Source: an uncultured Clostridia bacterium
GTDB taxonomy: Bacteria; Bacillota; Clostridia; TANB77; CAG-508
NCBI GenBank assembly: GCA_948934525.1
Contig: CAQZSK010000001.1
Span: 222,574 to 286,573 of the forward strand
DNA: 64,000 nucleotides
Direction of reading: 5' to 3'
The notes under the pieces: model-generated
What the model saw: the letters and a program-made list of their open reading frames with translations, nothing else
What the model was told of the DNA's origin: nothing
Database searches by the model: none
Shown here: piece after piece, positions 1-64,000 of the stretch
Layout of the letters: each line of letters starts with the position of its first letter
Numbering within the stretch: the first letter of the stretch is position 1
Program-made: the position numbers and the translations under genes

Positions 1-88
1 TTTAATGAATAATTTTGAATAATAATTATTTAAGAACATAAAGGGAGCGCTAATTTTATAGCGCCCCCTATTTTAATGATTTTTAACA

Positions 89-1384
89 TTAACCTTCATA
101 ATCTTTTCCAATAATAATTGTAATATTTACTGTTGCATCTCCACCAGTTGTTATGGCCCCAGTTTCTAAAATCTGCTTAATATCCTCTTGTACTAATTCT
201 GATACATCTCCTCTAGTAATAATAGTTGTTGAACTTGTCTCAGTAGTATTTCCTGTTTTATTAACTGTGTAACCTGCATTTTTTAATTTTGCTACTACTT
301 TTTCTAACTTTGTATTACTAGAAGTTCCATTCAATACCTCTATTTTCAATTTTGTCTTATCAATACTAGAAGTATCTACTGTGCTATTGCTCTTCTTATC
401 TTCTTCATCTAATTTATTTGGATTGATAAATAGGTCATCTATCATCTTCTTTAATTTAGCATCATCTGCAAAATAAACCCAAACTCCATTAGGAGGACCT
501 TGATCTGATTTCCCTGGTACTTGTCCAGTTTTTAAGTTTGCCATGTCAAATTCTACAATATATGGTACATAGTCTTTGAGTGTGTCAAAGTCTAAATTAG
601 TTTCTACATATTCATTAGCAATATCAATAAATTCATTGATTTTAAAAATATTCTCTACTTTTAAAGTTTGTTTAGCAAGAGCTGTTAAGAAATTTCTCTG
701 TGTTTTCATTCTTCCTAAATCTTCCATACCATATTCATAAGGATAAGTAGTTCCATCATTATTATGTCTAAATCTAACTACCTGTTCTGCTTTATTTCCA
801 TCTAATTTTTGCTTACCAGCTTTTAAATTAATATGGAGATTTTGTCTTCTATCATCATATTTCATATCAATTGGTACATCAAATTCTACACCACCAATTG
901 CATCTACAAGCTTTTTAAAAGCTTGTGTATCTACTTTTAAATAATATTTGATATCTAAACCAGTTAATTCATTAACTTCCTTTAAGACATTTCCTACACC
1001 AGTTTGATATACTGCATTTATTTTGTCCCAAGCAGTTACATTAGCTCTATTATTTCCTATATAGGTATCTCTTGGAATAGAAAGTATAGAAGCCTGTTGC
1101 TCTTGTGGGTCATATTCTGCTATCATAATAGTATCTGTCAAATTTTCACTCTGACCTAACAATAGACAATAAATTTTAGGTAAATTCTTCAAGGTATTTG
1201 CATCATGTCCAACAGCAGTTGCTAAAAGCCCTTTCCATCCTCCACCATTTTGATGTACACGGTACCCTATAATACCACCTACTATTAAAAGAACTAGCAA
1301 AATAAACAGAAAAATTTTTTTCCCAGTTCCTTTTTTCCTTTTTCTTTTCTCTTTTTTATCTACAGCTCTTCTCGCTTTACTCAA
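89..1384 (-). CDS. LytR-CpsA-Psr (LCP) family cell-wall glycopolymer ligase
   Basis: 431-aa ORF with a Lys-rich N-terminus plus one TM. LCP core block DTIMIAEYDP...ILSIPRDTYI. C-terminal LytR_C-like block KIEVLNGTSSNTKLEKVVAKLKNAGYTV. Confidence 0.85.
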   Translation of the reverse strand: MSKARRAVDKKEKRKRKKGTGKKIFLFILLVLLIVGGIIGYRVHQNGGGWKGLLATAVGHDANTLKNLPKIYCLLLGQSENLTDTIMIAEYDPQEQQASILSIPRDTYIGNNRANVTAWDKINAVYQTGVGNVLKEVNELTGLDIKYYLKVDTQAFKKLVDAIGGVEFDVPIDMKYDDRRQNLHINLKAGKQKLDGNKAEQVVRFRHNNDGTTYPYEYGMEDLGRMKTQRNFLTALAKQTLKVENIFKINEFIDIANEYVETNLDFDTLKDYVPYIVEFDMANLKTGQVPGKSDQGPPNGVWVYFADDAKLKKMIDDLFINPNKLDEEDKKSNSTVDTSSIDKTKLKIEVLNGTSSNTKLEKVVAKLKNAGYTVNKTGNTTETSSTTIITRGDVSELVQEDIKQILETGAITTGGDATVNITIIIGKDYEG

Positions 1385-1477
1385 ATTTCTTCACCTTATT
1401 TTTCAAAATTTAATTCGTCTTTTAGTATAACAAATTCCATTAAAATTATCAACTAAATTCATAAAATCTTCACAATC

Positions 1478-2149
1478 TTAGAAAATTAACTTTAGTAATA
1501 AGTTATTATTATACATAGCACTTCCTATAAAAGATTTTTGAATAGCATCCAATATTCCTGTTCCACTTACTACTGGACTAATAAAAGATAACAATGCCAA
1601 TATTCCATAAATAACAATAAATGCTTCTATTAATCCATAGATAATACCACCTAATTTATCTACTTGTTTAATTAATGGTAAACTAGTAATAATATTGGCT
1701 AATCCTCTTACAAATATTAAGATAATTCTAGCAAGTAAGAATAGAGCAAACCACACTGCACTATTTATAATAGTAATAGAAACATCCCTTGCAGTTGCAT
1801 CTACTACTGCTTCTTTAGCTTCATTTCCAGCATTTTCTACTGTGTTATTGATATATTCCATCATGACAGATGGCATACTTTGGCTATCTTTTTCTTCATC
1901 TGGCTTAGTCTGCTCCTCTTGTTTTTCGTTACTTAAAATAGCATCACGAATTCCTTGTTCTAAGCTTTCATCCCAGTTAGTTTTATCTATAATAAAATTA
2001 GAAACTGGTTTAAAAAGTACAAATGCAATAACTAAAGCTAGTACAAAAGAAACAATTTTGAGTAAGGAACCTGTTAGACCTTTACGATATCCTAGTGCAA
2101 TACATAAAATTAAAATTCCTAAAACAATTGCATCAATAATAATACTCAT
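1478..2149 (-). CDS. CvpA family membrane protein
   Basis: 223 aa with multiple TM helices. N-terminus MSIIIDAIVLGILILCIALGYRKG is typical of the CvpA family. Confidence 0.7.
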   Translation of the reverse strand: MSIIIDAIVLGILILCIALGYRKGLTGSLLKIVSFVLALVIAFVLFKPVSNFIIDKTNWDESLEQGIRDAILSNEKQEEQTKPDEEKDSQSMPSVMMEYINNTVENAGNEAKEAVVDATARDVSITIINSAVWFALFLLARIILIFVRGLANIITSLPLIKQVDKLGGIIYGLIEAFIVIYGILALLSFISPVVSGTGILDAIQKSFIGSAMYNNNLLLKLIF

Positions 2150-2161
2150 ATTCCTCTCTCC

Positions 2162-3367
2162 TTATAAATTAATTAATTCAATTTTATCTCTATAAATAAT
2201 ACCTGCTATTCCATCACATATCACAATATTTCTAATTTCCTGTCTTGAAGTATATCTCTTTACTAGCCATCCATTTGTATTAATAAAATCTACCTCTGAT
2301 CCTAAATTAATAGCAATAATATTATCATAACTTGCAACACTTTTTGCAACTCCTTCAACTAGATAACTACTTTCTTTCTGATTCGTAATATTTTGCATTT
2401 CTACTTTTGTATTAGCAGTAAATGGGCCTGTTGATTCTTCTATCATTCGATATATGTAGTTAGTTAACTTACTATCCCCAAAAGTAATCTTTTTGTCTTC
2501 TTGCAAGTCCATTAATTTAACATCCACATTACTTTCTATCATATGAATACTATCATCATATACACATATTAATCGATTTTTTTCTTGATATTTCATTCTT
2601 AAAATCAAACTATTTTGTGGCGCTGTATAGTTAAATACTGGCTCTGTATTTTTTTCTGCTGCTTCTTTCATTGAAATAATCTTTACATTAGATTGTATTA
2701 CTGTTCCAGAAGTATTAATTTCTGCATATCCTAAATAGCTATTATCTTGTGATATACATGCATCCACTGCAGTTGTATTAGATAAATATGACTTAAATAG
2801 TTCATTTCCTTTATCATCATATGTAACTATTACAGATTTATAACTAGTACCAGTAATAATTGTACTAACATAACCACTTCTATTAACTGTTACTTTACTT
2901 AAATTTCCATCTACATTTTTTTCCCATATTATTTGGGTACCTGAAATTAGATATAATTTTTGACTTCCTTTTTCTCCAATTACCAAATATCTTCCATTAG
3001 TATCATATACTGGATTATTAATTTCTATCTTTACTTCTTGTTCTTTTTTTCCACTAGAATTATATTGTTCTAAATTATTCTCTGCTAGGATACAAATATA
3101 TCTTCCATATGGAATAATATTGGTATTAGAATCATAATCGAATTCAATAACAGCTACATTTTCATCAGTGAGGTCTTTTCTCAAAATATGTCTATCCATA
3201 AAATTTCGAAATTCTCTATTAAATGCATATATTACTGCTACAATAGTTAGAATTAGAATAACAACTGCTATGGCAATTATGATGATCATTTTTTTCTTAT
3301 TCAGTTTTTTCTTGGATTTTTTTTCTTGACTTTCTGGTTGCTGCTCAAATTCTACTACCTTTTTCAT
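2162..3367 (-). CDS. membrane-anchored hypothetical protein (DUF5711-like, beta-rich ectodomain)
   Basis: 401-aa ORF with a Lys-rich N-terminus, a single TM, then a repetitive beta-strand-like sequence. The family assignment is tentative. Confidence 0.55.
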   Translation of the reverse strand: MKKVVEFEQQPESQEKKSKKKLNKKKMIIIIAIAVVILILTIVAVIYAFNREFRNFMDRHILRKDLTDENVAVIEFDYDSNTNIIPYGRYICILAENNLEQYNSSGKKEQEVKIEINNPVYDTNGRYLVIGEKGSQKLYLISGTQIIWEKNVDGNLSKVTVNRSGYVSTIITGTSYKSVIVTYDDKGNELFKSYLSNTTAVDACISQDNSYLGYAEINTSGTVIQSNVKIISMKEAAEKNTEPVFNYTAPQNSLILRMKYQEKNRLICVYDDSIHMIESNVDVKLMDLQEDKKITFGDSKLTNYIYRMIEESTGPFTANTKVEMQNITNQKESSYLVEGVAKSVASYDNIIAINLGSEVDFINTNGWLVKRYTSRQEIRNIVICDGIAGIIYRDKIELINL

Positions 3368-3581
3368 TGCAAGTTTTATCCTTTCTATTTCTTCTTATTG
3401 TATTTATACCAGTTCTTAACTCTTTTTTCAACTAGTTGTCTAAAAAAATATATCACTTTCGCTTTTGCTACTCGTGATATAATTTTCTTTTTTATTTTAC
3501 CAATTAAGGAAGGAATCACGTTTCTTTAATAATATAGTTATACTCGAAAAACTCCTTAAAATTTTCCCTTCTGATACTATA

Positions 3582-3752
3582 TTAGAGTCCGGTGCCCACT
3601 ACTGCTACTCCACGACCATAGTTGCTGTTAGTCCAGTTGTTGTTGTTGAAGGAGAATACTCCACCGCCGCCACGTCTGAAACCGTTAGTACTGCTAACCC
3701 AGTTAGAGTTGCTAGAACCATGCCAGCCTGCACAGCTAGGATACCTCAACAT
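3582..3752 (-). CDS. unannotated 56-aa Gly/Asn/Trp-rich small ORF in a GC-rich patch
   Basis: Hand translation gives MLRYPSCAGWHGSSNSNWVSSTNGFRRGGGGVFSFNNNNWTNSNYGRGVAVVGTGL*. It falls below the ORF-track length cutoff. I counted 82 G+C in 160 nt (3591-3750) against ~25% in the flanks. There is a weak AGGGA Shine-Dalgarno 2-3 nt from the ATG. Confidence 0.3.
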   Translation of the reverse strand: MLRYPSCAGWHGSSNSNWVSSTNGFRRGGGGVFSFNNNNWTNSNYGRGVAVVGTGL

Positions 3753-3821
3753 AATCCCTAATTTTCTTCTTTCTGTATAATAGTATAATATATTTTATCA
3801 TTATTTGTCTAGCATTTTGCG

Positions 3822-4889
3822 TCATTTTCTATACCTTAGTAAAGCCACAACCTGTATTAATCCTAAAATGCCGAATATCGGATATAACTTGCTTACCAAA
3901 TTGGAAAATCCAATATTCGCTATGAATGGCGCTGATATACAAATTATTAGTAATACCTTTTGATAATATGCTTTTTCTCTTTTAGCAATATCTCCTTTCG
4001 AGAATTGTTGCTTTGCTACTTGACTTTTCAAAAATCCATATCCTGCTGAAATAGCTGTTGTAAAAATAGCTGTAACTACTACTCCCTCATATAGATAAGT
4101 ATATATCGCTCCAAATTCCTTAACAATTTCTATCATTGGTAACTCTAATCTATAAATCATCTCATTTCCTCTTAGTAAAAGACCAAATAGACTAATACCT
4201 AATAAAGTTAATAAAATACCACATATAATACTAATCTTTTTTGATTTTGAAGTGATGTATGGTTTTAATTCTACTAACATTGGTACTAAAGTAATGCTAT
4301 TGTAACTTGCATACAAAATACTACTGCATATCCATTGCCAATTATTAGAATTTTGCACACTTTTTATATTAAAATGTTGTGTAGCAAAATCTAAATTTCG
4401 TACTCCTAAATATAAAATGAATAGTATTAGAGCTGGCATTAAAACACTATTAACAGCCATAATTCCTTTCATATCTCTTTGTAAAATGAAATAACAAAAA
4501 GCTGCCATTATACTCGCACAAATCCATATTGGAATCCCAAATTCTTGTTGGAAGAGTGCACTCATCCCTGCTACCATAATATAAAATGAAATCAGTAAGA
4601 ATATGGAAATAATAATAGAAATGGCGTGATTTAGTATTTTTCTCGAACTTATTTTGCTTAATAATTGTTCATAAGTTGTTATATTTTTTCTTTCTATCAT
4701 TTGAAAGACTTGATAAATAATTATTCCTGAAATAAAACAGGAAATCATCATTCCTGCTGCTCCCCAACTACCATATTGATTAAAAAACAACCATATTTCT
4801 TGCCCAGATGCAAATCCTGCACCTATTATTGTTCCTATTACTACAAAAACAGCTTTTAGAATTGATTTCATATATAAAAACTCCTTCAT
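3822..4889 (-). CDS. YkvI-like membrane transporter family protein
   Basis: Polytopic membrane ORF. GTIIGAGFASGQEIWLFF near the N-terminus resembles the YkvI family. The likely true start is ATG 4871 (AAGGAG 9 nt upstream). Confidence 0.6.
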   Translation of the reverse strand: MKEFLYMKSILKAVFVVIGTIIGAGFASGQEIWLFFNQYGSWGAAGMMISCFISGIIIYQVFQMIERKNITTYEQLLSKISSRKILNHAISIIISIFLLISFYIMVAGMSALFQQEFGIPIWICASIMAAFCYFILQRDMKGIMAVNSVLMPALILFILYLGVRNLDFATQHFNIKSVQNSNNWQWICSSILYASYNSITLVPMLVELKPYITSKSKKISIICGILLTLLGISLFGLLLRGNEMIYRLELPMIEIVKEFGAIYTYLYEGVVVTAIFTTAISAGYGFLKSQVAKQQFSKGDIAKREKAYYQKVLLIICISAPFIANIGFSNLVSKLYPIFGILGLIQVVALLRYRK

Positions 4890-4938
4890 ATTTCTATCAT
4901 ATGAAGGAGTCTTCTTTTTAGAAGTTTCATTTTTATCT

Positions 4939-6387
4939 TTATTTTTTACGTCTTCTTAAAACCCATATTACAATTCCTACTACAATAATTAATACTGGGA
5001 TTGTAAAAATAATTGTTAATATAATTCTATTTTGCGTTTCTGTTACTTGATAATTAACTGTTTCAACATTTTTACGAATAGTAATATTATCTTCTCTTTC
5101 TGTTAAATATGAAATAGAGTTTAGAATAATGTCTTTATTATTTGAAAAGTCAAGAGCATACATGTAGTATGTTTGACTTACTTGTATTTGCGTATTAGTT
5201 GCAAATACAGTGCTTGCAAACACAATTAATTTAGAAGCTGTGTCATCATTGATTTGTTTTGTCAACATTGCTGCTATAGTATTTCCACTAGCATCTTCAT
5301 CACTCGAAATTTTACTTTGGCTTGAAGCTTGCAAATCAGTACGATAAAAAGCTTTATCACTAACAGTAGCTAAGATTTCGGTAGTTACATTTTTAGCTTT
5401 TAAATCTTCATCTGATACTATAGTAAGTCTTCCAGGATTAATTAAGCACACATTCAAATCCATTGTCATGTTTTTAGTAATACTTGAACTATTATTAATT
5501 GTAGAAATAACAAAGTTTGGTGCTCCTGATACCATTTTATTAGTATCTCCTTCTAAGATAATACCATTTGAAATACTAACACCATACTCATCTAGCACCT
5601 TTTGAAAATTAGCTAATTTAACGTTTTCAAGATTTGGATCTAGTAATAATAGAATTTCTCCACCTTTTTTAATATAATCAATTAATCTATCTTTTTCCAT
5701 CTCTTTAATATCTTCTTTTAAAGCAGTGATAACAAGTACGTCACAATCATCTGGTACTTTTCCAGCGGTTAATAAATTAAGTTGAGTTACTTCATTTACT
5801 TCCTCTATAAATGCATTTTGCAAATACTGAAAATAAGTATCTGAATATAGATTATGTCCTGTTAAGAAATATATTTTAGGTTTTACAGTTGTTGTCACAT
5901 CTAAAATTCCGTTTGTAATTGCTTCTTCTGTAATATCAATTTGTTGATAAGTTGAATAGTCCATTGTGAATAAATCATATTCTTGTAGCATTTTTTCTCT
6001 ATTTTGAGTAGCTATTACAATGAAAGCACTTGTATCAGTTACCCCATAATCTGTTTTCCATTTTGTTTTCGATGTTAGATCCTCTACTTTTTCAACCTTA
6101 ATATGATCATTTAATCTTGCATATTGATTTGCAAGTTCTTTCACAGAATCATACATGTTATAAATTGAAATTGTAATGTCTGTATCTAAATTTCTTAATT
6201 TATCTTTTGTTTCTTGAGAAATAGAGTAAAGCTTTTCCTTCGTTAAATCAATATCTGCAATCTCAGCTTTTTCTACTGTAAAATTAATTGCTAAATATGC
6301 ACAAATAATAATACCAACAAGTAAAAGTGTTAATGTAATACTTTTAAGCCATTTATTTTTAATAATTTGTATAAATTTGTTATCCAT
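4939..6387 (-). CDS. GldG-like auxiliary component of an ABC-2 system
   Basis: 482 aa with N- and C-terminal TM anchors and a large extracytoplasmic domain. It lies directly downstream of the ABC-2 permease and ATPase genes. Confidence 0.6.
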   Translation of the reverse strand: MDNKFIQIIKNKWLKSITLTLLLVGIIICAYLAINFTVEKAEIADIDLTKEKLYSISQETKDKLRNLDTDITISIYNMYDSVKELANQYARLNDHIKVEKVEDLTSKTKWKTDYGVTDTSAFIVIATQNREKMLQEYDLFTMDYSTYQQIDITEEAITNGILDVTTTVKPKIYFLTGHNLYSDTYFQYLQNAFIEEVNEVTQLNLLTAGKVPDDCDVLVITALKEDIKEMEKDRLIDYIKKGGEILLLLDPNLENVKLANFQKVLDEYGVSISNGIILEGDTNKMVSGAPNFVISTINNSSSITKNMTMDLNVCLINPGRLTIVSDEDLKAKNVTTEILATVSDKAFYRTDLQASSQSKISSDEDASGNTIAAMLTKQINDDTASKLIVFASTVFATNTQIQVSQTYYMYALDFSNNKDIILNSISYLTEREDNITIRKNVETVNYQVTETQNRIILTIIFTIPVLIIVVGIVIWVLRRRKK

Positions 6388-6400
6388 TTTTTCTCCCTTC

Positions 6401-7084
6401 CTATTTTACAGATTTTCTTCTTTGCATAATCATAATGGTAATTAAAATAAATACTGCTGCAAATGATACAAGTCTTACTACCTCTTGAATAGAGATAACA
6501 CCTGCTGGGAATTTTTGATAACTACTCATTAAATCAATAATTTCAAATCCTTCACCAAAGTTTGGCAAAAACCAAGGTATTACTAAAAATACAATGGTAA
6601 TAATGGCTGAAATCACTTGGTTTTCTGTAATACTTGATGCAAACATTCCAAGAGAAATAGCTGCAATAGAAAGTAATAAAAATCCTAATATCATAACTAA
6701 CACTGGTACTATATTTGGTGCTTGGAAAAAGCATAAAATCACATAATACATAAGTGAAATAACAAGTGTAATAACAATTAGGGCAACTGCTGCTAAAAAT
6801 TTTCCAAATACAATTCCTGTAATGCTTTTAGGAGATGTTAATAATAATTGCTCTGTTCCGTTTTTTCGCTCTTCCGCAAACATTCTCATTGTAATAATTG
6901 GGACAATTACTAAAAGTCCATATCTTGCAGTATTAAAATATAAATTTCCCATATCAATAGCTCTTTGATAAATAGTTGTTAAATAGAAAAATAAGCTGAA
7001 TACTAATAAGAATAGACCTATTGCCACATATCCTATTGGAGATAAGAAATAGCTTTTTAATTCTTTTTTAAATACGGCTAACAT
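6401..7084 (-). CDS. ABC-2 type transporter permease (GldF-like)
   Basis: 227 aa with 6 predicted TM helices. Its start overlaps the stop of the ATPase gene (7084). Confidence 0.7.
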   Translation of the reverse strand: MLAVFKKELKSYFLSPIGYVAIGLFLLVFSLFFYLTTIYQRAIDMGNLYFNTARYGLLVIVPIITMRMFAEERKNGTEQLLLTSPKSITGIVFGKFLAAVALIVITLVISLMYYVILCFFQAPNIVPVLVMILGFLLLSIAAISLGMFASSITENQVISAIITIVFLVIPWFLPNFGEGFEIIDLMSSYQKFPAGVISIQEVVRLVSFAAVFILITIMIMQRRKSVK

Positions 7085-8148
7085 TATTTATCTCCTCCTT
7101 TTTTCTTATTTTCTTTTTTAATTTGTTTTTCTTTGGCTTTTTCCTCTTTCTTTTGTGCTTTTTCTGCTTTTATAGTTGCCTTATCCTTTACTTGTTTTTC
7201 TACTGTTTGACTACTAGTAGTATCAATTAATTTGATAAAGGCATCTTCTAAGGTCGATTCGCTTTTCTTTAATTCAAATATTGTAATTTCTTGTTTTGGT
7301 AATACTTCAAATAATTTTTTTCTTAAATCCATTTCCCCTGAAGAACTAATAGCATATTGCTTTGTTCCATCTTCATTATCTTTTAGGAATTTTATTTCAC
7401 TAATTTCAGTTACTTGTTCTTGTAGATTTTTCATATTTTCTTTTGGATCTTCTACTGTTACTAAGATAGTATTTTTCTCTTTTGTTTTATTTTCTAAATT
7501 CTCAGGAGTATCTATTGCCACAATTTTTCCATGATTAATGATTACAACTCTTTCACAAATTTGGCTTACTTCTGATAAGATATGGCTACTTAAAATAACA
7601 GTATGTTTTTTTCCTAGTTCTTTTATCAAGGTTCTAATTTCTGTGATTTGTTTTGGATCTAATCCAACTGTTGGTTCATCTAAAATAATAACCGCTGGAT
7701 CGCCAACTAAAGCTCCTGCCATACTAACTCTTTGTTTATATCCTCTTGATAAATTACGAATTATTTTATTTTGTACACCTTCTAATCCAACTTCACTAAG
7801 AATTCTTTTTACCATTTCTTTTTTCTGTTTTGATTTTACACTTTTTAACTCTGCCATATAGTTTACAAACTCTTTAACTGTTAGTTCCGTATATAAAGGA
7901 GTACCTTCTGGCATATAGCCAATTTGCTTTTTTGCTTTTTTAGGCTTTTTTGCTATATCAAAACCATTTACAATAATTTGTCCTTCTGTTGGTTCGATAA
8001 AGCCTGTAATCATATTCATAGTGGTACTTTTACCAGCACCATTTGGTCCTAAAAATCCAACAACTTCGCCATCTTTTACTTCAAAATTGATGTGATCTAC
8101 AGCTGTGATATTAGGATACTTTTTTGTGACATTTTTAATTTCTATCAC
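7084..8148 (-). CDS. ABC transporter ATP-binding protein
   Basis: Walker A GPNGAGKST, signature LSRGYKQR, Walker B ILDEPTVGLD. Lys/Glu-rich C-terminal tail. Confidence 0.9.
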   Translation of the reverse strand: MIEIKNVTKKYPNITAVDHINFEVKDGEVVGFLGPNGAGKSTTMNMITGFIEPTEGQIIVNGFDIAKKPKKAKKQIGYMPEGTPLYTELTVKEFVNYMAELKSVKSKQKKEMVKRILSEVGLEGVQNKIIRNLSRGYKQRVSMAGALVGDPAVIILDEPTVGLDPKQITEIRTLIKELGKKHTVILSSHILSEVSQICERVVIINHGKIVAIDTPENLENKTKEKNTILVTVEDPKENMKNLQEQVTEISEIKFLKDNEDGTKQYAISSSGEMDLRKKLFEVLPKQEITIFELKKSESTLEDAFIKLIDTTSSQTVEKQVKDKATIKAEKAQKKEEKAKEKQIKKENKKKGGDK

Positions 8149-8305
8149 TTTTAATTCCTCCTCTTTCTGATTTCCGTATATGTTTACTGGCTTATCTTAT
8201 CATTATATTTTTTTGTGTGCAATGGTTTTATTAAAATTTCACATAGAATTTACACATTTTGTTGTTATTTTAAAATGACATACATATATATGAAATGCAA
8301 GGAGT

Positions 8306-8926
8306 ATGTTTATGGAATTAATTTACCCTTTTTTAATTGCTTTTTCTATGGTGTTTGTAAGTGAACTTGGGGATAAGACTCAGTTATTGGTTTTGTCTTT
8401 TTCGAATAAAGGGCAAACTTTTAAGATTTTATTAGGAGTTGCTATTGGCTCATTCTTTAGCCATGGCTTAGCTATTTTATTTGGAAGTAGTGTACATTTA
8501 TTTGCAAATCAAGCTTTCCATTATGCTATTCATTGGATTACCTATCTTTCTTTTCTATTGATTGGAGTTGCCTCTTTATTACCACAAAAAGATGACTCTG
8601 CTGATGGCAAAAAGGATGGTTTGATTTATAAAATATCGCATTTGAAATTAAATTATTGTTTGATTATTGCTTTATGTATTATTGTGGGAGAATTAGGAGA
8701 TAAAACTTTTTTAGCTTCTATTGGTTTAGGAGTACAATACCCACATTCTAAAATTGCTTTAATTGCAGGGGCTATTTGTGCTATGGTAGCTTGTGATTTT
8801 ATTGCCATTTTATTTGGGAAGTTTTTGAATAAACACATTTCTGAAAAAACAATGCACAAATTGTCTGGAGCCTTATTTCTATTATTTGGAATAATTGGAA
8901 TTGTGGGAATTTTATTGGGAGAATAA
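8306..8926 (+). CDS. GDT1/TMEM165 (UPF0016) family cation transporter
   Basis: Two E-x-G-D-K-T motifs (SELGDKTQ and GELGDKTF) in a 6-TM protein. The likely start is ATG 8312. Confidence 0.8.
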   Translation: MFMELIYPFLIAFSMVFVSELGDKTQLLVLSFSNKGQTFKILLGVAIGSFFSHGLAILFGSSVHLFANQAFHYAIHWITYLSFLLIGVASLLPQKDDSADGKKDGLIYKISHLKLNYCLIIALCIIVGELGDKTFLASIGLGVQYPHSKIALIAGAICAMVACDFIAILFGKFLNKHISEKTMHKLSGALFLLFGIIGIVGILLGE

Positions 8927-8991
8927 ACTATTTTACTTTTTCTTCTATCTATGCTATACTAATACATATTATTTAGAAAGAGGATAGAAAC

Positions 8992-9282
8992 ATGACAAGT
9001 AAACAAAGAGCATATTTAAGAGGATTAGCAAATAGCCTACAACCAATTTTTCAAATTGGAAAGTCTGGCTTATCAGATAATTTAATCAAGCAATTAGATG
9101 ATGCCTTAGAGGCTAGAGAATTAATTAAAATTAGTGTTTTGGAAACTGCACCTAATAATGTGAAAAGTTTAGGTGAAGAAATTTCAATAGCTACTCATTC
9201 TGTTTGTGTTCAAACAGTAGGTAGCAAAATTACATTGTATCGTGCCAGAAAAAAAGATAGCAAGATTGTATTGCCAGAATAA
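8992..9282 (+). CDS. yhbY: YhbY/CRM-domain ribosome-assembly RNA-binding protein
   Basis: 96 aa. KQRAYLRGLANSLQPIFQIGKSGL...ELIKISV is typical of YhbY. Confidence 0.8.
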   Translation: MTSKQRAYLRGLANSLQPIFQIGKSGLSDNLIKQLDDALEARELIKISVLETAPNNVKSLGEEISIATHSVCVQTVGSKITLYRARKKDSKIVLPE

Positions 9283-9313
9283 TGATAAAAGACTAGATGT
9301 AGTTCTAGTCTTT

Positions 9314-10237
9314 TTATTCAAAATATTTGCTTAAGTCTATTTTATTATCTGCTTGTTTCCAAACCACTCTATTTTTTCCACTTTTTAAAGTCTCTTTAGT
9401 CGCTTCTATATCAAATACATAAATTCCTCTAAATCGATACATCATAAAACCTGTTTCATCTTTATATTTTGGAAATAGAATTCTTATTTCTTCAGAATGC
9501 CATTTTATCATATCTTTCACAAATCCAATTGGGTCATCTATTCTATATTCAAAAATATATTTTTTGTCACTTGTAATAGTATTAATATACGGATTATTTT
9601 TAAATTCATTTTGGCTACTTTCTTCTAATTGTAGCTTAGGGCAACAAACATGTTCATTTGGATATCCTGTTTTAAAATATATTTTCTGATTTGCTTTATA
9701 CCCTTTGTTAAACAACTCTGAAACTTCTTGTACTGTTCTAAACTGAACATTATCTTCAGTAGATATGTTTTGTTGTTTAATATAATATTCAGGTGTTCTA
9801 TTTTCATTCGTCCAAGGCTTAAATCTATCACCTAATTTTTCAATTCGATTATTAATAACATTAATAATTTCATCAATTTGTGTATGAATTTCCTCTATAC
9901 TTTTTGTCACATCTATTCTTAATACTTCTGGTTCAAAAGAAAGTATTTCACTTAAAGAATTAATTTCCTTTTCTATAGATTTCGTTCTCTCTATATCATC
10001 TTTCCTATTCCATTCCTTCTGGTGTTGCCATTCATCTACTTCAACTACTAGCTTAATTTGTGGAAAATACAAATCAGCTAATGCTATTCTTCCATTTTCT
10101 CTTTTAAATAATTGTTGCGTAATAATTTGTACATCCAGCCTATTTAATAAATTATAGATTCTGGTAATACAATAGTTCTCATATTTCTTTCCAAAGGATT
10201 TTTTCAATTGATTTGTAATATATTCTTTTTTATCCAC
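9314..10237 (-). CDS. PvuRts1I/AbaSI-like modification-dependent (5hmC/glucosyl-5hmC) type IV restriction endonuclease
   Basis: 307 aa. The N-terminal block KKYENYCITRIYNLL...ALADLYFPQIKLVVEVDEWQH and the C-terminal MYRFRGIYVFD match my recollection of the PvuRts1I family (Vsr-like nuclease plus SRA-like domain) and its ~300-aa size. Confidence 0.6.
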   Translation of the reverse strand: MDKKEYITNQLKKSFGKKYENYCITRIYNLLNRLDVQIITQQLFKRENGRIALADLYFPQIKLVVEVDEWQHQKEWNRKDDIERTKSIEKEINSLSEILSFEPEVLRIDVTKSIEEIHTQIDEIINVINNRIEKLGDRFKPWTNENRTPEYYIKQQNISTEDNVQFRTVQEVSELFNKGYKANQKIYFKTGYPNEHVCCPKLQLEESSQNEFKNNPYINTITSDKKYIFEYRIDDPIGFVKDMIKWHSEEIRILFPKYKDETGFMMYRFRGIYVFDIEATKETLKSGKNRVVWKQADNKIDLSKYFE

Positions 10238-10269
10238 TTTTTCTAGCTCCTTTTTTCTGATAGCCTAAT

Positions 10270-10977
10270 CTATATTTCTTCTTTTATCAAATCTCTAATA
10301 AAAACTTGGTTTCCTTCTCTATCCTTTGTTCGTAAATTAGGAAAGGTCTTTTTCATTCTAGTATCTGTAAAATATTCCTCTTCTATTTTTCTCATAAATG
10401 GAATTTGAGAATATTTCATTTCTTCTTGATAAAATTGGCATATTGCTCGTTTTTCATAAGTACTAACTGCCCAAACAGTTACTAGAGCATCTACTGCTAA
10501 AAATAAAAACATTGCCATTTCAGTAGAAGCTTTGATTTTTAAATTAATTCTTTCAATTACTTTATCTATTAATGGTTTTATGAGCTTCATAAGCCCAATG
10601 GCTAATATTCCCCAAAACAAAGAATAAATAATGCATATTCTACCATTAATATCTCCTTTTGCGTAAGAATAATCCCAAAATCTGGCACCATAAATTGCTT
10701 CTAGTCCATAGCTTAACATATATTCTACTGCTGCTCCTGTTAGAGCTCCATAGAAAAATAGTTTGAAATAACTTTTTTGATTCACATGATTTAAGAAAAA
10801 GATAAGAAAAATAGCTCCTACTCCATAAACGGGACAAAAAGGTCCCCAAATAAGACCCTTTCTACTTTCCCAAATTCCCATGGTAAAATATCCATAGAAT
10901 GTTTCTATGATTAAGCCTAAAATACTAAATAATATAAAATACCAAAATAATTGATGAATATTAATTTTTGATTTCAT
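10270..10977 (-). CDS. polytopic membrane protein (PF06541-like 'putative ABC-transporter type IV')
   Basis: 235 aa. N-terminus FWYFILFSILGLIIETFYG...WGPFCPVYGVGA resembles that family. Confidence 0.5.
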   Translation of the reverse strand: MKSKINIHQLFWYFILFSILGLIIETFYGYFTMGIWESRKGLIWGPFCPVYGVGAIFLIFFLNHVNQKSYFKLFFYGALTGAAVEYMLSYGLEAIYGARFWDYSYAKGDINGRICIIYSLFWGILAIGLMKLIKPLIDKVIERINLKIKASTEMAMFLFLAVDALVTVWAVSTYEKRAICQFYQEEMKYSQIPFMRKIEEEYFTDTRMKKTFPNLRTKDREGNQVFIRDLIKEEI

Positions 10978-12015
10978 TTATGCTCCTATTAATTTAATTA
11001 TCACATTTAATAATATGGCAAAGGTATTCCATAAAAAGTGTATCGATATATTTGTAAAAATATTATTTGTTTTAGTATAAGTTCTAGCTAAAAAATATCC
11101 TAATAATGTGTATGGGATAATATAAATATACATAATCATATTCTCTTCTGCATATAGCATATGTGCTGCTCCAAAAATGAATGCACTTATTATCATAAAA
11201 ACTATATTATTTGGAATAGATTTTCTAAGCAATCCTCTAAACATAAATTCTTCTAAAAATGGTGCAAACAGAATTGCCATTGTTGCAGTAAGAGCTATTG
11301 GTAATTCATTTAATTGTGATTGGTTAGTAGATATTTTCCCTGCGAGTAATGCAATTGGAACACTAATGATAATATAAACAAGGAAAAATATCCCCAATTT
11401 AGGAAATATGTATTTCATATAAGTTTTGAAATTTCCTTTAAAAGTAAGAAAATCTCTTTTGATGTCTTTTCTTAAAAGATACCCTAAGATAAGAGCTTGT
11501 ATTCCATAAAGTAAAAATATTCTTGCTAATGGTGGTATATTTTGCAAAAATGGCATCGGAATTAAGCCTAAATAAAAGAAAATAAATAGAGCAGTCCATA
11601 ATAATAGGTAAATCCACTTTCTTTTGACCTGCATTTTTTCTAGTTCTGGTAATTTTAGTGGCTCTTTTGGTTCTTCTACCACATCTTTTGTATCTAAGAA
11701 TAGTAGTACCATAGCTACAATTCCACCTATAATATGTACTATTCCACCAAATAATATTTGGATAATATTAATTGCTATCAGTAACTTTTTATGTTTGATT
11801 AACTTTTGTACAAAAATTAAGTTAAGAATATTGATAACTATTAGAAAAGATAATAAAATAATTTGTACTTCTAGTGAAATACTAGGCATTCCTTCTATTT
11901 GTATTCCCTCATAAGGAATTATCTTGCTAGCAAATCCATAAATGCATATTAAACTGACAATGATAGCTATAACAGCAATTATTTGAATTATAATCTGCTT
12001 TGTTGCTAATTTCAT
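10978..12015 (-). CDS. CPBP (CAAX) family intramembrane glutamic endopeptidase
   Basis: Motifs EEFMFRG, FGAAH and HFLWN in a polytopic membrane protein. Confidence 0.75.
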   Translation of the reverse strand: MKLATKQIIIQIIAVIAIIVSLICIYGFASKIIPYEGIQIEGMPSISLEVQIILLSFLIVINILNLIFVQKLIKHKKLLIAINIIQILFGGIVHIIGGIVAMVLLFLDTKDVVEEPKEPLKLPELEKMQVKRKWIYLLLWTALFIFFYLGLIPMPFLQNIPPLARIFLLYGIQALILGYLLRKDIKRDFLTFKGNFKTYMKYIFPKLGIFFLVYIIISVPIALLAGKISTNQSQLNELPIALTATMAILFAPFLEEFMFRGLLRKSIPNNIVFMIISAFIFGAAHMLYAEENMIMYIYIIPYTLLGYFLARTYTKTNNIFTNISIHFLWNTFAILLNVIIKLIGA

Positions 12016-12172
12016 TTTTTTCCTTCTTTCTTAACTTGGTACTTTTTGTTTTATTTTAATGTTTTCTATAGTATATGGCAAATAGCTTAAAAAATCAATA
12101 TTTATCTTTATAATATATTGACAATACTTACTTATTTTCTATTAAATTTCTCCTGATATTTCCTTATTTTTC

Positions 12173-12201
12173 TTGACATTGTTGATTAATTGTATTATAA
12201 T
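12173..12201 (+). promoter_or_regulatory. sigma-A-type promoter for tRNA-Arg
   Basis: TTGACA, 17-nt spacer, TATAAT, ending 13 nt upstream of the tRNA 5' end. Confidence 0.5.
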
Positions 12202-12214
12202 AATACTCGTTCAT

Positions 12215-12291
<77 letters not shown>

Positions 12292-12312
12292 TATATAGAG
12301 TTTGAGGTAAAT

Positions 12313-12339
12313 TTCTCTAAAAAAAACTCTAAAAAAATT
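12313..12339 (+). repeat. candidate integrase arm-type site (tandem CTCTAAAAAA units), copy 1
   Basis: TTCTCT-A8-CTCT-A7 lies just inside attL. A near-identical TTCTCT-A7-CTCT-A6 lies just inside attR (21251-21275). Confidence 0.4.
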
Positions 12340-12354
12340 TAGAAATTAGGATAT

Positions 12355-13464
12355 TCATACGGCAATATGGATATTCTTTTTTTGCTTATATTTCACTTGT
12401 TTTTCTATTTCCTCATTACTTCCAAATAGCTGCATAACTACTTTTCCAGTTTGGACCTGTTTTTGATAATCTCCTCTTGTATATATATTAGTAGACGAAA
12501 TGTTTTCATGTCCTAACCAATCTTGTATATCTCTAATATCTACACCTTCAAGATGCAATAATGTAGCAATACTATGTCTTAAACCGTGTGGTGTTATTGG
12601 TTTTAATCCATTCTTTTGAATAATTTTACAAAATCTTTCTGTAAAATAATGTGGTTGGATTAGATTTCCATTATCATGAACAAATATATAGCCATCGTAT
12701 TTATGGTTGTAGGAGCTTCCAAAAATCTTTTTATTCTTCTCTATTCTTTCCAATTTTCTCAAAGTGGCTGCTTTTATATTCTCAAAGAGTGGAAATGCTC
12801 TATAACCCTTTTTAGATTTTGCTTTGTCCTTAAAATATACTTTTTCTACATTATCTTTTCCATCGTTTTGAATTGCTACATGATTTATAAAAAAGTAATC
12901 TTCTTCAAAATCAAATACTTGCTCCCTTAACCCTATAATTTCATTTCTTCTTAACCCATAAAATCCATCATATAGAGTTGGTAATTCAATGATATTATCT
13001 TTTAATATTTCTAGTAGTTGAATAACCTCTTCTCTATTATAGGTACCTACTTCTGTTCTTTCTACTGTAATTGGATTGATAAGATCTGTCGGATTATATC
13101 TTACTATTTTTTTCTTTAACAGATACTTAAATGCACTACTAATATTATCATTATAATGGTCTATCGTAGCATTACTTAATTCTTTTCTTAAATAGGCATA
13201 AAAGTCATCTAAATCATCTGCCGTTATCTCTTTGACAGCCTTTTTGCTTTTTTCCCGCGTAAAATAGTCTTTTAATCTGCCTGTAACTTGTCTTTTATAT
13301 CCATTAAAAGTATCTAATTCAACAGAAGACTTAATAATATTATTTAGCCAATACTCCATATAAGTATAAAAATCCCAATCAGCTTTCGTTTCTTTACTTG
13401 GATTATAATTTGTAGTATTTAATTCTAAAAGTGCTTGTATATCTACAATATTAAGATTTTGCAC
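12355..13464 (-). CDS. tyrosine recombinase/integrase (core-binding plus catalytic domains)
   Basis: C-terminal HGLRHSIATLLHLEGVDIRDIQDWLGHENISSTNIYT (R..HxxR..Y catalytic signature). Adjacent to attL. Confidence 0.85.
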   Translation of the reverse strand: MQNLNIVDIQALLELNTTNYNPSKETKADWDFYTYMEYWLNNIIKSSVELDTFNGYKRQVTGRLKDYFTREKSKKAVKEITADDLDDFYAYLRKELSNATIDHYNDNISSAFKYLLKKKIVRYNPTDLINPITVERTEVGTYNREEVIQLLEILKDNIIELPTLYDGFYGLRRNEIIGLREQVFDFEEDYFFINHVAIQNDGKDNVEKVYFKDKAKSKKGYRAFPLFENIKAATLRKLERIEKNKKIFGSSYNHKYDGYIFVHDNGNLIQPHYFTERFCKIIQKNGLKPITPHGLRHSIATLLHLEGVDIRDIQDWLGHENISSTNIYTRGDYQKQVQTGKVVMQLFGSNEEIEKQVKYKQKKNIHIAV

Positions 13465-13739
13465 TTTTGGCTTTTTTTATATGTCTTTACTGTTTCTCTA
13501 AAGATTTGTTCAATTTCTTTTGCTTTGTTATTTGCATTTCTCTGGTTTCCTTTCTCCACTTTATAGCCAGTTGATGCCCAAAACAAATCCCATTTTCCAT
13601 TTTTTTGATAACTTATAACACATTGATAGATTCCATCTTTTTCTTGTATAGTATGAGAAATATTTTCTGAGATATCATACTTTTCTGATAATTTACTTAT
13701 TCTATTAATTAGCTTTTGATTTCTTGCTTCTTCTAACAT
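13443..13739 (-). CDS. integrase N-terminal arm-DNA-binding domain, encoded as a separate overlapping ORF
   Basis: 98 aa. YQCVISYQKNGKWDLFWASTGYKVEKGNQRNANNKAKE resembles the AP2-like arm-binding domain. It overlaps the integrase ORF at a T7/A7 run (13472-13478); adding one A restores a single ORF. Confidence 0.5.
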   Translation of the reverse strand: MLEEARNQKLINRISKLSEKYDISENISHTIQEKDGIYQCVISYQKNGKWDLFWASTGYKVEKGNQRNANNKAKEIEQIFRETVKTYKKSQKCKILIL

Positions 13740-13770
13740 AATTCTCCTTCCATAAAAGCAAGACTAAATT

Positions 13771-13788
13771 TATCAAACTGTTACATTT
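13771..13788. repeat. 18-bp perfect inverted repeat partner of 21223-21240
   Basis: TATCAAACTGTTACATTT here; its exact reverse complement AAATGTAACAGTTTGATA is at 21223-21240. Confidence 0.8.
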
Positions 13789-13841
13789 GCAATTATAACA
13801 TAATTTAAACTTGCCTAACAATGTTGAAGGTCTCTTTATTT

Positions 13842-14066
13842 TTATTGTTCTATTAAATACTTGATAATACTGATTTTTGGTATATAATAATCTCTACCAA
13901 TTCGCTTTGAAAATATTTCTTCATTTTGTAGTAACTTGTATATTTTATTCTTTCCTATCTTAGGGAGCATCTTTTGTAATGTTTTAACCTTTACTACATC
14001 GGAATAATCCTTAAATAAATTTTCGTAATATATTTGTATATCTCTATTTTGATTCATTCGTATCAC
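13842..14066 (-). CDS. small excisionase-like (MerR/HTH_17-type) DNA-binding protein
   Basis: 74 aa. VVKVKTLQKMLPKIGKNKIYKLLQNEEIFSKRIGRDYYIPK resembles excisionase-family HTH. Positioned next to int. Confidence 0.5.
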   Translation of the reverse strand: MIRMNQNRDIQIYYENLFKDYSDVVKVKTLQKMLPKIGKNKIYKLLQNEEIFSKRIGRDYYIPKISIIKYLIEQ

Positions 14067-14090
14067 TTCCTGTTTACATTTTACTTAGTT

Positions 14091-14136
14091 AATTTCTTGT
14101 CGACACTTTCTTGACATGACCAATCTATTAGAAAAC
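14091..14136. promoter_or_regulatory. conserved regulatory block with TGTCGACA palindrome (shared with 32267-32313)
   Basis: AATTTCTTGTCGACACTTTCTTGACATGACCAATCTATTAGAAAAC aligns with AATTTTTTGTCGACACTTTTTGGATACGACAATACTATTAGAAACC upstream of the HTH gene of the second element. Confidence 0.45.
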
Positions 14137-14454
14137 ATATATACTTTCTAACCTCTTTAACTCATTTCTAGGTTTTATTTGTTGCAGCATAGTTTATCAC
14201 CTGCCTTTCTTGATTGAGACAGTTTTTTTAATATGTTATTTCCTAAAATTTGTCTCCTATTATATATACATTGCTTAAGTCCACTAAATTCTCCCCTAAT
14301 TTTAAAAAAATTATAAGGCATACGAAAAATACACCTACAAATGCCTACATATCTAGCACTTTGGTGTATTTCATAAAATCTATCTACTTTTATTTATTAA
14401 ATAGAGTATTTGCAACTTTTATAAAATAATATATAAACTCTATTTTATATTCTA

Positions 14455-15930
14455 TCACTGTCTTTGATCATTTTCTTCCACTCTTTTTTCTTCCATCTTC
14501 CTTCTCATTGCTTCTATTCTTTCTGGGTCTGACATTCTTTGAATTGGTGGTAAATTTCTATATTCTCCATTATTTGAAAGCCAGTTTGCAAAACCTTCTC
14601 TAGTTCCTGCTCCAGTTACTATTCTTTGCATAGTAACTGGTGGAGGTAACACCTTTAACTGTTTTTCTGCAAAACTTCTTATAAATGGAACTTTCATAAG
14701 TAACTCATTATTTTGTAACATTCTAGCAATCTTTTGCTTAAATGAAAGTGTTTGTTCCACAGGAGGCTCAAATGTTGGTATATCATTATCCTTTTGAAAG
14801 TTTTCGCTTTGTCCCTCTGGTCTTATAATTTCGCCAAACTCGTTGATTTCATATCCTGCTGTCAAGTCAATTTCTTGATGATTTGTATTATTGAGTTGTT
14901 GTTCCTTTTCTTCAATTCCTGTCATTTCATTAATCATGCTAACTTTGCTGTCTAAACTAGGAACATTCTCTCCATCTCTACTAACTGTTTCTTTATGCTT
15001 TTCTTGCATTCTTACATTTGCAAATTCTGTAATTAAGCCTTGTGCTGTTTGAAAAATAGCCTCAAATCTCTGCTTGCTTATATTAGGCTGATGTAACTGA
15101 GTAATAGCTGTGTCTAAATCTCTATAGGCACCTTTTCCCATATATTTGTCAAACTCATTTTCAATGATGCTAGAGTCTGTTACTAATCCATAAAAAAATG
15201 TATTTGCAGGCTCTTTTGTTCCATCTGAGTGTTCTATAAAAGAATCTATTTTTTGCCCTACTAACTGTTCGAAATTCATTTCTTTATCGAAGTCATTTCT
15301 CATAGAAACTGCAAGTAATTTTACTAAGTCATCAGCTTTTTTATACAAATTAAATTCAGAGACATCTACTCTGCCTGTCATTATATCATCTGCACTATGT
15401 TCTCCTCTAACAGCTAATTCTGCTAGTAAATTGATTGCATTTTCTTGGATTTGCATACCATAAAATTGCCCATCTTCTGTTCTTCTAATTAAACCTGAAA
15501 CTTGTCTCGAGTCAGTTGTTTTGTCATAAGTTTGCCTTTCTACATTTGCTGGATTTAAAACTAAATGTCCCATTTCGTGTGCTAATCTAAAATCAGCATT
15601 ATGTCCGTCTATTTCCGGATAACGATATGCTAAATCATAACTAAATTTTCCATCTACTAATTGCCTTTGCCTTACCTCTCCTTTTGTCACTGCATTTTCT
15701 AGATTATCATAAATTAAAGAACTCTCATCATTAAAATGTATATTTAGATTTTCTTCAGATACATTTTCCATAAAATTTTGAAATGCTACTCCATCTCGGC
15801 TTAGTAAACTAGTAATCTTTTCTTTTATGCTATCTACTCTTTGAAGTTCTTGCCTTAAAACTTGAGTAGCATCTTGGCCATTTTCAGCATAAATGACATA
15901 CTGTCCATTTCTTGCTACAAATCTTCCCAT
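14455..15930 (-). CDS. 491-aa protein with ImmA/IrrE-like HExxH zinc-peptidase motif
   Basis: LAHEMGHLVLNP motif about 130 aa from the N-terminus. No TM and no other domain I recognise. Confidence 0.5.
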   Translation of the reverse strand: MGRFVARNGQYVIYAENGQDATQVLRQELQRVDSIKEKITSLLSRDGVAFQNFMENVSEENLNIHFNDESSLIYDNLENAVTKGEVRQRQLVDGKFSYDLAYRYPEIDGHNADFRLAHEMGHLVLNPANVERQTYDKTTDSRQVSGLIRRTEDGQFYGMQIQENAINLLAELAVRGEHSADDIMTGRVDVSEFNLYKKADDLVKLLAVSMRNDFDKEMNFEQLVGQKIDSFIEHSDGTKEPANTFFYGLVTDSSIIENEFDKYMGKGAYRDLDTAITQLHQPNISKQRFEAIFQTAQGLITEFANVRMQEKHKETVSRDGENVPSLDSKVSMINEMTGIEEKEQQLNNTNHQEIDLTAGYEINEFGEIIRPEGQSENFQKDNDIPTFEPPVEQTLSFKQKIARMLQNNELLMKVPFIRSFAEKQLKVLPPPVTMQRIVTGAGTREGFANWLSNNGEYRNLPPIQRMSDPERIEAMRRKMEEKRVEENDQRQ

Positions 15931-16142
15931 ATTTTCCTCTTTTCAGCATACTATTTCAAGATAAGAAATAATATAGCACTTATAACAAGTTGCACAAGTA
16001 ATACAATTCTTGTTACTTTGTATATCTTTTCAATTTTACTTCTTCTCTTTTCTGCATCCAAAAATTGTCCAAAATGTACTTCTGAGTGTTCTGTAAAATC
16101 GTTTGTATCATCTTTGTAAGTTGCTTTATTAGAATATGAATC

Positions 16143-16876
16143 TCAACCTGCATACTGTGTATCTGGTAATAGTGGCTTATATATTGATACTATATACCAA
16201 TAAGAAAAAATATTTCCTAATAGAATAGCTACAAACCATTGACCAAATATTAAAAGATATTTATTACTCATATATTGTGTTAATACTTCTGGCATATTAT
16301 TCTGATTGATTTTTAAGATAATGTATAAAATATATGATAAGATAATTCCTATTGATATAGTAAAACATTGTGTCCTTATTTTTCTATGTTTCATTGTTTT
16401 GTTATATCTATCTTCATTATCTTCTAAGATATTCATTGTTTCAGCATATAGGTTATGAGCTCCATTTTCCTGATTGTTAGTATCTATATCTATAGTCACA
16501 TCATTTTCTCTAAAATATAACGATATATATACTTTATTGAATACATCATTAACTGTACTATTTTGCCCTTTTGTATAAAATGTAATATATAAATCAATTG
16601 TTATACTTTTTATAATTTCTAGTTGATTTAAGTTCCCTATAAACCAGTTATAGTTACTTTCTTTTATTCTCTTTCCATTTTTGAACTCTATTTCATAGTT
16701 AAGAGCTGTACTACCATTTTCATATTCCCATTGTTTTTCTCCATATGGAATATTCTTATTTCTGTTCTCTTCTAGTTCAAATTTTTGTCATATTTTTCTT
16801 TGTAGTCTTCTAAATAATCAGCTACTTTTATGATACTTTCTATTTGTATTTGCTTGTTTACTACCTTATTATTCAT
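16143..16876 (-). pseudogene. C-terminally membrane-anchored hypothetical protein interrupted by a 1-nt frameshift
   Basis: ATG 16876 (GGAGTG SD 8 nt upstream) opens MNNKVVNKQIQIESIIKVADYLEDYKEKYDK. The frame changes at the T5/A5 run 16782-16786 and continues through to stop 16143. The ORF track shows only the last 118 aa. Confidence 0.45.
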
Positions 16877-17005
16877 TTGTTTTTCACTCCGTTCATTGTA
16901 TTTATTAGAACTAATTTTATAATACCATAAAAGTTTTATGAGTGCAATAGTATAAAATTTAAATAAGATTAACTAAATATTAAGAAGAAAAATATATTAA
17001 AGTTC

Positions 17006-17034
17006 TTGACATCCCTAAACATACGTTTTATACT
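17006..17034 (+). promoter_or_regulatory. sigma-A-type promoter of the kinase operon
   Basis: TTGACA (17006-17011), 17-nt spacer, TATACT (17029-17034). Confidence 0.5.
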
Positions 17035-17096
17035 TATAAGTATAACTGATTAGTAAAAAATTCAAATTAAAATGGCAATTATAACTTTAAAAGGAG

Positions 17097-18035
17097 ATGT
17101 CTGATTATATGTTTGAAGAAATTTTTCAAATACTCATCAATGATAAAATTAACATAGTAAATTTTGAAAGAGTAAAAACTCCTTCTGGTCAAAAAGTAGT
17201 ATATTTTATTGATACAGATGTTGATAAACTAGTATTAAAAATAGTAGATGTAACTCCTCAGTTACTAATTGAGGAACCTGAACATGATTTAGACAAAGAT
17301 TTGCAACAAGAAATAAATTCAAACTCTTATAGAATAATAAACGAAATAGGAATGAGCAAACGCTGCCTTAACTTTCCCCAAATAAAAAAAGTTGATAATA
17401 AAGATTATATTAAATATATTAGACTTAGTAATGGCAAACTTTATTTAATTTACCTAGAACAAAGATTTGAAGGTGAAACATTAAACAATTTATTATTAGA
17501 TACAAAAAAAGAATACACCATCAGTGAAATTTTAGATTTTTTAATACAAATGACTAACCATATAAAAATAATGAGTGATAATGGCTATGTTCATAGAGAT
17601 ATAAAGCCAAGTAATATTATAGTAAACAACTCTAAATACTATATTATTGATGGTGGTATATGTAAGGATATGAACACAAATATAAATGCAACAGCAACAG
17701 GTGCTGAAATCGGAACAAAAAGATATTTGGCACCAGAGCAAGAAAAAATAATTAAAAATTATAATTGGTCTTTTCAGACAGATTTATATCCATTAGGAAT
17801 AATAGCAACCGAAATGTTATCAGTAAATTCTAGAAGTTTTTATACTACTAACAAAGATATAAGGGATATTCAAATTGTAAAAAATCTATGGTTAAGCAAA
17901 AACAATAGTGATATAAGCCAAAAAGTATTAAAAAATGTTATAATAATTATACTGAATAGAATAAAAGCATTAAGATTTAATAGCATCGAAGAATGTATAA
18001 ATCAAATAAAAAGTATAAAAAGGGAAGTGAGTTAA
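17097..18035 (+). CDS. standalone Hanks-type Ser/Thr protein kinase
   Basis: Catalytic loop VHRDIKPSNIIV, DGG in place of DFG (IIDGGICK), activation/P+1 segment GTKRYLAPE, beta3 Lys in LVLKIV. No TM or sensor domain. The likely start is ATG 17109. Confidence 0.8.
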   Translation: MSDYMFEEIFQILINDKINIVNFERVKTPSGQKVVYFIDTDVDKLVLKIVDVTPQLLIEEPEHDLDKDLQQEINSNSYRIINEIGMSKRCLNFPQIKKVDNKDYIKYIRLSNGKLYLIYLEQRFEGETLNNLLLDTKKEYTISEILDFLIQMTNHIKIMSDNGYVHRDIKPSNIIVNNSKYYIIDGGICKDMNTNINATATGAEIGTKRYLAPEQEKIIKNYNWSFQTDLYPLGIIATEMLSVNSRSFYTTNKDIRDIQIVKNLWLSKNNSDISQKVLKNVIIIILNRIKALRFNSIEECINQIKSIKREVS

Positions 18036-18037
18036 AT

Positions 18038-19225
18038 ATGATTTTTATTCAACATGGTCCTAGTTGGAGACCTAAAGTCGATGAAATTTTAAAAATGAAT
18101 TTAGCCAAAGGAATAATTTGGGATCCGCGAGAGGAAAGTATTGAAAGAATAAAAGAAATTAAAAGTAATAACTTAGACTATAAAAATATTATTAATATTG
18201 TTGATCCTAAATTATACTATGCACAGTTTAAAACTTCAATGCCTAAAAAACTCTTAGATTTAGAATATTATCCTCATAATATTATCGATAGGAATTATCT
18301 AAGAGATACTAATAAAGTAAAGAGTGACATTACTAAGATTGTTAATTTTGAAGAAAATTTAGGTATAAATTACTTTGTTTCACCTACATTATATATTGAA
18401 AGTTTTAATGAGAGATTTGTAGATAAAATCTATGATATATATGATTGGTTTGATGAAGCAACTTCAAGTGCTGAAAAATTTGCTACTTTGTTAATACATG
18501 AATCTGCATTTGATAATTCAACATATATGAATGAATTTATAGATGATTTTAGCAATTATATTGGTAGATATAGCGGCATATATTTAATAATTGATAGAGA
18601 TAATACTTCTAATATAAGAAATTCCTTTTCTCCAAGTAGATTGACAAATATAATGCAGTTTATATATTTTATGAAAAGGATGCAATTTAAAGTCATTATT
18701 GGATATTGTGGTATAGAAAGTATAAATTATATGGCTGTTGGAGCAGATATTATTGGAACTGGATGGTTTTATTCTTTAAGAAGATTTAATAGGATTGAAA
18801 AAGGATTTGAAGAATCATCTAGAATGGGACATCCTAAAAAAAGGTATACTTCCATTAATTTACTAAGTGAATTGAAAATAGATGAAGATATCGAAACTAT
18901 CCCACAGCAAAATAAGGAAGAATTATATAAAGTAATTTTTAATAACCGATTAATTGATGAAAAAATAATTAATAATAAATATGATACTATACCTACTAAC
19001 ACAGATTTTATTCAGTATTTTGATACAATGAATGTTCTATCAGAGAAGTTTGAGAGTATTATAGGTATAGAAAATAAAGTTGAATATCTAGAAGATTTAA
19101 TAAATAATGCTATGAAAAATATAAAAATATATCATGAAAAAAACCCAGTTAGACAATTAACTTCTAAACATTTAGAGGATTATATTAATGCAATAAAATC
19201 CTTTAAAAACATTAATTTTATTTAA
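18038..19225 (+). CDS. 395-aa protein of unknown function, translationally coupled to the kinase
   Basis: The ATG lies 2 nt after the kinase TAA, with a GGGAAGTGAG SD. It shows alternating hydrophobic strand/helix periodicity (GIIWDP, IVDPKLY, YFVSPTLYI, ATLLIHES, GIYLIIDRD, KVIIGYCG, ADIIGTGWF), suggestive of an alpha/beta (TIM-like) barrel. No motif recognised. Confidence 0.7.
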   Translation: MIFIQHGPSWRPKVDEILKMNLAKGIIWDPREESIERIKEIKSNNLDYKNIINIVDPKLYYAQFKTSMPKKLLDLEYYPHNIIDRNYLRDTNKVKSDITKIVNFEENLGINYFVSPTLYIESFNERFVDKIYDIYDWFDEATSSAEKFATLLIHESAFDNSTYMNEFIDDFSNYIGRYSGIYLIIDRDNTSNIRNSFSPSRLTNIMQFIYFMKRMQFKVIIGYCGIESINYMAVGADIIGTGWFYSLRRFNRIEKGFEESSRMGHPKKRYTSINLLSELKIDEDIETIPQQNKEELYKVIFNNRLIDEKIINNKYDTIPTNTDFIQYFDTMNVLSEKFESIIGIENKVEYLEDLINNAMKNIKIYHEKNPVRQLTSKHLEDYINAIKSFKNINFI

Positions 19226-19240
19226 TAAAAATTAAAATCC

Positions 19241-19267
19241 AAGCCAAACTAATTTATAGTTTGGCTT
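19241..19267. terminator. bidirectional hairpin terminator between convergent genes
   Basis: AAGCCAAACT-AATTTAT-AGTTTGGCTT followed by a T-run. It overlaps the 3' end of the minus-strand ORF. Confidence 0.6.
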
Positions 19268-19926
19268 TTTTCTAATAATAAACATTTAGCTATACTACTA
19301 ATAAAAATTGGATTAATAGAAAAAACTTGTGTAGTACAATGTGCTTTTATATAATAATTCAAAAAGTTATCATTTATACCAATTAGTCCAATATTATATT
19401 CTTCAAAGATCTTTTTATTATTTTGGTATAACTTAAAAGCTATTTCATCAGGCATTACTACATAAGATTCATATGCGAAACTTTTATTTTTTATAGCCTG
19501 AAGAACTGCTTTTTTCCATTGTTTTAATTTTAACTCATATGCAGAAAATTTCAAATTTGGGAACTTAAAATCTTCATGAATTATAAATTTGTTTTCTTCT
19601 TCTAAAACTATATTTTCTTTTTTTAATGCTGTCAATATAGATTGTAGATATTCTTCAGTATATCCAGTTTTATTTATTAAGTAACTTAATGTATGAGCTT
19701 TTTTTCTATGAAGAAATGCAACAACTAATGCAGTTGAATAATTAGATAACAGTTTAGCTTGAGATTTTGTAATTGTTATTTTTAAATTTTCTAAATCTGT
19801 CATTACAACATCGACATTACCAAACCTTGCATTAAACTCTTCTAATATATTTTGTTTTTCTTTTTTATTTAGACTTAATAACTTTATGAATTTCTTTTGC
19901 ATTTTTAACTCTGTTTCATACATCAA
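19249..19926 (-). CDS. hypothetical protein, possible PD-(D/E)xK nuclease fold with inserted winged-helix
   Basis: 225 aa. GNVDVVMTD ... AYELKLKQWKKAVLQA fits D...E-x-K spacing, and the central LSYLINKTGYTEEYLQSILTALKKENIV looks like a wHTH. The functional call is weak. Confidence 0.35.
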   Translation of the reverse strand: MMYETELKMQKKFIKLLSLNKKEKQNILEEFNARFGNVDVVMTDLENLKITITKSQAKLLSNYSTALVVAFLHRKKAHTLSYLINKTGYTEEYLQSILTALKKENIVLEEENKFIIHEDFKFPNLKFSAYELKLKQWKKAVLQAIKNKSFAYESYVVMPDEIAFKLYQNNKKIFEEYNIGLIGINDNFLNYYIKAHCTTQVFSINPIFISSIAKCLLLEKSQTIN

Positions 19927-20046
19927 CTATCACTCCTAATTCAAAAATATTATATCATTAAAAAAATTTAATACAATCTTTTTTCTAATTTTATATAAAA
20001 AAATTAAACATAACTATCAATTTTTCTGCTTATAGCATAACTAAAT

Positions 20047-20985
20047 TTATTCACAATAATAAATATTAAGCTTTTTATTAGTATACTCTTCTAAATCAAC
20101 TACTATATAATTGCAATTTTGAAGATACCTTTGTATATCATCTTTAATTTCTTTATTGCAAATAATGTCTGCATTTCTATATCGACTTTCTCTCAAGAAG
20201 CATCTAATTCTATTAATTTTCTCTGTATCTAAAAAATAAAACCTTGAAATATATTTATTAGCCCCGTTAGTATAATCACAAAAATTGTATTCTGATAGAT
20301 ATGCATCTGGATAATATTTGTTCATAATTTGATTCCAATCCACATTATGCATATATTTTAATTTTTCTCTATTTTCAATATTGTCCTTCAATATTAAAGT
20401 TTGATTGTTTCTAAAACAAAACTCGCCTATATCAATATCTCTAATATCATCTGCTAGTATAATAATATTTTTGTATTGAGTTTCCTTTTGTATATCATAA
20501 ATAACTGAAGCTGAATATCTCTTATCATTTTTTCTTGGAATGTAGTAAATAAGATACTCTGTTCCGCTTATGTCTAATATCCCCATATATCTTCTAGCAG
20601 TGGTAGTATATATTTCTTTATCTTTTATTTCAAAGGATGAGGTAAAAGTCACTGTATCACAGTTATGGTAAAATGCTTCTAGATTACTTAAATATTTTAG
20701 TCGTGGAAAATATTTTTGGCTCCTATTTAGTTTATTATGTGCAATTCCAAATAAATCTAAATATTCCATACCAACTTTATCTAAAACTAAGTTTAACTTT
20801 ATTCTTTTTAAGAACTTATTACTAACAAAATGTGCTATTCTCTTTTTATAATATGATTTGCTGCTAAAGAAATATTGCACATCATTTATATTTATATATT
20901 GATATCTTGCTATAAATTTTAATAATTCTTTTTCTTCATCGTTCGGAAAATAGTTCACCTCCAAATCTCTCATAAAATTATTCAT
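20047..20985 (-). CDS. replication-relaxation family protein (paralog of 59856-60776)
   Basis: 312 aa, clearly homologous over its full length to the 306-aa ORF at 59856-60776 (NYFPN..E..LLKFIARYQYL, SEYNFCDYT, YFLDTEKINRI). The N-terminal wHTH pattern resembles PF13814. Confidence 0.55.
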   Translation of the reverse strand: MNNFMRDLEVNYFPNDEEKELLKFIARYQYININDVQYFFSSKSYYKKRIAHFVSNKFLKRIKLNLVLDKVGMEYLDLFGIAHNKLNRSQKYFPRLKYLSNLEAFYHNCDTVTFTSSFEIKDKEIYTTTARRYMGILDISGTEYLIYYIPRKNDKRYSASVIYDIQKETQYKNIIILADDIRDIDIGEFCFRNNQTLILKDNIENREKLKYMHNVDWNQIMNKYYPDAYLSEYNFCDYTNGANKYISRFYFLDTEKINRIRCFLRESRYRNADIICNKEIKDDIQRYLQNCNYIVVDLEEYTNKKLNIYYCE

Positions 20986-20998
20986 TTAATTATACTTT

Positions 20999-21033
20999 GG
21001 TAGGATAGCCGACAGCTTTTGCTATCGTCTACC
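20999..21033. promoter_or_regulatory. imperfect hairpin upstream of the replication-relaxation gene (candidate oriT/operator)
   Basis: GGTAG-GATAGC-loop-GCTATC-GT-CTACC directly upstream of a TATAAT (minus strand). The structural counterpart is at 60808-60846. Confidence 0.4.
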
Positions 21034-21222
21034 TACCTCGGCTACAGAAAGTATCGCAAATTTCTTCTAAAAGTATTGATATTTCAATATTTTTTAATTT
21101 TAAAAAATGTCGTGATTTCTTTCTATCATTCTTGAGAAAATCACTACCCTTTTAGCTACTGCATTTTTTTATACAGTTACTAATTTTTAAATATTTAGCA
21201 TGAGTTAATAATATATAATTCA

Positions 21223-21240
21223 AAATGTAACAGTTTGATA
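21223..21240. repeat. 18-bp perfect inverted repeat partner of 13771-13788
   Basis: AAATGTAACAGTTTGATA, 10 nt from the arm-type repeat at 21251. Confidence 0.8.
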
Positions 21241-21250
21241 TCTTGCTTTT

Positions 21251-21275
21251 TTCTCTAAAAAAACTCTAAAAAATT
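21251..21275 (+). repeat. candidate integrase arm-type site, copy 2
   Basis: TTCTCT-A7-CTCT-A6, near-identical to 12313-12339. Confidence 0.4.
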
Positions 21276-21413
21276 GTAATCTTTTTTATATTTTCTTAAG
21301 TTATTGATTTCAAAATAATTTTCCACCTTTAATTCAAATTCTTGCTTATAAATCAGAGGTTTAACAGAGCAATATAAAATCTAGTAGAGCCTAATAGGAA
21401 AACAATTTCCACT

Positions 21414-21459
<46 letters not shown>

Positions 21460-21508
21460 ATACAAAAAGTACGAACTTTTTTAAGAGTTCGTATTTTTTG
21501 TATTGAGT

Positions 21509-22232
21509 TCATATTAATCTTTCTTCTATTAATCTTTCTTTCTCTTTTATTTGACTTTTAAAAGCCTCTGCAAACTTGCTAAAATATTCCTCCACTTCTT
21601 CTACAGTAGTTTCTTCATTGATAGGCATTCTTAAAGCTACTATTTGCCTTGGATATATTCCGCCAATTATATCCCAATATAGTATGTCTTTTATCAAATT
21701 CTGCTAGCCTCTCATCTACTTGAATATCTTGAGGAATCTCCTTTTCCTCCTCTTCTGATACAATTTGCTTTAAATAGTCATAATCCAATTTACCAGTTCT
21801 TAATGAATATTGTATATCACTAAATGCACAGGGTTGTATAAACCAAATTGCCTTATTTCCTATTTGTTCGCCATTTTTTCCTTCTCTTGCTTCTAATTCA
21901 AATAACCAATCTTTATTCTCATTAGACAATGTATCAAAATTAAGCATTATCCAAGAGTAACCTTTACCCACCTCGTCAAAAAGTGGTGTTTTCTCTCCTA
22001 TTTGCATATTTCTTATATCGATATCTTCTTTTTCTACTGGTATTTCTCCTCTTGAAAGAATATTATTTTTATTAGCACTGCTCATTACCGTTTCTATCCC
22101 TTTTTTAGCAAATATTCTACATGTTTTTTGTAATGGTAATTCTATATTTTCAATTACCATTTGCTCTAAATTTTCTTTTCCTAATAAGTTAATTCCTACA
22201 TGAGTTATTGGTTCAATTTCTTTTATTAACAT
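21509..22232 (-). pseudogene. hypothetical protein split by a 1-nt frameshift in an A4/T4 run
   Basis: ORFs 21615-22232 and 21509-21697 overlap. Removing one A at 21689-21692 joins ...ERLAEFDK to DILYWDIIGGIYPRQIVALRMPINEE. Confidence 0.45.
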
Positions 22233-22264
22233 CTAAATTTCCCCCATCTATATTCTACAATGAG

Positions 22265-23008
22265 TTATTCGCCTAAAAATCTATGCAATAATTGCTCTCT
22301 ACATTTTTCCTCGAAAGTATCATCTAATGGTTCTAATTCCATCTGTCCTCCATATCTTCTTTCTAGTGCATATTGTATGATATAATCTGTAATATCTGGG
22401 TTTTTAGACAATAGTGTCCCATGAATATAAGTTGCAATAACATTTTCAGTCATAAAGCCCTCATCTGTTGCACCAAAAGTGTTACCTTGTCCTTTTAACA
22501 CTCTTCCAAAAGGATTAGTTACATCTTTTGTTTGTCCTCCATGGTTTTCATATCCTATTACTTTTGTTTGTTTTCCATTTAATTCTGTTTGAATTACAAT
22601 ATTGCCTATGCATCTTTTCGTTCTGTCAGGAATAGCTTCTGTATAATAGTCGAATATTTCCAAACCTGGTATTATATCTCCTTCAACACCTTTATAATAT
22701 TTACCAAATAATTGATAAGAACCACAAACTAGTAAAAAGAATACACCTTCTTCTATTGCTTTTTGAATATTTTCTTTATACTGCATCATATCAACAGCTA
22801 CTAATGCTTGTTCTTTGTCAGCACCTCCACCTGCAAATACAATATCATAAGAAGAAAAGTCTGGTGCTTGTCCTTCTAAATAGTAATAATCAATTTGAAC
22901 TGTAATTCCTCTTTTTTCTGCACGATATTTTATGGCTTGAATGTTTCCTCTATCCCCATATAAATTCAGCATATCTGGGTATAAATATAAAATTTTGATT
23001 TCTTTCAT
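22265..23008 (-). CDS. gatD: lipid II isoglutaminyl synthase glutaminase subunit GatD
   Basis: CobQ-type GATase: YLYPDMLNLYGDRGN, nucleophile context LLVCGSYQL, ENHGG. Immediately downstream of murT. Confidence 0.8.
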   Translation of the reverse strand: MKEIKILYLYPDMLNLYGDRGNIQAIKYRAEKRGITVQIDYYYLEGQAPDFSSYDIVFAGGGADKEQALVAVDMMQYKENIQKAIEEGVFFLLVCGSYQLFGKYYKGVEGDIIPGLEIFDYYTEAIPDRTKRCIGNIVIQTELNGKQTKVIGYENHGGQTKDVTNPFGRVLKGQGNTFGATDEGFMTENVIATYIHGTLLSKNPDITDYIIQYALERRYGGQMELEPLDDTFEEKCREQLLHRFLGE

Positions 23009-23018
23009 CCTTTTCTCC

Positions 23019-24350
23019 TTACTTTTCGTGAGACTTTTTGTAATCTAGTATTTCTTTTCTCGTATTTTGAATTGCTGTATAGTTTGCAATAATATATTTC
23101 GTATTTTGTGTTTCATATAATTTGTCCACTGCTTCCTTGATACTGCTACAAGCAATAATCTTTTCTACTGGACACCCTGCTGTTTTAATTCGGATAGCTG
23201 CATCGTAAGGACGCAGACCTGCTGTAATCACTCGTTCTACATTTTCTAGATTTTCAAAATCAATATCCCAAATCCAAGAGACATCTTTTCCATCTGGAGC
23301 ATTATCATTTAAAACAAATAGCAATTCTTTTGGAGTAGTATCTTTATTTAAAACTTTTAGGCTTACATTCACTCCAGTAGGATTTTTAGCCAAATTTATA
23401 ATTGTTCTATTATTATTTACTGTTATTTTTTCTAATCTACCATTATTTAATACAAATCTGTCAATTGTTTGTATTACTGACTCTTCTGGAATTTGGTATA
23501 ATTTTGCAACTGATGTAGCTGCTGCTAGGTCATAAAAAGCATAAAGACTATCGTATTGTGTTTTATAAGTATTCTCACCTATTTTAAAAGTACCATTTTC
23601 TATATTTATTTGCGTTAATAATTGATAAATATCTACTTTTCCATAGTGGCATTCTGGACATTCAAATTTACCTACATGAGCATATTGATAATATTCATAT
23701 TGTAATTTAGTTCTACAAAATGGGCAATAAGTTCCCTCTGCAGCTTCATGTAGCTGTTCTGTAGACTCATTGCACTTTTCTATAGAGTAGAACCATACAC
23801 GCTCATTTTCTGGATTTGCCTTAGAAAGTCTACTCACATTTGGATCATCTGCATTTAAAATCAAATTTCCAGTATAATTCTCTAAGAACTTTTGAATTTT
23901 TAAAATAAGAGTTTCCATTTCTCCATTTCTATCTAGTTGATCTCTAAAAAAATTTAAAACTACTAAACAATCTAATGAAATTTTTTGATAGATTACTGGT
24001 ACATAGCTCTCATCTGTTTCAAACACTAAATAATCCGCATTTACTTTACCTGTTAATGAGCTATTTTGAATTAATACAGATAATACCCCTGTTTCCATAT
24101 TATTTCCTTGTAAATTGCTTATTACCTTTTTTCCACTATCCTTTAAAATCTGTGCAATGCAATTATTTGTCATAGTTTTTCCATTTGTTCCAGTAACTGC
24201 AATTACTTTACCTGTTATTTTAAAGTACTTAAAAATAGATTTATCCCATTTTAGAGCTAAATTTCCTGGCAAGTTTCCAGCATTCTTCCCTAACAATTTT
24301 AATATCTTAGCAATAGCTTTAGTTATTATCACAATTAAAAATTTCTTCAT
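23019..24350 (-). CDS. murT: lipid II isoglutaminyl synthase Mur-ligase subunit MurT
   Basis: P-loop VTGTNGKT, a Cys4 ribbon (CPFC...CPEC) and a C-terminal DUF1727-like region. Paired with gatD. Confidence 0.85.
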   Translation of the reverse strand: MKKFLIVIITKAIAKILKLLGKNAGNLPGNLALKWDKSIFKYFKITGKVIAVTGTNGKTMTNNCIAQILKDSGKKVISNLQGNNMETGVLSVLIQNSSLTGKVNADYLVFETDESYVPVIYQKISLDCLVVLNFFRDQLDRNGEMETLILKIQKFLENYTGNLILNADDPNVSRLSKANPENERVWFYSIEKCNESTEQLHEAAEGTYCPFCRTKLQYEYYQYAHVGKFECPECHYGKVDIYQLLTQINIENGTFKIGENTYKTQYDSLYAFYDLAAATSVAKLYQIPEESVIQTIDRFVLNNGRLEKITVNNNRTIINLAKNPTGVNVSLKVLNKDTTPKELLFVLNDNAPDGKDVSWIWDIDFENLENVERVITAGLRPYDAAIRIKTAGCPVEKIIACSSIKEAVDKLYETQNTKYIIANYTAIQNTRKEILDYKKSHEK

Positions 24351-24514
24351 TTTGAGTTGTAGCTAACAATTTGTTAGCTTTCCCCTTTCCTTTGAAAGTT
24401 CATTTCTCTGTTATTTTACTATATCATTCTTAATTATTCAATATGCTTATAATAGAAGTTCTTACTTTCTAAAAAAAGCCACCACTTCTGGTGACTTTTC
24501 TCATTCCTTTATAT

Positions 24515-25924
24515 CTATGCATTTCTCCAAAATGCTTCATAAGCACGATATGCTTCATATAAATCTAATTTACTAGTTACTTCATATGGTGAATGCATAG
24601 AAAGTACTGGTACTCCACAATCGATTACATCAATTCCTTTATTTGCTAGAATATATGCAATGGTTCCTCCACCACCAACATCCACTTTTCCTAATTCAGC
24701 AATTTGATAAGCAATTTGGTTTTGCTCAAATATATTTCTTACTTCTGCTACAAATTCTGCATTAGCATCAGATGCACCTGATTTGCCTCTTGCTCCTGTA
24801 TATTTGTTTAGTCCAATTCCTCTTCCTAGATAAGAGCTATTATTCTTTTCTGATACATTACTATAAATTGGATCTAATCCTGCATCTACATCTGCTGATA
24901 GCATTTTAGAATTGCAGAATACCTTTTCTAATAAATTTGGTCTATTAACACCCATCTTATTTAATAATTCCGAAATAAAAGTATCAAATACATGTGATTC
25001 CATTCCTGTATTTCCCATACTTCCAATTTCTTCTTTATCGGAAATAATACAAACTGCTGTCTTTCTTGGATGTTCTATATTCATTAATGCTGTTAATGAA
25101 CTATAAACACAAATTTTATCATCTTGCCCATACCCTGCAATCATACTGTTGTCAAATCCCATACTTCTACAAGGGTTAGCTGGAACTAATTCTATTTCAG
25201 AACTTAATAAGTCCACTTCAGTAATACCATATTTTTCATTCAAAATATTGAGAATATTTAATTTTACTTTTTCAGACACATCAGCTTCAAATGGAATACT
25301 TCCAATTAATAAATTTAAATCTTCACCTTCTACTACATCAGTAGCCTTTTTCTTCATTTGATCTTGTGCTAAATGAGGTAATAAATCTGTAATTGTAAAA
25401 ATTGGGTCCTCTAAATCTTCTCCAATACATACATTGATTTTTTCTCCATTTGTTTTTACAATAACACCATGAATAGCAAGTGGTATAGTAGTCCATTGAT
25501 ATTTTTTGATTCCACCATAATAATGTGTTTTGAAATAGGCAAATTCAGTATCTTCATATAGTGGATTTGGCTTTAAATCTAATCTTGGCGAATCTGCATG
25601 TGCACCAATAATATTTATTCCACTTTCTAGTGGCTCTTCTCCAATGACAGCTAAATACATACTTTTTTCACGGTTAATCCAATATACTTTATCTCCAGCC
25701 TTTAACTCTTGACAATTTGCTACATCTTGAAATCCTTTTTGGTCTGCTATCTTCTTAGAACTTGCTACAATTTCTCTTTCCGTTTTAGATTGATTCATAT
25801 AGTTTATATATCCTCTTGCATATTCCATTATATTATTTTTTTCCTCATCTGATTTGGATTTCCACCCATTCTCTTTTTGATTAAATAATTTCTTTTTTAA
25901 CTCTTCTGCTTCTTTTTTATCCAT
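24515..25924 (-). CDS. M18 family aminopeptidase
   Basis: 469 aa. GAHADSPRLDLKP, DKEEIGS and SMHSPYE are blocks typical of the M18/M42 clan. Confidence 0.75.
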   Translation of the reverse strand: MDKKEAEELKKKLFNQKENGWKSKSDEEKNNIMEYARGYINYMNQSKTEREIVASSKKIADQKGFQDVANCQELKAGDKVYWINREKSMYLAVIGEEPLESGINIIGAHADSPRLDLKPNPLYEDTEFAYFKTHYYGGIKKYQWTTIPLAIHGVIVKTNGEKINVCIGEDLEDPIFTITDLLPHLAQDQMKKKATDVVEGEDLNLLIGSIPFEADVSEKVKLNILNILNEKYGITEVDLLSSEIELVPANPCRSMGFDNSMIAGYGQDDKICVYSSLTALMNIEHPRKTAVCIISDKEEIGSMGNTGMESHVFDTFISELLNKMGVNRPNLLEKVFCNSKMLSADVDAGLDPIYSNVSEKNNSSYLGRGIGLNKYTGARGKSGASDANAEFVAEVRNIFEQNQIAYQIAELGKVDVGGGGTIAYILANKGIDVIDCGVPVLSMHSPYEVTSKLDLYEAYRAYEAFWRNA

Positions 25925-26079
25925 TTTTTCTCCTCCTTAATTTTGTTAGCTTCATTTTATCACATTATATTAATTTTAGAATACCCATTTTATATTTTTT
26001 TATGTGTTTTTTTGTAATAATCTTTGACTAGCCATCGTATAATTTATTACTTTTAGATAAAAAAGAAAGGACGATATTT

Positions 26080-26790
26080 ATGGATGAAAATGAAAAAAAT
26101 TTTAGCATAAATGCAGAAGATTTAAAAAAAGAAACTTCTGAAACAGTTAATCAAGTAAAAGATACTATTAAAAACGTAGACTTTAAAGAAGATTCTAAAG
26201 AAGCCAGAAGCTTTTTCTTATCTTTCTTCAAAAATCCTCTTGGTGAAATAAAAAAGGCAACTGAGAGTACAGATAGCAAATTTATAAAAGTGGCAATTAT
26301 TATTTTTGTTGTTTGGCTTGCTATCATCTTAGCAGCTAATCTACTAAATGCTGCAACAAATTATTTATTGGGAACTTTTGGTAGTTTTTCATACTTTTTT
26401 AGTCATTTATTCCATAATATTTTTAATCTTGTGAAAGATTTAATAGCACCAGTTATTACGATTTTAACTCTTTCTGGCTTGATTTATGGATTTAAGAAAG
26501 TTAAAAATAGATCTTTTTTGACAATTGCTAGTAGCATTTTAATTACCAAAATTCCTGTTGTTATAGCTACTATTGTTAGTTTGTTAACTATATTTAATAC
26601 GCATTTCCTTAAGATCTCTTCTACCTTTGCAGGTTTTTGTGATATTTTATCTACAGTACTCTTATTCTTTACTATGAAAAATTTATCAGAAGAAGATAAA
26701 AATGATTCTTATTTTTGGAAGTTTGCATCGATTATGGGAATTTTCTATATTGTAAAATCTGTGTGTTCTTATTTAGGAATTTATTTATAA
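26080..26790 (+). CDS. polytopic membrane protein, unknown function
   Basis: 236 aa with an acidic N-terminal region and then 5 TM helices. Confidence 0.5.
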   Translation: MDENEKNFSINAEDLKKETSETVNQVKDTIKNVDFKEDSKEARSFFLSFFKNPLGEIKKATESTDSKFIKVAIIIFVVWLAIILAANLLNAATNYLLGTFGSFSYFFSHLFHNIFNLVKDLIAPVITILTLSGLIYGFKKVKNRSFLTIASSILITKIPVVIATIVSLLTIFNTHFLKISSTFAGFCDILSTVLLFFTMKNLSEEDKNDSYFWKFASIMGIFYIVKSVCSYLGIYL

Positions 26791-26847
26791 CTTTATTTCT
26801 TCATTTTTAAAAGGCTTACTATTTTCAAAAATAGTAAGCTATTTTAC

Positions 26848-26876
26848 TTGTCAAATTTTTCTAAATATGTTATAAT
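26848..26876 (+). promoter_or_regulatory. sigma-A-type promoter of the GC-rich gene
   Basis: TTGTCA, 17 nt, TATAAT. AT-rich native-looking sequence upstream of a GC-richer coding region. Confidence 0.5.
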
Positions 26877-26946
26877 AGGTAAGATTACCCATTGGGTATT
26901 TACATATATTTCAGCAATTTATTAAGAACTGGAGGAAGAAAAAACT

Positions 26947-27975
26947 ATGTCAGACGTCTCACAGCGGTCCATTCTTTTGGCCGCTAACACTCAGTTGCAA
27001 GAGAAGTTTTATGCACTTGCGAAATTTTGGATGATGCTTCTGATTTTTTGCATCATTCTATCATCTACTTTGCCAGTGGATTCTCCTCAAACAGCGACTG
27101 TAAAAACGACAGCAGTACAAACAGTGCTAAATACAAAAGCATTTGTTAACCCTAACATTGCTCCTTATGTTAAGAGCTCTATCTGTATTGCTGACATAAA
27201 TCCAACAAAATCTCTTGGAGAACTTTCCAATGTTTCTGAAACATTGGAAGAGCCACAATCTTGTACTTCTGAAGTTATTCTAAGTACAGATCTTATTCCC
27301 GAATCTTTATATCTACACTTCTACGAAAATTCTGATTCCAGATTTTACTGGGTTCCAGAAGCTCTAGAAGCACCTTTATCCCAAAAGGATATTCGAGTAG
27401 ATTTACAAGCTGCTATTGATTCTGATTTTTCTTGTGAACTTTCAGAATATTTTCAATATCTTGTTAGTCTGGTAGTTTATCGGGAGGCTGGTAATCAACC
27501 ATTTCTAGGTCAGTTAATGGTTGCCGAAGACGTAATCGGTCGTATTCGCTATGACAATTCTTGGGATAATATTTATCCAACTCTTATAGAAGCATATGAG
27601 GCTAAGTTGGATAAAAATGGCAAATTACACATCTACCTTGGTAAAAAAGAAATTTTAGAGCCATCAGAATCTGTTCAAGAAGCCGTTCAATTGGCGCTTT
27701 CTGGTAGCCGTGTTACAGCTCTTCTGTTAGAAGCTGTAACAGATACTCGTAATGAACAATATGGTTGGCAGCTAGATGATATCTATTATAGCCAAGGTGC
27801 ACTGTTTCACTACAGTCCCGAATCAATTTGTAATTCTGAGGCGCAATTACGTACCATTAACCGTGTTCCTGTCAGTTTCCAATTTTCTGACCATATTTTT
27901 TATGGCCATTGGTTAGGTGAATTAAATCAGTTGGAAATTACAAATGCGGTAACTCAGCTGGAATCTGAATTGTAG
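26947..27975 (+). CDS. membrane-anchored protein with SleB/CwlJ-like cell-wall hydrolase domain; compositionally foreign
   Basis: 342 aa with an N-terminal TM. VVYREAGNQPFLGQLMVAEDVIGRI resembles the Hydrolase_2 core (EA.GE...G..AVA.VI.NR). Two hand-counted 60-nt lines gave 35% and 48% GC against 23% in a flanking line. Confidence 0.45.
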   Translation: MSDVSQRSILLAANTQLQEKFYALAKFWMMLLIFCIILSSTLPVDSPQTATVKTTAVQTVLNTKAFVNPNIAPYVKSSICIADINPTKSLGELSNVSETLEEPQSCTSEVILSTDLIPESLYLHFYENSDSRFYWVPEALEAPLSQKDIRVDLQAAIDSDFSCELSEYFQYLVSLVVYREAGNQPFLGQLMVAEDVIGRIRYDNSWDNIYPTLIEAYEAKLDKNGKLHIYLGKKEILEPSESVQEAVQLALSGSRVTALLLEAVTDTRNEQYGWQLDDIYYSQGALFHYSPESICNSEAQLRTINRVPVSFQFSDHIFYGHWLGELNQLEITNAVTQLESEL

Positions 27976-28014
27976 TTTTTCGTCTTAGCTGCTATCTTTA
28001 GAAGCTAAAAACTC

Positions 28015-28047
28015 AAAAGTCCCCCTTATGTGAATAGGGGGACTTTT
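28015..28047. terminator. bidirectional rho-independent terminator
   Basis: AAAAGTCCCCC-loop-GGGGGACTTTT between convergent genes. Confidence 0.7.
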
Positions 28048-28050
28048 GCT

Positions 28051-29010
28051 CTATATAATTATCATTCCATAGATTAAAATACCTTCATTGTCATGATACA
28101 TTTGTTCAAATTGAGAAATTGGTAATGGATTTTCACCTATTCCTGCTTCTATAGTATATCCTGGTCTATTATAATCCTGAATAAACCAATCTTTATATCC
28201 TGCAAAACTAGAATTGTATGGCACTTCTTCTAAACTATAACCACTTATTTCTGCAAATTTCCTTCCTATTTCATATCCATGTGGTGGATTTATATTTTGG
28301 AAATTCCAGTAAATTTCTTCCCCCTGTGTATGATAAGAAATAGTTAATACAAAATTATGGTCTAATGTAAATTGATAAAGCATTAATGCTTCTGGTTGAG
28401 TTAATGGTCCTTCACCTACAAAGTCTCTTGGCGCAGGTGAATCAAATCCTTGCTGATATTTAATTTTTTTCGCATCCTCCCAACCTGCTGGGAATTGTAA
28501 ATTTAAATCCACACCATTAAAATTGGCTTTCCATCCATCTGGAAATGGTATCGTTGGAAATTTATAAGCAATATCTGCATAATTTTGATAAACTTTACTT
28601 TCTTTATCCACATTTCCTGTCACTAAGTCTACTCCGTCTGGATTTACCATTGGAATAATATATAATGATACCCTTCGAAACAAATCCTGTGTAGAATATC
28701 CTTGCAAATTCTGCCCAAAAACATAAGCTTTGCAAAAATTTTCTACAAATTTCATTAAGACAACAGATGTAATCCATTCATTTGCGTGAATACTTGCATG
28801 ATACAAAACTTCTTTTTCTCCAGTTCCTATTCTAATATAAGGAATTGGCTTTCCCAAAACACTATAACCTGCAGTTTTTATTTCTAAAAATGGATATGCT
28901 CTTTTTAATTCGTTTAAATTTTGATTCATTATTTCATAAGAATACATCTGATTAGTAGGAACAATTTCAATTGTATCTATTTCTTCTCTATTTTCTTGCA
29001 TAAAAATCAC
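28051..29010 (-). CDS. M14 family metallocarboxypeptidase (gamma-D-glutamyl-meso-DAP peptidase-like)
   Basis: Zinc ligand block YHASIHANEWITS. The overall pattern is that of the M14 gamma-D-Glu-DAP peptidases. The likely start is ATG 29001. Confidence 0.7.
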   Translation of the reverse strand: MIFMQENREEIDTIEIVPTNQMYSYEIMNQNLNELKRAYPFLEIKTAGYSVLGKPIPYIRIGTGEKEVLYHASIHANEWITSVVLMKFVENFCKAYVFGQNLQGYSTQDLFRRVSLYIIPMVNPDGVDLVTGNVDKESKVYQNYADIAYKFPTIPFPDGWKANFNGVDLNLQFPAGWEDAKKIKYQQGFDSPAPRDFVGEGPLTQPEALMLYQFTLDHNFVLTISYHTQGEEIYWNFQNINPPHGYEIGRKFAEISGYSLEEVPYNSSFAGYKDWFIQDYNRPGYTIEAGIGENPLPISQFEQMYHDNEGILIYGMIII

Positions 29011-29103
29011 CTACTTTATTATATGCAGTAGATATGTTTTTGCTTTAATTTGAATATAGAAAATGGTAAAATTTAAAGGAGCTTATAAAAAGCTCCTTTT
29101 TTC

Positions 29104-29179
29104 TGGTCGAGGCGACAGGGATCGAACCTGCGACCTCATGGTCCCAAACCACGCGCGCTACCAACTGCGCTACGCCTCG
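29104..29179 (-). tRNA. tRNA-Pro (anticodon TGG)
   Basis: The reverse complement folds as acceptor CGAGGCG/CGCCTCG, anticodon loop TTTGGGA, T arm GCAGG-TTCGATC-CCTGT, encoded CCA. Confidence 0.9.
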
Positions 29180-29288
29180 ATTTTTTCTTGCTACCTATAT
29201 ACTATATCATATATTTTCTTAGTTTGCAAGATTTTTTTCGATTTTCTATTGAATATTTTTACTTTTCCTTGTATAATAAGTATATTAT

Positions 29289-29329
29289 GCAACTGTAGCT
29301 TAGCTGGATAGAGCGTTCGGCTACGAACC
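29289..29329 (+). pseudogene. 5' half of a second tRNA-Arg(ACG)-like gene (truncated after the anticodon loop)
   Basis: GCAACTG-TA-GCTT-AGCTGGATA-GAGC-G-TTCGG-CTACGAA-CC, followed by unrelated sequence. There is no T arm or 3' acceptor. Confidence 0.5.
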
Positions 29330-29473
29330 AAAATTGCATACACCAAATTTCCTTAGATGGTACGGGGGTTGGGAATTTTTCATTTTATGCGTTCCCCAAA
29401 AGTTCCCCAATACTATAAATTTTATTAATTATTTTTTCATTTTAGCATTCTTCTTTAAAATGAAAAAATATAT

Positions 29474-29550
29474 GCGTCTGTAGTTTAGCTGGATAAAATG
29501 CGAGCCTACGAAGTTCGAGACCGGGGGTTCGAGTCCCTCCAGGCGCACCA
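29474..29550 (+). tRNA. tRNA-Arg (anticodon ACG)
   Basis: Acceptor GCGTCTG/CAGGCGC, anticodon stem CGAGC/GTTCG with loop CTACGAA, T arm GGGGG-TTCGAGT-CCCTC, CCA. The D stem is unusually AT-rich (GTTT/AAAT). Confidence 0.85.
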
Positions 29551-29578
29551 AGATACACTTAGCGATAAGTGTATTTTT

Positions 29579-31054
29579 TTAACCTGCTAACCTTTCTTCT
29601 GGCCTAATATCTTGTATCTTTAATAATTTTATCTTTCCAAAATACATATCACTTTCATTTATAAGTTGTTTTAATGTTTCTTCACCATTTTGTTTTATAT
29701 ATAATTTAATCATCTCATTTTTCTTTCTTTCTCCTGTAATATGTATATAATATTTTCTTGTTGTTTCAAAATCTGAATGTCCCATAATGACATGAAGTAC
29801 TTCTGGTGGCATACCGAAAGTTGAGCACAATGTTGCAAATGAGTGTCTTAATCCATATACTGTTAAATGTTCTAAGTTATATTTTTTTATGAAATATGGC
29901 ATTTTCCTAGTTAAATCCTGTGGAACAAAAGGATTTCCCTTTTCATTTAAGAAAATATAGTCATTTTCGTCCCATACTTTTCCTAATTTTTTGTATTCTT
30001 CCATTCTTTCAGCTTTTATCATCAGTAATAGCCTTTTTAATCTAGGGTGCATTGGTATATCTCTATAACTTTCAGGAGTTTTTAATTCACCATCGCCTCT
30101 TTTATGCCCTATTTTTTCCATGTTGTCGTCATAGATTTCCCAATCTTTATAAGCATTATGTATGTGAACAATATCATTTTCATAATCCATCGAAGTCCAT
30201 TTAAAACCGCATCCCTCTTCTGGCCTTGCTCCTGTTAATAATATCGTTTCATACAAATATGACGCTTGTCTTTTATCTTTTTCAAATATATCAAGCCATA
30301 CTTCTTGTCTATCTTGCTCTAAATGTTCAATCTCAATTCCCAATGACTTTTTATCATTATAAATTTCAATCTTTTCTGCTGGATTGTCTTTCCTTAGTTT
30401 TTCTTTTATAACTACATCAAAAGACATTTTTAAAACAAGCTTAATATCTTTTAAATACTTAGTTGAACAATCTAATGTTTCAAGTTTATCTTCAATTTCT
30501 TCTTGCGTAATAGTAATTGCATTCATTTCACCAAAAATTGGAATTACTTGTGCATCTGCCACTCCTTTATAAAAAGTAACTGTTTTTGGACTTAATTTCT
30601 TTTTCTTTCGTGTCCCCTTTTTCTCAGACTGCCTCTTTTTTTGCTTTAACATTTTTTGCACAAATGCATATATAGATTCTTTTCCTATTTTGTATTCTTT
30701 TTGTTTTGATTTTTGGTTTAATTGTAGCTGATTTTTCTTAATGCAATCCATATATTCGTCAAATTTTTCCAATTCTGCCTGACATTCTGGACTAAAAACT
30801 TGCCTATTGGCTAACTGATAGTTTTTTTGCACCTCTATATAAGTTAATAAAATCGCTTCTGCTAATCTTTTTTTTGCTATTTCTTCTGTACTACCATATC
30901 TACTTAATCTTGGATTTGATACTCCTGCAATATTTAATTGTAGAGTAACTCGAGCCTCCTTTCCATTTTTTTTATTTCTTACATGTACCTGCCCTTTCTT
31001 GCCATATTCCGTTTCCTTTTCCATTTTTGTTTTAGCAGTTTTTACCCTTTCCAT
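29579..31054 (-). CDS. tyrosine recombinase/integrase
   Basis: 491 aa. C-terminal GLRHSFATLCSTFGMPPEVLHVIMGHSDFETTRKYYIH. It starts 29 nt from the tRNA-Arg(ACG) 3' end. Confidence 0.85.
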   Translation of the reverse strand: MERVKTAKTKMEKETEYGKKGQVHVRNKKNGKEARVTLQLNIAGVSNPRLSRYGSTEEIAKKRLAEAILLTYIEVQKNYQLANRQVFSPECQAELEKFDEYMDCIKKNQLQLNQKSKQKEYKIGKESIYAFVQKMLKQKKRQSEKKGTRKKKKLSPKTVTFYKGVADAQVIPIFGEMNAITITQEEIEDKLETLDCSTKYLKDIKLVLKMSFDVVIKEKLRKDNPAEKIEIYNDKKSLGIEIEHLEQDRQEVWLDIFEKDKRQASYLYETILLTGARPEEGCGFKWTSMDYENDIVHIHNAYKDWEIYDDNMEKIGHKRGDGELKTPESYRDIPMHPRLKRLLLMIKAERMEEYKKLGKVWDENDYIFLNEKGNPFVPQDLTRKMPYFIKKYNLEHLTVYGLRHSFATLCSTFGMPPEVLHVIMGHSDFETTRKYYIHITGERKKNEMIKLYIKQNGEETLKQLINESDMYFGKIKLLKIQDIRPEERLAG

Positions 31055-31170
31055 TCTTTCCTCCTATCATAAAGAGGTATAATAAAAGTAAGTAAAAATA
31101 AGGACTATAAGTCTATTAAATTTACTTACATTTTACTACATTTTGTTACCTAAAATCAATGTTAAACCAA

Positions 31171-31383
31171 TTAATATGTATATTTTCCATAACTACTAGC
31201 AAACCACTTTGGCAATGCTTCTTTATCTATAATAATTTTCCTTTTTAGTCTAATCGCTGGAAATCCCTCCATTTTTACAAATTCTAGCATTATATTTCTT
31301 CCCACACCTAATAATTTTGCTGCTTCATTTACAGTAATACCTATTTTTTCATCATCTTCTTCATTCACAAGCATCACTTCCAT
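31171..31383 (-). CDS. excisionase-family HTH protein
   Basis: ITVNEAAKLLGVGRNIMLEFVKMEGFPAIRLKRKIIIDKEALPKWF is typical of the excisionase DNA-binding domain. Directly upstream of int. Confidence 0.6.
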   Translation of the reverse strand: MEVMLVNEEDDEKIGITVNEAAKLLGVGRNIMLEFVKMEGFPAIRLKRKIIIDKEALPKWFASSYGKYTY

Positions 31384-31579
31384 TTTTCATATTTTGCAAT
31401 TTCTTTCTTGCAACAGCTTGTGATTCTGCTATATTTTGAACAATATCACGAGGATATAACTTAAAAGATTGTTTCATTTCTATACCTAATGTTTCAGGAG
31501 TAATCTTTCCAGTATATTTTGAACTTTGCATATAGTCTAATGTAATTTGTGCATAGGCAACTGCTTCTTTTTTATTCAT
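31361..31579 (-). CDS. hypothetical small protein
   Basis: 72-aa ORF with overlapping stop/start couplings to its neighbours. Confidence 0.4.
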   Translation of the reverse strand: MNKKEAVAYAQITLDYMQSSKYTGKITPETLGIEMKQSFKLYPRDIVQNIAESQAVARKKLQNMKNGSDACE

Positions 31580-31817
31580 TCATAGCACCTCCAGCATATT
31601 TTTCAAATAGTTCAATAATATTATCTAAACTAATTAATGCTTCTTTGGAAAGTTCTACTTTACATTGTTGTATATATGAATAGTCCTTCTTTAATCTAAT
31701 AGATAATTCTAATGTTTGATCGTCATTTGCTATATAAGTAATTTGTGCATATACTTTTTCTTGCTTTGCATTCAGTAAGTTGGCTAGTTTGAATATTTTT
31801 AACAATTTTTCTTCCAT
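31572..31817 (-). CDS. hypothetical small protein
   Basis: 81-aa ORF in the same operon. Confidence 0.4.
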   Translation of the reverse strand: MEEKLLKIFKLANLLNAKQEKVYAQITYIANDDQTLELSIRLKKDYSYIQQCKVELSKEALISLDNIIELFEKYAGGAMNE

Positions 31818-31828
31818 ATTTATACCTA

Positions 31829-32245
31829 TTACCTTTCCTTTATATATTTTGGTATAGCATACGAGCGACCAAGATTTTCGTCAAACTCATATCGCCTTTT
31901 TGAAGGGTTGTAATGGTAGGCACTAATATTGAATTTTCGATAATTTTCATTTGATAAATGACCACTCTTTGATAACTCTCTACTTGCTTGTCTATGTTGC
32001 TCTTGAACAAATGAATAATTATCTTCAATTCGTTTATTTTCTCTTTTTGCTTTTATAAACTGGTTTTGAGCATTTTTTCTATTTTTACTCGATGTTTCCT
32101 TTCTTTTTTCTTTCTCCTTGTTGTACCTATTATCTTGTTTTATAACTTTTGTTATGTATGCTGAAGAAACATTTTCTTTCTCAGCTATTTCTTTTATCTT
32201 TAAATGCTCATTAAAAAATAAATCAATGATATTTTCTTTTGACAT
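31829..32245 (-). CDS. HTH-containing regulatory protein
   Basis: The N-terminal LKIKEIAEKENVSSAYITKVIKQ is a sigma-region-4/HTH-like segment, followed by a basic coiled region. Confidence 0.45.
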   Translation of the reverse strand: MSKENIIDLFFNEHLKIKEIAEKENVSSAYITKVIKQDNRYNKEKEKRKETSSKNRKNAQNQFIKAKRENKRIEDNYSFVQEQHRQASRELSKSGHLSNENYRKFNISAYHYNPSKRRYEFDENLGRSYAIPKYIKER

Positions 32246-32266
32246 TTTAATTACCTTTGTTTGGTT

Positions 32267-32313
32267 AATTTTTTGTCGACACTTTTTGGATACGACAATA
32301 CTATTAGAAACCT
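32267..32313. promoter_or_regulatory. conserved regulatory block with TGTCGACA palindrome (shared with 14091-14136)
   Basis: See the alignment under 14091-14136. The palindrome is at 32274-32281. Confidence 0.45.
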
Positions 32314-32495
32314 TATTTGATTTCTAATTCTTCCATCATTCTTTTATATTTTTTTTGTCTTAGTTTTTGTATTTTCTTTTCTCTATGAAGTCTATATTTC
32401 AATTTTAGCTTTGGAATAAGAAATTCAAATAGAAAAAAGACTGTAGCAAGGGATATTATGAGTAATACTAATCTAAAAAATAACTCCATTCTCAC
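32313..32495 (-). CDS. small membrane protein
   Basis: One TM plus a basic tail. The likely start is ATG 32489 (AGGAG 9 nt upstream). Confidence 0.35.
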   Translation of the reverse strand: MRMELFFRLVLLIISLATVFFLFEFLIPKLKLKYRLHREKKIQKLRQKKYKRMMEELEIK

Positions 32496-32808
32496 TAACT
32501 CCTTTCCTTTAATAAAATAGGGAAAGCAAGTAAGAGCTTGTCTTACCTGCTTTTATAATATAGTGTCCCTTAAATTTGCCCTTCACTATATATACATTGA
32601 AATTATCAGAAAAATTCTCCCCTATTTTTGAAAAAATTTTTAAAATTTATAATTTTTTATTCCCTCTAATATTTTTAGTATTATATATTGGTATCTATCT
32701 TCATCCTTGTAACTGTACTTCTTGATTAAATTTTTCTTTCTCTCAATTATTTCTAATGCAGCCATTTCATTCCCCTTTTGTGCTAACTCTCCTAATTCAT
32801 ATAAACTT

Positions 32809-33213
32809 TTATTTCTCATCTTCCAATGCTCCCTTCATTTTTTTCTTTAGCTTGTTAATTGCTCTTATTTTAATTTTACTAACAGTCTTGGAATATACTT
32901 TCAAAATCTTAGCTGCTTCATTCTGTGTAAGTTCTTCATAAAAGAGCAAAAAAATCACCGTCTGCTCAATAGCAGTCAGTGACTTTAAGACATTATTTAG
33001 TTCTAAAATATTTTCTACTTTTTCAAGGTCAAAAAGGGCGTCGTCTAGGGCAATTTCTTCGTAATCATTCATTTCGCCTATTTTTTCTTTATTGCTAATA
33101 CTCATTTGCTTTTTGAAATATTCTTTTGATGAAAATATGATAATTTTATTTAGGTAACTATCAAACCTTTCTTCTTGGAAATCATTTTTGTTTCCCATAA
33201 GTATTCCTCCCAA
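32809..33213 (-). CDS. sigma-70 region-4-type regulator (Tn916 Orf7-like)
   Basis: LTAIEQTVIFLLFYEELTQNEAAKILKVYSKTVSKIKIRAINKLKK. The likely start is ATG 33198 (GGAGG 7 nt upstream). Confidence 0.6.
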   Translation of the reverse strand: MGGILMGNKNDFQEERFDSYLNKIIIFSSKEYFKKQMSISNKEKIGEMNDYEEIALDDALFDLEKVENILELNNVLKSLTAIEQTVIFLLFYEELTQNEAAKILKVYSKTVSKIKIRAINKLKKKMKGALEDEK

Positions 33214-33444
33214 ATTAAATTTGGGCTTAACATCGCTGTTAAGTGGAACACATAAAAAAACAAAACCTCCTTTACCTCATGGATTTTAATTCTTTCATAT
33301 TCATATAAGAATAGGGCCTAATAGTCCTGTAAGTCTTCTTCAGTAACTTTATATACTTTTCTTTCGTATATATTCTACTTGAACAGGTAAATATTAAGCC
33401 CTACGCGTAATATACACCTAATCAATTAAAAAGTCGGTCGAAAA

Positions 33445-33477
33445 ATGTCGCCTATTTTGTCAATAAATGTCGACATT
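33445..33477. promoter_or_regulatory. operator-like TGTCGNC/TGTCAA boxes including the 12-bp palindrome AATGTCGACATT
   Basis: ATGTCGCC-TATT-TTGTCAAT-A-AATGTCGACATT in the divergent sigma/XRE intergenic region. Confidence 0.4.
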
Positions 33478-33629
33478 TGTTTCGAGTAGTCCTATACCCT
33501 TTTTTTTCAATTTATCTGGTTTTCCGACATACTTTGCAAAGTACATTTTTTTACATATACAAGGAATATTATGTTTTTGAAAAAGAATGTAAAATATACC
33601 TATGCAAAGTACGAAAGGGGTAATCTTCT

Positions 33630-33983
33630 ATGGCACTAGATAAATTTTTAGTAGGAGAAAGAATAAGAAAAATTAGGGAAGAAATGTTTGAAGAGACTAG
33701 GGAAAAATTTGCAAAAAGGTGCGATTTAACTGAAAGACATATTGGTCAATTAGAGCGAGGAGATTTTTTGCCTGGTATTCAAACTCTAGATAAAATATCT
33801 AGTTTTACTGGAATAGATGTAGATTATATTCTATATGGAAAAGAAGAATGTAATAAATTGCAAATGAAACAAAACTTACATAACATTATTGATAGAGCAG
33901 ATAAGGACGAAATTCAAATGTTATATAGAAATATTTGCACAATACGAAGTTATGTAAGTAAAAAGACAGAAAAGAGGATTTAA
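33630..33983 (+). CDS. XRE-family HTH transcriptional regulator (Tn916 Orf9-like position)
   Basis: GERIRKIREEMFEETREKFAKRCDLTERHIGQLERG is a classic Cro/C1 HTH. It is divergent from the sigma-like gene. Confidence 0.75.
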   Translation: MALDKFLVGERIRKIREEMFEETREKFAKRCDLTERHIGQLERGDFLPGIQTLDKISSFTGIDVDYILYGKEECNKLQMKQNLHNIIDRADKDEIQMLYRNICTIRSYVSKKTEKRI

Positions 33984-34001
33984 AAAAAGGGTTAGAAAAT
34001 T

Positions 34002-34157
34002 CTAACTCCTTTTATTTATTAAATTCATTCCTTGTGCTATATATTTGTCTAACAATTTACTTTGCTTCAGTATTTTTTCAGGCTCTGCATTCTGTTCAAT
34101 TAATTTTGAAAGTTTAGAACGATTCTTAAAGATTAAAAGTCCAAGTTTAAAATCCAT
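34002..34157 (-). CDS. unannotated 51-aa Spo0E-like aspartyl-phosphate phosphatase family protein
   Basis: Hand translation gives MDFKLGLLIFKNRSKLSKLIEQNAEPEKILKQSKLLDKYIAQGMNLINKRS*. GGGAG SD 9 nt upstream. The S-(Q/K)-x-LD-x-x-I helix resembles the Spo0E SQELD motif. Below the ORF-track cutoff. Confidence 0.45.
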   Translation of the reverse strand: MDFKLGLLIFKNRSKLSKLIEQNAEPEKILKQSKLLDKYIAQGMNLINKRS

Positions 34158-34337
34158 AAAAACCAACTCCCTTCTTATTTTTAATTATATCAGATATTCC
34201 CTAAAAAGTCTGTCGGAATTTGTCAGTTACAAAAAAAAGTTAATTTTATAGCTTTTTTTGACGGTTTATGTTATAATAGCAAGTAAAATACTACTATTAA
34301 GTTACTACTATAAGCAAATTAAAAAGTGAAGGGTTAA

Positions 34338-34910
34338 TTGGTTGTAAAAATGAATAAGAGTAAGAAAATAATTATTTGGATTTTAATTTTAGTATCGATT
34401 ATAGTTATTGGTGTAATTTTTGCACCTAAGTTAATTGAAAACAATGAATTTTTCAAGTTCATAGCTAAAGATACTAATTCTAATTCAGTTGAAACAGTAA
34501 ATCACGAAAAAAATAAGCAAAATTATTCTAAAGTGATTGATAATATTAAATTGGAATTAAATATTCCAAATGAGTGGAAATATGAAGAAATACCTAAAAA
34601 TGAAGAAAACGATTTTTATAAATATGCTTTAAAACTATATAAAAGCAATGAAAATCAATATGCAATGTTATATTTTTATAATAATCAATTTAGTGTTTGT
34701 GGTACAGGAAGAACTTTAAAAAACGTAAATCTAAATAATGGTAAAGAAATGTCTATTGGGTATTATGACGGAAAAAAAGACTGGAGCGACATTTCATTTA
34801 ATAATATAAATAAAAACATAGCAGTTATGAATTATGGTTTAACAGATGCCGATGCTAATGAGGTAATACAATTTATTAAAACAATACACATTATTGAAAA
34901 TAATTTATAA
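34338..34910 (+). CDS. membrane-anchored extracytoplasmic protein, unknown function
   Basis: Signal-anchor KKIIIWILILVSIIVIGVIF. The likely start is ATG 34350. Confidence 0.5.
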   Translation: MVVKMNKSKKIIIWILILVSIIVIGVIFAPKLIENNEFFKFIAKDTNSNSVETVNHEKNKQNYSKVIDNIKLELNIPNEWKYEEIPKNEENDFYKYALKLYKSNENQYAMLYFYNNQFSVCGTGRTLKNVNLNNGKEMSIGYYDGKKDWSDISFNNINKNIAVMNYGLTDADANEVIQFIKTIHIIENNL

Positions 34911-34961
34911 GTAATTGCAAAATGTAAGTTATCAGTTAGAAATAGTAGGTATGCCAACCTA

Positions 34962-35345
34962 CTATTTTCTAATTTTTTCCATATTATTTTTTAAATATTC
35001 TTGGATTTTCTCAATAGATTTTTTGTGCATTTTCTTAATCTTCTCAATATCTATATTTTGATATTTCATAGTATCGGCAATTAGTGCTTGTACTTCCTCT
35101 TCAGTCATCATAAAAAAGTCCAAAAATGCTATTTTAAAAATCAATTCTATATAACTATTCTCCCCTATTTCTCTTCTTTCTGCGTTTATTTGCTTCACTA
35201 TTTTATCAAATTTCTTTTTTCCATGTTTTTCTAAAAATAGTTTATTAAAATACATATCGAAAAAATCCATTATATCGCTTCCTTTTACATATATACTATA
35301 ACACTTTCTTACCAAGTAGTACCTTTTTATTTTACCAAAAGTCAT
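34962..35345 (-). CDS. hypothetical protein
   Basis: 127-aa ORF with no recognisable motif. Confidence 0.4.
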   Translation of the reverse strand: MTFGKIKRYYLVRKCYSIYVKGSDIMDFFDMYFNKLFLEKHGKKKFDKIVKQINAERREIGENSYIELIFKIAFLDFFMMTEEEVQALIADTMKYQNIDIEKIKKMHKKSIEKIQEYLKNNMEKIRK

Positions 35346-35461
35346 TTTTTACATACATAAAATCACAAAAATCTGTTGTAAATCAATAAAAAAAAATTTT
35401 TTAGTGTGTTTATTGAAATTCGGTTGTATTCTATGTAAAATGTATTTGTGTATAAGATTAT

Positions 35462-35562
35462 GTTATAGCTTTTTTACTATAACTACCCATAAAGTCAGTC
35501 ACTTTATGGCATAGCTGCTAAAATTTTTAGTTAGCAGTAGTACATCTACATTTTAAATGTAG
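35462..35562. promoter_or_regulatory. four consecutive hairpins in 100 bp (candidate oriT / single-strand promoter or initiation site)
   Basis: GTTATAG/CTATAAC (35462-83), CCATAAAGT/ACTTTATGG (35487-509), CTGCTAA/TTAGCAG (35515-37), CTACAT/ATGTAG (35546-62). They sit in a 416-nt non-coding gap upstream of the leading-region operon. Confidence 0.4.
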
Positions 35563-35761
35563 CATATTATTGGGATTTACGGTAAAATAAATATATAGAT
35601 TATTTGTTGTGCCTTGAAAAATAAGAAAGTAGTATCTTGTTAAGTCCACCCCTAACTTAGCGATATTACTTTCTCTTTTTGTTCCCAAAATCAAAGGAAA
35701 GGAGGATTAATCAAGAATCTTTTACACAAAAATTTGAAAGGAGATTTTGAAATTATGAAAA

Positions 35762-36118
35762 ATGGTTTTGATTTTGAAATGTATGGAGAAATATTCAGAA
35801 ATTGTTTTATCTTTGTTTCAAGATATGCCAATCGGTAATTTACAATTAAGTTTATTTGGAACTGATCCAAAAACAAATCAAACAGCACATTTTGCCGACA
35901 TTACTTTAGACCAAAATAATAAGAAATTAAAAGAAAATGAAATTGTAGTAAATTGCTTATACAGACCAGCTTTAATACCACAATTATTAGAATTAGGTAT
36001 CTTAAAAAAGCAGACTGGCATCTGTGTTGTTAATTTCACAATGTACCCTGTTTATACTGTCGATTTTTCAAAAATCAATTCTAGGCAGTATAGTGAGCAA
36101 GAATTGCTTGTCGCATAG
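35762..36118 (+). CDS. DUF4313-like small protein
   Basis: ...LSLFGTDPKTNQTAHFADITL...ENEIVVNCLYRPALIPQLLELGILKKQTG. Paralogous pattern to 37399-37767. The start is uncertain (ATG 35755 is out of frame; MEKYSE at 35783 is possible). Confidence 0.4.
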   Translation: MVLILKCMEKYSEIVLSLFQDMPIGNLQLSLFGTDPKTNQTAHFADITLDQNNKKLKENEIVVNCLYRPALIPQLLELGILKKQTGICVVNFTMYPVYTVDFSKINSRQYSEQELLVA

Positions 36119-36123
36119 AAAGG

Positions 36124-37296
36124 ATGGTAAAAATGAATACAACTCAAACCTATGTTAAAATGCCTGTAATTGGTAAAGTACAACACGGCGAAAAACTTAT
36201 AACTGATGATGGAAAGCAAAGAACCGTAGACTATGGCTATTTCATTGCAAAAATTCAAGAAGCGAATATGCAACAATACTTAGATAAGTTCAATACTCTA
36301 ATAAAAGGCTCTAAAAGTATCGACATTCAATTTCTTGACGATAACCCTTTGTCGGTTAGGCAAGAAAGGGCTAATCAAAGTGGAACAGTTTGTTATTGTA
36401 TGGAAGGGCAGAGTAAAGGAAAACAAAAGATTAAAAATTTATGGCAAGATATTGAGTGTAAGTCAGATTGTACATACTTACAAAAAGATACATATGGTAA
36501 ATCACCTTGTAAACGTATTGCCTGGTTAAAGTTCCTTATTCCTCAAATAGCATTAGACCGAATTTGGCTAATGAAAATAACCGGTCAAGAGGCAATCGAT
36601 AATTTACAGTCATATATTAGCTTTCAATACTTACAAGGAAACTCATTAAAAAATAATATTTATACTATATTTCTAACTCAAAAGGAACAAATAGATAGTT
36701 TAGGCAAAATTCATAATAATTATGTTTTAGATATCATACAAAAATCAGATTTTATTTCTCACCCTCCAATTTCAAATAATTCTCAAGACCCCCAAAAGCC
36801 TATCATTAATAATGACAAAACACCAACTAATACTACACAAAAAACAAGCAAGCAATCTAACAGTTCTAAAGAAAAACAATCTCAAGGAACTACCACAACT
36901 ACTAAAAGTTCTAGTACACCAGTTAAAAAAGAAGAAAAAAAAGAAACTACATCTCAGAAATCAGCTAGCAAAAAAGAAACTACAAGCAAGCCTAAATCTT
37001 CTAATCAAAAAAAAGCAGAAGAAAGCAACCAAGAAACTACAAGTGAGTATGATAATTGCTATGTGTTATTAAGCACTAGCACTGAAAAGATACAAAACAA
37101 AGAATATTTTGTAGCTGAATTTGTAGATATGCAAGATAAGACTTTAAAAGTTGCAATTCACCCTAACTTTGTAACCGAACTTTCTGAGTGTGAACTTGGA
37201 ACAGTAGTAAAATTAGACATTCAAGAAGTACAACAAACAAACTTTGCAGTTGGATTAGAATTTGTTGAAAAACATACAAAAAAAGTAGCAGCATAA
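36124..37296 (+). CDS. hypothetical protein: Cys-rich N-domain, Ser/Thr/Lys-rich linker, OB-like C-domain
   Basis: 390 aa. N-terminal KMPVIGKVQHGEK...DYGYF, a ~110-aa low-complexity linker and a C-terminal tail ...KKVAA. Confidence 0.5.
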   Translation: MVKMNTTQTYVKMPVIGKVQHGEKLITDDGKQRTVDYGYFIAKIQEANMQQYLDKFNTLIKGSKSIDIQFLDDNPLSVRQERANQSGTVCYCMEGQSKGKQKIKNLWQDIECKSDCTYLQKDTYGKSPCKRIAWLKFLIPQIALDRIWLMKITGQEAIDNLQSYISFQYLQGNSLKNNIYTIFLTQKEQIDSLGKIHNNYVLDIIQKSDFISHPPISNNSQDPQKPIINNDKTPTNTTQKTSKQSNSSKEKQSQGTTTTTKSSSTPVKKEEKKETTSQKSASKKETTSKPKSSNQKKAEESNQETTSEYDNCYVLLSTSTEKIQNKEYFVAEFVDMQDKTLKVAIHPNFVTELSECELGTVVKLDIQEVQQTNFAVGLEFVEKHTKKVAA

Positions 37297-37398
37297 GAAA
37301 ATAAGGTGTCTATGCTACTACATAAAATTAATTATAATATTTATATACTAAATAATTGATAAAGTCAATATTTTTAGAAAATTAGAAAGGAGTTTTTT

Positions 37399-37767
37399 AT
37401 GGAAACATTTACATATAAAAATTATCAAAACTGTTATTTTACAGTTGGAAGCTATGTAGCTGACACAACAGCTATGGCAATATCTATTGTTAATGACGAA
37501 GATGGTCTAATTTCAACTTGTACAATATATGATGAATTTGGTTTTTATGCTTCTAATTCTATAACTGTAAAAAATTATTCAGAAAATTCACATATGACAG
37601 ACTTTTTAAAAAGCTTAGGAGTAGTTATTGACACTATTGATAGACGTCCTTGTAATAGAAAAGTAGGCCATACATTATATAGTGAAAATCCACAAACAAT
37701 TGATACTTGTATTATAAATAAAGATATTCTAAAAAGATATTGTAAGGAGTGGAATTACAATGTTTAG
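37399..37767 (+). CDS. DUF4313-like small protein
   Basis: ...AISIVNDEDGLISTCTIY...ITVKNYSENSHMTDFLKSLGVV parallels 35762-36118. Confidence 0.4.
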   Translation: METFTYKNYQNCYFTVGSYVADTTAMAISIVNDEDGLISTCTIYDEFGFYASNSITVKNYSENSHMTDFLKSLGVVIDTIDRRPCNRKVGHTLYSENPQTIDTCIINKDILKRYCKEWNYNV

Positions 37768-37954
37768 TCAATTTCCTATTGGAAAAAAAGTTTTAGTAAC
37801 TGGTATTGGAAAAAACAAAGGCACAAAATATCTAAACAATATTGGAATTGTAATATGTCGTGATCCTTACTACCACGATTATAATATTCAATTTGAAGAT
37901 ACTTCGGAAGATTGGCTTAATGTAAATTGCCTAAAAAATTATGAAGGAGGATAA
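37760..37954 (+). CDS. hypothetical small protein
   Basis: 64 aa, overlapping both neighbours (operon coupling). Confidence 0.4.
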   Translation: MFSQFPIGKKVLVTGIGKNKGTKYLNNIGIVICRDPYYHDYNIQFEDTSEDWLNVNCLKNYEGG

Positions 37955-39947
37955 TATTATGAAATTAACGTATCTAAAAACAATTGGATTTAGAAAATTC
38001 AAAAATGAATTTGAAACTGAACTTTATGACATTACTAGTATCACTGGAAAAAACAAATCTGGAAAAAGTAATATTTTATATGCCATTGTAAACATTTTAC
38101 TGGGTGCAAATTTATCAGGAGATGAAAAAACTTGTCTTATCAATAATAAATGTGATGCTTCATATGGAGAATTACATTTTACTGATAATAGAGGAATTGA
38201 GCATATTCTAATTCGTGGTAAGGATAAATACACTAGCACCAAGAACTTCATTTCTCTTGATGGTAAACCAGTATCTCAAACAGATTTGATTAGCTTTTAT
38301 AAGGATAAGAAGTTATTTTTGTCTATTATCAATCCCCTATATTTTCTTAATAAGAAGCCTTCTGAACAAAAAGAGTTGGTCGATAAATACTTATCTGATA
38401 TTAAACCTAAAATAATCTTTGACACACTAACGAACCAACAGCAAAACAGCTTAATTGAGAAATATTTTCGTATTTCTACCAAAGAAATCTATCCTAAACT
38501 AACTATTGAAGATTTACAAAATATTTATGATGAGCATAACTTAAAATCAATTACAGGAAAGGATTTTACAGATATAGTAGATAAAGATAAATGGCATACA
38601 ATATGCGACAACATAAAAGAGTTGAGTGGCAGAAAGTATTATGAAATGCTTTCAGTCGAGGAAAGAGAAGATTATATCAACCAAAATATGTTAAATATAT
38701 GTATGTATATTGCGTTTGATAATTTAAGTCAAGAAGAACAAAATATTTTGGAAGTGATACCTTCTAATGTCCCATCATATATAGCGGAATTGAATACTAA
38801 TGTCAAAGAAACAGAAAACATTATCTCTTTATTAAAGGGGAAAATTGACTATGCACAAGATATTGTCAATTTTGAACTGCCTACATACCAAAAATTCGAC
38901 AAAGAAGAAGAACTTTCTCTTGCAGAGCAAGAGTTATTAGTCTTAAACTCGAATAAAAAAATTATTGATAAGGAAAGACAAAAAAAAGTAGTAGAAGAAC
39001 TTGAAAAAGATATTTTAAATAAGGAGACTGAACTTAAAGAGCTAGAAAGTGAAATGAAAAATGGTAAACAAAAATATTTATCAATAAAAAATGGCATAAC
39101 TTGTACTTGTCCTACTTGTAATCAATATATACAGGATGAAAGTAAGGAAACTACAGTATCAAATATGTATAAAGACTTAATGGCTAAATACGATAAAAAG
39201 AACTTATTAGAAACACAAATAAAAGATCAAAAGTTTAATCTAGCTATGGAAAAATGTAAATATCATTCACTAAAAGGTGAATCTACTATTGAAAAATCAA
39301 AGAGAATTATAGTTATAGAAGAAAATATCAAGCAATTAAAACATGAACAGCAAGAAATTGACAGATTTAACAGTGAAATTACTGCAAAGGAAAAAAGTAT
39401 AGAAAGTGCAAAATTAGATATAGAAAAGTTTAACAGCGAAATAAAAGCAAAAACTAAATTCATTGACAGTTTAAATCAAGCTAAAAGAATTGCTCAGAAG
39501 CTTTATATTTCATATATTGAAGAAAAGATGAAGCTAGCACAACAATATTTGAAAGACGTTGATATAAAATTCTACTCTGTTTTAAAAACTACTGGAGAAA
39601 TCAAAGAGGATTTTATTATTACATATAAAAATAAGGCTCTAAGTGACTTATCAAGATCTGAAACTATTGCTACTGCACTAGAATTTGCTAATATGTTTAA
39701 CAAAATAAGTAAGGTCAACTTTCCTCTTTTCATAGATGATTATGAAAGTTGTGTAGATTATAATTTTATTAATCAATATAAAAATAATGATCAATTATTT
39801 TTATCTATGGTACAAAAAGGTTCTCCATTAAAAATTGCTAACTATAATGATAATAAAAAGTGTACTATCATAAAAACAACAATTACAGGATACAGGACAA
39901 TAAAATTATACAATAAGAGTAATAATATACTTCAGCAAGCAGCATAA
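37941..39947 (+). CDS. Rad50/SbcC-like AAA ATPase with coiled coil and CxxC hook
   Basis: N-terminal KLTYLKTIGFRKF plus Walker A GKNKSGKS, a long Lys/Glu coiled coil with central CTCPTCNQ, and a C-terminal FPLFIDDYE (Walker B-like). The likely start is ATG 37959. Confidence 0.7.
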   Translation: MKEDNIMKLTYLKTIGFRKFKNEFETELYDITSITGKNKSGKSNILYAIVNILLGANLSGDEKTCLINNKCDASYGELHFTDNRGIEHILIRGKDKYTSTKNFISLDGKPVSQTDLISFYKDKKLFLSIINPLYFLNKKPSEQKELVDKYLSDIKPKIIFDTLTNQQQNSLIEKYFRISTKEIYPKLTIEDLQNIYDEHNLKSITGKDFTDIVDKDKWHTICDNIKELSGRKYYEMLSVEEREDYINQNMLNICMYIAFDNLSQEEQNILEVIPSNVPSYIAELNTNVKETENIISLLKGKIDYAQDIVNFELPTYQKFDKEEELSLAEQELLVLNSNKKIIDKERQKKVVEELEKDILNKETELKELESEMKNGKQKYLSIKNGITCTCPTCNQYIQDESKETTVSNMYKDLMAKYDKKNLLETQIKDQKFNLAMEKCKYHSLKGESTIEKSKRIIVIEENIKQLKHEQQEIDRFNSEITAKEKSIESAKLDIEKFNSEIKAKTKFIDSLNQAKRIAQKLYISYIEEKMKLAQQYLKDVDIKFYSVLKTTGEIKEDFIITYKNKALSDLSRSETIATALEFANMFNKISKVNFPLFIDDYESCVDYNFINQYKNNDQLFLSMVQKGSPLKIANYNDNKKCTIIKTTITGYRTIKLYNKSNNILQQAA

Positions 39948-40010
39948 AATTAATAATTTTGAAAAAGGCAGAGAAATCTGTCTTTTTTCTTATGCTAGAA
40001 AGGAAATAAA

Positions 40011-40820
40011 ATGATAATATCAAATGATTTCACAAAAGCATATAACACTTTATGTATTAATTATGGAGAATATAATGTATTTTATGATTTTGTAAAAATG
40101 TGTGCCATAACAATTTATAATTCATTTGCCAAAAATCAGGAATTAGAACAAGAATATCTACACATTATCAATTCTTACAGTAAAGAAGAACAAAAGCTAT
40201 TTCCTAAGATGTTTTGCGAATTGATTATGGAATTTGAAAGACAATATAAATTGAATGGGCCAACAGACATATTAGGTCCTATTTATGAAATGGAAAATTT
40301 AAAAAATGCACAACTCGGACAGTTCTTTACCCCATCTCATATTTCTAACTGTATATCAAAAATAACAATAAATGAAATTGAAAATATTGAACAGCAGATT
40401 GAAAAGAATGGCTTTATAACATTATGCGAACCAACTTGTGGTGCTGGTGGTCTGGTTCTCTCATTTGCTAGCACATTACAACAAAATAACATCAATTATC
40501 AAAATTCATTATTAGTAGAAGCTACTGATATATCTGATTTTTGTGCCTATATGACATATATCCAATTTTCTTTATATGGGATACCTGCAACAGTCTATTG
40601 TGGTGACTGTTTAACAAAAAAAATGAGATTTAAAATGGAAACTCCATTATTTTTTCTAAATTATTGGAAATTCAGGAGATTTTATACAAAGGATAAGCAT
40701 GATACATCAGAAAATGGAAAAAAATCAACAGAAATAAAAAACGTTATAGAAAGTGAAAACCAAAACCTAAATTTAAAGGAAGTTATAATAAAGGGTAATT
40801 GTCAAATTACCTTATGGTGA
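40011..40820 (+). CDS. HsdM/N6-adenine methyltransferase-like protein lacking catalytic motif IV
   Basis: LGQFFTPSHIS and motif I LCEPTCGAGG are present, with a motif II/III-like VEATDISDFCAYMTYIQFSLYGIPATVYCGDCLT. No (N/D)PP(Y/F/W) anywhere, and no TRD. Confidence 0.55.
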   Translation: MIISNDFTKAYNTLCINYGEYNVFYDFVKMCAITIYNSFAKNQELEQEYLHIINSYSKEEQKLFPKMFCELIMEFERQYKLNGPTDILGPIYEMENLKNAQLGQFFTPSHISNCISKITINEIENIEQQIEKNGFITLCEPTCGAGGLVLSFASTLQQNNINYQNSLLVEATDISDFCAYMTYIQFSLYGIPATVYCGDCLTKKMRFKMETPLFFLNYWKFRRFYTKDKHDTSENGKKSTEIKNVIESENQNLNLKEVIIKGNCQITLW

Positions 40821-40838
40821 TAGTAAGGAGACATAAAA

Positions 40839-41274
40839 ATGGAAGTATTTAAACAAAAACTATTATTAGTTAAAGAACAATCTTTTGATTATGAGCAAAA
40901 GGTTACAAATTCAACAGAAGTTATTAATTTTATTAGAGATATTTTAAAATTGCAAAATGAATTTCAAGAAGTAGTATATGTATTGTTACTTAATAACCAA
41001 AACCGAATTGTTGGTTTTTCAGAAATTGCAAGACGGTGGTGCAAACTGGTGCAATTTTTCACAAAGTGAATTATTCAAGACAGTGTTATTTAGTAATAGT
41101 TCAAAATTTATTCTCGTACATAACCATCCGTCTGGAAATGCAAAGCCAAGTGAAAGTGATTATGAAATGACTAGAAAAGTTTTACAAGTTGCTAGACTTT
41201 TAGCCTTACAATTTCTTGATCATATTGTAATAGGAGATAATCAACATACATCAATAATGAGTGAAATGCAATAA
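40839..41274 (+). pseudogene. RadC-like JAB/MPN domain protein, frameshifted
   Basis: ORF 40839-41069 (..VVYVLLLNNQNRIVGFSEIA) and ORF 40978-41274 (..DGGANWCNFSQSELF..ILVHNHPSGNAKPSESDYEMT..LDHIVIG) together give a complete RadC. The frame changes near 41030. Confidence 0.7.
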
Positions 41275-41298
41275 ATTTAAAATGAAAGGAAAATACAC

Positions 41299-41715
41299 AT
41301 GAAAATTAAAGTTTTATTAGTAATACCAGGAAAAGAAGTTCAAATCGTTAAGTTGCCATCTGCAAACAAATTTATCAAATCTTTTATAGGAAAAAATCTA
41401 TATAAAATAAGTTTAGATGATGAAACTGCACTTATTGCAAGTCATAGTGCACAACTAGAAGAATTTAACAGAATTTACAAAGGAGATATTATTTTCGGTT
41501 CGTTTTTAGTAATTGGTACTAAAAATAATCATAATATCTCTCTAAAAAAGAAACAAATTCGCAAATTTACTAATATGTTTAAATTAAACAAACATCAGAA
41601 GAAAATTGAGAAATATAAACAAGAATTTCTCGAAGAATTTTATTTTAATCAGAAATTAAATAAACAAAAAAATGCTGTGGCAAATAAAAATCAAATTTTT
41701 AATGTAGCAGCATAA
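41299..41715 (+). CDS. DUF3846-like protein
   Basis: MKIKVLLVIPGKEVQIVKLPS...IIFGSFLVIGTKN resembles DUF3846 of conjugative elements. The tail is ...NVAA. Confidence 0.45.
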   Translation: MKIKVLLVIPGKEVQIVKLPSANKFIKSFIGKNLYKISLDDETALIASHSAQLEEFNRIYKGDIIFGSFLVIGTKNNHNISLKKKQIRKFTNMFKLNKHQKKIEKYKQEFLEEFYFNQKLNKQKNAVANKNQIFNVAA

Positions 41716-41731
41716 GAAAGGATGATTTTAA

Positions 41732-42382
41732 ATGAGTAAATTTTTAGTAATGGTTATTTTAAAACCAGATATAAAAACATCAAGGCTTAATTCTATTCAA
41801 AGTGGAATTATAAATATGTTTGAACAGAATACAAAAGTCAAACAAATATGGTACTTAGGAAAAGAGAAACTAGATTTTAAAGATAAGCAATATACTGAAG
41901 GTATATATATAAAGTTAGATATTGCTAGCAATTCTAAAAAAGTAGAAAAACTTAGAACTGAATTACGTAAAAATAGAGATATTCTATCTTCTATTATTAT
42001 GAATAACGATAGTGAAAAAAAATCTAGATTACCAAATTTAAAAATGCGAAAATTTCCTTTTTATAAGAATATACCAATAAATAATATTTTGGTAGCTAAT
42101 AATGGCAAAAAAATATATATGCTTATAAATAAAAATATAAGGTTACCTTTTTGCGAATCTGACATTATTGCAATTAGTGAAAGTGAAAACAAAATATTAG
42201 AAATTGCAAATAAAAAACTGCAAGAGTATATCTATATTAAAGGATTTCATACTTTAAAACCTTTCAAAATCATAAAAGAAGTTGAAAAAGAACTGAAAGT
42301 CCATAGGAAGGTTCAGTTTGTATTAGATAATAATTCTAATATAGGACAAGAACTAATAATACAAGAGAAAGATTTAATTTAA
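41732..42382 (+). CDS. ribosomal protein S6-like N-terminal domain fused to an unknown ~120-aa C-terminal domain
   Basis: The first ~95 aa, MSKFLVMVILKPDI...YLGKEKLDFKDKQYTEGIYIKLDIAS...KVEKLRTELRKNRDILSSIIM, align by eye with RpsF (MRKYEVMYIIRPNI...DWGKRRLAYEINDFRDGFY..). Located directly upstream of ssb. Confidence 0.55.
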   Translation: MSKFLVMVILKPDIKTSRLNSIQSGIINMFEQNTKVKQIWYLGKEKLDFKDKQYTEGIYIKLDIASNSKKVEKLRTELRKNRDILSSIIMNNDSEKKSRLPNLKMRKFPFYKNIPINNILVANNGKKIYMLINKNIRLPFCESDIIAISESENKILEIANKKLQEYIYIKGFHTLKPFKIIKEVEKELKVHRKVQFVLDNNSNIGQELIIQEKDLI

Positions 42383-42399
42383 GAAAGGAGAAAAAAATT

Positions 42400-42837
42400 A
42401 TGAATAAAATAATTTTATTAGGTAGATTAACAAAAGCACCAGAGATAAGATTTACACAAAGTAATAATAACAAAGTAGCACTATTTACACTTGCGGTAAA
42501 CAGGAAATATGTAAAACAAGGAGAGGAAAGACAAGCTGATTTCTTTAACATTGTGGCTTATTCAAGGTTAGCGGAACTCGCTGAAAAATATTTGCATCAA
42601 GGACTTCAAATTTGCATTAGTGGTAGACTTCAAAATAGAAATTATGAGGACAAAAATGGTGTAACACGATATGTAACAGAAGTAATTGCAGAAGAAGTCT
42701 ACTTTGCTGATAGTCAGAAAAAAGCTGATGAAAGTATTTTGTATTCAAATAATTCGGTAAATACTAATGATTCACAAGTAGAAAATACGAAGGTATCTGA
42801 AGAATTTAACTTAGATTCTGATGATCTCCCATTTTAA
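42400..42837 (+). CDS. ssb: single-stranded DNA-binding protein
   Basis: MNKIILLGRLTKAPEIRFT OB fold, and an acidic C-terminal tip DSDDLPF. Confidence 0.9.
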   Translation: MNKIILLGRLTKAPEIRFTQSNNNKVALFTLAVNRKYVKQGEERQADFFNIVAYSRLAELAEKYLHQGLQICISGRLQNRNYEDKNGVTRYVTEVIAEEVYFADSQKKADESILYSNNSVNTNDSQVENTKVSEEFNLDSDDLPF

Positions 42838-42893
42838 ATGACAGAGAAATTATATCAAAACAGCCAAATAAAAAGAAAAGGAGAATTGAAAAA

Positions 42894-43043
42894 ATGATAT
42901 TTGTAGTTACGTTAGAAGATATAATAGAATTATGTCTAATCACAGCTTTTGCTGTAGGAAGCATAATTTATATTATATATGAGCTTGCGAAAGTCAAAGT
43001 AGAAAATAGAAAAAAACAAAATAGGAAGGAAGTGAAATCATAA
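42894..43043 (+). CDS. unannotated 49-aa single-TM peptide
   Basis: Hand translation gives MIFVVTLEDIIELCLITAFAVGSIIYIIYELAKVKVENRKKQNRKEVKS*. AAAGGAGA SD ~9 nt upstream. Confidence 0.35.
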   Translation: MIFVVTLEDIIELCLITAFAVGSIIYIIYELAKVKVENRKKQNRKEVKS

Positions 43044-43160
43044 TTATCCTATAATAGGTTATATCAGCTATGAAGAATATGATATGTAAAATATATGACT
43101 TTGACACATTAAATGTGTAGTAGAGTATGTTGCCATAAATAGATAAATTTATGGCTAATT

Positions 43161-43871
43161 ATGAAATATATAGCAAGTGTGAGCTTTGGAAAAGACAGTT
43201 TAGCAATGTTATTGATACTAATAGAAAAAGGCATGCCCCTTGATGAGGTGATTTTTTATAATACTGGTATGGAATTTCAAGCTATCTATGATGTTTGCAA
43301 AAAAGTAAGAAAAATACTAAAGAAAAACAACATAATTTATACTGAATTAAAACCATCCACCACTTTTTTATATAAAATGTTGAAAAAAAACGTACAAAAA
43401 AGAGATGGTGCAACACAATGCGGTTACGGAATTTGCGGTGGCAAGTGCCGTTGGGGAACAAATGATAAGAATATTGCAATAAGCAAATATTTGAAACAGA
43501 AATATGGAAATGAATATTACGAATATATCGGAATTGCAGCAGATGAGCAGAAAAGAATTGACCAGAGACGACCTCCAACTAAACTACTACCTTTAGTAGA
43601 ATGGAATATGACTGAGAAAGACTGCTTAGAATACTGTTATAAACATCAATTCTATTGGGAAGAAAATGGTATCAGATTGTACGAAGTATTAGATAGAGTG
43701 AGCTGTTGGTGCTGCTCTAACAAAAATAAGAAAGAACTAGACAATATGTTTTATTACTTACCTAATTACTATTTGAAAATTATAGGATTGCTAAAAGAAA
43801 TAAAAAGGAATAATAAGAGAGATAGCATCGTAGTAAAGAAAGTAGAAGAATTTTATTTAAAAATGCTTTAA
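43161..43871 (+). CDS. PAPS reductase/PP-loop ATPase family protein
   Basis: PP-loop variant SVSFGKDS near the N-terminus and a C-terminal Cys cluster (CWCC). Confidence 0.65.
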   Translation: MKYIASVSFGKDSLAMLLILIEKGMPLDEVIFYNTGMEFQAIYDVCKKVRKILKKNNIIYTELKPSTTFLYKMLKKNVQKRDGATQCGYGICGGKCRWGTNDKNIAISKYLKQKYGNEYYEYIGIAADEQKRIDQRRPPTKLLPLVEWNMTEKDCLEYCYKHQFYWEENGIRLYEVLDRVSCWCCSNKNKKELDNMFYYLPNYYLKIIGLLKEIKRNNKRDSIVVKKVEEFYLKML

Positions 43872-43920
43872 CTATGTGAAAGCTATTTTTGAACTAAAAA
43901 ATATATAGGAGGAATAAAAA

Positions 43921-44196
43921 ATGCAAACAAACATTATAAGTGTAAAATATGAAGATAATTTTGAGAAAAAAACATTTAGTGGTAAGGCATATAGTTATTA
44001 CACTGCTATACCTGTTAAGGTTGGCGATTTAGTAATTGCTCCTACCGCTTTTGTTGAAAAAATTGCAAGAGTATCAACTATTGATATTCCTGAAGAACAA
44101 GTAGAAAGTATCAAACCATATTTAAAAACTGTTGAGCGAGAAATTGATAAGGAAAAATACTTACAGACCGGTGAAATAGTAGAAAAGGCGGCTTAA
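43921..44196 (+). CDS. hypothetical small protein
   Basis: 91 aa with a good SD (AGGAGG). The tail is ...VEKAA. Confidence 0.45.
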   Translation: MQTNIISVKYEDNFEKKTFSGKAYSYYTAIPVKVGDLVIAPTAFVEKIARVSTIDIPEEQVESIKPYLKTVEREIDKEKYLQTGEIVEKAA

Positions 44197-44197
44197 T

Positions 44198-44603
44198 ATG
44201 AGTGGAACTGATGTTGTAAGTATTTTAATTCCTCAGTTATTAAACTTAGGTTTTATTGTACATCGCTATAATTCATATTCTACCAGTTCAATTTATTTAA
44301 AATTGGATTACCGGTGTGGCCTGTGGCATTCGTATTGCAGACCATCCAGGCAAGAAAAAATATAATTATAGATTCAATATCATAAAGGATTATATTGGAA
44401 ATAAGGTCATCATCAAAGATGGCCTTGTTTGTCGCTTTTATGGCTTTAATGAACTAGATGATGTACTTACTGCAATTCAAAAAGAAAAGCAAGACAAAAT
44501 CGGAAAATATGGTTTACAAAATTATCAAAAATATATGGAAAAAGATTCTAAAAATGAATTATATAAGAGATTTAAAGAAGTGAGAGGAGAAACAAATAAA
44601 TGA
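44198..44603 (+). pseudogene. hypothetical protein interrupted by a 1-nt insertion
   Basis: ATG 44198 opens MSGTDVVSILIPQLLNLGFIVHRYNSYSTSSIYLKLDY. Removing one C at 44311/44312 joins it to GVACGIRIADHPGKKKYNYRF... (ORF 44316-44603). Confidence 0.45.
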
Positions 44604-45019
44604 ACGGTTTTGAACGATTAAAAAACATGTTAGATGAATGGAAAAAGGATCATGGCGAAGACGAAGCATTTAACGAAACTGTTAATTATCTATTAAATAG
44701 ACCTGATTTAGAGACAAAATTTCTTAATGACGAAAAGTCTCTAGATGGCTTACATGATTTTATACATGACAAAGGTCAAAAACATTGTCTTAATGGTTGG
44801 TGCTATATTACAAATGAAGTAATTTTTGCCTGGGCTGTAATGTACTTCTCATTGCCAAATGCTCTATTAAAAATTACCTCTCCAAAGAAAAAAGAGGATA
44901 ATAAGGTAGAAAAAACAAACAAACAAACTACTAATGTCATTTCTATTGAACAAGCAAAGAAAAAAATTGAAGAAAAGAAAAATGACCAAATTTCTTTGTT
45001 TGGAGGTGCAACAGTATGA
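44600..45019 (+). CDS. PcfK-like protein
   Basis: 139 aa. FNETVNYLLNRPDLETKF...NGWCYITNEVIFAWAVMYF fits my recollection of PF14058. Followed by a PcfJ-like gene, as in pCF10. Confidence 0.5.
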   Translation: MNGFERLKNMLDEWKKDHGEDEAFNETVNYLLNRPDLETKFLNDEKSLDGLHDFIHDKGQKHCLNGWCYITNEVIFAWAVMYFSLPNALLKITSPKKKEDNKVEKTNKQTTNVISIEQAKKKIEEKKNDQISLFGGATV

Positions 45020-46587
45020 AACAGGAAAAAATTGATGAACTAATGCTTAAAATAGATAAAAAGTGCAAACTTCCAAAATATTGGGAACAATTTATTAAAG
45101 AAAATTTTAAAAGTCATCATCTTATCATAAAAGATAAGGAAAAGAAAAAACTTTATTGCTCTAATTGCAATAGATATTTTGCTGATAAAACAGTAAAAGT
45201 TCGTGATTATGTGGAATGTCCTCATTGTCATAAGATGTCATGTGTGTATGGAATAAATTATTATAGAAAATCCTTTGAACAATCTGTCGTATTAGTTCAA
45301 AGAGTAGACAAACAAATTGTTATAAGAATATTTGAAATATATTCTTATTTTAAAGAAGGAAAAAAGAGAATAAAAAGAAGTTGTATAGAGTACGCAAGGA
45401 TCCTTCCTGGTATTGGTAGATTTATTGGTAATAATGTTTGGATCAATATGTTTGGAGTTTTAAATGTATATCATGGCTATAAAAAACTTAGTTGGACTGC
45501 ATATAAAGGACATAAATTTTTGACAGACCATCCTACATATCCATACGACAAAAAAAGACTTGTAAAAGGTACAATTATGGAATATGCACCTATTAGCGAA
45601 TTTATGGATAGATTTTCATACTATCGTTACAACTATTTGGATGTATTAGAACTTGCTGCCTATGGAAGTTTTGAATTGCTATGGAATATGAAATTATATA
45701 ACTTGTGTTTTTATTCTAAAGCATTAAATAAAAAAGGTAGCTTTTTAAAAAGATTTGGCGTACCTAAGAGTTTTTTAAAATTTATGCAAGATAATGATAT
45801 TTCTTATAAGGAACTAATGTTATTGCAGTTATTTCAAAAAGATGATAAAAAACTATTTCAAAAATACCGCTATACTAATATCAATTATTTGAGATTCTTT
45901 ATTAAAAATAATGTACTAGACGATTTCTTAAACTCTGGTATAGAGCTTAATTATACCAATATGCACCTTATAAAAGATATTAGTAAATATGTATCTTTAA
46001 AGAAATTGATGCAATATAAAAAGGGCTTGCAAAACCTAAATATCTATAAGGACTATTTAGAGATGGCGAAAAAGCTTAGTTATAATTACAAGTCAAAAAA
46101 AGATTTATTTCCACGCAATTTAATTGCTAGACACGATAAAATGCAAACTAAAATAAAAATCGAAGAAGATATGAATACACAATTTAAAGCATATCTAAGA
46201 TATTTAGAACTATCGAAATACACTTATTCAGATGATAAGTACATTATTTTCCCTGCTCCTAGTATTGATAGTATGAAAGATGAAGGAAAACAACAAGGTA
46301 ATTGTGTCGGTTATATGTATCTTGAGCCTTATATCAACGGAGAAACAGAAATATTTTTTGCCAGAAAATTGAAAGATGTTACAAAGTCATTTATAACACT
46401 TGAATACAAAAATAACCGTGTTGTTCAGAAAGAATTGCCACATTATGATAGAAATTTTACAGCTGAGCAAAATGCTTTTATAGACAACTGGATAAACTTT
46501 AGGCAATTTATAGATAAAAAAGAAATATATAAAATTAGAGATAACTTAAAAGTTGTGCAATATGATTTGAAGAAAATAGTCGCATAG
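45016..46587 (+). CDS. PcfJ-like protein
   Basis: 523 aa with an N-terminal CxxC...CPHC ribbon. The C-terminal MKDEGKQQGNCVGYMYLEPYINGETEIFFARK resembles the PcfJ core. Confidence 0.55.
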   Translation: MKQEKIDELMLKIDKKCKLPKYWEQFIKENFKSHHLIIKDKEKKKLYCSNCNRYFADKTVKVRDYVECPHCHKMSCVYGINYYRKSFEQSVVLVQRVDKQIVIRIFEIYSYFKEGKKRIKRSCIEYARILPGIGRFIGNNVWINMFGVLNVYHGYKKLSWTAYKGHKFLTDHPTYPYDKKRLVKGTIMEYAPISEFMDRFSYYRYNYLDVLELAAYGSFELLWNMKLYNLCFYSKALNKKGSFLKRFGVPKSFLKFMQDNDISYKELMLLQLFQKDDKKLFQKYRYTNINYLRFFIKNNVLDDFLNSGIELNYTNMHLIKDISKYVSLKKLMQYKKGLQNLNIYKDYLEMAKKLSYNYKSKKDLFPRNLIARHDKMQTKIKIEEDMNTQFKAYLRYLELSKYTYSDDKYIIFPAPSIDSMKDEGKQQGNCVGYMYLEPYINGETEIFFARKLKDVTKSFITLEYKNNRVVQKELPHYDRNFTAEQNAFIDNWINFRQFIDKKEIYKIRDNLKVVQYDLKKIVA

Positions 46588-46596
46588 GAGGAATAA

Positions 46597-47475
46597 TTGA
46601 TGAAACAAAAATCTGATACTAACAAGAAAAATAAAACAAAGGAAATGTATGACAAACTCGTTAAAGGGGTTACTCATATCATTAGCTCTGGAAAATACAC
46701 AGAATTTTTAGCATTTTCTAAATCTTTTCACCATTATAGTTTTAATAATCTTGTACTTATTTATTCTCAAATGCCAAATGCTACTAGGGTGGCAGGATTT
46801 AAAACTTGGGAAAAACTAGGTAGAAAACTAAAAAAAGGTGAAAAAGGGATACAAATTTTTTTCCCTTTGAAAAGAACTTATATTAAAAATAAAATCGCTG
46901 GTCAGGCTAGCTTAATTGATGATACAAAAGTTGAAGATACTCAGGAAATTATTGAATATCTTACATATAGACCCACTTATGTCTTTGATATTTCACAAAC
47001 CGTAGGAAAGCCTATTCCTGAAGCTTCATTATGTGAAAAACTCAACAGTAATAATATGAATGAATTTTTTGACTTTTTATTATCTTTCTCACCATATCCT
47101 ATTTTAGAGCAAAGTCTACGTGGCTCTTTATATGGATATTGGAATCCAAAAGAAAAACATATTGCACTTAATCAAAAATTATCTATTGACGATAAAGTTT
47201 CTACTCTACTACATGAATTGACACACGCCTTATATGATGATTTCGATTATCAAAATGATAAAAAATTGTCAGAAACCTTTGTTGAATCTGTCGCTTTTAT
47301 AGTGGCTGATTTTTTTGGTTTAGATACTTCGAGATGTAGTTTTGGCTATATTGCTGCATATGCAAGTGATGTTAAAGTTATTTTAGAGTTAGGCGATAAA
47401 ATTCAAAAAACTGCAAATCAATTTATTAAACAAATTAAAGAATATCAAGAACAAGGTTTAAAAATTATTGCTTAA
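46597..47475 (+). CDS. ArdC-like antirestriction protein (ssDNA-binding N-domain plus HExxH metalloprotease)
   Basis: YSFNNLVLIYSQMPNATRVAGFKTWEKLGRKLKKGEKGIQIFFP (DUF1738/ArdC-N) and LLHELTHALYDD. Confidence 0.75.
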   Translation: MMKQKSDTNKKNKTKEMYDKLVKGVTHIISSGKYTEFLAFSKSFHHYSFNNLVLIYSQMPNATRVAGFKTWEKLGRKLKKGEKGIQIFFPLKRTYIKNKIAGQASLIDDTKVEDTQEIIEYLTYRPTYVFDISQTVGKPIPEASLCEKLNSNNMNEFFDFLLSFSPYPILEQSLRGSLYGYWNPKEKHIALNQKLSIDDKVSTLLHELTHALYDDFDYQNDKKLSETFVESVAFIVADFFGLDTSRCSFGYIAAYASDVKVILELGDKIQKTANQFIKQIKEYQEQGLKIIA

Positions 47476-47546
47476 AATGAATTTAAAAAACAGATACAAC
47501 ATATTAGAACTATATTTGAAATTTAGAAAATAGGAGGTAAATAAAA

Positions 47547-47762
47547 ATGAGAAGAAAAAATAGAAAGGTCTCTGAATTAGAAAATATATTACGTAAGTAC
47601 TTTAACTTTCAAGTCAGTACTCCTGAAAATTATATCATTCAAAGAGATAAGGCATATGACACAATGATAAATTTTATCTGCGATTTATCTGAAACTGGTA
47701 TTGATGGAATTGACGAAGGAGAGCTCATAGATGAGCTAAATAAAATTATCGGAAGAGATTAG
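47547..47762 (+). CDS. hypothetical small acidic protein
   Basis: 71-aa ORF with an AGGAGG SD. Confidence 0.4.
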   Translation: MRRKNRKVSELENILRKYFNFQVSTPENYIIQRDKAYDTMINFICDLSETGIDGIDEGELIDELNKIIGRD

Positions 47763-47798
47763 TTTTTCAAGAATGTAAAATAAGAAAGGAGATTTTTA

Positions 47799-48822
47799 AT
47801 GAATTCATTAGACTTTCAAGAGGTATCTAAACATATTAGCATTGCTAATGTCGCTTACCATTTGTGCCTAGAAATTACTGAAACAAGGGCTGATGAAATA
47901 AAGGCTATTTGTCCTTTTTGTCGGCTACAATAAGAATTCCAAAATTGCTACTTTAAGTCTTAATGTTAGCAATAACAAATATTGTTGCAGCAGATGTGGA
48001 GCAGGTGGATATTCTATTGGCCTTTATGCTAAAGTTAAAAGTATTGATACGAAAAAAGCATATCGCGAACTATTAGATAGAGAATGTTTTTCTATAAATA
48101 GTTCACCTATCACTATTAGTCCAATAAATGAGCTTGCGGACATTGAAACAAGAGATAAAGTTTATAGGGCATTTCTGAGTATGTTAAAATTAGAGAAACA
48201 ACATCAAAACTATCTACGAAGGTTAGGATTTTTAGATTCTACAATAAATGAACAATTGTATCGCTCACTACCCACTTCTAAAACAACCAGATATATAAAA
48301 AGGCGATTAATTGCTAACAAGTTAAAAAATATGTATGATTTATTAGGTATTCCGGGTTTTTATCAAGAGGAAGATTGGATATGGACTTTTGCTAGTGGTG
48401 AAGGCTTCTTCGTTCCACTATTTGACGAAAATAACAAAATTCAAGCATTATCTATTCATTTGGATAAAGAATTTAATGGTACAAGCGATTTATGGTTTTC
48501 AAGTGCTGGAAAAATCAATGGAACAGGTACTAAAAACTGGATTAGTAAAAATAATATCAGAGAAGATACTAAAACTGTCGTAATAACTGACAGCTTATTA
48601 TTAGGTAATTTTATGAAAGCAACACTTAATATTCCTGTTATTAGCTTTTCTAGCATTGCTAATTCATATCAAATTTTAAAGTCAATTGATGGAACAAATA
48701 TACAGAATATTATTTTTACCATAAGACCTGGAGCAAATCAGAATTTAGATTATATTATTAGACGAATTTTTAGAGATTTGTTACCTTTGCGGATACAATT
48801 TAGAAGTAAAATCAGTAAATAA
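47799..48822 (+). pseudogene. CHC2 zinc-finger primase-like protein, frameshifted
   Basis: ATG 47799 ...AICPFC then a premature TAA (47931). Deleting C 47922 gives CPFCGYNKNSKIATLSLNVSNNKYCCSRCGAGGYSIGLYAK, continuous with ORF 48181-48822. Confidence 0.55.
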
Positions 48823-48933
48823 TTTTCAAGATGTTTTAAAAGATGATTTCTTGACTTTTTATGCAGTAAAAAAGACTGCATAGCACTATAAAATTATAAT
48901 AGACTAGCCTTGTATAAAGGTTAGTCTATTTTT

Positions 48934-49074
48934 TTATTTTTTATATTCCATTATTTCATTCAAGTTACAGTCTAAGGCATAACAAATTCTTGCTAATAAA
49001 TCTAAATCAGTTCTTTGTATGTCATTATCCACATAACTTTTTCGCTCTAAAACTCTTCTTTCCAAATTGTCCAC
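48934..49074 (-). CDS. possible 46-aa Cro-like HTH remnant
   Basis: GTG start without a clear SD. ...RTDLDLLARICYALDCNLNEIMEY resembles the C-terminal helices of XRE HTH domains. Divergent from the abrB-like gene. Confidence 0.25.
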   Translation of the reverse strand: MDNLERRVLERKSYVDNDIQRTDLDLLARICYALDCNLNEIMEYKK

Positions 49075-49172
49075 CTTTTATTTATCTTAGCACATAGTTA
49101 CGGTCTTGACATTTCCCAAATTAACCGTTACTATATATGTGTATTTTGGAAAAAAATGGGAGGTGATTTCAA

Positions 49173-49445
49173 ATGAAGAATAGTGGAATAACAAGACATG
49201 TAGACGAATTAGGTAGAATTGTAATTCCAATCGAATTAAGAAACAAATTTGGCATTTCTGAAAAGGACCCAATGGAAGTATTCGTAGATGGCTCTACCAT
49301 TGTACTAAAGAAATTTGAACCTAATTGTATCTTTTGTGGAAATTCTAGGAAATTGTCTGAATATAAAGATAAGTTAATTTGTCAAAAGTGCCTACAACAA
49401 ATTAAAGCAATTCAAGATTCAGAAATTACAGAAGAAAATAGATAA
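49173..49445 (+). CDS. AbrB/SpoVT-family (swapped-hairpin) DNA-binding protein with C-terminal Cys4 ribbon
   Basis: GITRHVDELGRIVIPIELRNKFGISEKDPMEVFVDGSTIVLKK, plus CIFCG...CQKC. Confidence 0.8.
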   Translation: MKNSGITRHVDELGRIVIPIELRNKFGISEKDPMEVFVDGSTIVLKKFEPNCIFCGNSRKLSEYKDKLICQKCLQQIKAIQDSEITEENR

Positions 49446-49631
49446 GATATATTCCTCACAATACTATCTTATCTATTAGCAAATTTGCATTGTATATCTT
49501 TTTATGATATATAATAAGAAGCTAGTTCTAAAAATAATCTAGTGCCAATAAGATTATCTTTATTCTTTATATACCCCTCTGAACTAGCAAATATCCTAAG
49601 AGGAGCAAGGCAAATGCTCCTTTTAGATTCT

Positions 49632-49928
49632 TTATTCTATAAGATTTTTTAGTTCTTCACTGTTAATATTTAAAACCTTGCATAAGGCAATCAATTCAAA
49701 ATCTTTAACAATCATTCTTCCAGTTTCTATACGGTTTAATTCCGTTCTGTTTAGGTCAACTGCGTGTAATTGTAACTTTCTACATACTTCATCTTTAGAT
49801 AAACCTAAATTTGTTCTATATTCATTTATTAAATTGCCTATTACATTTGACTTTCCCTCATATTTCTTCAAAAAACTTACCATCCATTTTTTTATTAATT
49901 TTATACTAAATTTCATACTATATAGCAT
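49632..49928 (-). CDS. XRE-family HTH regulator
   Basis: IGNLINEYRTNLGLSKDEVCRKLQLHAVDLNRTELNRIETG. Confidence 0.7.
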   Translation of the reverse strand: MLYSMKFSIKLIKKWMVSFLKKYEGKSNVIGNLINEYRTNLGLSKDEVCRKLQLHAVDLNRTELNRIETGRMIVKDFELIALCKVLNINSEELKNLIE

Positions 49929-50050
49929 TACAGACTAGCGGTACTGATATTAGGATGTGTATTTTTTTGAATTTTATTCTTAATATCTATAAGAAAATTA
50001 TATAATAATAGGGTGTTAATTTTCATAACTTCCTATTATTGCTTATTAGA

Positions 50051-50710
50051 TTATTTTAATTCTGTTACATTTGTGTCAAATGTTTTAGTATCTAAATTAT
50101 ACATTTTATTATCGTCTGAGACTTCTCTCATACCATATCCATTACAAAGTACAAAATAGTAATCTTTCTCTTTATCATAGGACAAGAAAATTACACTTTC
50201 TTTGATGTCATCAACTTCTACTTGACTATCTTCTACTACGTACTCTATGGTTTTACTTTCTAATTGTTGTGTTGATAGATTAGATATTCCTTTCTTAATA
50301 AGTTGCTCTTCTGTTTGCTTGCTTATATAATCTTTAAGTGGTACTACTCCCCCATAATAATTAATGTTAATACTTTTTGATTGATAATCTCCTTTTAAAA
50401 TCTCTGATATTTCAAATTGAGCTTCAGTTATTATAGATGCATATTCATCTACATAGCATTCGATATCTTTTATATATTTACCAACAATAACTAAATCAGC
50501 AATTTCATATAGATCTTCTGGTTTTGTAGCAATATAATCATTATGACTAACAATTTGATAATCTGCTTTATTTTTTATATTATTATTTTTTCCAACCTCT
50601 AGTGTTTCTAATATTTCACTAGAAGAATCTCTGCTTGTAAAGTAATGTATAATAGATACTCCACTAGCTATTAATATCAATATTACAAATACAATAAGTA
50701 TTTTTTTCAT
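50051..50710 (-). CDS. signal-anchored extracytoplasmic protein, unknown function
   Basis: MKKILIVFVILILIASGVSII anchor. Located 13 nt downstream of the metalloprotease gene. Confidence 0.5.
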   Translation of the reverse strand: MKKILIVFVILILIASGVSIIHYFTSRDSSSEILETLEVGKNNNIKNKADYQIVSHNDYIATKPEDLYEIADLVIVGKYIKDIECYVDEYASIITEAQFEISEILKGDYQSKSININYYGGVVPLKDYISKQTEEQLIKKGISNLSTQQLESKTIEYVVEDSQVEVDDIKESVIFLSYDKEKDYYFVLCNGYGMREVSDDNKMYNLDTKTFDTNVTELK

Positions 50711-50723
50711 ATAAATTCCTCCT

Positions 50724-51398
50724 TTAAGGATGTTTTTTATTAAATGCTGTTTGATCTACTTGTTGAACTTTATATACTGCTCTACCGGAACCCATTTGGC
50801 ACATAATACTATTTGGATTAGTATTATTGTGTTTTAATCCAAAAGCATGTCCAAATTCATGTGCTATTACGCCTTGTCTAATTGTACTAGAATATCTATC
50901 CATATAATTTGTATTTAAGCGGATATCATTAAATAGCCAGTCGGAAACATCTCCATCTGCTATCTCAGAAACAGTACCACTATGTCCATTTGATCTTTTG
51001 TAAAAAAGAGTAATACCATTAATTCCGTCCTGAGCATAATATGTATAGAAGTCACAAGCGCTATCAATAATATTATCTGTTTTAGTATTAGGATATAAAT
51101 TATTCCACCCATAACCTGTATATACCCAATTATTAGCAGCATTTGCAATTTCAGTAGCATACTTAGTTCCAGAAGAATGTAAATAGTAATAATACTTGTC
51201 TATGCTCCATATCAAATTATATTTAAATGCTGGTGTTGCTGTTGCTGCATAGGTTCTGTTAAATATAAAACTAGCTCCAATAATTAAAAATAAAATAAGT
51301 ATAATTTTTAAAGTTTTATTTTTCATAAAAAGCTCCTTTCTGTTTCTAATAATTTTTATTAATACTATCCTCCTTCCTTTTATGATATTTTTTGCCAT
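50724..51398 (-). CDS. secreted zinc metalloprotease (matrixin/snapalysin-like HEFGHxxGLxHN)
   Basis: VIAHEFGHAFGLKHN plus a Met-turn-like SIMCQM. Signal peptide MKNKTLKIILILFLIIGASFIFNRTYA. The likely start is ATG 51326 (AAGGAG upstream). Confidence 0.7.
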   Translation of the reverse strand: MAKNIIKGRRIVLIKIIRNRKELFMKNKTLKIILILFLIIGASFIFNRTYAATATPAFKYNLIWSIDKYYYYLHSSGTKYATEIANAANNWVYTGYGWNNLYPNTKTDNIIDSACDFYTYYAQDGINGITLFYKRSNGHSGTVSEIADGDVSDWLFNDIRLNTNYMDRYSSTIRQGVIAHEFGHAFGLKHNNTNPNSIMCQMGSGRAVYKVQQVDQTAFNKKHP

Positions 51399-51523
51399 TC
51401 TCTCTTGTATACTATATTAGATATTTAATAATAAAAATATATTTCATAGTTTAACATTTCTGTATTCCAATACGGTTAAAATCTGCATTGCACAACAGTA
51501 TAATATAAAAAAAGTTATAATGT

Positions 51524-51874
51524 GTGGTGGATTTTATGATAGCATTTGATAAGTTTGATAAGAAGGAAGAAATTGTTAGAACAACTATTGAAATAGAAGA
51601 TAATTTGTACGATGAACTAATCATATTATCTCAAAATATTTATGATGCTTCAGTGAACAAATTGATTGATGCATCAATTGAACATCTTGCTAAAACGGAA
51701 AATATACAACTATATCAAGATACTGTTTCTACAAAACATTCTCTCAATATAAGAGAGTCTGTGTTTAATAGATTATTAAATTTAAAAACAAAATTTGGAA
51801 TTCCACTATATAGATTAGTGAATATGGCCATTAGAAATGCCATTAATGAGTATAAAAATAAAGATAAGCAATAA
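51524..51874 (+). CDS. tandem RHH-like small regulator, paralog A
   Basis: IEIEDNLYDELIILSQNIYDASVNKLIDASIEHL and FGIPLYRLVNMAIRNAINEY align with the corresponding blocks of 52909-53238. Confidence 0.45.
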   Translation: MVDFMIAFDKFDKKEEIVRTTIEIEDNLYDELIILSQNIYDASVNKLIDASIEHLAKTENIQLYQDTVSTKHSLNIRESVFNRLLNLKTKFGIPLYRLVNMAIRNAINEYKNKDKQ

Positions 51875-51932
51875 AAAGCTTACCTTTATATATAACAATT
51901 CAATTTCCTTATATATTTATTATATAAGGAAA

Positions 51933-52280
51933 TTATTTTATCATTCCGATAATTAATCCATCTCGAAGCGCTAATGCACTTGCTAAACATATATCATATT
52001 CATTTTGTGTATTAAGTTGGTGTTCATATTCTTTGAGAAGTTCTCTTATTTCTGTATTTTCTATTTCTTCTATTTTTTCGGAAAGTTTAGAAATCTTTTG
52101 ATTACATTTTGCATATTTTTCTATTTTTAATAAATCATCTTGGTATTCTTCTAATCTATTACAAAATATTTCTCTGTTATTATCCTCTAATGCCAATTCT
52201 AATATATAATTGTAGTCTTTATTTTCTAATTCTTCTTTAAAGTAAATAATATTATTTGCTTTATCTTTTTCATTTTTCAT
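51933..52280 (-). CDS. hypothetical coiled-coil protein
   Basis: 115 aa, Glu/Lys-rich. Located 4 nt downstream of 52285-52728. Confidence 0.4.
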   Translation of the reverse strand: MKNEKDKANNIIYFKEELENKDYNYILELALEDNNREIFCNRLEEYQDDLLKIEKYAKCNQKISKLSEKIEEIENTEIRELLKEYEHQLNTQNEYDICLASALALRDGLIIGMIK

Positions 52281-52284
52281 CGAT

Positions 52285-52728
52285 TCATTCTCCCTTATTA
52301 TTCATATTATTATTTTTCTCTGCAATAAAAACAGTAATAAATTTTTTAAAATTTTCTACTGATTTAACACTACTTAGCACATAGTTACCACTAATTCGAT
52401 ACAATATTATTAATCCTTTTATGCTGTTATTAATAACTATTGGAAGAAACATTTGGCAAGCATAATTAATCTTGCTATTCTCTAAGAATTGAATACAATC
52501 ATTTTTATTGAGTATGATAAAAAGAGATTCATAGTTAGAATGAATTTTCCACTTTTCTATAAGTCTTTTAGCTTCATTACTTAATAAGCAATCGTCTACT
52601 TGAAACTTGCTATCAGTATCTATGAATTCAGCGTATTTTACCTTTTCTAAATCGGTAATAATAACATTTGATTTAGATATTGTAATTGAATCTTTTATAT
52701 ATTTCTTTAGTTGACTAGAAATTTGCAT
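52285..52728 (-). CDS. hypothetical protein (possibly GAF/SpoVT-C-like fold)
   Basis: 147 aa. ...NVIITDLEKV...FLPIVINNSIKGLIILYRISGN is weakly reminiscent of the SpoVT C-terminal domain. Confidence 0.35.
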   Translation of the reverse strand: MQISSQLKKYIKDSITISKSNVIITDLEKVKYAEFIDTDSKFQVDDCLLSNEAKRLIEKWKIHSNYESLFIILNKNDCIQFLENSKINYACQMFLPIVINNSIKGLIILYRISGNYVLSSVKSVENFKKFITVFIAEKNNNMNNKGE

Positions 52729-52908
52729 AATATCCTCCTTTCTTCAAATAATAACTATTATGTATCTATTTCAAAATGTCTCAAAAGTATTATATAATTT
52801 TTTTGCACATTAGTCTATATTTTACATTGTACTTTTGAATTGATTTCCCTAGTATTGTTGAATGATAAAAAGCATTATAATTATCTATATTTCTAGGAGG
52901 AAAGAATA

Positions 52909-53238
52909 TTGATAAGGGATAAATTATATTCAAAGGATAATTATATTATTGAAAAGTCTGTAAATGTTGACGATAGTTTATATAGTGAAATTAAAAGATT
53001 GTCTTTAGAAAAATATTCGGCAGGCATAAGTGAAATTGTAAATGTTGCAATAGAAGAATATATTGAACGAAACACACCAAACTTTTATGGAAAAAAGAAA
53101 TTTGAAACTGTAACATATAGAACATTAGCTTTGCGTAAAAAGAACATTGATAAATTAAATGAATATCATGATAATACAGGAATTTCTTTTACTAGGCTTT
53201 TGAATTCAGCAATTAAAGAATTTCTTGATAACATTTAG
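52909..53238 (+). CDS. tandem RHH-like small regulator, paralog B
   Basis: VNVDDSLYSEIKRLSLEKYSAGISEIVNVAIEEY and TGISFTRLLNSAIKEFLDNI. TTG start with an AGGAGG SD. Confidence 0.45.
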   Translation: MIRDKLYSKDNYIIEKSVNVDDSLYSEIKRLSLEKYSAGISEIVNVAIEEYIERNTPNFYGKKKFETVTYRTLALRKKNIDKLNEYHDNTGISFTRLLNSAIKEFLDNI

Positions 53239-53372
53239 AATAATAAATAAAAAGCAGATACTTTTTTGATTTAGTTCAAAGTGCATCTGCTTTTTTTAGA
53301 TTAGTAAACAAAAAATAATAAATATATGAATCCATTACTTTTTATATAAAATACCATAAATATATTAGAAAA

Positions 53373-53882
53373 TCAAGCATTTTCTTCATCTTCTGTTTCT
53401 TCATTATTTAAAACTTCCAATTTAGGATATGAGGTATATAAAAATGGTATATCACAGCTAATGCTGTTCATATCTTCTGCATTAGGAAAGGCTAGAATTA
53501 GCTTATCGGCTTGCGGTATTGCAATAGGGTATGAATTTACTAATTTTACAATACTATTTCTATTTTCATTTTCTGCTACAATAATATTATATAGCAGATT
53601 TTCAGTAGTTAAAAAACTAATTGATACTGGATTATAACCTTTGTAATACCTTAATAATCTTTTCTGCTTTTTATATTTGCATAAAATGTCTAGTGCAATC
53701 AACATAGTATTATCAATTTTCTTTGTATTATGAACAAAAATATCGTCTTTTTTACTTACTGCATCCCCCATTAAAATACTTTTAAAGTTGTCTTTCTCAC
53801 TTTCAAATAATATTTGTAGTTGCTCTAGTTTAGCACAGCCAAAATCTTGCAAAAAGTTGGTTACTTTTTCTTTATCTACCAT
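53373..53882 (-). CDS. hypothetical protein with acidic C-terminal tail
   Basis: 169 aa. Overlaps the S1-domain gene by 11 nt. Confidence 0.45.
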   Translation of the reverse strand: MVDKEKVTNFLQDFGCAKLEQLQILFESEKDNFKSILMGDAVSKKDDIFVHNTKKIDNTMLIALDILCKYKKQKRLLRYYKGYNPVSISFLTTENLLYNIIVAENENRNSIVKLVNSYPIAIPQADKLILAFPNAEDMNSISCDIPFLYTSYPKLEVLNNEETEDEENA

Positions 53883-54708
53883 AGCAATTACCTCCGATAA
53901 TTCTCATTAAATAGCCATAAATCAGCTTTTTATCTTCCTTTATTTCAGATATTCGTACTAGGACAGTATCAAGATAGTGTGGATAATTATTAAACCTTGC
54001 TGGAACTCTTGCAAGGCAAGTAACCTTCGTATTATCTAATTGAACTATAATACCAGAATTATTTTTTGGAAATGCAATTACTTTTCCAGTATATTCGCCA
54101 CCTTCAGTAGTAAACTTTCTAATATTTTTATATGGATTTTCTAAAAAGTCTTTGCTACTTAGTTCATATATACCTTTTTGAATATCGATGGCTTTAATTC
54201 TTACTTTTAGATATCCTCCTGGAGAATATAATTCTTTACAATTTGTTATATAGGTATGTTGTAAATTCTCCGCTTTGATAATTACTTCTTTTCCATACAA
54301 TTCTACTACTATATGTTTTGTACTTACTGCTAAAATTCGTACTCTTACAGTGTCATTTACCTGTAGTCCTGGCAATTCTAATTCTGCTCGTAGTTGCATT
54401 GCGTCTTTTCTACTTGCAATTACTATATTAGAAATTTCGTCTATTTCTATTACTATAAAATCAATTTCTGCACCTAGTACCCCTCTAATAACTGACTTAT
54501 TTTGCTTTTCTGTTCCTAAACCTAAATGTGTTATAGGTATCAGTATTTTCATATTGTTATACCATATAATAGCACAGGGAATACTCTCGTTTCTAACCTT
54601 GTAATATTCATTTTCTATTCCAGTAATTTTACCTGTTAATATTCTCTTTTCATCTCTACTTCTAATAAATTCTTTTATTACTAATTCTTCCAATGATTTC
54701 ACCTCCAC
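53872..54708 (-). CDS. multi-S1 (OB-fold) RNA-binding domain protein
   Basis: Repeated S1-like blocks (ILTGKITGIENEYYKV..., VNDTVRVRILAVSTKHIVVEL, EYTGKVIAFPKNNSGIIVQL). The probable start is TTG 54693 (GGAGG 8 nt upstream). Confidence 0.55.
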   Translation of the reverse strand: MEVKSLEELVIKEFIRSRDEKRILTGKITGIENEYYKVRNESIPCAIIWYNNMKILIPITHLGLGTEKQNKSVIRGVLGAEIDFIVIEIDEISNIVIASRKDAMQLRAELELPGLQVNDTVRVRILAVSTKHIVVELYGKEVIIKAENLQHTYITNCKELYSPGGYLKVRIKAIDIQKGIYELSSKDFLENPYKNIRKFTTEGGEYTGKVIAFPKNNSGIIVQLDNTKVTCLARVPARFNNYPHYLDTVLVRISEIKEDKKLIYGYLMRIIGGNCYGR

Positions 54709-54711
54709 TAA

Positions 54712-54744
54712 AAAAGCACCTACCTTTTAAGGTAAATGCTATAT
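54712..54744 (-). terminator. rho-independent terminator, copy A of a duplicated 33-bp sequence
   Basis: GCACCTACC-TTTTAA-GGTAAATGC with a U-run on the minus strand. Identical apart from 2 loop bases to 57411-57443. Confidence 0.6.
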
Positions 54745-54766
54745 TCCATAATATTCTTCTAAAATA

Positions 54767-54800
54767 GGAAAGGCTACAGTTATCAAACTGTAGCCTTTCC
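54767..54800 (-). terminator. perfect 14-bp stem hairpin downstream of the GC-rich gene
   Basis: GGAAAGGCTACAGT-TATCAA-ACTGTAGCCTTTCC. Confidence 0.5.
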
Positions 54801-54833
54801 TCCTCAATAATCATATAGATAACTATTGAAGGC

Positions 54834-54848
54834 GGAAACTAGAGGTCT
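54834..54848. repeat. 15-bp perfect inverted repeat, left copy
   Basis: GGAAACTAGAGGTCT. Its exact reverse complement is at 55476-55490. Confidence 0.85.
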
Positions 54849-54885
54849 AAACTAATTAGTTACTTTGAAAAATGATATTGCTGGA

Positions 54886-55452
54886 TTACGTCAGAGAATA
54901 GTAGTACCTTATAAAGCAAGTCCGACTCGCCTGAAAACGTCCTGTGTCGCTAAGGATTCTAAAGAAAATCTGAACCTTTTGCCCCTTAGTGACATTTGTC
55001 TCTACCGTATCGCCATGCTTATCAACTTGCCATTGGGTCGGCGAATGTCCGTTGGCATATCGATTATTTTCCGCCAGAACCTTTCCTGTCGATGCATTCT
55101 TGATTTGCGTAACCACATATCCTGTTCCAGACTTAAAAGAAAAGAATGTATAGATCATAAGTCGACCAGATTTTCCCATAGTCTTCACAGGCGTCAGGTT
55201 GTTGCCAAGCATCTCAAACTCACCGACATAGGTATAGTTGGAACTGCTCCAAGTGGCATTTCCGTCGGCGCCCAGTGGCATTGCACTGGCATCGATTTCA
55301 GCCACATAGGCCTGTTCTTCCTCGTCCCAAACGGCCACTCCGCTACCGAAAGTTTCCTCATCGGCAAGAGTGGGGGCAGCCGCGAAAGCTGCTGTGGTCA
55401 TACCCATGCACATGGCAACCGCCATAAGCATTGCTAAAAACCGTTTACGCAT
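54886..55452 (-). CDS. secreted ~188-aa beta-rich protein, compositionally foreign (about 50% GC)
   Basis: ATG 55452 with an AAAGGAGA SD 7 nt upstream. Signal peptide MRKRFLAMLMAVAMCMGMTTAAFAAAP. Two hand-counted 60-nt lines gave 47% and 58% GC. No family recognised. Confidence 0.6.
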   Translation of the reverse strand: MRKRFLAMLMAVAMCMGMTTAAFAAAPTLADEETFGSGVAVWDEEEQAYVAEIDASAMPLGADGNATWSSSNYTYVGEFEMLGNNLTPVKTMGKSGRLMIYTFFSFKSGTGYVVTQIKNASTGKVLAENNRYANGHSPTQWQVDKHGDTVETNVTKGQKVQIFFRILSDTGRFQASRTCFIRYYYSLT

Positions 55453-55475
55453 TATATAGTCTCCTTTCATATCAA

Positions 55476-55490
55476 AGACCTCTAGTTTCC
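55476..55490. repeat. 15-bp perfect inverted repeat, right copy
   Basis: AGACCTCTAGTTTCC, located between the promoter and the SD of the GC-rich gene. Confidence 0.85.
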
Positions 55491-55515
55491 TGTGTAAAAA
55501 ATTTACACGTCTTAT

Positions 55516-55544
55516 ATTATAATGCGTTTTTCTTCCATTGTCAA
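55516..55544 (-). promoter_or_regulatory. consensus sigma-A promoter reading into the IR-bounded cassette
   Basis: On the minus strand: TTGACA (55544-55539), 17 nt, TATAAT (55521-55516). Confidence 0.55.
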
Positions 55545-55600
55545 TATTAACTTTGTAATTTCTTGTAAATATTTATATTTTTTTATATAATATGTTATTT

Positions 55601-56758
55601 TTATTTATTATTTGACATAAAGTAAAGTGGATTTCCTCCAATTATCTCTCCTGTCGTTGCATCAATATAATATGTGTAGTATTCATCATAAATATTAGTA
55701 TTGCTATTAGACTGATTTAGAGTATCATATTCTATTGTTACCATCCATACTTTTCTAATACGACTATCTGTACGATAAATTATGGTATTATTTAAAGAGT
55801 AATTCTTTGAATGTCTTTCTTGATAATACTGGTCATAATCCACTTTCCTTGCATAGGCATCACCATTCATCTTAGCAATGTCTAAATTAGAATGGATGCT
55901 CTTGACATTGTATCCAGTATTAATTTGTTGCTCTGCATCTACTGCAATCTTTTCAGCTTGCTCTTTAGATACTTCAATTGAATTATTATCATATTCTTCA
56001 TCTTTGAATATAAAATAGTATATTTCGTTTATTTCAGGTATAAATCCTATTTTTATTGTCTCATATGGATTTACTATTTCATCATATTTTTTACTAAAAT
56101 CGGCATACCAAATATATGCCTCTTTCTCAGATACTAGATTAGAACTTATTTCAACTTCCGAATATTTTTTTGATGAATAGCCATATTTTTCACATAATTC
56201 TTTTGCTACTGTTGTTGCTTTCTCTTCTGTCGTCCTGTAATTATCAATATCTTTAGCTAATACACTTTCAAAAAATACAGAAAAAGACTTCCCTTTTTGT
56301 GCTTCAAATTCAACAAAACTTCCATTAGTAGTTTCAATATGCCATATTAATTCATAATTGTTTGGATTATTATCTAGTTCAATTAACTTTATTACTTCAT
56401 TATTATGTCCAAATTTCTTTAATAATTCCTTAGCCCTTAATTCTGCATCATTTTTAGACATTGCTCTTGCTTTTTCTATTTCTGTAACTCTGTTTTTCTC
56501 ATTATTTTCTTCTGCATAAAAACCAATTACTTTTTCTGGCTCTTTCCATATATTATTGGTTAATATTGTTCCAGCATACACAATTCCTGTAGTCACTAAT
56601 AAACTTACACAAGCTGTTATTGCTATCTTTGGAAATGAATAATAAATTGCTTTTTTTCTTTCTTTTTGTAATTCTTCTTTAATAACTTTTTCTAGTTTGC
56701 TAGGAACTTCTATATCTAAAGCTAAATCATGATATAACTTTTTATCTAGTTCATCCAT
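55601..56758 (-). CDS. anti-sigma factor-like membrane protein with PepSY-like repeats
   Basis: Short cytoplasmic N-terminus, one TM and three repeats of a (A/E)xxxAKELxxKYGY-type module. The start lies 3 nt after the sigma gene stop. Confidence 0.5.
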   Translation of the reverse strand: MDELDKKLYHDLALDIEVPSKLEKVIKEELQKERKKAIYYSFPKIAITACVSLLVTTGIVYAGTILTNNIWKEPEKVIGFYAEENNEKNRVTEIEKARAMSKNDAELRAKELLKKFGHNNEVIKLIELDNNPNNYELIWHIETTNGSFVEFEAQKGKSFSVFFESVLAKDIDNYRTTEEKATTVAKELCEKYGYSSKKYSEVEISSNLVSEKEAYIWYADFSKKYDEIVNPYETIKIGFIPEINEIYYFIFKDEEYDNNSIEVSKEQAEKIAVDAEQQINTGYNVKSIHSNLDIAKMNGDAYARKVDYDQYYQERHSKNYSLNNTIIYRTDSRIRKVWMVTIEYDTLNQSNSNTNIYDEYYTYYIDATTGEIIGGNPLYFMSNNK

Positions 56759-56760
56759 TT

Positions 56761-57285
56761 TTATTCTCCTCCTAATTTTAAAACATTTCTAATCTTCTGT
56801 TTTGCTCGGTTTCTCTTTGTTGTTACAGTGCTTTCTTTTAGATTCAAAATTTGGCCAATTTCTTTATCTGTAAATCTTTCCATATAATATAAAATTATGA
56901 TAATTCTATCTTCATATTTCAGCTTTCTACACATAAAATTAAAATCTAATACAGTGTCTATATTTTCTATATTTGAAATTTCATTTGCAATATCTTTCTC
57001 AGTATCTTCAAAAGATATTATCTTTTTCTTAGTCTTTTGCCTATAAATGTAATTGCTTTGATTTATCAAAATCTTAATTATCCATGTTCTGAAGTATTCT
57101 ACGTGCTTTAATTTTTTTATAGATTTAAAGGCGATTAAAATTGTTTCTTGCACTGCGTCATATATATCCTCATCATCTCTCAATCTCATTTTAGCAATTT
57201 TATATAAATCTTTTTCTAATGATAATATGAGGGTGGAAAAGGCTTCTTTGTTTCCCTTCCTTGCTTCTTCTACTAACTCCTCCAT
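56761..57285 (-). CDS. ECF-type sigma-70 family sigma factor
   Basis: Region 2 DAVQETILIAFKSIKKLKHVEYFRTWIIKILINQ. Region 4 FTDKEIGQILNLKESTVTTKRNRAKQKI. Confidence 0.8.
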   Translation of the reverse strand: MEELVEEARKGNKEAFSTLILSLEKDLYKIAKMRLRDDEDIYDAVQETILIAFKSIKKLKHVEYFRTWIIKILINQSNYIYRQKTKKKIISFEDTEKDIANEISNIENIDTVLDFNFMCRKLKYEDRIIIILYYMERFTDKEIGQILNLKESTVTTKRNRAKQKIRNVLKLGGE

Positions 57286-57410
57286 AGTAAATACCTCTCT
57301 AATTTTGTTTGCAAACTCAACTATAGTATTAGATGAGTTTTAATAGAATTTCCTTTCATTCTTTATAAAATATTTTTTATTTTTTCACTTTTTAATGGCA
57401 CTATAAATTT

Positions 57411-57443
57411 AAAAGCACCTACCTTTTTTGGTAAATGCTATAT
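57411..57443 (-). terminator. rho-independent terminator, copy B of the duplicated 33-bp sequence
   Basis: GCACCTACC-TTTTTT-GGTAAATGC downstream of ORF 57481-58074. Confidence 0.6.
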
Positions 57444-57480
57444 CTCTTTAAAATATTGCCTTGATAAATTTTAGTTTTAT

Positions 57481-58074
57481 TTATTCAAAATAAATATTAT
57501 TTACATATCCCTCTGGATAAAATCCCAAACTATCTTCAACAGGTGGAAAATGGCTTAATATGTTATCTACAAAACTGTAATACTCTTCTAGATCATTCAT
57601 AAATTCTTGGTTGCTTCCAATATCTCGGTAATTAAATATATGAATTGAGTTCCTCATACTTTGAATTTTATCAACCCAAATATATTCTTTACTACTCTTA
57701 TCATCCCATAATTTTCCATTGCTAAACTCTTTTAGTTTCTCAAGTTTCATATTCTCAGGTTCAATAATTTTTCCTTTGCTATTAGGCTTAGCATCTTTTA
57801 AATAATCTATATAGAAAACACAATAAAAAAATTTAAGCCACGATTCTACTAATGCTCCGAGATTCGTTCTTGCTAAAATAAGTTCTCCAACAGTCATGTC
57901 TTCACCTTTATCAATCCATATTGATAAACAATTCGTTAATTCTACCATCCAATCTAGCATAGCCTTGTCCATTTTATTAGCTACTTTTGAATCAACAATT
58001 CCACGAAGTTCTTTCCATATTAAGGCCGAATTACGAGTTTGTATTTTTAATATTTCATATTTTGAACGTTCCAT
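57481..58074 (-). CDS. hypothetical cytoplasmic protein
   Basis: 197-aa ORF with no motif recognised. Confidence 0.5.
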   Translation of the reverse strand: MERSKYEILKIQTRNSALIWKELRGIVDSKVANKMDKAMLDWMVELTNCLSIWIDKGEDMTVGELILARTNLGALVESWLKFFYCVFYIDYLKDAKPNSKGKIIEPENMKLEKLKEFSNGKLWDDKSSKEYIWVDKIQSMRNSIHIFNYRDIGSNQEFMNDLEEYYSFVDNILSHFPPVEDSLGFYPEGYVNNIYFE

Positions 58075-58123
58075 TTATCTCCCTCCTCGTATAATTTATT
58101 TATGAATTTAATTATATCACATA

Positions 58124-59884
58124 TTAAAAATTATCCCAACTAATTTTTTCCTTTTTGATCACTTTTTCGCTTTTCTTTTCTTGGATTGTTATTTGCTTTG
58201 GATTATTTTTAATCCATTTTGGGTTATATCGTGAAATTGGACTGTCTTGTAATTTTATTGCAAGTGGGTGTTCTTTGTATATCATTTTATCCAGTAGTAT
58301 TGGCTTATTTCCACGCAAACTTAGCATTAACTTAGTAATTGGTAGCCTTAGTATCTCATCTACATTCATTAAATTTCGTTCTAATGTTGATATGTTCTTT
58401 TGTCCATATTCTTCCAAATCTCCCTCTAGTGAATTTGATTTTCGTATTGAACTAGTTTCAGCAGTTGCGACACCTAGAAGGTTACAAAAATATTGTGCGG
58501 TTAAGATATCTGTTGTAGACATATTCATTCGTTCGTCGCAATTTCCTATTATTTCATCAGATAAACCGGTTCGGATAACGATTCTCAAATTGACCGTATA
58601 TTTTGTAAAATTATAATTAGTGAAATTCCGTCTACTACGAACAGTACTAATCTTTCTGTTAAAGTCAGGAATTTGACCGAATATTTGCAAATTCATCCAG
58701 GAAAAAATATACTTCATTTTCACATTTTCCATTTTCTCTTGTATCAGCATACCTTACAAGTTTTATGAACAGGAAGGTATAGAATAGTGAGGCTATAAAA
58801 TCGAAGGATGCGTTCATATCACTTGTTATGACATAATAAATACAAGCCTCTTTTCCTGGTAGTGTCAAATCGATATCCGTTTCATTAGTTATTTTTTGTA
58901 AATCTTCATTTTGAAACATCTGTAATCTAGTTCCTAAGCCTGTGATAACACTTGCTTTTATTGTATCACTTCCTGAAGCAAATATATTATAGCTCATTTT
59001 TGCTGGACTATTTGATGGCATCTTTTTAAACATTTCGTCTAATTCTGTAATATCTCCATTAGCAATATTTTGATAGACATTAGTCAAATTATTATTGTCA
59101 GAAATATTTTCTAAAAAGTAAAATTCAAATGCTTTTAACAGATTTTCTTCAGCACGAGGCCAAAACTCATCACTACCATTATTATGCCTTTGTGTATTTG
59201 AGATAATAACATTTGCACTAGTCTGAACATCAGTAATATCTTCATTTTCTTTTAGCGGATTCCAACGGTCACTATGTCGCATATCCTTTAAGTTTAGAAC
59301 TTTGACTGTATATCCAATACTTCTAAAATAACTAGAAGTAATGCGATAAATCTCTCCGCTTTGGATCAGTTACTACCATTGATTTTTTGTACTTTGAAAG
59401 TTCTAGTAAATTAGTAATTAAAAAGCCTATTGTTTTCATACTTCCGGCTACTTCCAAAAACACATATATTTTTATTGAAGTACGATTGAAAAGGTAACTT
59501 AACAATATTTCCATTGTATTTTCCTAATATGATACCTGGTACTTCGTTAAAGCCTAATATTTTTTGCATTTCTTTTTCAGTCATCCAGTTTGCAGTTCCA
59601 TAAGTTCCATCTTCCGTCTTAAAATTAATTCCCTTATTTTGCTCTTGTTTTTTGAAAAAGACAAGTAATATGTCTAATATAATTAAAACGGAAATAATGG
59701 CAATTATGAGGCAAATTAGCATATATAAATTATTAGTTATAATAATATTTCTTCCAAAGCATTTTTCTAATACCTCAATATAATTTTTCACATTAAAGTC
59801 AAGCACAACATTTAAAATAAAACAAAAAAATAAAAAGATATAAAAAATTATCTTCTTAGGCATAGTAAATTCTCTCTTTCTCAA
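58124..59884 (-). pseudogene. VirD4/TraG-type type IV coupling protein, multiply frameshifted
   Basis: Four overlapping ORF pieces. They carry an N-terminal double TM, a degenerate Walker A (GSMKT..VVTDPK), Walker B FFLDEFANI, then IPDFNRKISTVRSR, IIGNCD and LRGNKPILLDKMIYKEHP. Confidence 0.75.
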
Positions 59885-60776
59885 TGTATTCTTCTAAATA
59901 GACAGTAATATAATGTGCTGTTGGAAGTTCTTTTTGCAATTCCTTTTTCAATTTAATATGACATATAATGTCAATATTTCTATTTTTGTTTTCTCTTAGA
60001 AAATATTTGATTCTGTTAATTTTTTCAGTATCTAAAAAGTAAAATGTTGAAATATATTTACTGTTATAGTCAGTATAATCACAAAAATTATATTCAGAAA
60101 GAAATACTTTATTTTTGTAATTTTCTTCTAATATCTTATTCCAATCCACACTATTTAAGTATTTTAGCTTTTCCATATTTTCTAAAGTATCCTCTATCAC
60201 TAGAACTTGGTTGGTTCCAAATGTAAATTCGTCTATATTAATTCTACTTATATCATTTACTAAAATAATGATATTCTTGTAGTACATTTCTTTTTGTATG
60301 TCATATATAACTGATTTTATATACTTTTTGTCGTGTTCTTCTGTTATAGCATAAGTTAAGTATTCAATTCCATTAATGTTAAAAATCCCAATAAATCTTC
60401 TCGATGTTGTTGTAAAAGCCTGCTTATCTTTTATATCAAATGACGGTTTAAATCTTACAATATCGCTATTATGATAAAGTGTTGCTAGATGACTTAGATA
60501 CAATAATCGTGGTAAATATTTTACATTTCTGTTTCGTTTATTATATTTAAAGTTAGAAAGCATACAATATTCTATTCCTATTTCAGCTAGTACCAAGTTG
60601 TTTTTTACTTTTCTTAAATACTTCTTTTCAATTAATCTTCTAATTCGTTCTCGATAATATCTATTAGAAGAAAAGAAATATTTACTATCAGTAACTTTCA
60701 AATATTGATACCTAGCAATAAATTTTATCAGTTCAATCTCCTCAAATCCATTAGGAAAATAGTTCAAAAAAATCAC
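59856..60776 (-). CDS. replication-relaxation family protein (paralog of 20047-20985)
   Basis: See 20047-20985. The probable start is TTG 60767 (GGGAGGTGA SD). Confidence 0.55.
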   Translation of the reverse strand: MIFLNYFPNGFEEIELIKFIARYQYLKVTDSKYFFSSNRYYRERIRRLIEKKYLRKVKNNLVLAEIGIEYCMLSNFKYNKRNRNVKYLPRLLYLSHLATLYHNSDIVRFKPSFDIKDKQAFTTTSRRFIGIFNINGIEYLTYAITEEHDKKYIKSVIYDIQKEMYYKNIIILVNDISRINIDEFTFGTNQVLVIEDTLENMEKLKYLNSVDWNKILEENYKNKVFLSEYNFCDYTDYNSKYISTFYFLDTEKINRIKYFLRENKNRNIDIICHIKLKKELQKELPTAHYITVYLEEYIEKERIYYA

Positions 60777-60807
60777 CTCCCAAAGTTAATTCAAAAAATT
60801 ATACTTT

Positions 60808-60846
60808 GGTAGGAGATGACACAGCTTACGCTGTCCCATCCCTACC
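60808..60846. promoter_or_regulatory. imperfect hairpin upstream of the replication-relaxation gene (candidate oriT/operator)
   Basis: GGTAGG...ACAGC-TTAC-GCTGT...CCTACC preceded by the conserved AATTATACTTTGGTAGG. The outer stem is conserved and the inner stem differs from the 20999-21033 copy while keeping its pairing. Confidence 0.4.
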
Positions 60847-60961
60847 TACACACAGTGAAATCGAGTATGTATTCCTTAAAAGTATTATAATAACTGCGTT
60901 TTCCCTTTTCATACATCTATGCCAATTTTAAAAGCCAAAAAAAGAAGAATTTGGCATACTT

Positions 60962-61588
60962 TTAGGTACAACAATCTTCTAAAAATTCACTAATATTTTT
61001 GCTATCAAAAACATAAATTTCGGTATGAGGTTCTTCCGAAAATTCTCCTTTGACTGCATAAGACATTTTCGTCATATTGTCATCTTTTATAACCTTCGAC
61101 ATGATTAAAGCATCTGATATTGGTTTTATATATTTATTATCTACATCCCAACCAAGTATTTTATCAAATATTTTGATATAAATAAAAACCTCATTTTCAA
61201 ACTGATTTTCAAATTTTCTAGTAATTTCTGCAATATTTAATAATATTCGTTTATGTGAATGAGTTTTATTCACACTTTTATATGATGGTAAAACTTCAGG
61301 TACATATATTTTTAGTATATCTCCTAACATTTCACTCTTGTATTCATTGTCAATAGTTCTAATTTTTTCATATTCAAATTCAGTATTATTGTTATATATT
61401 TTAATTTCATTTAATATATTATATCTAGCCTTTTCAAAATTTTTCAAAAAATTTTCTATTTGTATGTCTGTTAAACTGCTATTTTCTACAACTCTGTCTA
61501 TACATTGTTGTAAATTTAATAATTCTTTTTTCATTTTTTCACTAATAATCATAAAAAAGTCCTCTCTTAAAATTATATTGAAGGGCAA
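60962..61588 (-). CDS. hypothetical protein with RusA-like C-terminal region
   Basis: WDVDNKYIKPISDALIMSKVIKDDNMTKMSYAVKG resembles the RusA D-x-D-N...DD core. The likely start is ATG 61552. Confidence 0.4.
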   Translation of the reverse strand: MPFNIILREDFFMIISEKMKKELLNLQQCIDRVVENSSLTDIQIENFLKNFEKARYNILNEIKIYNNNTEFEYEKIRTIDNEYKSEMLGDILKIYVPEVLPSYKSVNKTHSHKRILLNIAEITRKFENQFENEVFIYIKIFDKILGWDVDNKYIKPISDALIMSKVIKDDNMTKMSYAVKGEFSEEPHTEIYVFDSKNISEFLEDCCT

Positions 61589-61598
61589 GAGGGGAACA

Positions 61599-61886
61599 TT
61601 AGTCTATATTCCAATTTTCATTTTCTATAAATTCTTCATAAGCACTAAAAACTGCTTCTGTTAATTGTGTTCTTACTTCTTGATTTAATGGATGGCAAAT
61701 ATCTCTATAGTGTCCTGCCCTATCTCTTAATCTACGTGATGGCATTGAAATAAATCTGCCTTTTCCTTCTTTTTCTACTAGAGCAATACCTCTAATAATA
61801 AATTGATTGTCGAGAATAATGTTAGCATAAGCTAATACTGGTCCTCTTCTCCTAGTTTTAAATAATTTTACATCTGTAATTTCCAT
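61599..61886 (-). CDS. spoVG: SpoVG family protein
   Basis: MEITDVKLFKTRRRGPVLAYANIILDNQFIIRGIALVEKEGKGRFISMPSRR is a typical SpoVG N-terminus. Confidence 0.85.
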   Translation of the reverse strand: MEITDVKLFKTRRRGPVLAYANIILDNQFIIRGIALVEKEGKGRFISMPSRRLRDRAGHYRDICHPLNQEVRTQLTEAVFSAYEEFIENENWNID

Positions 61887-61951
61887 AATGAAATCCTCCT
61901 ATAAATAAATTTTTTTGAAGGACAAATTTATAGGAAAACTAATTATCAATT

Positions 61952-64000: not shown

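What the first reader, a model, noticed from the sequence alone, without database searches (positions are those of the whole stretch)
35346..48822. 13-kb co-directional block with the gene content of a conjugative leading region: reservoir of candidate anti-defence genes
All ORFs from 35.7 to 48.8 kb are on one strand and tightly coupled. They include ssb, an ArdC-like antirestriction protein, PcfK- and PcfJ-like proteins, RadC, DUF3846-like, a PP-loop/PAPS-reductase-like protein, a primase-like protein, an HsdM-like fragment and about eight small proteins I cannot place. Established knowledge: leading regions of conjugative elements enter the recipient first and are enriched in anti-restriction, anti-CRISPR and SOS-inhibition genes. 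As far as I recall, PcfK-like domains have been linked to AcrIIA9-type Cas9 inhibitors. Inference: the unassigned ORFs (35762-36118, 36124-37296, 37399-37954, 41299-41715, 43921-44196, 47547-47762) are good candidates for new anti-defence functions.
Basis: partly seen in the sequence, partly recalled or inferred. Interest (0 to 1): 0.7.

Follow-up and report, generated by a model that had tools for sequence, protein, structure and literature searches.

The report
Conjugative-element operon with built-in degradation tags
The block is one conserved operon of a decaying conjugative element from uncultured gut Clostridia; its gene content resembles a plasmid leading region, but its striking features are a new structured RNA leader and an Ala-Ala tail, like the cell's own "destroy me" tag, on eight unrelated proteins.

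Summary
Positions 35.4-48.9 kb form one co-directional, tightly packed operon encoding SSB, ArdC-like, PcfK, PcfJ, RadC, DUF3846, PAPS-reductase-like, primase-like and HsdM-like proteins. It lies in a tRNA-Arg-integrated element with type IV secretion genes, not in a prophage.

"Leading region" could not be tested, because no relaxase or oriT was found. Variable cargo sits in four fixed slots.

This copy is decaying. Gene 1, RadC, a 130-aa gene, the primase, the coupling protein and VirB4 are frameshifted, and independent assemblies show the same lesions.

Two features are new.
1. A sigma-70-like promoter is followed by a ~310-nt leader, 71-78% identical in 24 diverged loci. Its hairpins are supported by covariation, it contains an intrinsic terminator, and it has no Rfam match.
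2. Eight core protein families end in [Ala/Val]-Ala-COOH: 220 of 400 block homologues, against 0 of 311 ORFs outside the block. The tail also occurs on 21 of 55 distant stand-alone ArdC-like proteins.

My best reading is an establishment and DNA-processing operon whose expression is pulsed, by attenuation in the leader and by ClpXP-type removal of the tagged proteins. That mechanism is inferred, not shown.

The parts
35413..35441 (+). Sigma-70-like promoter TTGAAA-17-TAAAAT at the head of the operon
   Evidence: The consensus scan scores it 10/12. Both hexamers are conserved in 24 diverged loci.
35447..35754 (+). Structured 5' leader of about 310 nt. Hairpins: P1 35462-35483, P2 35487-35509, P3 35514-35538, P4 35546-35562, P5 35582-35612. 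Invariant long-range pairing: 35447-35456 with 35719-35728.
   Evidence: It is 71-78% identical at nucleotide level in 24 loci. On the alignment, 94% of cells are paired and 21 pairs show double changes, with 0 of 500 shuffles reaching the observed values and slid controls at 33-51%. G-U pairs number 68 against 13 A-C. There is one copy per locus, always upstream of the block. Rfam has no match.
35624..35682 (+). Intrinsic-terminator-like hairpin plus U tract inside the leader. The invariant purine tract AAAGGAAAGGAGGA follows at about 35695-35708 and could pair with the 3' arm instead.
   Evidence: This is helix 7, 91% paired with 3 pairs showing double changes. RNAalifold proposed the alternative pairing with the purine tract.
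35755..36118 (+). Gene 1, a core family of about 120 aa with no Pfam domain and a ...[IVL]AA tail. It is frameshifted in the window by an extra C near 35829; ORF 35762-36118 is the downstream frame.
   Evidence: See; L001 carries the same lesion. Of 120 homologues, 118 end in [AV]A. The AlphaFold model has pLDDT 77 with a disordered tail and no PDB match.
36124..37296 (+). Gp3-like (RDF-like) N-terminal domain, then a low-complexity linker and a C-terminal domain. Core gene; tail KKVAA.
   Evidence: Pfam PF18897, E 7.5e-8. Of 27 homologues, 26 end in [AV]A.
37399..37767 (+). Accessory ORF of 122 aa (phrog_33530, function unknown)
   Evidence: It is present in only 6 loci, at varying positions.
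37760..37954 (+). Core ORF of 64 aa, no tail
   Evidence: Found in 24 loci.
37941..39947 (+). SbcC/Rad50/RecF-like ATPase with a central CxxC. Core gene; tail QQAA.
   Evidence: It matches phrog_77 (SbcC-like) at 5.9e-15 and TIGR00611 RecF at 4.8e-9. Of 29 homologues, 28 end in [AV]A.
40011..40820 (+). Short HsdM-like protein. It keeps motif X and the SAM-binding motif I, but motif IV is degenerate (TP[LFM][YF]F instead of NPPF). Semi-core gene, in slot 1.
   Evidence: Pfam N6_Mtase matches profile positions 3-119 of 311. phrog_5696 matches over its full length, E 3.6e-66. The gene occurs as 26 ORFs.
40839..41274 (+). RadC (JAB domain), split into two frames. Accessory gene, pseudogene.
   Evidence: L005 shows the same split.
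41299..41715 (+). DUF3846 protein. Core gene; tail NVAA.
   Evidence: Pfam E 3.4e-10. Of 28 homologues, 27 end in [AV]A.
41732..42382 (+). Ribosomal-protein-S6-like protein with a C-terminal extension, directly upstream of ssb
   Evidence: PF01250, 37.3 bits against a cut-off of 27. Relatives carry 93-95-aa versions. It occurs as 37 ORFs.
42400..42837 (+). SSB ending in the usual acidic tip ...DDLPF
   Evidence: Pfam E 3.5e-33. Of 30 homologues, 28 end in LPF.
42894..43871 (+). Cargo slot after ssb. In the window it holds a 49-aa ORF and a PAPS-reductase/PP-loop protein (43161-43871).
   Evidence: phrog_424 matches at 1.3e-33. Neither ORF has a homologue in the other 32 loci.
43921..44196 (+). 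Core protein of 91 aa with no Pfam domain; tail EKAA
   Evidence: Of 31 homologues, 29 end in [AV]A. No PDB sequence match.
44198..44603 (+). Core gene of about 130 aa, frameshifted in the window (44198-44365 and 44316-44603)
   Evidence: It is a single ORF in 26 loci. The frames are compared.
44600..45019 (+). PcfK-like protein (AcrIIA9 family) with a C-terminal QISLFGG motif
   Evidence: Pfam 31.1 bits against a cut-off of 27. Of 34 homologues, 29 have Q.[SN]LF in the last 16 residues.
45016..46587 (+). PcfJ-like protein with an N-terminal zinc ribbon. Core gene; tail KIVA.
   Evidence: Pfam E 5.3e-23. Nearly all of 120 homologues end in [AVI]A. The AlphaFold model has pLDDT 88 with a disordered tail and no PDB match.
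46597..47475 (+). ArdC-like protein: ssDNA-binding N-terminal domain plus an HExxH metallopeptidase; tail KIIA
   Evidence: Of 33 homologues, 25 end in [AV]A. Of 55 distant stand-alone representatives, 21 do.
47547..47762 (+). Cargo slot after ArdC. In the window it holds a unique 71-aa ORF.
   Evidence: The ORF has no homologue in the other loci. This slot carries 47 accessory ORFs across loci.
47799..48822 (+). DnaG-type primase-like gene, a pseudogene with at least two frameshifts that has lost its ...NVA tail
   Evidence: Of 30 homologues, 19 end in [AV]A.
48898..48930 (+). Terminator-like hairpin closing the operon
   Evidence: A 14-bp stem followed by a T run.
29474..31054 (.). Left end of the element: tRNA-Arg(ACG), + strand, and a 491-aa tyrosine integrase, - strand
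   Evidence: L028 has the same pairing.
58124..59884 (-). VirD4-type coupling protein, a pseudogene with several frameshifts
   Evidence: Intact homologues of 575-590 aa are 63-76% identical.

Best explanation
Positions 35413-48930 form one operon of an integrative conjugative element. The element sits at tRNA-Arg and carries a Gram-positive-type type IV secretion module.

**Proposed role.** The operon is the element's DNA-processing and establishment module. Its core genes are gene 1, a Gp3-like protein, an SbcC/Rad50-like ATPase, DUF3846, an S6-like protein, SSB, a 91-aa protein, a 130-aa protein, PcfK, PcfJ, ArdC and a primase. I infer that these handle and protect element DNA in single-stranded or newly replicated form. 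Four fixed slots carry exchangeable cargo, and that is where candidate anti-defence genes sit.

**Proposed control.** Expression is pulsed at two levels.
1. Transcription starts at a sigma-70-like promoter and must read through a terminator inside a conserved, structured 310-nt leader. This is attenuation or antitermination, and the effector is unknown.
2. Eight core proteins end in a disordered tail, x-[Ala/Val]-Ala-COOH. This is the same determinant as the ssrA tag, Ala tails and RseA(1-108). ClpXP, or another AAA+ protease, would therefore remove them once transcription stops.

**What is shown.** Operon anatomy, conservation, leader covariation, tail conservation and specificity, and the decay of this copy.

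**What is inferred.** The module's function, the attenuation mechanism, and proteolysis through the tails.
For: **Operon and element.**
- Co-directional, tightly packed genes, with a promoter and a terminator at the ends.
- Integrase next to tRNA-Arg.
- Coupling protein, PrgI, VirB4, sortase and adhesins downstream. Intact versions exist in relatives.
- The coupling protein and PcfJ families share at least eight contigs, judged by matching contig lengths.
- Clostridial and enterococcal plasmids place ATPase-PcfK-PcfJ, or PcfK-PcfJ-SSB, beside transfer genes.

**Core versus cargo.** The gene order is syntenic in 32 loci. Accessory ORFs occur only after the ATPase, DUF3846, SSB and ArdC, and fall into 27 clusters. 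They include a NADAR-like protein (below Pfam's cut-off) and a DUF4942 methyltransferase.

**Leader.** It is 71-78% identical at nucleotide level. On the alignment, 94% of cells are paired and 21 pairs show double changes, with 0 of 500 shuffles reaching the observed values; slid controls pair at 33-51%. G-U pairs number 68 against 13 A-C, which points to the sense strand. It occurs once per locus.

**Tails.**
- 220 of 400 block homologues end in [AV]A, against 3 of 119 other in-block ORFs and 0 of 311 outside ORFs. Fisher p is 1e-83.
- Codons and stop codons vary, so the constraint is on the protein.
- The tail is conserved in 118 of 120 gene-1 homologues and in nearly all PcfJ homologues, where the preceding residues vary.
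- It is present in 21 of 55 distant stand-alone ArdC-like proteins but in only 1 of 88 long fusions.
- AlphaFold pLDDT is below 50 at both modelled C-termini.
- No protein of the secretion module has the tail.

**Established knowledge.** In Bacillus, the ssrA tag ...ALAA and RqcH Ala tails both target proteins to ClpXP (PMC8767453).
Against: - No experiment shows that these proteins are unstable.
- Position -3 is often K, Q, N or E rather than the Leu of ssrA. ClpX affinity could therefore be weak.
- The closest cultured example checked lacks the tail: the Thermoanaerobacterium plasmid ArdC ends KLVS. Enterococcal PcfJ also lacks it. The tail is thus limited to certain clades.
- The host's tmRNA tag could not be read.
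- The long-range pairing in the leader and the alternative to the terminator are invariant, so covariation cannot confirm them. They could equally be DNA operators.
- The functions of gene 1, the 91-aa and 130-aa proteins, DUF3846 and PcfJ remain unknown.
- No relaxase was found, so the module's place in the transfer cycle is unknown.
Confidence: 0.5

Rival explanations
1. The block is the leading region of the conjugative element: it enters the recipient first, is expressed early, and its uncharacterised ORFs are mainly anti-defence genes. This overlaps with my best explanation. It differs in requiring adjacency to oriT and in assigning the unknown genes an anti-defence role.
For: - The gene content matches: SSB, ArdC, PcfK/AcrIIA9 family, a methyltransferase-like protein and a primase.
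- ArdC is enriched in leading regions, and a PcfJ-like family is listed in the same table.
- The genes are co-directional.
- Cargo slots hold a NADAR-like protein, an orphan methyltransferase and a PAPS reductase.
- In an E. faecalis plasmid, PcfK-PcfJ-SSB lies 1.5 kb from a gene annotated as replication-relaxation family; MOB-suite types that plasmid's relaxase as MOBC.
Against: - No oriT or relaxase was located.
- The block lies next to the integrase and regulatory end of the element. It is convergent with the secretion module, and its orientation relative to the integrase differs between loci.
- The promoter is an ordinary double-strand type, followed by a terminator.
- Most of the unknown ORFs are strictly conserved core genes. 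That pattern does not fit fast-turnover anti-defence cargo.
Confidence: 0.3
2. The [Ala/Val]-Ala C-terminus is a translocation signal, not a degron. The coupling protein would recognise the eight proteins and deliver them with the DNA into the recipient. Primases and other leading-region proteins are delivered this way in some Gram-negative systems.
For: - Type IV secretion signals are usually C-terminal and disordered. The tails here are disordered.
- The tagged set includes a primase and ArdC. From my own knowledge, proteins of these classes are reported or proposed to be transferred.
- The tail is specific to this module.
Against: - From my own knowledge, known type IV signals are Arg-rich, or glutamate-rich and hydrophobic, and span about 20 residues. 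None is a two-residue Ala-Ala.
- The residues before the tail are not conserved.
- The tail persists in the window's copy although its coupling protein and VirB4 are pseudogenes.
- Ala-Ala-COOH is the established ClpX determinant.
Confidence: 0.1
3. The conserved 310-nt region acts as DNA rather than as an RNA leader. It would be a single-strand origin or single-strand promoter, or the oriT itself, folding in the transferred strand.
For: - As single-stranded DNA it folds with a z-score of -5.4.
- It contains several conserved hairpins.
- It sits at the head of a module that encodes a primase and SSB.
- Its conservation exceeds that of the neighbouring coding sequence.
Against: - A conserved -35/-10 pair lies immediately upstream, outside the hairpins.
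- The last hairpin has a U tract and is followed by a Shine-Dalgarno sequence and the start codon, which is the anatomy of a leader.
- G-U pairs are frequent on the sense strand. G-T pairs in DNA could give the same asymmetry.
- No relaxase gene lies next to it.
Confidence: 0.12
4. The block is the replication module of a prophage or phage satellite.
For: Several families also occur in phages: PcfJ phrog_8470, the SbcC-like ATPase phrog_77, the methyltransferase-like phrog_5696 and the PAPS reductase phrog_424. A Gp3-like domain is present.
Against: - The window and 30 or more relatives contain no capsid, tail, terminase or lysis genes.
- IMG/VR holds no relative.
- Megablast found no phage match.
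- Secretion genes lie on the same element.
Confidence: 0.03

Closest known systems
Leading regions of conjugative plasmids, such as F/ColIb ssb-psiB-ardA (Samuel et al. 2024, PMC11541004)
   Same: Both are co-directional blocks with SSB, an anti-restriction gene (ArdC), methyltransferase-like genes and small unknown ORFs. ArdC is an enriched family in that study.
   Different: Here the position relative to oriT is unknown. The promoter is an ordinary sigma-70 type followed by an attenuator leader, not an Frpo-type single-strand promoter. Most genes are a conserved core rather than a variable island. Eight products carry Ala-Ala tails.
The pcfK-pcfJ-ssb segment of enterococcal pCF10-type plasmids, and ATPase-AcrIIA9-family-PcfJ upstream of the secretion genes on Clostridium sporogenes/botulinum plasmids (pNPD7)
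   Same: The same families appear in the same order, next to PrgI/VirB4-type transfer genes. The C-terminal Qx[SN]LF motif of PcfK is shared.
   Different: Identity is only 26-37%. The plasmid versions lack the leader. Enterococcal PcfJ lacks the tail. pNPD7 has only ...RIA and ...ISA.
Natural ClpXP substrates with ssrA-like C-termini: the ssrA tag ...ALAA and RqcH Ala tails (PMC8767453); E. coli RecN ...LAA and RseA(1-108) ...VAA (from my own knowledge)
   Same: All have a terminal Ala preceded by Ala or Val on an unstructured C-terminus. RecN is likewise an SMC-like ATPase that is needed only briefly.
   Different: Here the tag is encoded on eight unrelated proteins of a single mobile-element operon. 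Degradation has not been tested.
Attenuation leaders of Gram-positive conjugation and replication operons, such as pCF10 prgQ/IRS1 and pIP501/pT181 antisense-driven attenuation (from my own knowledge)
   Same: All have a long leader with a terminator between the promoter and the first gene of a transfer-related operon.
   Different: No sequence or Rfam similarity was found. No countertranscript promoter was identified. The hairpin architecture P1-P5 is new.
The ICEBs1-type early operon: divergent from int and the regulators, encoding excision, replication and DNA-processing genes (from my own knowledge)
   Same: The position is the same: next to the integrase and regulatory end, as one long operon, with an RDF-like second gene and ssDNA-handling proteins.
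   Different: The protein families are different. No relaxase or helicase processivity factor was recognised. The secretion genes are convergent rather than downstream in the same operon.

Membership tests
Conjugative leading region | Lies immediately next to oriT, on the side that enters the recipient first | tested here: inconclusive
   No relaxase or oriT was recognised in 29.5-64 kb, in the 10 kb beyond, or in relatives.
Conjugative leading region | Genes co-directional on one strand | tested here: met
   Which strand is transferred is unknown.
Conjugative leading region | Single-strand (Frpo/ssi-type) promoter | tested here: not met
   The -35 and -10 hexamers are linear, lie upstream of the hairpins, and are followed by a terminator hairpin. 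An ssDNA role for the hairpins is not excluded.
Conjugative leading region | Enriched in anti-defence, SSB and methyltransferase genes | tested here: met
   SSB, ArdC, PcfK/AcrIIA9 family and an HsdM-like protein are present. Relatives carry a NADAR-like protein and a DUF4942 methyltransferase.
Integrative conjugative element | Integrase at a tRNA attachment site | tested here: met
   tRNA-Arg at 29474-29550 with the integrase at 29579-31054. L028 has the same pairing. The right-hand repeat is not within the window.
Integrative conjugative element | Functional type IV secretion system with coupling protein | tested here: not met
   In this copy the coupling protein and VirB4 are fragmented. 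They are intact in relatives.
Integrative conjugative element | Relaxase and oriT | tested here: inconclusive
   None was recognised. MOB-suite also finds no relaxase on the related clostridial plasmid pNPD7.
ArdC anti-restriction family | ArdC-N ssDNA-binding domain plus a C-terminal HExxH metallopeptidase | tested here: met
   PF08401, E 1.3e-11. Peptidase_M78/DUF6782 matches cover the LLHELTHA motif. Activity cannot be tested here.
AcrIIA9 / PcfK | PcfK domain (PF14058) | tested here: met
   31.1 bits against a cut-off of 27. NCBI names plasmid homologues as AcrIIA9 family.
AcrIIA9 / PcfK | Inhibits Cas9 | not testable with these tools
   The conserved C-terminal QLSLF-type motif suggests binding to the sliding clamp instead of, or as well as, Cas9 inhibition.
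ClpXP C-terminal degron (ssrA-like) | Free C-terminus ending in Ala-Ala or Val-Ala | tested here: met
   Eight families show it: 220 of 400 homologues against 0 of 311 outside ORFs.
ClpXP C-terminal degron (ssrA-like) | Tail accessible and unstructured | tested here: met
   pLDDT is below 50 for PcfJ residues 520-523 and gene-1 residues 114-120. These are predictions only.
ClpXP C-terminal degron (ssrA-like) | ClpX-dependent degradation | not testable with these tools
   This needs half-life measurements.
Prophage replication module | Structural, packaging or lysis genes on the same element | tested here: not met
   
Known Rfam RNA family | Match at the gathering score | tested here: not met
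   The best sub-threshold match has E 0.22 and is to an unrelated plastid 3' UTR family.

The most novel reading that the evidence does not exclude
A family of conjugative elements in gut Clostridia runs its establishment and anti-restriction operon as a self-limiting pulse. A previously undescribed 310-nt structured leader gates transcription by attenuation. Eight unrelated core proteins, including ArdC, PcfJ and a primase, each carry a genetically encoded ssrA-like Ala-Ala degron, so host ClpXP erases the whole module once transcription stops. The same tail on about 40% of distant stand-alone ArdC-like proteins would make programmed instability a general, overlooked property of these proteins in mobile elements.
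Probability: 0.4. Interest if true: 0.75.

Novelty: new variant of a known kind. Interest (0 to 1): 0.62.

Why it matters
Leading-region and establishment genes are currently mined as lists of anti-defence candidates. This analysis adds three points.

1. **Core and cargo can be separated.** In this element family most "unknown" genes are a fixed, co-evolving core. Cargo is confined to four slots, which tells anyone screening for anti-defence genes where to look.

2. **The tails suggest a testable rule.** A shared Ala-Ala C-terminus on eight unrelated proteins implies that the element borrows the host's ssrA/ClpXP quality-control route to make its entry functions transient. That could explain how costly or toxic establishment proteins are tolerated. 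It also predicts that clpX or clpP status in the recipient changes the outcome of transfer.

3. **The leader is a new RNA motif.** It is covariation-supported, controls a transfer-related operon, and its effector is unknown.

In addition, the perfect clamp-binding-type motif on PcfK/AcrIIA9-family proteins offers a cellular partner for a family known only as a Cas9 inhibitor.

Tried and rejected
- **Similar DNA.** Megablast of the block against the plasmid and phage collections found nothing.
- **Phage origin.** Rejected. IMG/VR holds no relative and there are no structural genes.
- **Right-hand attachment site.** No repeat of the tRNA-Arg 3' end of 13 nt or more lies within the window. The element therefore runs past 64 kb, and one search confirms this.
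- **Relaxase and oriT.** The search failed. Pfam and NCBIfam gave nothing for any ORF of 110 aa or more between 29.5 and 64 kb. The conserved 303-aa protein upstream of the coupling protein has no PDB or NCBIfam match.
- **Walking beyond the window.** The 306-aa protein returned only 1.7-kb contigs.
- **Function from structure.** The PcfJ model (pLDDT 88) and the gene-1 model (pLDDT 77) have no PDB fold match; the best E-values are 0.28 and 0.05, with TM-scores of at most 0.31. PDB sequence searches with the 91-aa and PcfJ profiles found nothing. Pfam at E 0.1 found nothing for gene 1 or for the 64-aa, 91-aa and 130-aa proteins.
- **DNA-level cause of the tails.** I considered a shared RBS or coupling sequence. 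I rejected it because the codons, the stop codons and the downstream contexts all vary.
- **Sequencing error as the cause of the frameshifts.** Rejected, because independent assemblies show the same ORF structure.
- **Cultured example of a tailed ArdC.** The top plasmid hit, from Thermoanaerobacterium, lacks the tail.
- **Literature.** Searches for ssrA-like or degron tags on conjugative-element proteins found no prior description in the library.

Full report

Yes. Between 35.7 and 48.8 kb every ORF of 100 aa or more is on the + strand. Minus-strand ORFs there are at most 98 aa and lie inside + strand ORFs. GC and AT skew are positive only across 36-48 kb. Most gene junctions are overlaps or gaps under 120 nt.

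Pfam confirms the following:
- SSB (E 3.5e-33)
- ArdC-N plus an HExxH peptidase
- PcfK and PcfJ
- RadC
- DUF3846
- PAPS_reduct
- an N6_Mtase match limited to the first 119 of 311 profile positions

Intact homologues of the last gene carry the DnaG CHC2 zinc ribbon.

- 41299-41715 is the DUF3846 protein.
- 36124-37296 has a Gp3-like (RDF-like) domain.
- 37399-37954 is two ORFs.
- 37941-39947 is an SbcC/Rad50/RecF-like ATPase.
- 41732-42382 is a ribosomal-protein-S6-like protein sitting directly before ssb.

**2. What element is it?**

The left flank (1-29 kb) is chromosomal: ABC transporter, LytR, and M18 and M14 peptidases.

The element starts at tRNA-Arg(ACG), 29474-29550, with a 491-aa tyrosine integrase beside it. 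It then carries a sigma-region-4 protein and HTH regulators, followed by the block.

Downstream, on the minus strand, lie DUF5697, an S1-like protein, an ECF sigma factor, a VirD4-type coupling protein and a SpaA adhesin. Other assemblies of the same element show that this module continues past 64 kb. It includes SpoVG, a TED adhesin, a sortase, VirB4 (AAA_10), PrgI and an HTH_36 protein.

No repeat of the tRNA end lies within the window. No relatives exist in IMG/VR, and no phage structural genes are present.

Intact relatives show the module order VirB4, M23 peptidase, sortase, TED/SpaA adhesin, SpoVG, a 303-aa protein, coupling protein, S1-like, DUF5697, integrase. The coupling-protein and PcfJ families share at least eight contigs, judged by matching contig lengths.

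**3. This copy is decaying.**

The coupling protein is broken into at least four frames and its Walker A motif is disrupted. Intact homologues of 575-590 aa are 63-76% identical. VirB4 is a string of small ORFs.

Inside the block, four genes are damaged:
- gene 1, by an extra C near 35829
- RadC
- the 130-aa gene
- the primase, with at least two frameshifts

Independent assemblies show the same lesions or the same split ORF calls. They are therefore not sequencing errors.

**4. Is it a leading region?**

This cannot be decided. A leading region is defined by oriT. I found no relaxase or oriT in the window, in the next 10 kb, or around relatives. MOB-suite also types the related clostridial plasmid pNPD7 as having no relaxase.

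The gene content is compatible with a leading region. ArdC is an enriched leading-region family and a PcfJ-like family is listed in the same table (PMC11541004 supplement). AcrIIA9 does carry the PcfK domain (PMC6739104).

The block's orientation relative to the integrase differs between loci: it is divergent from the integrase in the window and co-directional with it in L028 and L029. In the window, L014, L016 and L042 the DUF5697 and S1-like genes of the secretion module lie downstream on the opposite strand, convergent with the block.

**5. Core versus cargo.**

Thirty-two genome loci, all from uncultured gut Clostridia genomes assembled from metagenomes, carry the same gene order at 30-83% identity. 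So do many metagenome contigs.

Accessory ORFs occur only in four slots: after the ATPase, after DUF3846, after SSB and after ArdC. Across loci there are 167 such ORFs in 27 clusters.
- Two of these are nearly core: the S6-like protein (37 ORFs) and the short HsdM-like protein (26 ORFs). The HsdM-like protein has a degenerate catalytic motif IV.
- The truly variable slots are those after SSB and after ArdC. They hold mostly unknown families, plus a NADAR-like protein (below Pfam's cut-off) and a DUF4942 methyltransferase.
- In the window the variable cargo is the 49-aa ORF, the PAPS-reductase-like protein, the 71-aa ORF, the 122-aa ORF and RadC.

**6. A conserved structured leader.**

The non-coding stretch before gene 1 is 71-78% identical in nucleotides across 24 loci. 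That compares with 50-71% amino-acid identity for the adjacent protein.

It contains a conserved TTGAAA-17-TAAAAT promoter at 35413-35441, followed by about 310 nt with five hairpins and a terminator-like hairpin with a U tract at 35624-35682.

Evidence for the structure, measured on the named structure:
- 94% of cells pair.
- 21 pairs show changes on both sides.
- 0 of 500 shuffles reach the observed values.
- Structures slid by 1-3 columns pair at only 33-51%.

G-U pairs outnumber A-C pairs 68 to 13, so the sense strand is the one that folds. The element occurs once per locus, always upstream of the block. This holds even where gene 1 is missing, and it is absent from the secretion-module loci and from the plasmids. 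Rfam has no match.

The pyrimidine-rich 3' arm of the terminator could pair instead with the invariant AAAGGAAAGGAGGA tract that follows it. An invariant 5'-end/3'-end pairing encloses the whole leader. Neither can be tested by covariation, because both are invariant.

My reading is transcription attenuation or antitermination with an unknown effector. A role as single-stranded DNA remains possible.

**7. Ala-Ala tails.**

Seven window ORFs end in [V/A/I]-A. Across non-redundant loci the counts of ORFs ending in [AV]A are (Fisher p 1e-83):
- 220 of 400 homologues of block genes
- 3 of 119 other in-block ORFs
- 0 of 311 outside ORFs

The tail belongs to eight families:

| Family | Homologues ending in [AV]A |
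|---|---|
| Gene 1 | 24/24 |
| Gp3-like | 26/27 |
| SbcC-like ATPase | 28/29 |
| DUF3846 | 27/28 |
| 91-aa protein | 29/31 |
| PcfJ | 32/34 |
| ArdC | 25/33 |
| Primase | 19/30 |

SSB ends in its usual acidic tip, LPF. The S6-like, methyltransferase-like, 64-aa and 130-aa proteins lack the tail. So do the cargo ORFs and every protein of the secretion module.

Several points argue that the constraint acts on the protein:
- Ala and Val codons and the stop codons vary, and the downstream nucleotide contexts differ.
- In 120 PcfJ homologues the tail is kept while the preceding residues vary.
- 118 of 120 gene-1 homologues have it.
- AlphaFold models of PcfJ and gene 1 are confident except for the last residues.

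Among distant representatives of ArdC-like proteins (35-47% identity), 21 of 55 stand-alone proteins end in [AV]A, against 1 of 88 long fusion proteins. The trait therefore extends beyond this element family. It is not universal.

In Firmicutes the ssrA tag (...ALAA) and RqcH Ala tails both send proteins to ClpXP (PMC8767453). From my own knowledge, RecN (...LAA) and RseA(1-108) (...VAA) are natural ClpXP substrates of the same kind.

I infer that these eight proteins are built to be short-lived. I found no earlier description of this in the literature library.

**8. Other points.**
- PcfK homologues end in Q[IL]SLFGG, in 29 of 34 cases. This matches the QL[SD]LF consensus for binding the sliding clamp (the consensus is from my own knowledge). 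The clostridial and enterococcal plasmid homologues end QVSLFDF and QMNLFELV.
- PcfJ and gene 1 have no detectable structural relatives in the PDB.

**9. Verdict.**

The best-supported model is a conserved establishment and DNA-processing operon, pulsed by an attenuator leader and by degron-tagged products, present here as a decaying copy. The operon anatomy, the leader covariation and the tail statistics are shown. Function, attenuation and proteolysis are inferred.

Noticed in passing
window 35755-47475 (seven ORF ends); L007-L047: Eight core protein families of the block end in x-[Ala/Val]-Ala-COOH. This holds for 220 of 400 homologues, against 0 of 311 ORFs outside the block. The ending resembles the ssrA/ClpXP degron.
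   Followed up: yes
window 35413-35754: A conserved promoter is followed by a 310-nt leader whose hairpins are supported by covariation and which contains an internal terminator. It is 71-78% identical in 24 loci and has no Rfam match.
   Followed up: yes
window 58124-59884 (-); L048/L050 beyond 64 kb; window 35829, 40839-41274, 44198-44603, 47799-48822: The coupling protein, VirB4, gene 1, RadC, the 130-aa gene and the primase are all frameshifted, and independent assemblies show the same lesions or split ORFs. The element copy is decaying.
   Followed up: yes
window 44600-45019; L052 12941-13519; L053 9601-10377: PcfK/AcrIIA9-family proteins carry a C-terminal Q[ILVM][SN]LF motif that matches the QL[SD]LF consensus for binding the beta sliding clamp. 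This hints at a replication-linked role for the family.
   Followed up: partly
window 41732-42382, next to ssb at 42400-42837: A paralogue of ribosomal protein S6 (PF01250, 37 bits) sits directly upstream of ssb, mirroring the chromosomal rpsF-ssb arrangement. It is kept in nearly all related elements, as a 93-95-aa or a ~215-aa form.
   Followed up: partly
window 40011-40820: A short HsdM-like protein keeps motif X and the SAM-binding motif I but has TP[LFM][YF]F in place of the catalytic NPPF. It matches phage family phrog_5696 over its full length. It may be an inactive decoy or a SAM binder.
   Followed up: partly
window 61952-63742 (-); L054 4390-7965; L055 4960-7935: The SpaA/TED adhesins of the transfer module end in LP[KR]TGR followed directly by the stop codon. 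They have a sortase motif but no hydrophobic anchor or charged tail after it. This is conserved in three elements.
   Followed up: no
L017 13313-13774; L037 7543-9150; L008 8015-8407; L016 8905-9582: Cargo-slot genes in relatives include a NADAR-like protein related to the DarT1-associated antitoxin (below Pfam's cut-off), a DUF4942/Dam-like methyltransferase, a DUF7448 protein and a DUF2786+DUF7168 protein.
   Followed up: partly
L036 19261-20031; L042 17561-18298; L044 21422-; L046 17655-18356: Spo0A-like response regulators (Response_reg plus Spo0A_C) recur within a few kb of the block in at least nine related loci. It is unclear whether they belong to the element or mark a common insertion neighbourhood.
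   Followed up: no
L004 7197-11084: In one metagenome variant of the same element, the primase remnant is replaced by an HTH gene and two reverse-transcriptase (RVT_1) ORFs.
   Followed up: no
window 9314-10237 (-): The chromosomal flank encodes a PvuRts1I-like, SRA-domain restriction endonuclease, a type that depends on DNA modification.
   Followed up: no
window 3444-3587 (-): Rfam RT-14 RNA matches at 71.7 bits (gathering score 48.1) in the chromosomal flank.
   Followed up: no
window 55601-57285 (-); L042 14938-16651: An ECF-type sigma factor with an adjacent protein of about 385 aa, a possible anti-sigma factor, is part of the element. In a relative it lies in inverted orientation on the other side of DUF5697.
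   Followed up: no

Follow-up and report, generated by a model that had tools for sequence, protein, structure and literature searches.

Conserved C-terminal alanine tails on unrelated proteins of a putative conjugative-element leading region, and their possible role as built-in ClpXP degrons

Introduction

Why should a run of unrelated proteins, encoded side by side in a mobile element, end in the same one or two alanine residues? The question is raised by positions 35762-47475 (the block) of a 64-kb stretch of DNA from an uncultured Clostridia bacterium, the whole of which is referred to here as the window. A first-pass annotation had listed seven Ala-ending reading frames among the 18 of this block, in a genome where Ala codons are scarce, and had pointed to identical DNA at three of the gene ends. 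It took the tails to be functional and ssrA-like, and offered a conserved DNA or RNA motif at the stop region as the alternative. Below, the gene ends are examined in the window and in related loci, and the readings that they permit are weighed.

Genomic setting of the block

The block is part of a decayed integrative conjugative element at a tRNA-Arg gene, in a mouse-gut member of a low-GC uncultured gut Clostridia group (Table 1). The split gene for the type IV coupling protein indicates that the element was conjugative in origin and has decayed in this copy. VirB4 is likewise broken; PrgI and VirB4 fragments, a sortase and an adhesin are located past the end of the window. Neither a relaxase nor an oriT nick site was identified in the window or its flanks.

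The block encodes SSB, ArdC, PcfK (annotated elsewhere as AcrIIA9 family), N6_Mtase, RadC and DUF3846 proteins, all on the plus strand, and thus has the gene content of an establishment module, with SSB, anti-restriction, anti-CRISPR-like and orphan methylase genes arranged co-directionally. The non-coding region that precedes it contains a promoter-like TTGAAA-17-TAAAAT (35413-35441) followed by several hairpins. When this region was folded as single-stranded DNA, z was -5.0 for the plus strand and -3.7 for the minus strand, and the hairpin arms and sequence blocks are kept in 22 related loci. By its gene content and this structured upstream region, the block is a putative leading region of the element.

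Table 1. Features of the integrated element and of the block, in window coordinates
Feature	Position	Strand	C-terminus	Tail codons	Remarks
tRNA-Arg(acg)	29474-29550	+			left end of integrated element (feature 29474..31054)
Tyrosine integrase	29579-31054	-			adjoins tRNA-Arg; left end of integrated element
Structured non-coding region	35346..35761	.			immediately 5' of block; conserved; candidate oriT, ssDNA promoter or leader
118-aa protein	35762..36118	+	..ELLVA	36110-36115	first gene of block; stop TAG
Gp3-like (PF18897) protein, 390 aa	36124..37296	+	..KKVAA	37288-37293	carries AGCAGCATAA
SbcC/Rad50-like P-loop ATPase, 668 aa	37941..39947	+	..LQQAA	39939-39944	carries AGCAGCATAA
DUF3846 protein, 138 aa	41299..41715	+	..FNVAA	41707-41712	carries AGCAGCATAA
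SSB	42400..42837	+	..DDLPF		untailed gene within block; C-terminal tip retained
91-aa protein	43921..44196	+	..VEKAA	44188-44193	function unassigned; encoded GCG GCT TAA
PcfJ-like protein, 523 aa	45016..46587	+	..KKIVA	46579-46584	
ArdC-like anti-restriction protein, 292 aa	46597..47475	+	..LKIIA	47467-47472	ArdcN + zincin motif
Primase-like gene	47799..48883	+	relic ..AVKKTA in another frame	48875-48880	CHC2 zinc-finger start; frameshifted; stop 48881-48883
Type IV coupling protein (TraG/VirD4 type)	58124..59884	-			three pieces over two reading frames

Alanine endings in the window

When open reading frames (ORFs) of at least 70 aa were taken, 18 fell in the block and 58 outside it. All seven C-termini read as the first-pass annotation had given them: seven intact ORFs of the block end in Ala, four of these in Ala-Ala, compared with 4/58 Ala-ending ORFs in the remainder of the window (Fisher p = 0.0026). 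For [A/V/I]-Ala endings the figures are 7/18 in the block and 0/58 elsewhere (p = 1.5e-5). The excess is real and far above chance, and Ala is indeed scarce, as it makes up 3.6-3.9% of the residues of the tailed proteins. The primase-like gene is an eighth tailed case, absent from the earlier list. The first protein of the block, of 118 aa, has no match in Pfam, PHROG or NCBIfam. The three gene ends with identical DNA were also recovered: the 64 kb contain AGCAGCATAA at three positions and no others (37287, 39938 and 41706), in every case spanning the stop codon, where 0.27 copies are expected (three copies were reached in 1 of 100 shuffles).

Conservation in related loci

The comparison set comprised 32 related loci from species-level relatives, which provided 209 orthologous gene ends from the eight tailed families. 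An Ala C-terminus is found in 195 of these, with Ala or Val at position -2. The eight families are unrelated to each other, and each retains the [A/V]-A end in 83-100% of its orthologs, whereas Ala-ending orthologs account for 0-23% in about 25 other conserved families of the same loci; the enrichment that the first-pass annotation had proposed to look for in homologous elements is thus present. The end is found in 22/22 orthologs of the 118-aa protein (as [ILV]-A-A), 22/23 of the Gp3-like protein (usually ..KNIAA), 26/26 members of the SbcC/Rad50-like ATPase family (AA or VA), 24/25 orthologs of the DUF3846 protein (usually ..FKNAA), 27/29 members of the 91-aa family (usually ..SKEAA), 25/29 ArdC-like orthologs (usually ..EEQLAA) and 20/24 intact primase-like orthologs of ~362 aa (usually ..TLKNVA or ..KLRKVA; also ..KNVA / ..KKVA). 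For PcfJ it is present in 29/31 genomic orthologs and in 107 of 110 full-length database homologs with 47-89% identity.

Entropy over the final ten positions is lowest at the last residue in each tailed family. As background, other genes end in Ala in 33/584 cases and in Ala-Ala in 2/584, and every [A/V/I]-A end outside the tailed families is located inside the same co-directional block. Within that block SSB remains untailed: 28/29 of its orthologs end in ..[DE]L[PS]F and none in an Ala tail, which shows that the tail marks particular families and does not stem from regional composition.

Protein-level and nucleotide-level conservation

Three identical 10-mers, each placed on a stop codon, could also reflect a nucleotide signal, and GCA is somewhat over-used at the last codon (140/195 tail Ala codons, compared with 1225/2202 in gene bodies). 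However, GCA, GCT, GCC and GCG all occur in the tails, roughly as they do inside gene bodies, and four of the seven tails in the window are encoded differently from AGCAGCATAA (GTC GCA TAG twice, GCG GCT TAA and ATT GCT TAA). The 10-mer is present at 34/209 orthologous gene ends, with TAA as the stop at some ends and TAG at others. At these ends no common sequence follows and nothing is conserved past the codons, while the distance to the next gene varies from 1 to ~100 nt. Followed at the DNA level, as the first-pass annotation had suggested, the junction is no more conserved than its encoded residues require. Synonymous changes are many and replacements almost none, so selection acts on the protein, and AGCAGCATAA is simply the commonest codon combination for tails. 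The compared gene ends thus show tails that are conserved, family-specific and under selection at the protein level.

Gain and loss across wider families

The most distant locus, L041, has tails on 10 of 17 block genes, among them the methylase gene, for which no tail is seen in the other loci. In the wider PcfJ superfamily an Ala end occurs in 27 of 113 distant representatives, scattered over subgroups, and distant elements again combine a tailed PcfJ with tailed neighbour genes. A distant ArdC relative (L051) ends in ..QVIAA, and the PcfJ of a prophage-like locus (L057) ends in ..RKAA. The pCF10-like Enterococcus plasmid region that was examined has no tails, nor do the three phage PcfJ homologs that were inspected, and C. 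sporogenes pNPD7 has just vestigial ones. Tails have thus been gained and lost repeatedly, in a convergent manner, and at least eight unrelated proteins came by them independently.

A role as ClpXP degrons

The sole feature common to the tailed families is the two-residue end with its free carboxylate, and this is the shape of signal that is read by ClpX. Two classes of C-terminal ClpX motif have been tabulated, C-motif 1 (LAA, NAA, PAA, EAA) and C-motif 2 (RAKKVA, HARKVA, RRKKAI) (PMC9775585). The endings ..QLAA, ..KNAA and ..KEAA are of the first kind and ..KKVA(A), ..KKIVA and ..KNVA of the second, and ..LAA and ..LVA correspond to the synthetic LAA/LVA degradation tags. The likeness to the end of the ssrA tag, remarked on from the window alone, extends to published motifs, and in combination with the protein-level conservation in eight families it strongly supports the view that the tails are functional and not due to chance. 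In the Firmicute Bacillus subtilis, ssrA tags with LAA, AAV or LVA ends brought about a 50-200-fold depletion of GFP in stationary phase (PMC5009755). The tails may also be accessible. In the AlphaFold model of PcfJ, the one family modelled, residues 509-523 have pLDDT <50 (mean pLDDT of the model, 87), so the tail is predicted to lie on a disordered extension, and the Pfam domains of DUF3846, ArdC and PcfJ stop well short of the C-terminus.

On the strength of these sequence features, we consider it probable (roughly 0.6) that the tails act as built-in ClpXP degrons and so keep establishment proteins short-lived; recognition by ClpXP, a short half-life and a role in timing are what we infer. 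The likeliest reader would be host ClpX, which would bind the free ..AA or ..VA C-terminus and pass the protein to ClpP; other AAA+ proteases able to take non-polar C-termini may contribute. The recognition peptide would be a short [A/V]-Ala-COOH, often with a hydrophobic or basic residue before it. Proteins needed only for entry and establishment would then be intrinsically short-lived and would be gone soon after transcription of the block ends; the SbcC-like ATPase, PcfJ, ArdC, the primase, the DUF3846 protein and the Gp3-like protein would belong to this set. In a variant of the proposal, ClpX would use the tails to take apart nucleoprotein complexes, as with MuA.

Half of the tailed families have a polar residue (K, N or E) at position -3, and such a residue weakens ssrA-type binding in E. 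coli. NAA and EAA are nevertheless listed among natural ClpX ends (PMC9775585). No clpX, clpP or tmRNA gene was found within the window or the retrieved related loci. To our knowledge, ClpXP is near-universal in Firmicutes; as the tails are nonetheless absent or vestigial in the pCF10-like region, pNPD7 and phage PcfJ, their reader may be lineage- or element-specific. We found no earlier description of such module-wide tagging.

Alternative readings

The same ends could instead form a C-terminal translocation signal for the type IV coupling protein, so that proteins made in the donor would be shipped with the DNA. The element is conjugative in origin (coupling protein, PrgI, VirB4), type IV secretion signals are usually C-terminal and unstructured, as the PcfJ tail is predicted to be, and primases, ssDNA-binding proteins and anti-restriction proteins are of the kinds known or proposed to be transferred; an F-type system transfers SSB, PsiB, ParA and ParB to recipients (PMC8406263). 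The concentration of tails in one element lineage and their lack in the three phage PcfJ homologs would also fit. However, the distribution of tails over genes does not follow this expectation: SSB and the AcrIIA9/PcfK-like protein, the obvious cargo, are untailed or only partly tailed, the T4SS-side genes called in this element lineage are all without an Ala tail, PcfJ is tailed in the prophage-like locus as well, and the tails have stayed intact in this copy despite the broken coupling protein and VirB4. We know of no type IV signal that consists of a two-residue Ala end, the known ones being longer and charge-based. Here just the last two residues are common to the tailed families, and the charge upstream is inconsistent, basic in PcfJ and the Gp3-like protein and acidic in ArdC and the 118-aa family. 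Moreover, ClpXP in the donor would act on an exposed ..LAA or ..LVA end regardless. Translocation is thus an unlikely function of the tails. Similarly doubtful is a version in which [A/V]-Ala-COOH would be a new minimal Gram-positive T4SS signal, the eight establishment proteins being injected with the DNA and ClpXP sensitivity serving for clean-up in the recipient; if this were true, the injected set would include the primase, ArdC, the SbcC-like ATPase and PcfJ.

It is distinctly improbable that the tails serve to dock the eight proteins onto a common non-protease partner, which would join them in one establishment complex. Candidates for such a partner are an element-encoded hub (for instance the untailed SSB, the S6-like protein or PcfK) and a peptide-binding domain of the host. 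Eight proteins of a single co-directional block do indeed have one short, exposed C-terminal peptide in common, and the SSB of this block has a conserved tip of the type that serves for protein docking in SSBs. Yet no PDZ, TPR or other domain binding C-terminal peptides was detected in the block, a two-residue Ala motif would provide little binding specificity, and the match to ClpX motifs would have to be a coincidence.

Many co-expressed proteins with the same ClpX-type end could also act as a competitive load on ClpXP, briefly sparing other substrates or blunting protease-dependent host responses during establishment. Such proteolytic queueing by ssrA-type tags is documented for synthetic circuits (PMC12013620); for the present block it is purely inferential, would require very high expression, leaves the pattern of tailed and never-tailed families unexplained and seems very improbable. 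Finally, the codon variation described above leaves a function of AGCAGCATAA as a DNA or RNA motif in regulation, translational coupling or module recombination largely refuted, with hardly any chance of being correct.

Comparison with known systems

The block resembles the anti-defence islands of plasmid leading regions (PMC11541004) in its co-directional SSB, ArdC, AcrIIA9/PcfK-like protein and orphan N6 methylase, and in the structured ssDNA region upstream. Degrons, ClpX and proteolysis of leading-region proteins are not mentioned in PMC11541004 or in a 2026 follow-up. Unlike those islands, the block belongs to an integrative conjugative element of uncultured Clostridia, with no oriT or relaxase mapped. 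The Arg-rich tails of Agrobacterium VirE2 and VirF and the proteins transferred by the F plasmid (PMC8406263) offer a parallel in being C-terminal, probably unstructured signals and conjugative-element proteins that act on incoming DNA. The VirE2/VirF signals are, however, longer and charge-based, in contrast to the inconsistent upstream charge of the present tails. The MuA transposase (RRKKAI) is, like the tailed proteins, a mobile-element DNA-processing protein with a C-terminal ClpX recognition peptide; there, ClpX remodels the transpososome rather than degrading MuA. MuA is a single protein and not a module.

Alanine at the C-terminus is also a degradation mark in stalled translation, and ClpXP is reportedly the protease that reads the tails made by RqcH, a finding attributed to Lytvynenko et al. 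2019. In RqcH/RqcP poly-alanine tailing in Firmicutes, a C-terminal Ala run plays this part (PMC8373112 and related papers). Those tails are untemplated and placed on stalled chains, whereas the present ones are templated, two residues long and placed on full-length proteins. Closer in form are the ssrA tag and the ClpX C-motifs (Flynn et al. 2003, tabulated in PMC9775585), with a free ..AA preceded by L, N, P or E at -3, or with basic residues followed by VA, AI or AS (RAKKVA, HARKVA), to which ..KKVA, ..KKIVA and ..KNVA correspond here. Unlike the ssrA tag, the tails described here are gene-encoded, not added by tmRNA, and are shared by eight unrelated proteins that a single mobile-element module encodes. 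Built-in degrons of native proteins are exemplified by RseA(1-108), which ends in ..VAA, and Caulobacter CtrA, which ends in ..AA. The Streptomyces regulator sigma-AntA also has a built-in Ala-Ala degron (PMC9775585). In all three, an encoded terminal Ala-Ala confers constitutive instability, so that the level of the protein tracks its rate of synthesis, and the same may apply to the tailed proteins of the block. RseA, CtrA and sigma-AntA are single chromosomal regulators, whereas here a whole co-transcribed mobile-element set carries the tag, which has been gained and lost between families.

Ala tails in the putative establishment block and its relatives

The first-pass annotation had flagged proteins ending in Ala-Ala or Val-Ala at 35762–47475, and the seven ORF ends that it listed (..ELLVA, ..KKVAA, ..LQQAA, ..FNVAA, ..VEKAA, ..KKIVA and ..LKIIA) were recovered exactly. 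The interval is included in a co-directional plus-strand block of ~20 genes (33630–49445). When ORFs of at least 70 amino acids were counted within the window, 7 of 18 in the block ended in Ala, compared with 4 of 58 in the rest (p = 0.0026), and for [A/V/I]-Ala ends the respective counts were 7/18 and 0/58 (p = 1.5e-5). The residue is as scarce as had been claimed, at just 3.6–3.9% of all residues, and a regional composition effect was ruled out by Ala contents of 3.9% in tailed and 3.6% in untailed proteins. The 10-mer AGCAGCATAA likewise occurs three times in 64 kb, each time over the stop codon of one tailed ORF (expected, 0.27). An eighth case had been overlooked, the broken primase-like gene, in which the former end ..AVKKTA is still legible.

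With PcfJ as the anchor, 32 loci from different species-level genomes were collected (PcfJ identity 32–83%), and the ORFs called in them were clustered into families. The C-terminal enrichment extends to these homologous elements, in which the frequency of Ala ends is bimodal: eight families are near-universally tailed and the others near zero, Ala ends being rare (0–23%) in ~25 other conserved families. SSB retains ..DDLPF in 28 of 29 members, and orthologs of the S6-like protein retain a ..[LM]I end. In an independent protein-database sample, 107 of 110 full-length PcfJ homologs end in Ala.

Frequency of Ala ends in the eight tailed families
Family	Ala end	Typical end
118/127-aa protein	22/22	..EL[IV]AA
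Gp3-like	22/23	..KNIAA
SbcC/Rad50-like ATPase	26/26	..SKAA
DUF3846	24/25	..FKNAA
91-aa protein	27/29	..SKEAA
PcfJ	29/31	..KKMAA, ..KLVA
ArdC	25/29	..EEQLAA
Primase-like	20/24	..LKNVA

Of the final ten positions, the C-terminal one shows the least entropy in every tailed family; Ala or Val occupies position −2, and residues further upstream are variable and differ between families. The other genes of these loci number 584, of which 5.7% have a terminal Ala and 0.3% a terminal Ala-Ala, and the remaining [A/V/I]-Ala ends all lie within the same block. Chance or shared ancestry can be ruled out, as the eight families are unrelated, their last residue is the most conserved, and Ala ends are so infrequent in the neighboring families. 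That the tails are a real, selected feature is well supported.

Gain and loss of tails

In the most distant locus (L041, 179–11431; PcfJ 32% identical), tails are present on 10 of the 17 block genes, with ends ..LVA, ..LIA, ..MVA, ..QAA, ..LSA, ..KIA and ..NAA. The set includes several genes without a counterpart in the window and a methylase (..NLMVA) from a family that is untailed in the other loci. One subset of PcfK proteins ends in ..FGGVA. When 1.84 billion representative proteins were searched with a PcfJ profile, Ala ends were present on 27 of 113 distant full-length PcfJ proteins (12 AA, 4 VA and 3 IA) and were scattered among subgroups with untailed sister groups. Where the context of distant tailed PcfJ was recoverable, tailed neighbors were frequent; among the fetched loci, L051 carries PcfJ ending in ..RKAA and ArdC ending in ..VIAA, and 3 of 11 genes are tailed in L053 and 2 of 7 in L055. 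The corresponding region of a pCF10-like Enterococcus plasmid has zero tails, and in C. sporogenes pNPD7 tails are confined to PcfJ (..KRIA) and the ATPase (..IISA). The three phage homologs of PcfJ that were examined lack tails (..MAG, ..EDA and ..KHA); they belong to other host clades, in which plasmid copies are untailed too. The tail is thus a portable signal that has been gained repeatedly, with its fullest use in this element lineage. That unrelated proteins acquired the same two-residue signal independently, and more than once, is a clear example of convergent short-linear-motif evolution in bacteria.

The element that carries the block

The block is part of an integrative conjugative element (ICE), as established by the integrase at tRNA-Arg, the block gene content, the coupling protein, PrgI and VirB4. 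The GC content of the window is ~28%. Frameshifts have broken up the genes for the coupling protein and VirB4, identically in several independent mouse-gut samples, and the transfer machinery of this copy has therefore decayed; the split of the RadC-like gene also recurs identically in an independent metagenome contig (L005). The element is thus a fixed ICE in a state of decay, in which the establishment block remains largely intact.

Features of the window and of the element
Feature	Position	Location	Remarks
PvuRts1I-like SRA-domain restriction endonuclease	9314–10237	near second integrase
Second integrase	12355–13464	beside tRNA-Arg(tct)	with Ser/Thr kinase gene; region 12215–19225
tRNA-Arg(acg)	29474–29550	next to tyrosine integrase
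Tyrosine integrase	29579–31054	adjoins tRNA-Arg(acg)
Hairpin-rich non-coding region	35346–35761	directly 5' of block genes (35762 onward)	416 nt
Gp3-like protein		+ strand block
SbcC/Rad50-like ATPase		+ strand block
N6 methylase		+ strand block
RadC-like JAB-domain gene	40839–41274	+ strand block	split by a frameshift into overlapping ORFs of 76 and 98 aa
DUF3846 protein		+ strand block
S6-like protein, 216 aa	within 41732–42837	+ strand block, directly 5' of SSB	ribosomal protein S6 domain
SSB		+ strand block
PAPS-reductase-like protein		+ strand block
PcfK		+ strand block	annotated elsewhere as AcrIIA9 family
PcfJ	45016–46587	+ strand block
ArdC-like protein		+ strand block
Primase-like gene, CHC2 zinc-finger start	47799–48883		frameshift-broken over three reading frames; intact orthologs ~362 aa
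DUF5697 protein	53373–53882	adjacent to S1-domain protein
S1-domain (OB-fold) protein	53872–54708	adjacent to DUF5697 protein
Two sigma factors, TraG/VirD4 coupling protein, SpoVG, LPXTG adhesin, sortase, PrgI, VirB4	coupling protein 58124–59884; VirB4 1834–5897 of fetched locus L047	opposite strand and past the window's right end

Sequence of the element was found in many mouse-gut metagenomes, and its relatives came from gut MAGs of uncultured Clostridia (rabbit, goat, chicken, deer and human hosts). Plasmid and phage collections held no near-identical DNA, and a viral contig collection held no relatives; the element is therefore not a phage. In mouse-gut RNA runs, contig coverage of the block was thin and patchy, with DNA carry-over possible. 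The S1-domain and DUF5697 genes resemble a pair on C. sporogenes pNPD7, where a DUF5697 gene lies ~1.3 kb from a gene for an OB-fold nucleic-acid-binding protein, with the pair ~10 kb upstream of PcfK/PcfJ, and the backbone is therefore common to known Clostridium conjugative plasmids. The S6-like and SSB gene pair (41732–42837) is similar to the chromosomal rpsF-ssb arrangement.

The hairpin-rich region upstream of the block contains a promoter-like TTGAAA-17-TAAAAT with three or four hairpins after it. The region is conserved in sequence across 22 related loci, and its folding as single-stranded DNA gave z = −5.0 for the plus strand and −3.7 for the minus strand. It is a candidate oriT, single-stranded DNA promoter or regulatory leader. 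From this region and the gene content we infer that 'leading-region-like establishment module' is a reasonable label; it goes no further than that because neither a nick site nor, in the window proteins that were scanned, a relaxase family match was found.

Related loci differ at the edges of the element. In L004 (7197–11084), an HTH gene accompanies two RVT_1 reverse-transcriptase genes in place of the region 3' of the primase start, an insert at the block end that may be a retron or other RT-based system. In L032, tRNA-Arg(acg) lies ~9.6 kb downstream of PcfJ (21154–21230), not upstream, which suggests the same attachment tRNA with another orientation or a shorter element. Elsewhere in the window, the second integrase and the nearby PvuRts1I-like endonuclease, from a family that cuts hydroxymethylcytosine DNA, have the appearance of another integrated island, perhaps one for defence.

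Alternative readings of the tails

The most interesting alternative to a ClpX signal is that the tails direct proteins to the coupling protein for translocation. The element is conjugative in origin, a primase and ArdC are among the tailed proteins, and conjugative systems move such proteins, as in an F-type plasmid (PMC8406263). We nevertheless consider this unlikely: no translocation signal of this kind is known, the charge upstream of the tail is inconsistent, and the called T4SS-side genes are all untailed, as are SSB and most PcfK proteins. Moreover, a tailed PcfJ occurs in a prophage-like locus, and the tails have been retained here despite the broken secretion genes. Docking of the tails to a hub other than a protease is a still weaker candidate, and competitive loading of ClpXP by the tails is less probable again.

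A DNA or RNA motif at the stop region, which the first-pass annotation had offered, can be virtually discounted, as the codons of the tail vary and AGCAGCATAA is present at merely 34 of 209 orthologous ends. The last codon of tailed genes is GCA in 140 cases, GCT in 47, GCC in 7 and GCG in 1, and the −2 codon is GCA in 73, GCT in 67, GCC in 2 and GCG in 1 (gene-body Ala codons: GCA 1225, GCT 778, GCC 127 and GCG 72); the stops are TAA (163), TAG (43) and TGA (3). From these counts, the three identical copies of the 10-mer in the window are the commonest codon combination. Selection acts on the protein, not on the DNA.

Relation to ClpX degrons

C-terminal ClpX degrons are well known, and the type of signal that ClpX recognises is an [A/V]-Ala end with a free carboxylate, which is the sole feature common to all eight families. 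Together with the ClpX motif classes, the B. subtilis tags and the precedents for Ala tails described below, this makes ClpXP degrons built into the proteins, or remodelling by ClpX, the likeliest mechanism, with a probability of roughly 0.6. The establishment proteins would then be unstable by design and would vanish once transcription of the block ends. In the AlphaFold model of PcfJ (me23ba58cf13e, from 29 sequences; mean pLDDT 87), an N-terminal zinc-ribbon/beta region is followed by a helical and alpha/beta C-terminal part, and the last 15 residues (509–523) have pLDDT < 50; no PDB chain matched the fold at E <= 0.001. Host tmRNA was absent from the window and 35 loci, and host ClpXP was not seen in the window or fetched loci.

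Work on leading regions has focused on the identity of the early genes and their switch-on from incoming single-stranded DNA, and the switch-off of their proteins has received little attention so far. A central leading-region paper (PMC11541004) and its 2026 follow-up say nothing of degrons, of ClpX or of these proteins being proteolysed, and a literature search on degrons in conjugative elements returned nothing relevant. As far as we could find, the tagging of a whole mobile-element gene module has not been described before. Should the tails prove to be degrons, the establishment proteins of this element family would contain an intrinsic post-translational timer, which would stop proteins such as the SbcC-like ATPase, the primase and the anti-restriction protein from lingering in the cell that carries the element. 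Degron tails would also allow establishment proteins of uncultured Firmicutes to be recognised from sequence alone and would supply a graded series of natural degradation tags.

In E. coli, ClpX C-motif 1 comprises LAA (ssrA and YdaM), NAA, PAA and EAA, and C-motif 2 comprises RRKKAI (MuA), RAKKVA (YbaQ), HARKVA (PaaA) and others (PMC9775585). The tails fall into the same two classes, with ..QLAA, ..KNAA and ..KEAA in one and ..KKVA(A), ..KKIVA and ..LKNVA in the other. A Streptomyces sigma factor is controlled via a built-in terminal Ala-Ala (PMC9775585), and templateless Ala tails are degradation marks in Firmicutes (PMC8373112). In the Firmicute B. subtilis, ssrA-tagged GFP, with tag ends LAA, AAV or LVA, was depleted 50–200-fold in stationary phase (PMC5009755), and the first tailed protein of the window ends in exactly ..LVA.

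Follow-up and report, generated by a model that had tools for sequence, protein, structure and literature searches.

A candidate long-range 5'/3'-UTR helix in the mRNA of a secreted protein family from uncultured gut Clostridia

[quoted passage not shown] In the hbs mRNA of Bacillus subtilis, a 14-nt segment just past a 5' hairpin pairs with its full complement just before the terminator (PMC5737220). Disruption of the 5' arm leads to more RNase Y cleavage in the leader and disruption of the 3' arm to faster decay, and the wild-type behaviour returns when compensatory changes are made (PMC5737220; Braun, Durand and Condon 2017). In icaR of Staphylococcus aureus, the 3' UTR pairs with the SD sequence, prevents initiation in this way, and brings in RNase III (Ruiz de los Mozos et al. 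2013, PMC3868564). In hok and other type I toxin mRNAs, the tac/fbi fold-back forms a helix of the 5' end with the 3' end that closes the full-length mRNA and gives it great stability (PMC9841398; for aapA1, PMC5416894).

The locus described here also resembles invertons, in having short inverted repeats around a segment beside a promoter. Known invertons (e.g. cwpV and the flagellar switches of Clostridioides difficile, or the promoter invertons of Bacteroides) usually invert a promoter or a leader; their repeats are recognised by a dedicated recombinase, and both orientations are seen. The evidence set out below points to a different interpretation, under which the repeats are very probably the two halves of a long-range helix between the 5' UTR and the 3' UTR of one mRNA.

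Repeat arms and the predicted transcription unit

The window (the whole stretch of DNA that was analysed, 64,000 nucleotides from an uncultured Clostridia bacterium) contains two exact 15-nt arms, GGAAACTAGAGGTCT at 54834-54848 and its reverse complement at 55476-55490, and these two remain the only copies in the window even when two mismatches are tolerated (chance expectation 0.12 matches). They bound a segment of 657 bp with one gene, on the minus strand (55452-54886), encoding a protein of 188 aa. The GC content of the arm-bounded gene is 0.41-0.59, against 0.19-0.33 in the flanks, and the GC3 of the open reading frame (ORF) is 0.49, against 0.16-0.25 in four neighbouring genes. The original prediction had described the repeats, the gene between them, the contrast in GC, and a promoter just outside one arm, and re-reading the sequence confirmed all of these. 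It had favoured an invertible ON/OFF switch, with mRNA pairing or the footprint of a foreign-gene delivery as alternatives.

A control for chance compared the 100 nt upstream with the 100 nt downstream of the genes of the window. The 188-aa gene has a perfect helix of 15 bp; the other window genes (72 scanned) all have 10 bp or less, and the longest helix among 600 non-cognate pairings of upstream and downstream regions of window genes is 12 bp. (A null made from non-cognate 5' and 3' regions within the protein family was dropped because related arms contaminate it; the window-wide scan, together with shuffled and slid controls, was used in its place.)

Both arms lie outside the ORF, between a predicted promoter (55544-55516) and predicted terminators (54800-54760 and 54740-54705). 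The promoter lies beyond one arm and the terminators beyond the other, which places the arms in the 5' and 3' UTRs of a single predicted transcription unit, whose parts are, in the order of transcription:

55516-55544, minus strand: sigma-A-type promoter TTGACA-17-TATAAT (12/12 match in the scan)
about 55508-55511, minus strand: predicted transcription start, from the position of the promoter
55492-55508, minus strand: 5'-terminal hairpin GUGUAAA-UUU-UUUACAC, 7 bp (in the MFE and centroid folds of the full mRNA)
55476-55490, minus strand: 5' arm of the putative long-range helix, GGAAACUAGAGGUCU (sequence, covariation, fold)
55461-55467, minus strand: SD sequence AAAGGAG, outside the helix (read from the sequence; conserved in the alignment of homologous loci)
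54886-55452, minus strand: ORF of 188 aa, ATG at 55452 and stop at 54886; the translation starts MRKRF (fuller start MRKRFLAMLMAVAMCMGMTTAAFAAAP)
54850-54861, minus strand: palindrome AACUAAUUAGUU, directly 5' of the 3' arm (sequence conserved in most class-1 loci)
54834-54848, minus strand: 3' arm of the putative long-range helix, AGACCUCUAGUUUCC (sequence, covariation, fold)
54802-54831, minus strand: hairpin of 13 bp with 3 G.U pairs on the sense strand, 2 nt past the 3' arm (fold)
54760-54800, minus strand: predicted intrinsic terminator, 16-bp stem GGAAAGGCUACAGUUU/AACUGUAGCCUUUCC followed by UAUUUUA (inverted-repeat scan and fold)
54705-54740, minus strand: second terminator-like hairpin followed by a U run, just ahead of the next gene (scan)

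The original prediction had overlooked several of these parts, namely the 7-bp hairpin on the promoter side of the 5' arm, and the 13-bp hairpin and two terminators past the 3' arm. We infer a transcript with its start at this promoter and its end at these terminators. The 5'-terminal hairpin (55508-55492) stops 1 nt short of the 5' arm, which itself ends 8 nt upstream of the SD sequence and 23 nt upstream of the AUG; at the other end, the 3' arm starts 37 nt downstream of the stop codon. The palindrome AACUAAUUAGUU, together with the U that precedes it, supplies stop codons in all three frames. When the full predicted mRNA of 757 nt is folded (z = -7.2), the MFE and centroid structures both contain the hairpin at the 5' end, the closing helix, the hairpin past the 3' arm, and the terminator. 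A search of Rfam yields nothing at or above a gathering score, the best match being the trpB motif, on the terminators, at 32 bits against a gathering score of 59. A candidate ECF-type promoter inside the arm (GGAAAC...GGTCT) was ruled out, as the spacing is just 4 nt.

Homologous loci and the covariation of the arms

In total 49 loci were fetched, among them the identical gene (10 short contigs), a variant at 89% identity (6), variants at 31-51% identity, a set of 8 loci taken from GTDB genomes, and 11 from metagenomes of the human gut. The helix was analysed in 23 homologous loci with 18 distinct arm pairs, the most distant at about 30% protein identity. In 18 of the 23, leader and trailer form a continuous helix of 12-16 bp at the same place; in the other five a bulge or mismatch breaks it, leaving a longest unbroken run of 8-10 bp. 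The sequences of the arms range from identical to unrelated, as the following pairs illustrate:

GGAAACTAGAGGTCT/AGACCTCTAGTTTCC: window and L011
TGAAGTTAGAGGTCT/AGACCTCTAATTTCA: L017
GAAACTAGAAACC/GGTTTCTAGTTTC: second paralogue in the same L017 element
GAAAGCTAGAAGTTC/GAACTTCTAGCTTTT: L033
GGAGACTGGAGAAACA/TGTTTCTCCAGTTTCC: L040
TTACAAGGTCAGAAA/TTTCTGACCTTGTAA: L037, sequence unrelated to the others (alternatively given as ACAAGGUCAGAAA/UUUCUGACCUUGU)

The conservation of the repeats at homologous loci, proposed originally as a check on the switch, thus takes a particular form: complementarity is kept and the sequences are not. Since the arms share no recognition sequence and preserve their complementarity alone, they carry the signature of base pairing rather than that of a recombinase or transposase site. 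Purines dominate the 5' arms, which resemble SD sequences, and pyrimidines the 3' arms.

The place of the arms in the transcript is also fixed. The conserved order is the promoter -10 element, about 7 nt, the 5' hairpin, 1-2 nt, the 5' arm, and the SD sequence 8-20 nt further on. In class-1 loci 18-31 nt separate the end of the 5' arm from the AUG, and in most of these the 3' arm starts 26-43 nt past the stop and is followed by a hairpin and a terminator; in class-2 loci the arms lie 38-49 nt before the AUG and from 8 nt (L047-L049) to 58 nt (L037) past the stop. A 5' hairpin of differing sequence (e.g. AUGUGCA/UGCACAU in L017) occupies the same place in all class-1 loci. The hairpin past the 3' arm likewise has equivalents of differing sequence in 13 of 13 class-1 loci, and is absent in class 2.

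Covariation was assessed on an alignment of 13 mini-mRNAs, each consisting of leader plus trailer. RNAalifold predicts the closing helix and nothing else, with compensatory double changes in 10 of 14 predicted pairs, and leaves the SD sequence unpaired in the consensus structure. If the 15-pair helix is imposed, 10 of the 15 pairs show compensatory changes, and 91.3% of cells pair as compared to 74.9% in shuffles, the observed value being reached in 0 of 500 shuffles. Cells changed on both sides number 38, where 11.5 are expected, and pairing drops to 33-59% in slid controls, in which the partner is moved by 1-3 columns.

Where the core helices depart from Watson-Crick pairing, the pair is G.U when read on the sense strand (L017a, L031, L040, L038/L048, and two in L047), and A.C does not occur in them. 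A.C is here what a G.U pair on the opposite strand would look like, so its absence speaks for RNA of the sense strand. The bias toward G.U without A.C is supportive of action at the RNA level, not decisive, given that it comes from about 5-7 partly related events. (Extensions past the core helix by Smith-Waterman and RNAduplex give spurious pairs, A.C included, and were excluded from the count.) The hairpin past the 3' arm, summed over the 13 class-1 loci, contains 23 G.U pairs and reaches -128 kcal/mol in the sense direction as compared to -84 kcal/mol in antisense. Four lines of sequence evidence therefore point to RNA over DNA: arms conserved in complementarity alone, the G.U bias, a 3' hairpin that folds in the sense direction, and conserved spacing. 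Covariation between arms would also arise for paired protein-binding sites, a consideration that tells against a helix. The pairing of 5' UTR with 3' UTR in the mRNA, which the original prediction had mentioned as an alternative, gains support from the covariation, the G.U bias, the fixed layout of the transcript, and the fold.

The closest proven case to this unit is the long-range interaction of hbs, which has a like layout. Both are from Firmicutes, and in both a fully complementary helix of 14-15 bp follows a 5' hairpin and precedes a terminator, leaves the SD sequence free, and belongs to a short gene with strong expression (here predicted). As expected of an interaction of the hbs type, the complementary segments lie in the UTRs, at what are predicted to be the transcript ends, the pairing is under selection, and the evidence favours action at the level of the sense-strand RNA, the number of independent events being modest. 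The two differ in that hbs encodes a nucleoid protein and the present gene a secreted beta-sandwich protein on a conjugative element, in the extra hairpin found here between the 3' arm and the terminator, and in the kind of support, which is experimental proof for hbs and covariation across a protein family here. Unlike in icaR, the SD sequence lies outside the helix. The hok-type mRNAs share with this unit the end-to-end helix and the location of the gene on a mobile element; they are very stable, and the helix of the hok family was also first supported by covariation. They encode small membrane toxins, however, their closed form is untranslatable until 3' trimming activates it, and an antisense RNA is involved, while here the product is a secreted beta-sandwich protein of 188 aa and sequestration of the SD sequence, which is unpaired, is not evident; the unit does not belong with the hok-like type I toxin mRNAs.

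Gene product, mobile context, and readings at the DNA level

The 188-aa protein has a signal peptide, a disordered linker, and a beta-sandwich at residues about 65-188, which AlphaFold2 (with 49 family sequences) models confidently (pLDDT >90; mean 78.7). Foldseek against PDB returns CBM6-like domains, a porphyran-binding CBM, and collagen-binding domains, with E about 1e-4 and TM-scores of 0.3-0.5. Neither a Pfam search, which gave no family match, nor a profile search of PDB sequences, which gave nothing significant, places the protein, and its likeness to CBMs is a resemblance of modelled fold alone. The family comprises at least 118 unnamed proteins.

The neighbours of the gene encode an ECF sigma factor, a PepSY-like protein, an S1-like protein, and a DUF5697 protein. 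The ECF-type sigma factor and the PepSY-like membrane protein (385 aa) are linked to the gene in nearly all loci, in co-directional or convergent arrangement, and this near-universal linkage marks the three as a conserved three-gene module. The wider context in the window is a conjugative element, with a coupling protein, PcfJ/PcfK, ArdC, SSB, a SpaA-domain surface protein, and a tyrosine integrase; serine recombinases accompany the L017 locus. The hosts of the homologous loci are uncultured low-GC Clostridia, including Clostridium sp. CAG:273. Across the family the ORFs have a GC content of 0.34-0.48 in hosts at 0.22-0.28, with GC3 from 0.17 to 0.52, and the raised GC is a property of the protein family.

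A site-specific recombinase that flipped the 657-bp segment would uncouple the gene from the promoter outside it, and the perfect inverted repeats around a promoterless gene, the promoter just beyond them, and several short contigs that end at or near the arm edges (L007 ends at 54834, L003 starts at 55474, L001 starts at 55492) are what such a switch might produce. The contigs and loci nevertheless show one orientation. The identical gene is found in seven contigs from different samples (L002, L004-L006, L008-L010) that span at least one arm boundary and are collinear with the window, the 89% variant in six junction-spanning contigs (L011-L016), all in the orientation of the window, and in every more distant homologous locus fetched the gene faces its promoter as it does in the window. 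This makes 13 junction-spanning contigs from independent samples and no inverted one, in assemblies, which report the majority orientation and so have limited power against a rare inversion. No invertase gene adjoins the 188-aa gene, and the nearest recombinase in the scanned part of the window is the tyrosine integrase at 29579-31054, about 24 kb away. Conservation of complementarity instead of arm sequence, mismatches that are solely sense-strand G.U, and a terminator outside the other arm, which makes the unit a complete transcription unit, also speak against inversion. The locus thus shares with known invertons its flanking inverted repeats, and lacks their inversion of promoter or leader, their dedicated recombinase, encoded nearby, their conserved site, and, in the assemblies, their two orientations. 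We regard the ON/OFF switch as extremely improbable.

The arms might alternatively be the 15-bp terminal inverted repeats of a small non-autonomous element moved in trans, which would explain both the foreign GC (a GC3 of 0.49 for the ORF in a host at about 0.2) and the junction in one Logan contig, L001 (run ERR13927391). This contig carries positions 55492-54833 of the window at 100% identity, a stretch that starts 2 nt upstream of the 5' arm and stops 1 nt beyond the 3' arm, and the segment from repeat to repeat meets the middle of a Muribaculaceae gene for phosphoribosylformylglycinamidine synthase (purL; 88% identical to Paramuribaculum) exactly at the arm edge. Against this, the flanks (...GAAGGC on one side, TGTGTA... 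on the other) contain no target-site duplication, and a transposase is absent. Conservation of the unit extends beyond the arm to the promoter and hairpin, and two paralogues in one element (L017) have different arms. Between the window and its 89%-identical relative L011, identity is about 90% on both sides of the arm boundaries and takes no step there, and from this uniform identity it follows that the gene is not a recent insertion. That result, along with the membership of promoter and 5' hairpin in the conserved unit, leaves the notion of a footprint of foreign-gene delivery without support. The same arms around other cargo, which the original prediction suggested looking for, did not turn up: exact scans for the conserved 3' end motif ACTRATTAGTTTAGACCTCTA gave 0 matches each in GTDB genomes, JGI metagenomes, and IMG/VR, hence no other context, and positions 54700-55650 have no match by DNA similarity among PLSDB plasmids or INPHARED phages. 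L001 is the sole exception to a pattern that does not fit a transposable element with terminal inverted repeats, and, being a single contig of a read-level assembly, may be a chimera; we judge movement as a cassette to be highly improbable.

L001 joins a Bacteroidota housekeeping gene to a Firmicutes-style unit and is most simply taken as a chimera. The best relative of its purL sequence is 88% identical, so that the native locus offers no DNA-level comparison of the junction, and a literature search on run ERR13927391 found nothing. Both limits of the shared segment fall at the base of the helix, which could fit a discrete RNA or DNA species ending there. The contig does not fit the proposed mRNA helix as such, and its junction hints at some event acting at the helix base. 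Integron attC sites and HUH-type single-stranded DNA hairpins were considered and rejected, as the "loop" would be a whole gene and no integrase or HUH gene is adjacent. A BioBrick or other synthetic scar was rejected as well; the sequence is not that of such a scar, and many natural samples carry the conserved unit.

Proposed role of the helix and its alternatives

Under the interpretation we favour, a long-range helix of 15 bp would tie together the two UTRs of a single monocistronic mRNA. Transcription would start at the consensus sigma-A-type promoter, and the RNA would open almost directly with the small hairpin, with the 5' arm following after the single intervening nucleotide. The ORF would form a loop of about 630 nt, closed past the stop by the 3' arm and then by the hairpin and terminator, and both ends of the transcript would be buried in one compact module of several helices. 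The SD sequence and start codon would be left free, with the helix outside the footprints of initiating and terminating ribosomes. Such a module could shield the mRNA from 3' exonucleases as well as from 5'-end-dependent and endonucleolytic attack, for which Firmicutes use RNase J1 and RNase Y. The outcome would be a stable mRNA with strong expression of a secreted, CBM-like beta-sandwich protein, which may partner the ECF-sigma/PepSY membrane-protein pair on conjugative elements of low-GC gut Clostridia. The consensus promoter, strong SD sequence, and 5'-terminal hairpin read, by analogy, as a design for a stable and highly expressed message. We think it reasonably probable that the helix exists and also serves to protect the ends and stabilise the mRNA, its effect presumably being stabilisation and not repression or processing.

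The main rival to this role accepts the helix and makes it a site of processing or decay, where RNase III or another nuclease specific for double strands would cut the stalk of 5' and 3' UTR. The cut could shorten RNA that reads through from the upstream sigma/PepSY genes into a defined mRNA, in the manner of rRNA processing stalks, and no terminator was detected between the upstream gene (ends at 55601) and the promoter; the limits of L001 at the helix base look, too, as if a discrete RNA or DNA species ended there. Alternatively the cut could lower expression. The duplex is perfect over its 15 bp, and the hairpins 1-2 nt from each end could stack on it into a longer quasi-continuous helix, making it a conceivable RNase III substrate and telling to that extent against a stabilising role. 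For a classical RNase III substrate 15 bp is on the short side, however, and a perfect promoter, a strong SD sequence, and a 5'-terminal hairpin look built for high expression. The duplex of 5' and 3' UTR in icaR is an RNase III substrate that lowers expression (PMC3868564), but there the SD sequence is within the pairing, whereas here it lies outside. On balance we consider a nuclease site unlikely.

A different use of the same helix would be to close the mRNA into a loop, so that terminating ribosomes are released near the SD sequence and re-initiate more readily, or to tune initiation through a standby site; either could coexist with stabilisation. In almost all loci the ribosome footprints stop just short of the arms, so that the helix can persist during translation, and the purine-rich, SD-like 5' arms with their pyrimidine-rich partners would suit such a role. 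Against it stand the other arm distances of the class-2 loci, and we know of no bacterial precedent; we hold this use to be improbable. More broadly, the helix and its flanking hairpins might be more than a passive stabiliser, either through processing or trimming that yields a discrete RNA with ends at the helix base, or through a closed-loop mRNA that couples termination to re-initiation, and to this we allow a small chance. If it were true, the discrete species would be abundant and end-defined enough to give contig ends and the chimeric L001 junction in read-level assemblies, and the unit would represent a conserved RNA architecture, a transferable "expression cassette" that conjugative elements of gut Clostridia carry.

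For the stabilising helix that we prefer, the compact module of 5' hairpin, closing helix, 3' hairpin, and terminator lends itself directly to compensatory mutagenesis as a test, and expression work in Firmicutes might make use of it. The locus also illustrates that perfect inverted repeats around a promoter-adjacent gene need not mean a phase-variation switch, a point of relevance to inverton-calling pipelines. Judged from the sequence evidence, the unit appears to be a new and well-supported case of a known but sparsely populated kind. It would be a clear further example of a 5'/3'-UTR interaction, with covariation across a whole protein family, from uncultured gut Clostridia.

Limits of the helix-bounded segment

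The 15-nt inverted repeats flanking the secreted-protein gene are read as pairing in the mRNA to form a closing helix, and the contig L001 (positions 1-1829, from run ERR13927391) carries the segment that this helix bounds, window 55492-54833 at 100% identity, fused to foreign DNA. It starts 2 nt ahead of the 5' arm; from 1 nt past the 3' arm it enters a Muribaculaceae purL gene partway along that gene's length (88% identity to Paramuribaculum). L001 is probably a chimera; despite this, the base of the helix coincides with both limits of its segment.

Immediately ahead of the 3' arm lies a 12-nt palindrome, AACTAATTAGTT (window 54850-54861), found at the equivalent position in the 89%-identical relative L011, in the conjugative-element locus L017, and in the homologous loci L027, L031, L033, L035 and L041. 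It is the sequence itself that is kept, without covariation. Together with the T before it, the palindrome places a stop codon in each of the three reading frames shortly upstream of the helix. It might be bound by a protein, be cut by a nuclease or act as a barrier to ribosomes.

Base composition of the secreted-protein ORF

The ORF (window 54886-55452, minus strand) has a GC3 of 0.49, versus 0.16-0.25 in its neighbours, and GC is above the host level in most other family members as well (GC3 0.17-0.52). The divergence of the window from L011 gives no sign of recent import, and therefore selection on the mRNA or an old allele exchange may be involved in the raised GC. A putative 190-aa antisense ORF (window 54865-55437, plus strand) spans the whole gene, most likely as a side effect of this composition.

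Neighbouring genes and paralogues on conjugative elements

Features of the surrounding region are as follows.

54715-54740 and 57414-57439, minus strand: terminator hairpins AGCATTTACCTTAAAAGGTAGGTGCT and AGCATTTACCAAAAAAGGTAGGTGCT
55601-57285, minus strand: sigma factor and PepSY-like neighbours (likewise in L011, L017 and L032-L049)
58124-59884, minus strand: type IV coupling protein (TraG/VirD4-like)
58124-58750 and 58665-59282, minus strand: overlapping ORFs of the coupling protein

The two terminator hairpins, near-identical, 2.7 kb apart and behind different genes, look as if one terminator module had been reused. The coupling-protein gene is split across at least two overlapping ORFs, which may reflect a frameshift, a pseudogene or a sequencing error.

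In L017, a single conjugative element carries two secreted-protein paralogues (6636-7178 and 10001-10504; about 33% and 51% identity to the window protein), and each paralogue has a separate set of promoter, 5' hairpin, closing helix, post-arm hairpin and terminator; the closing-helix sequences differ between the two. In almost all loci the secreted-protein gene adjoins two others, one coding for an ECF-type sigma factor of 174 aa and one for a PepSY-like protein of 385 aa; it is co-directional with them in some loci and convergent in others. The secreted-protein, ECF-type sigma factor and PepSY-like genes are a conserved three-gene module on conjugative elements.
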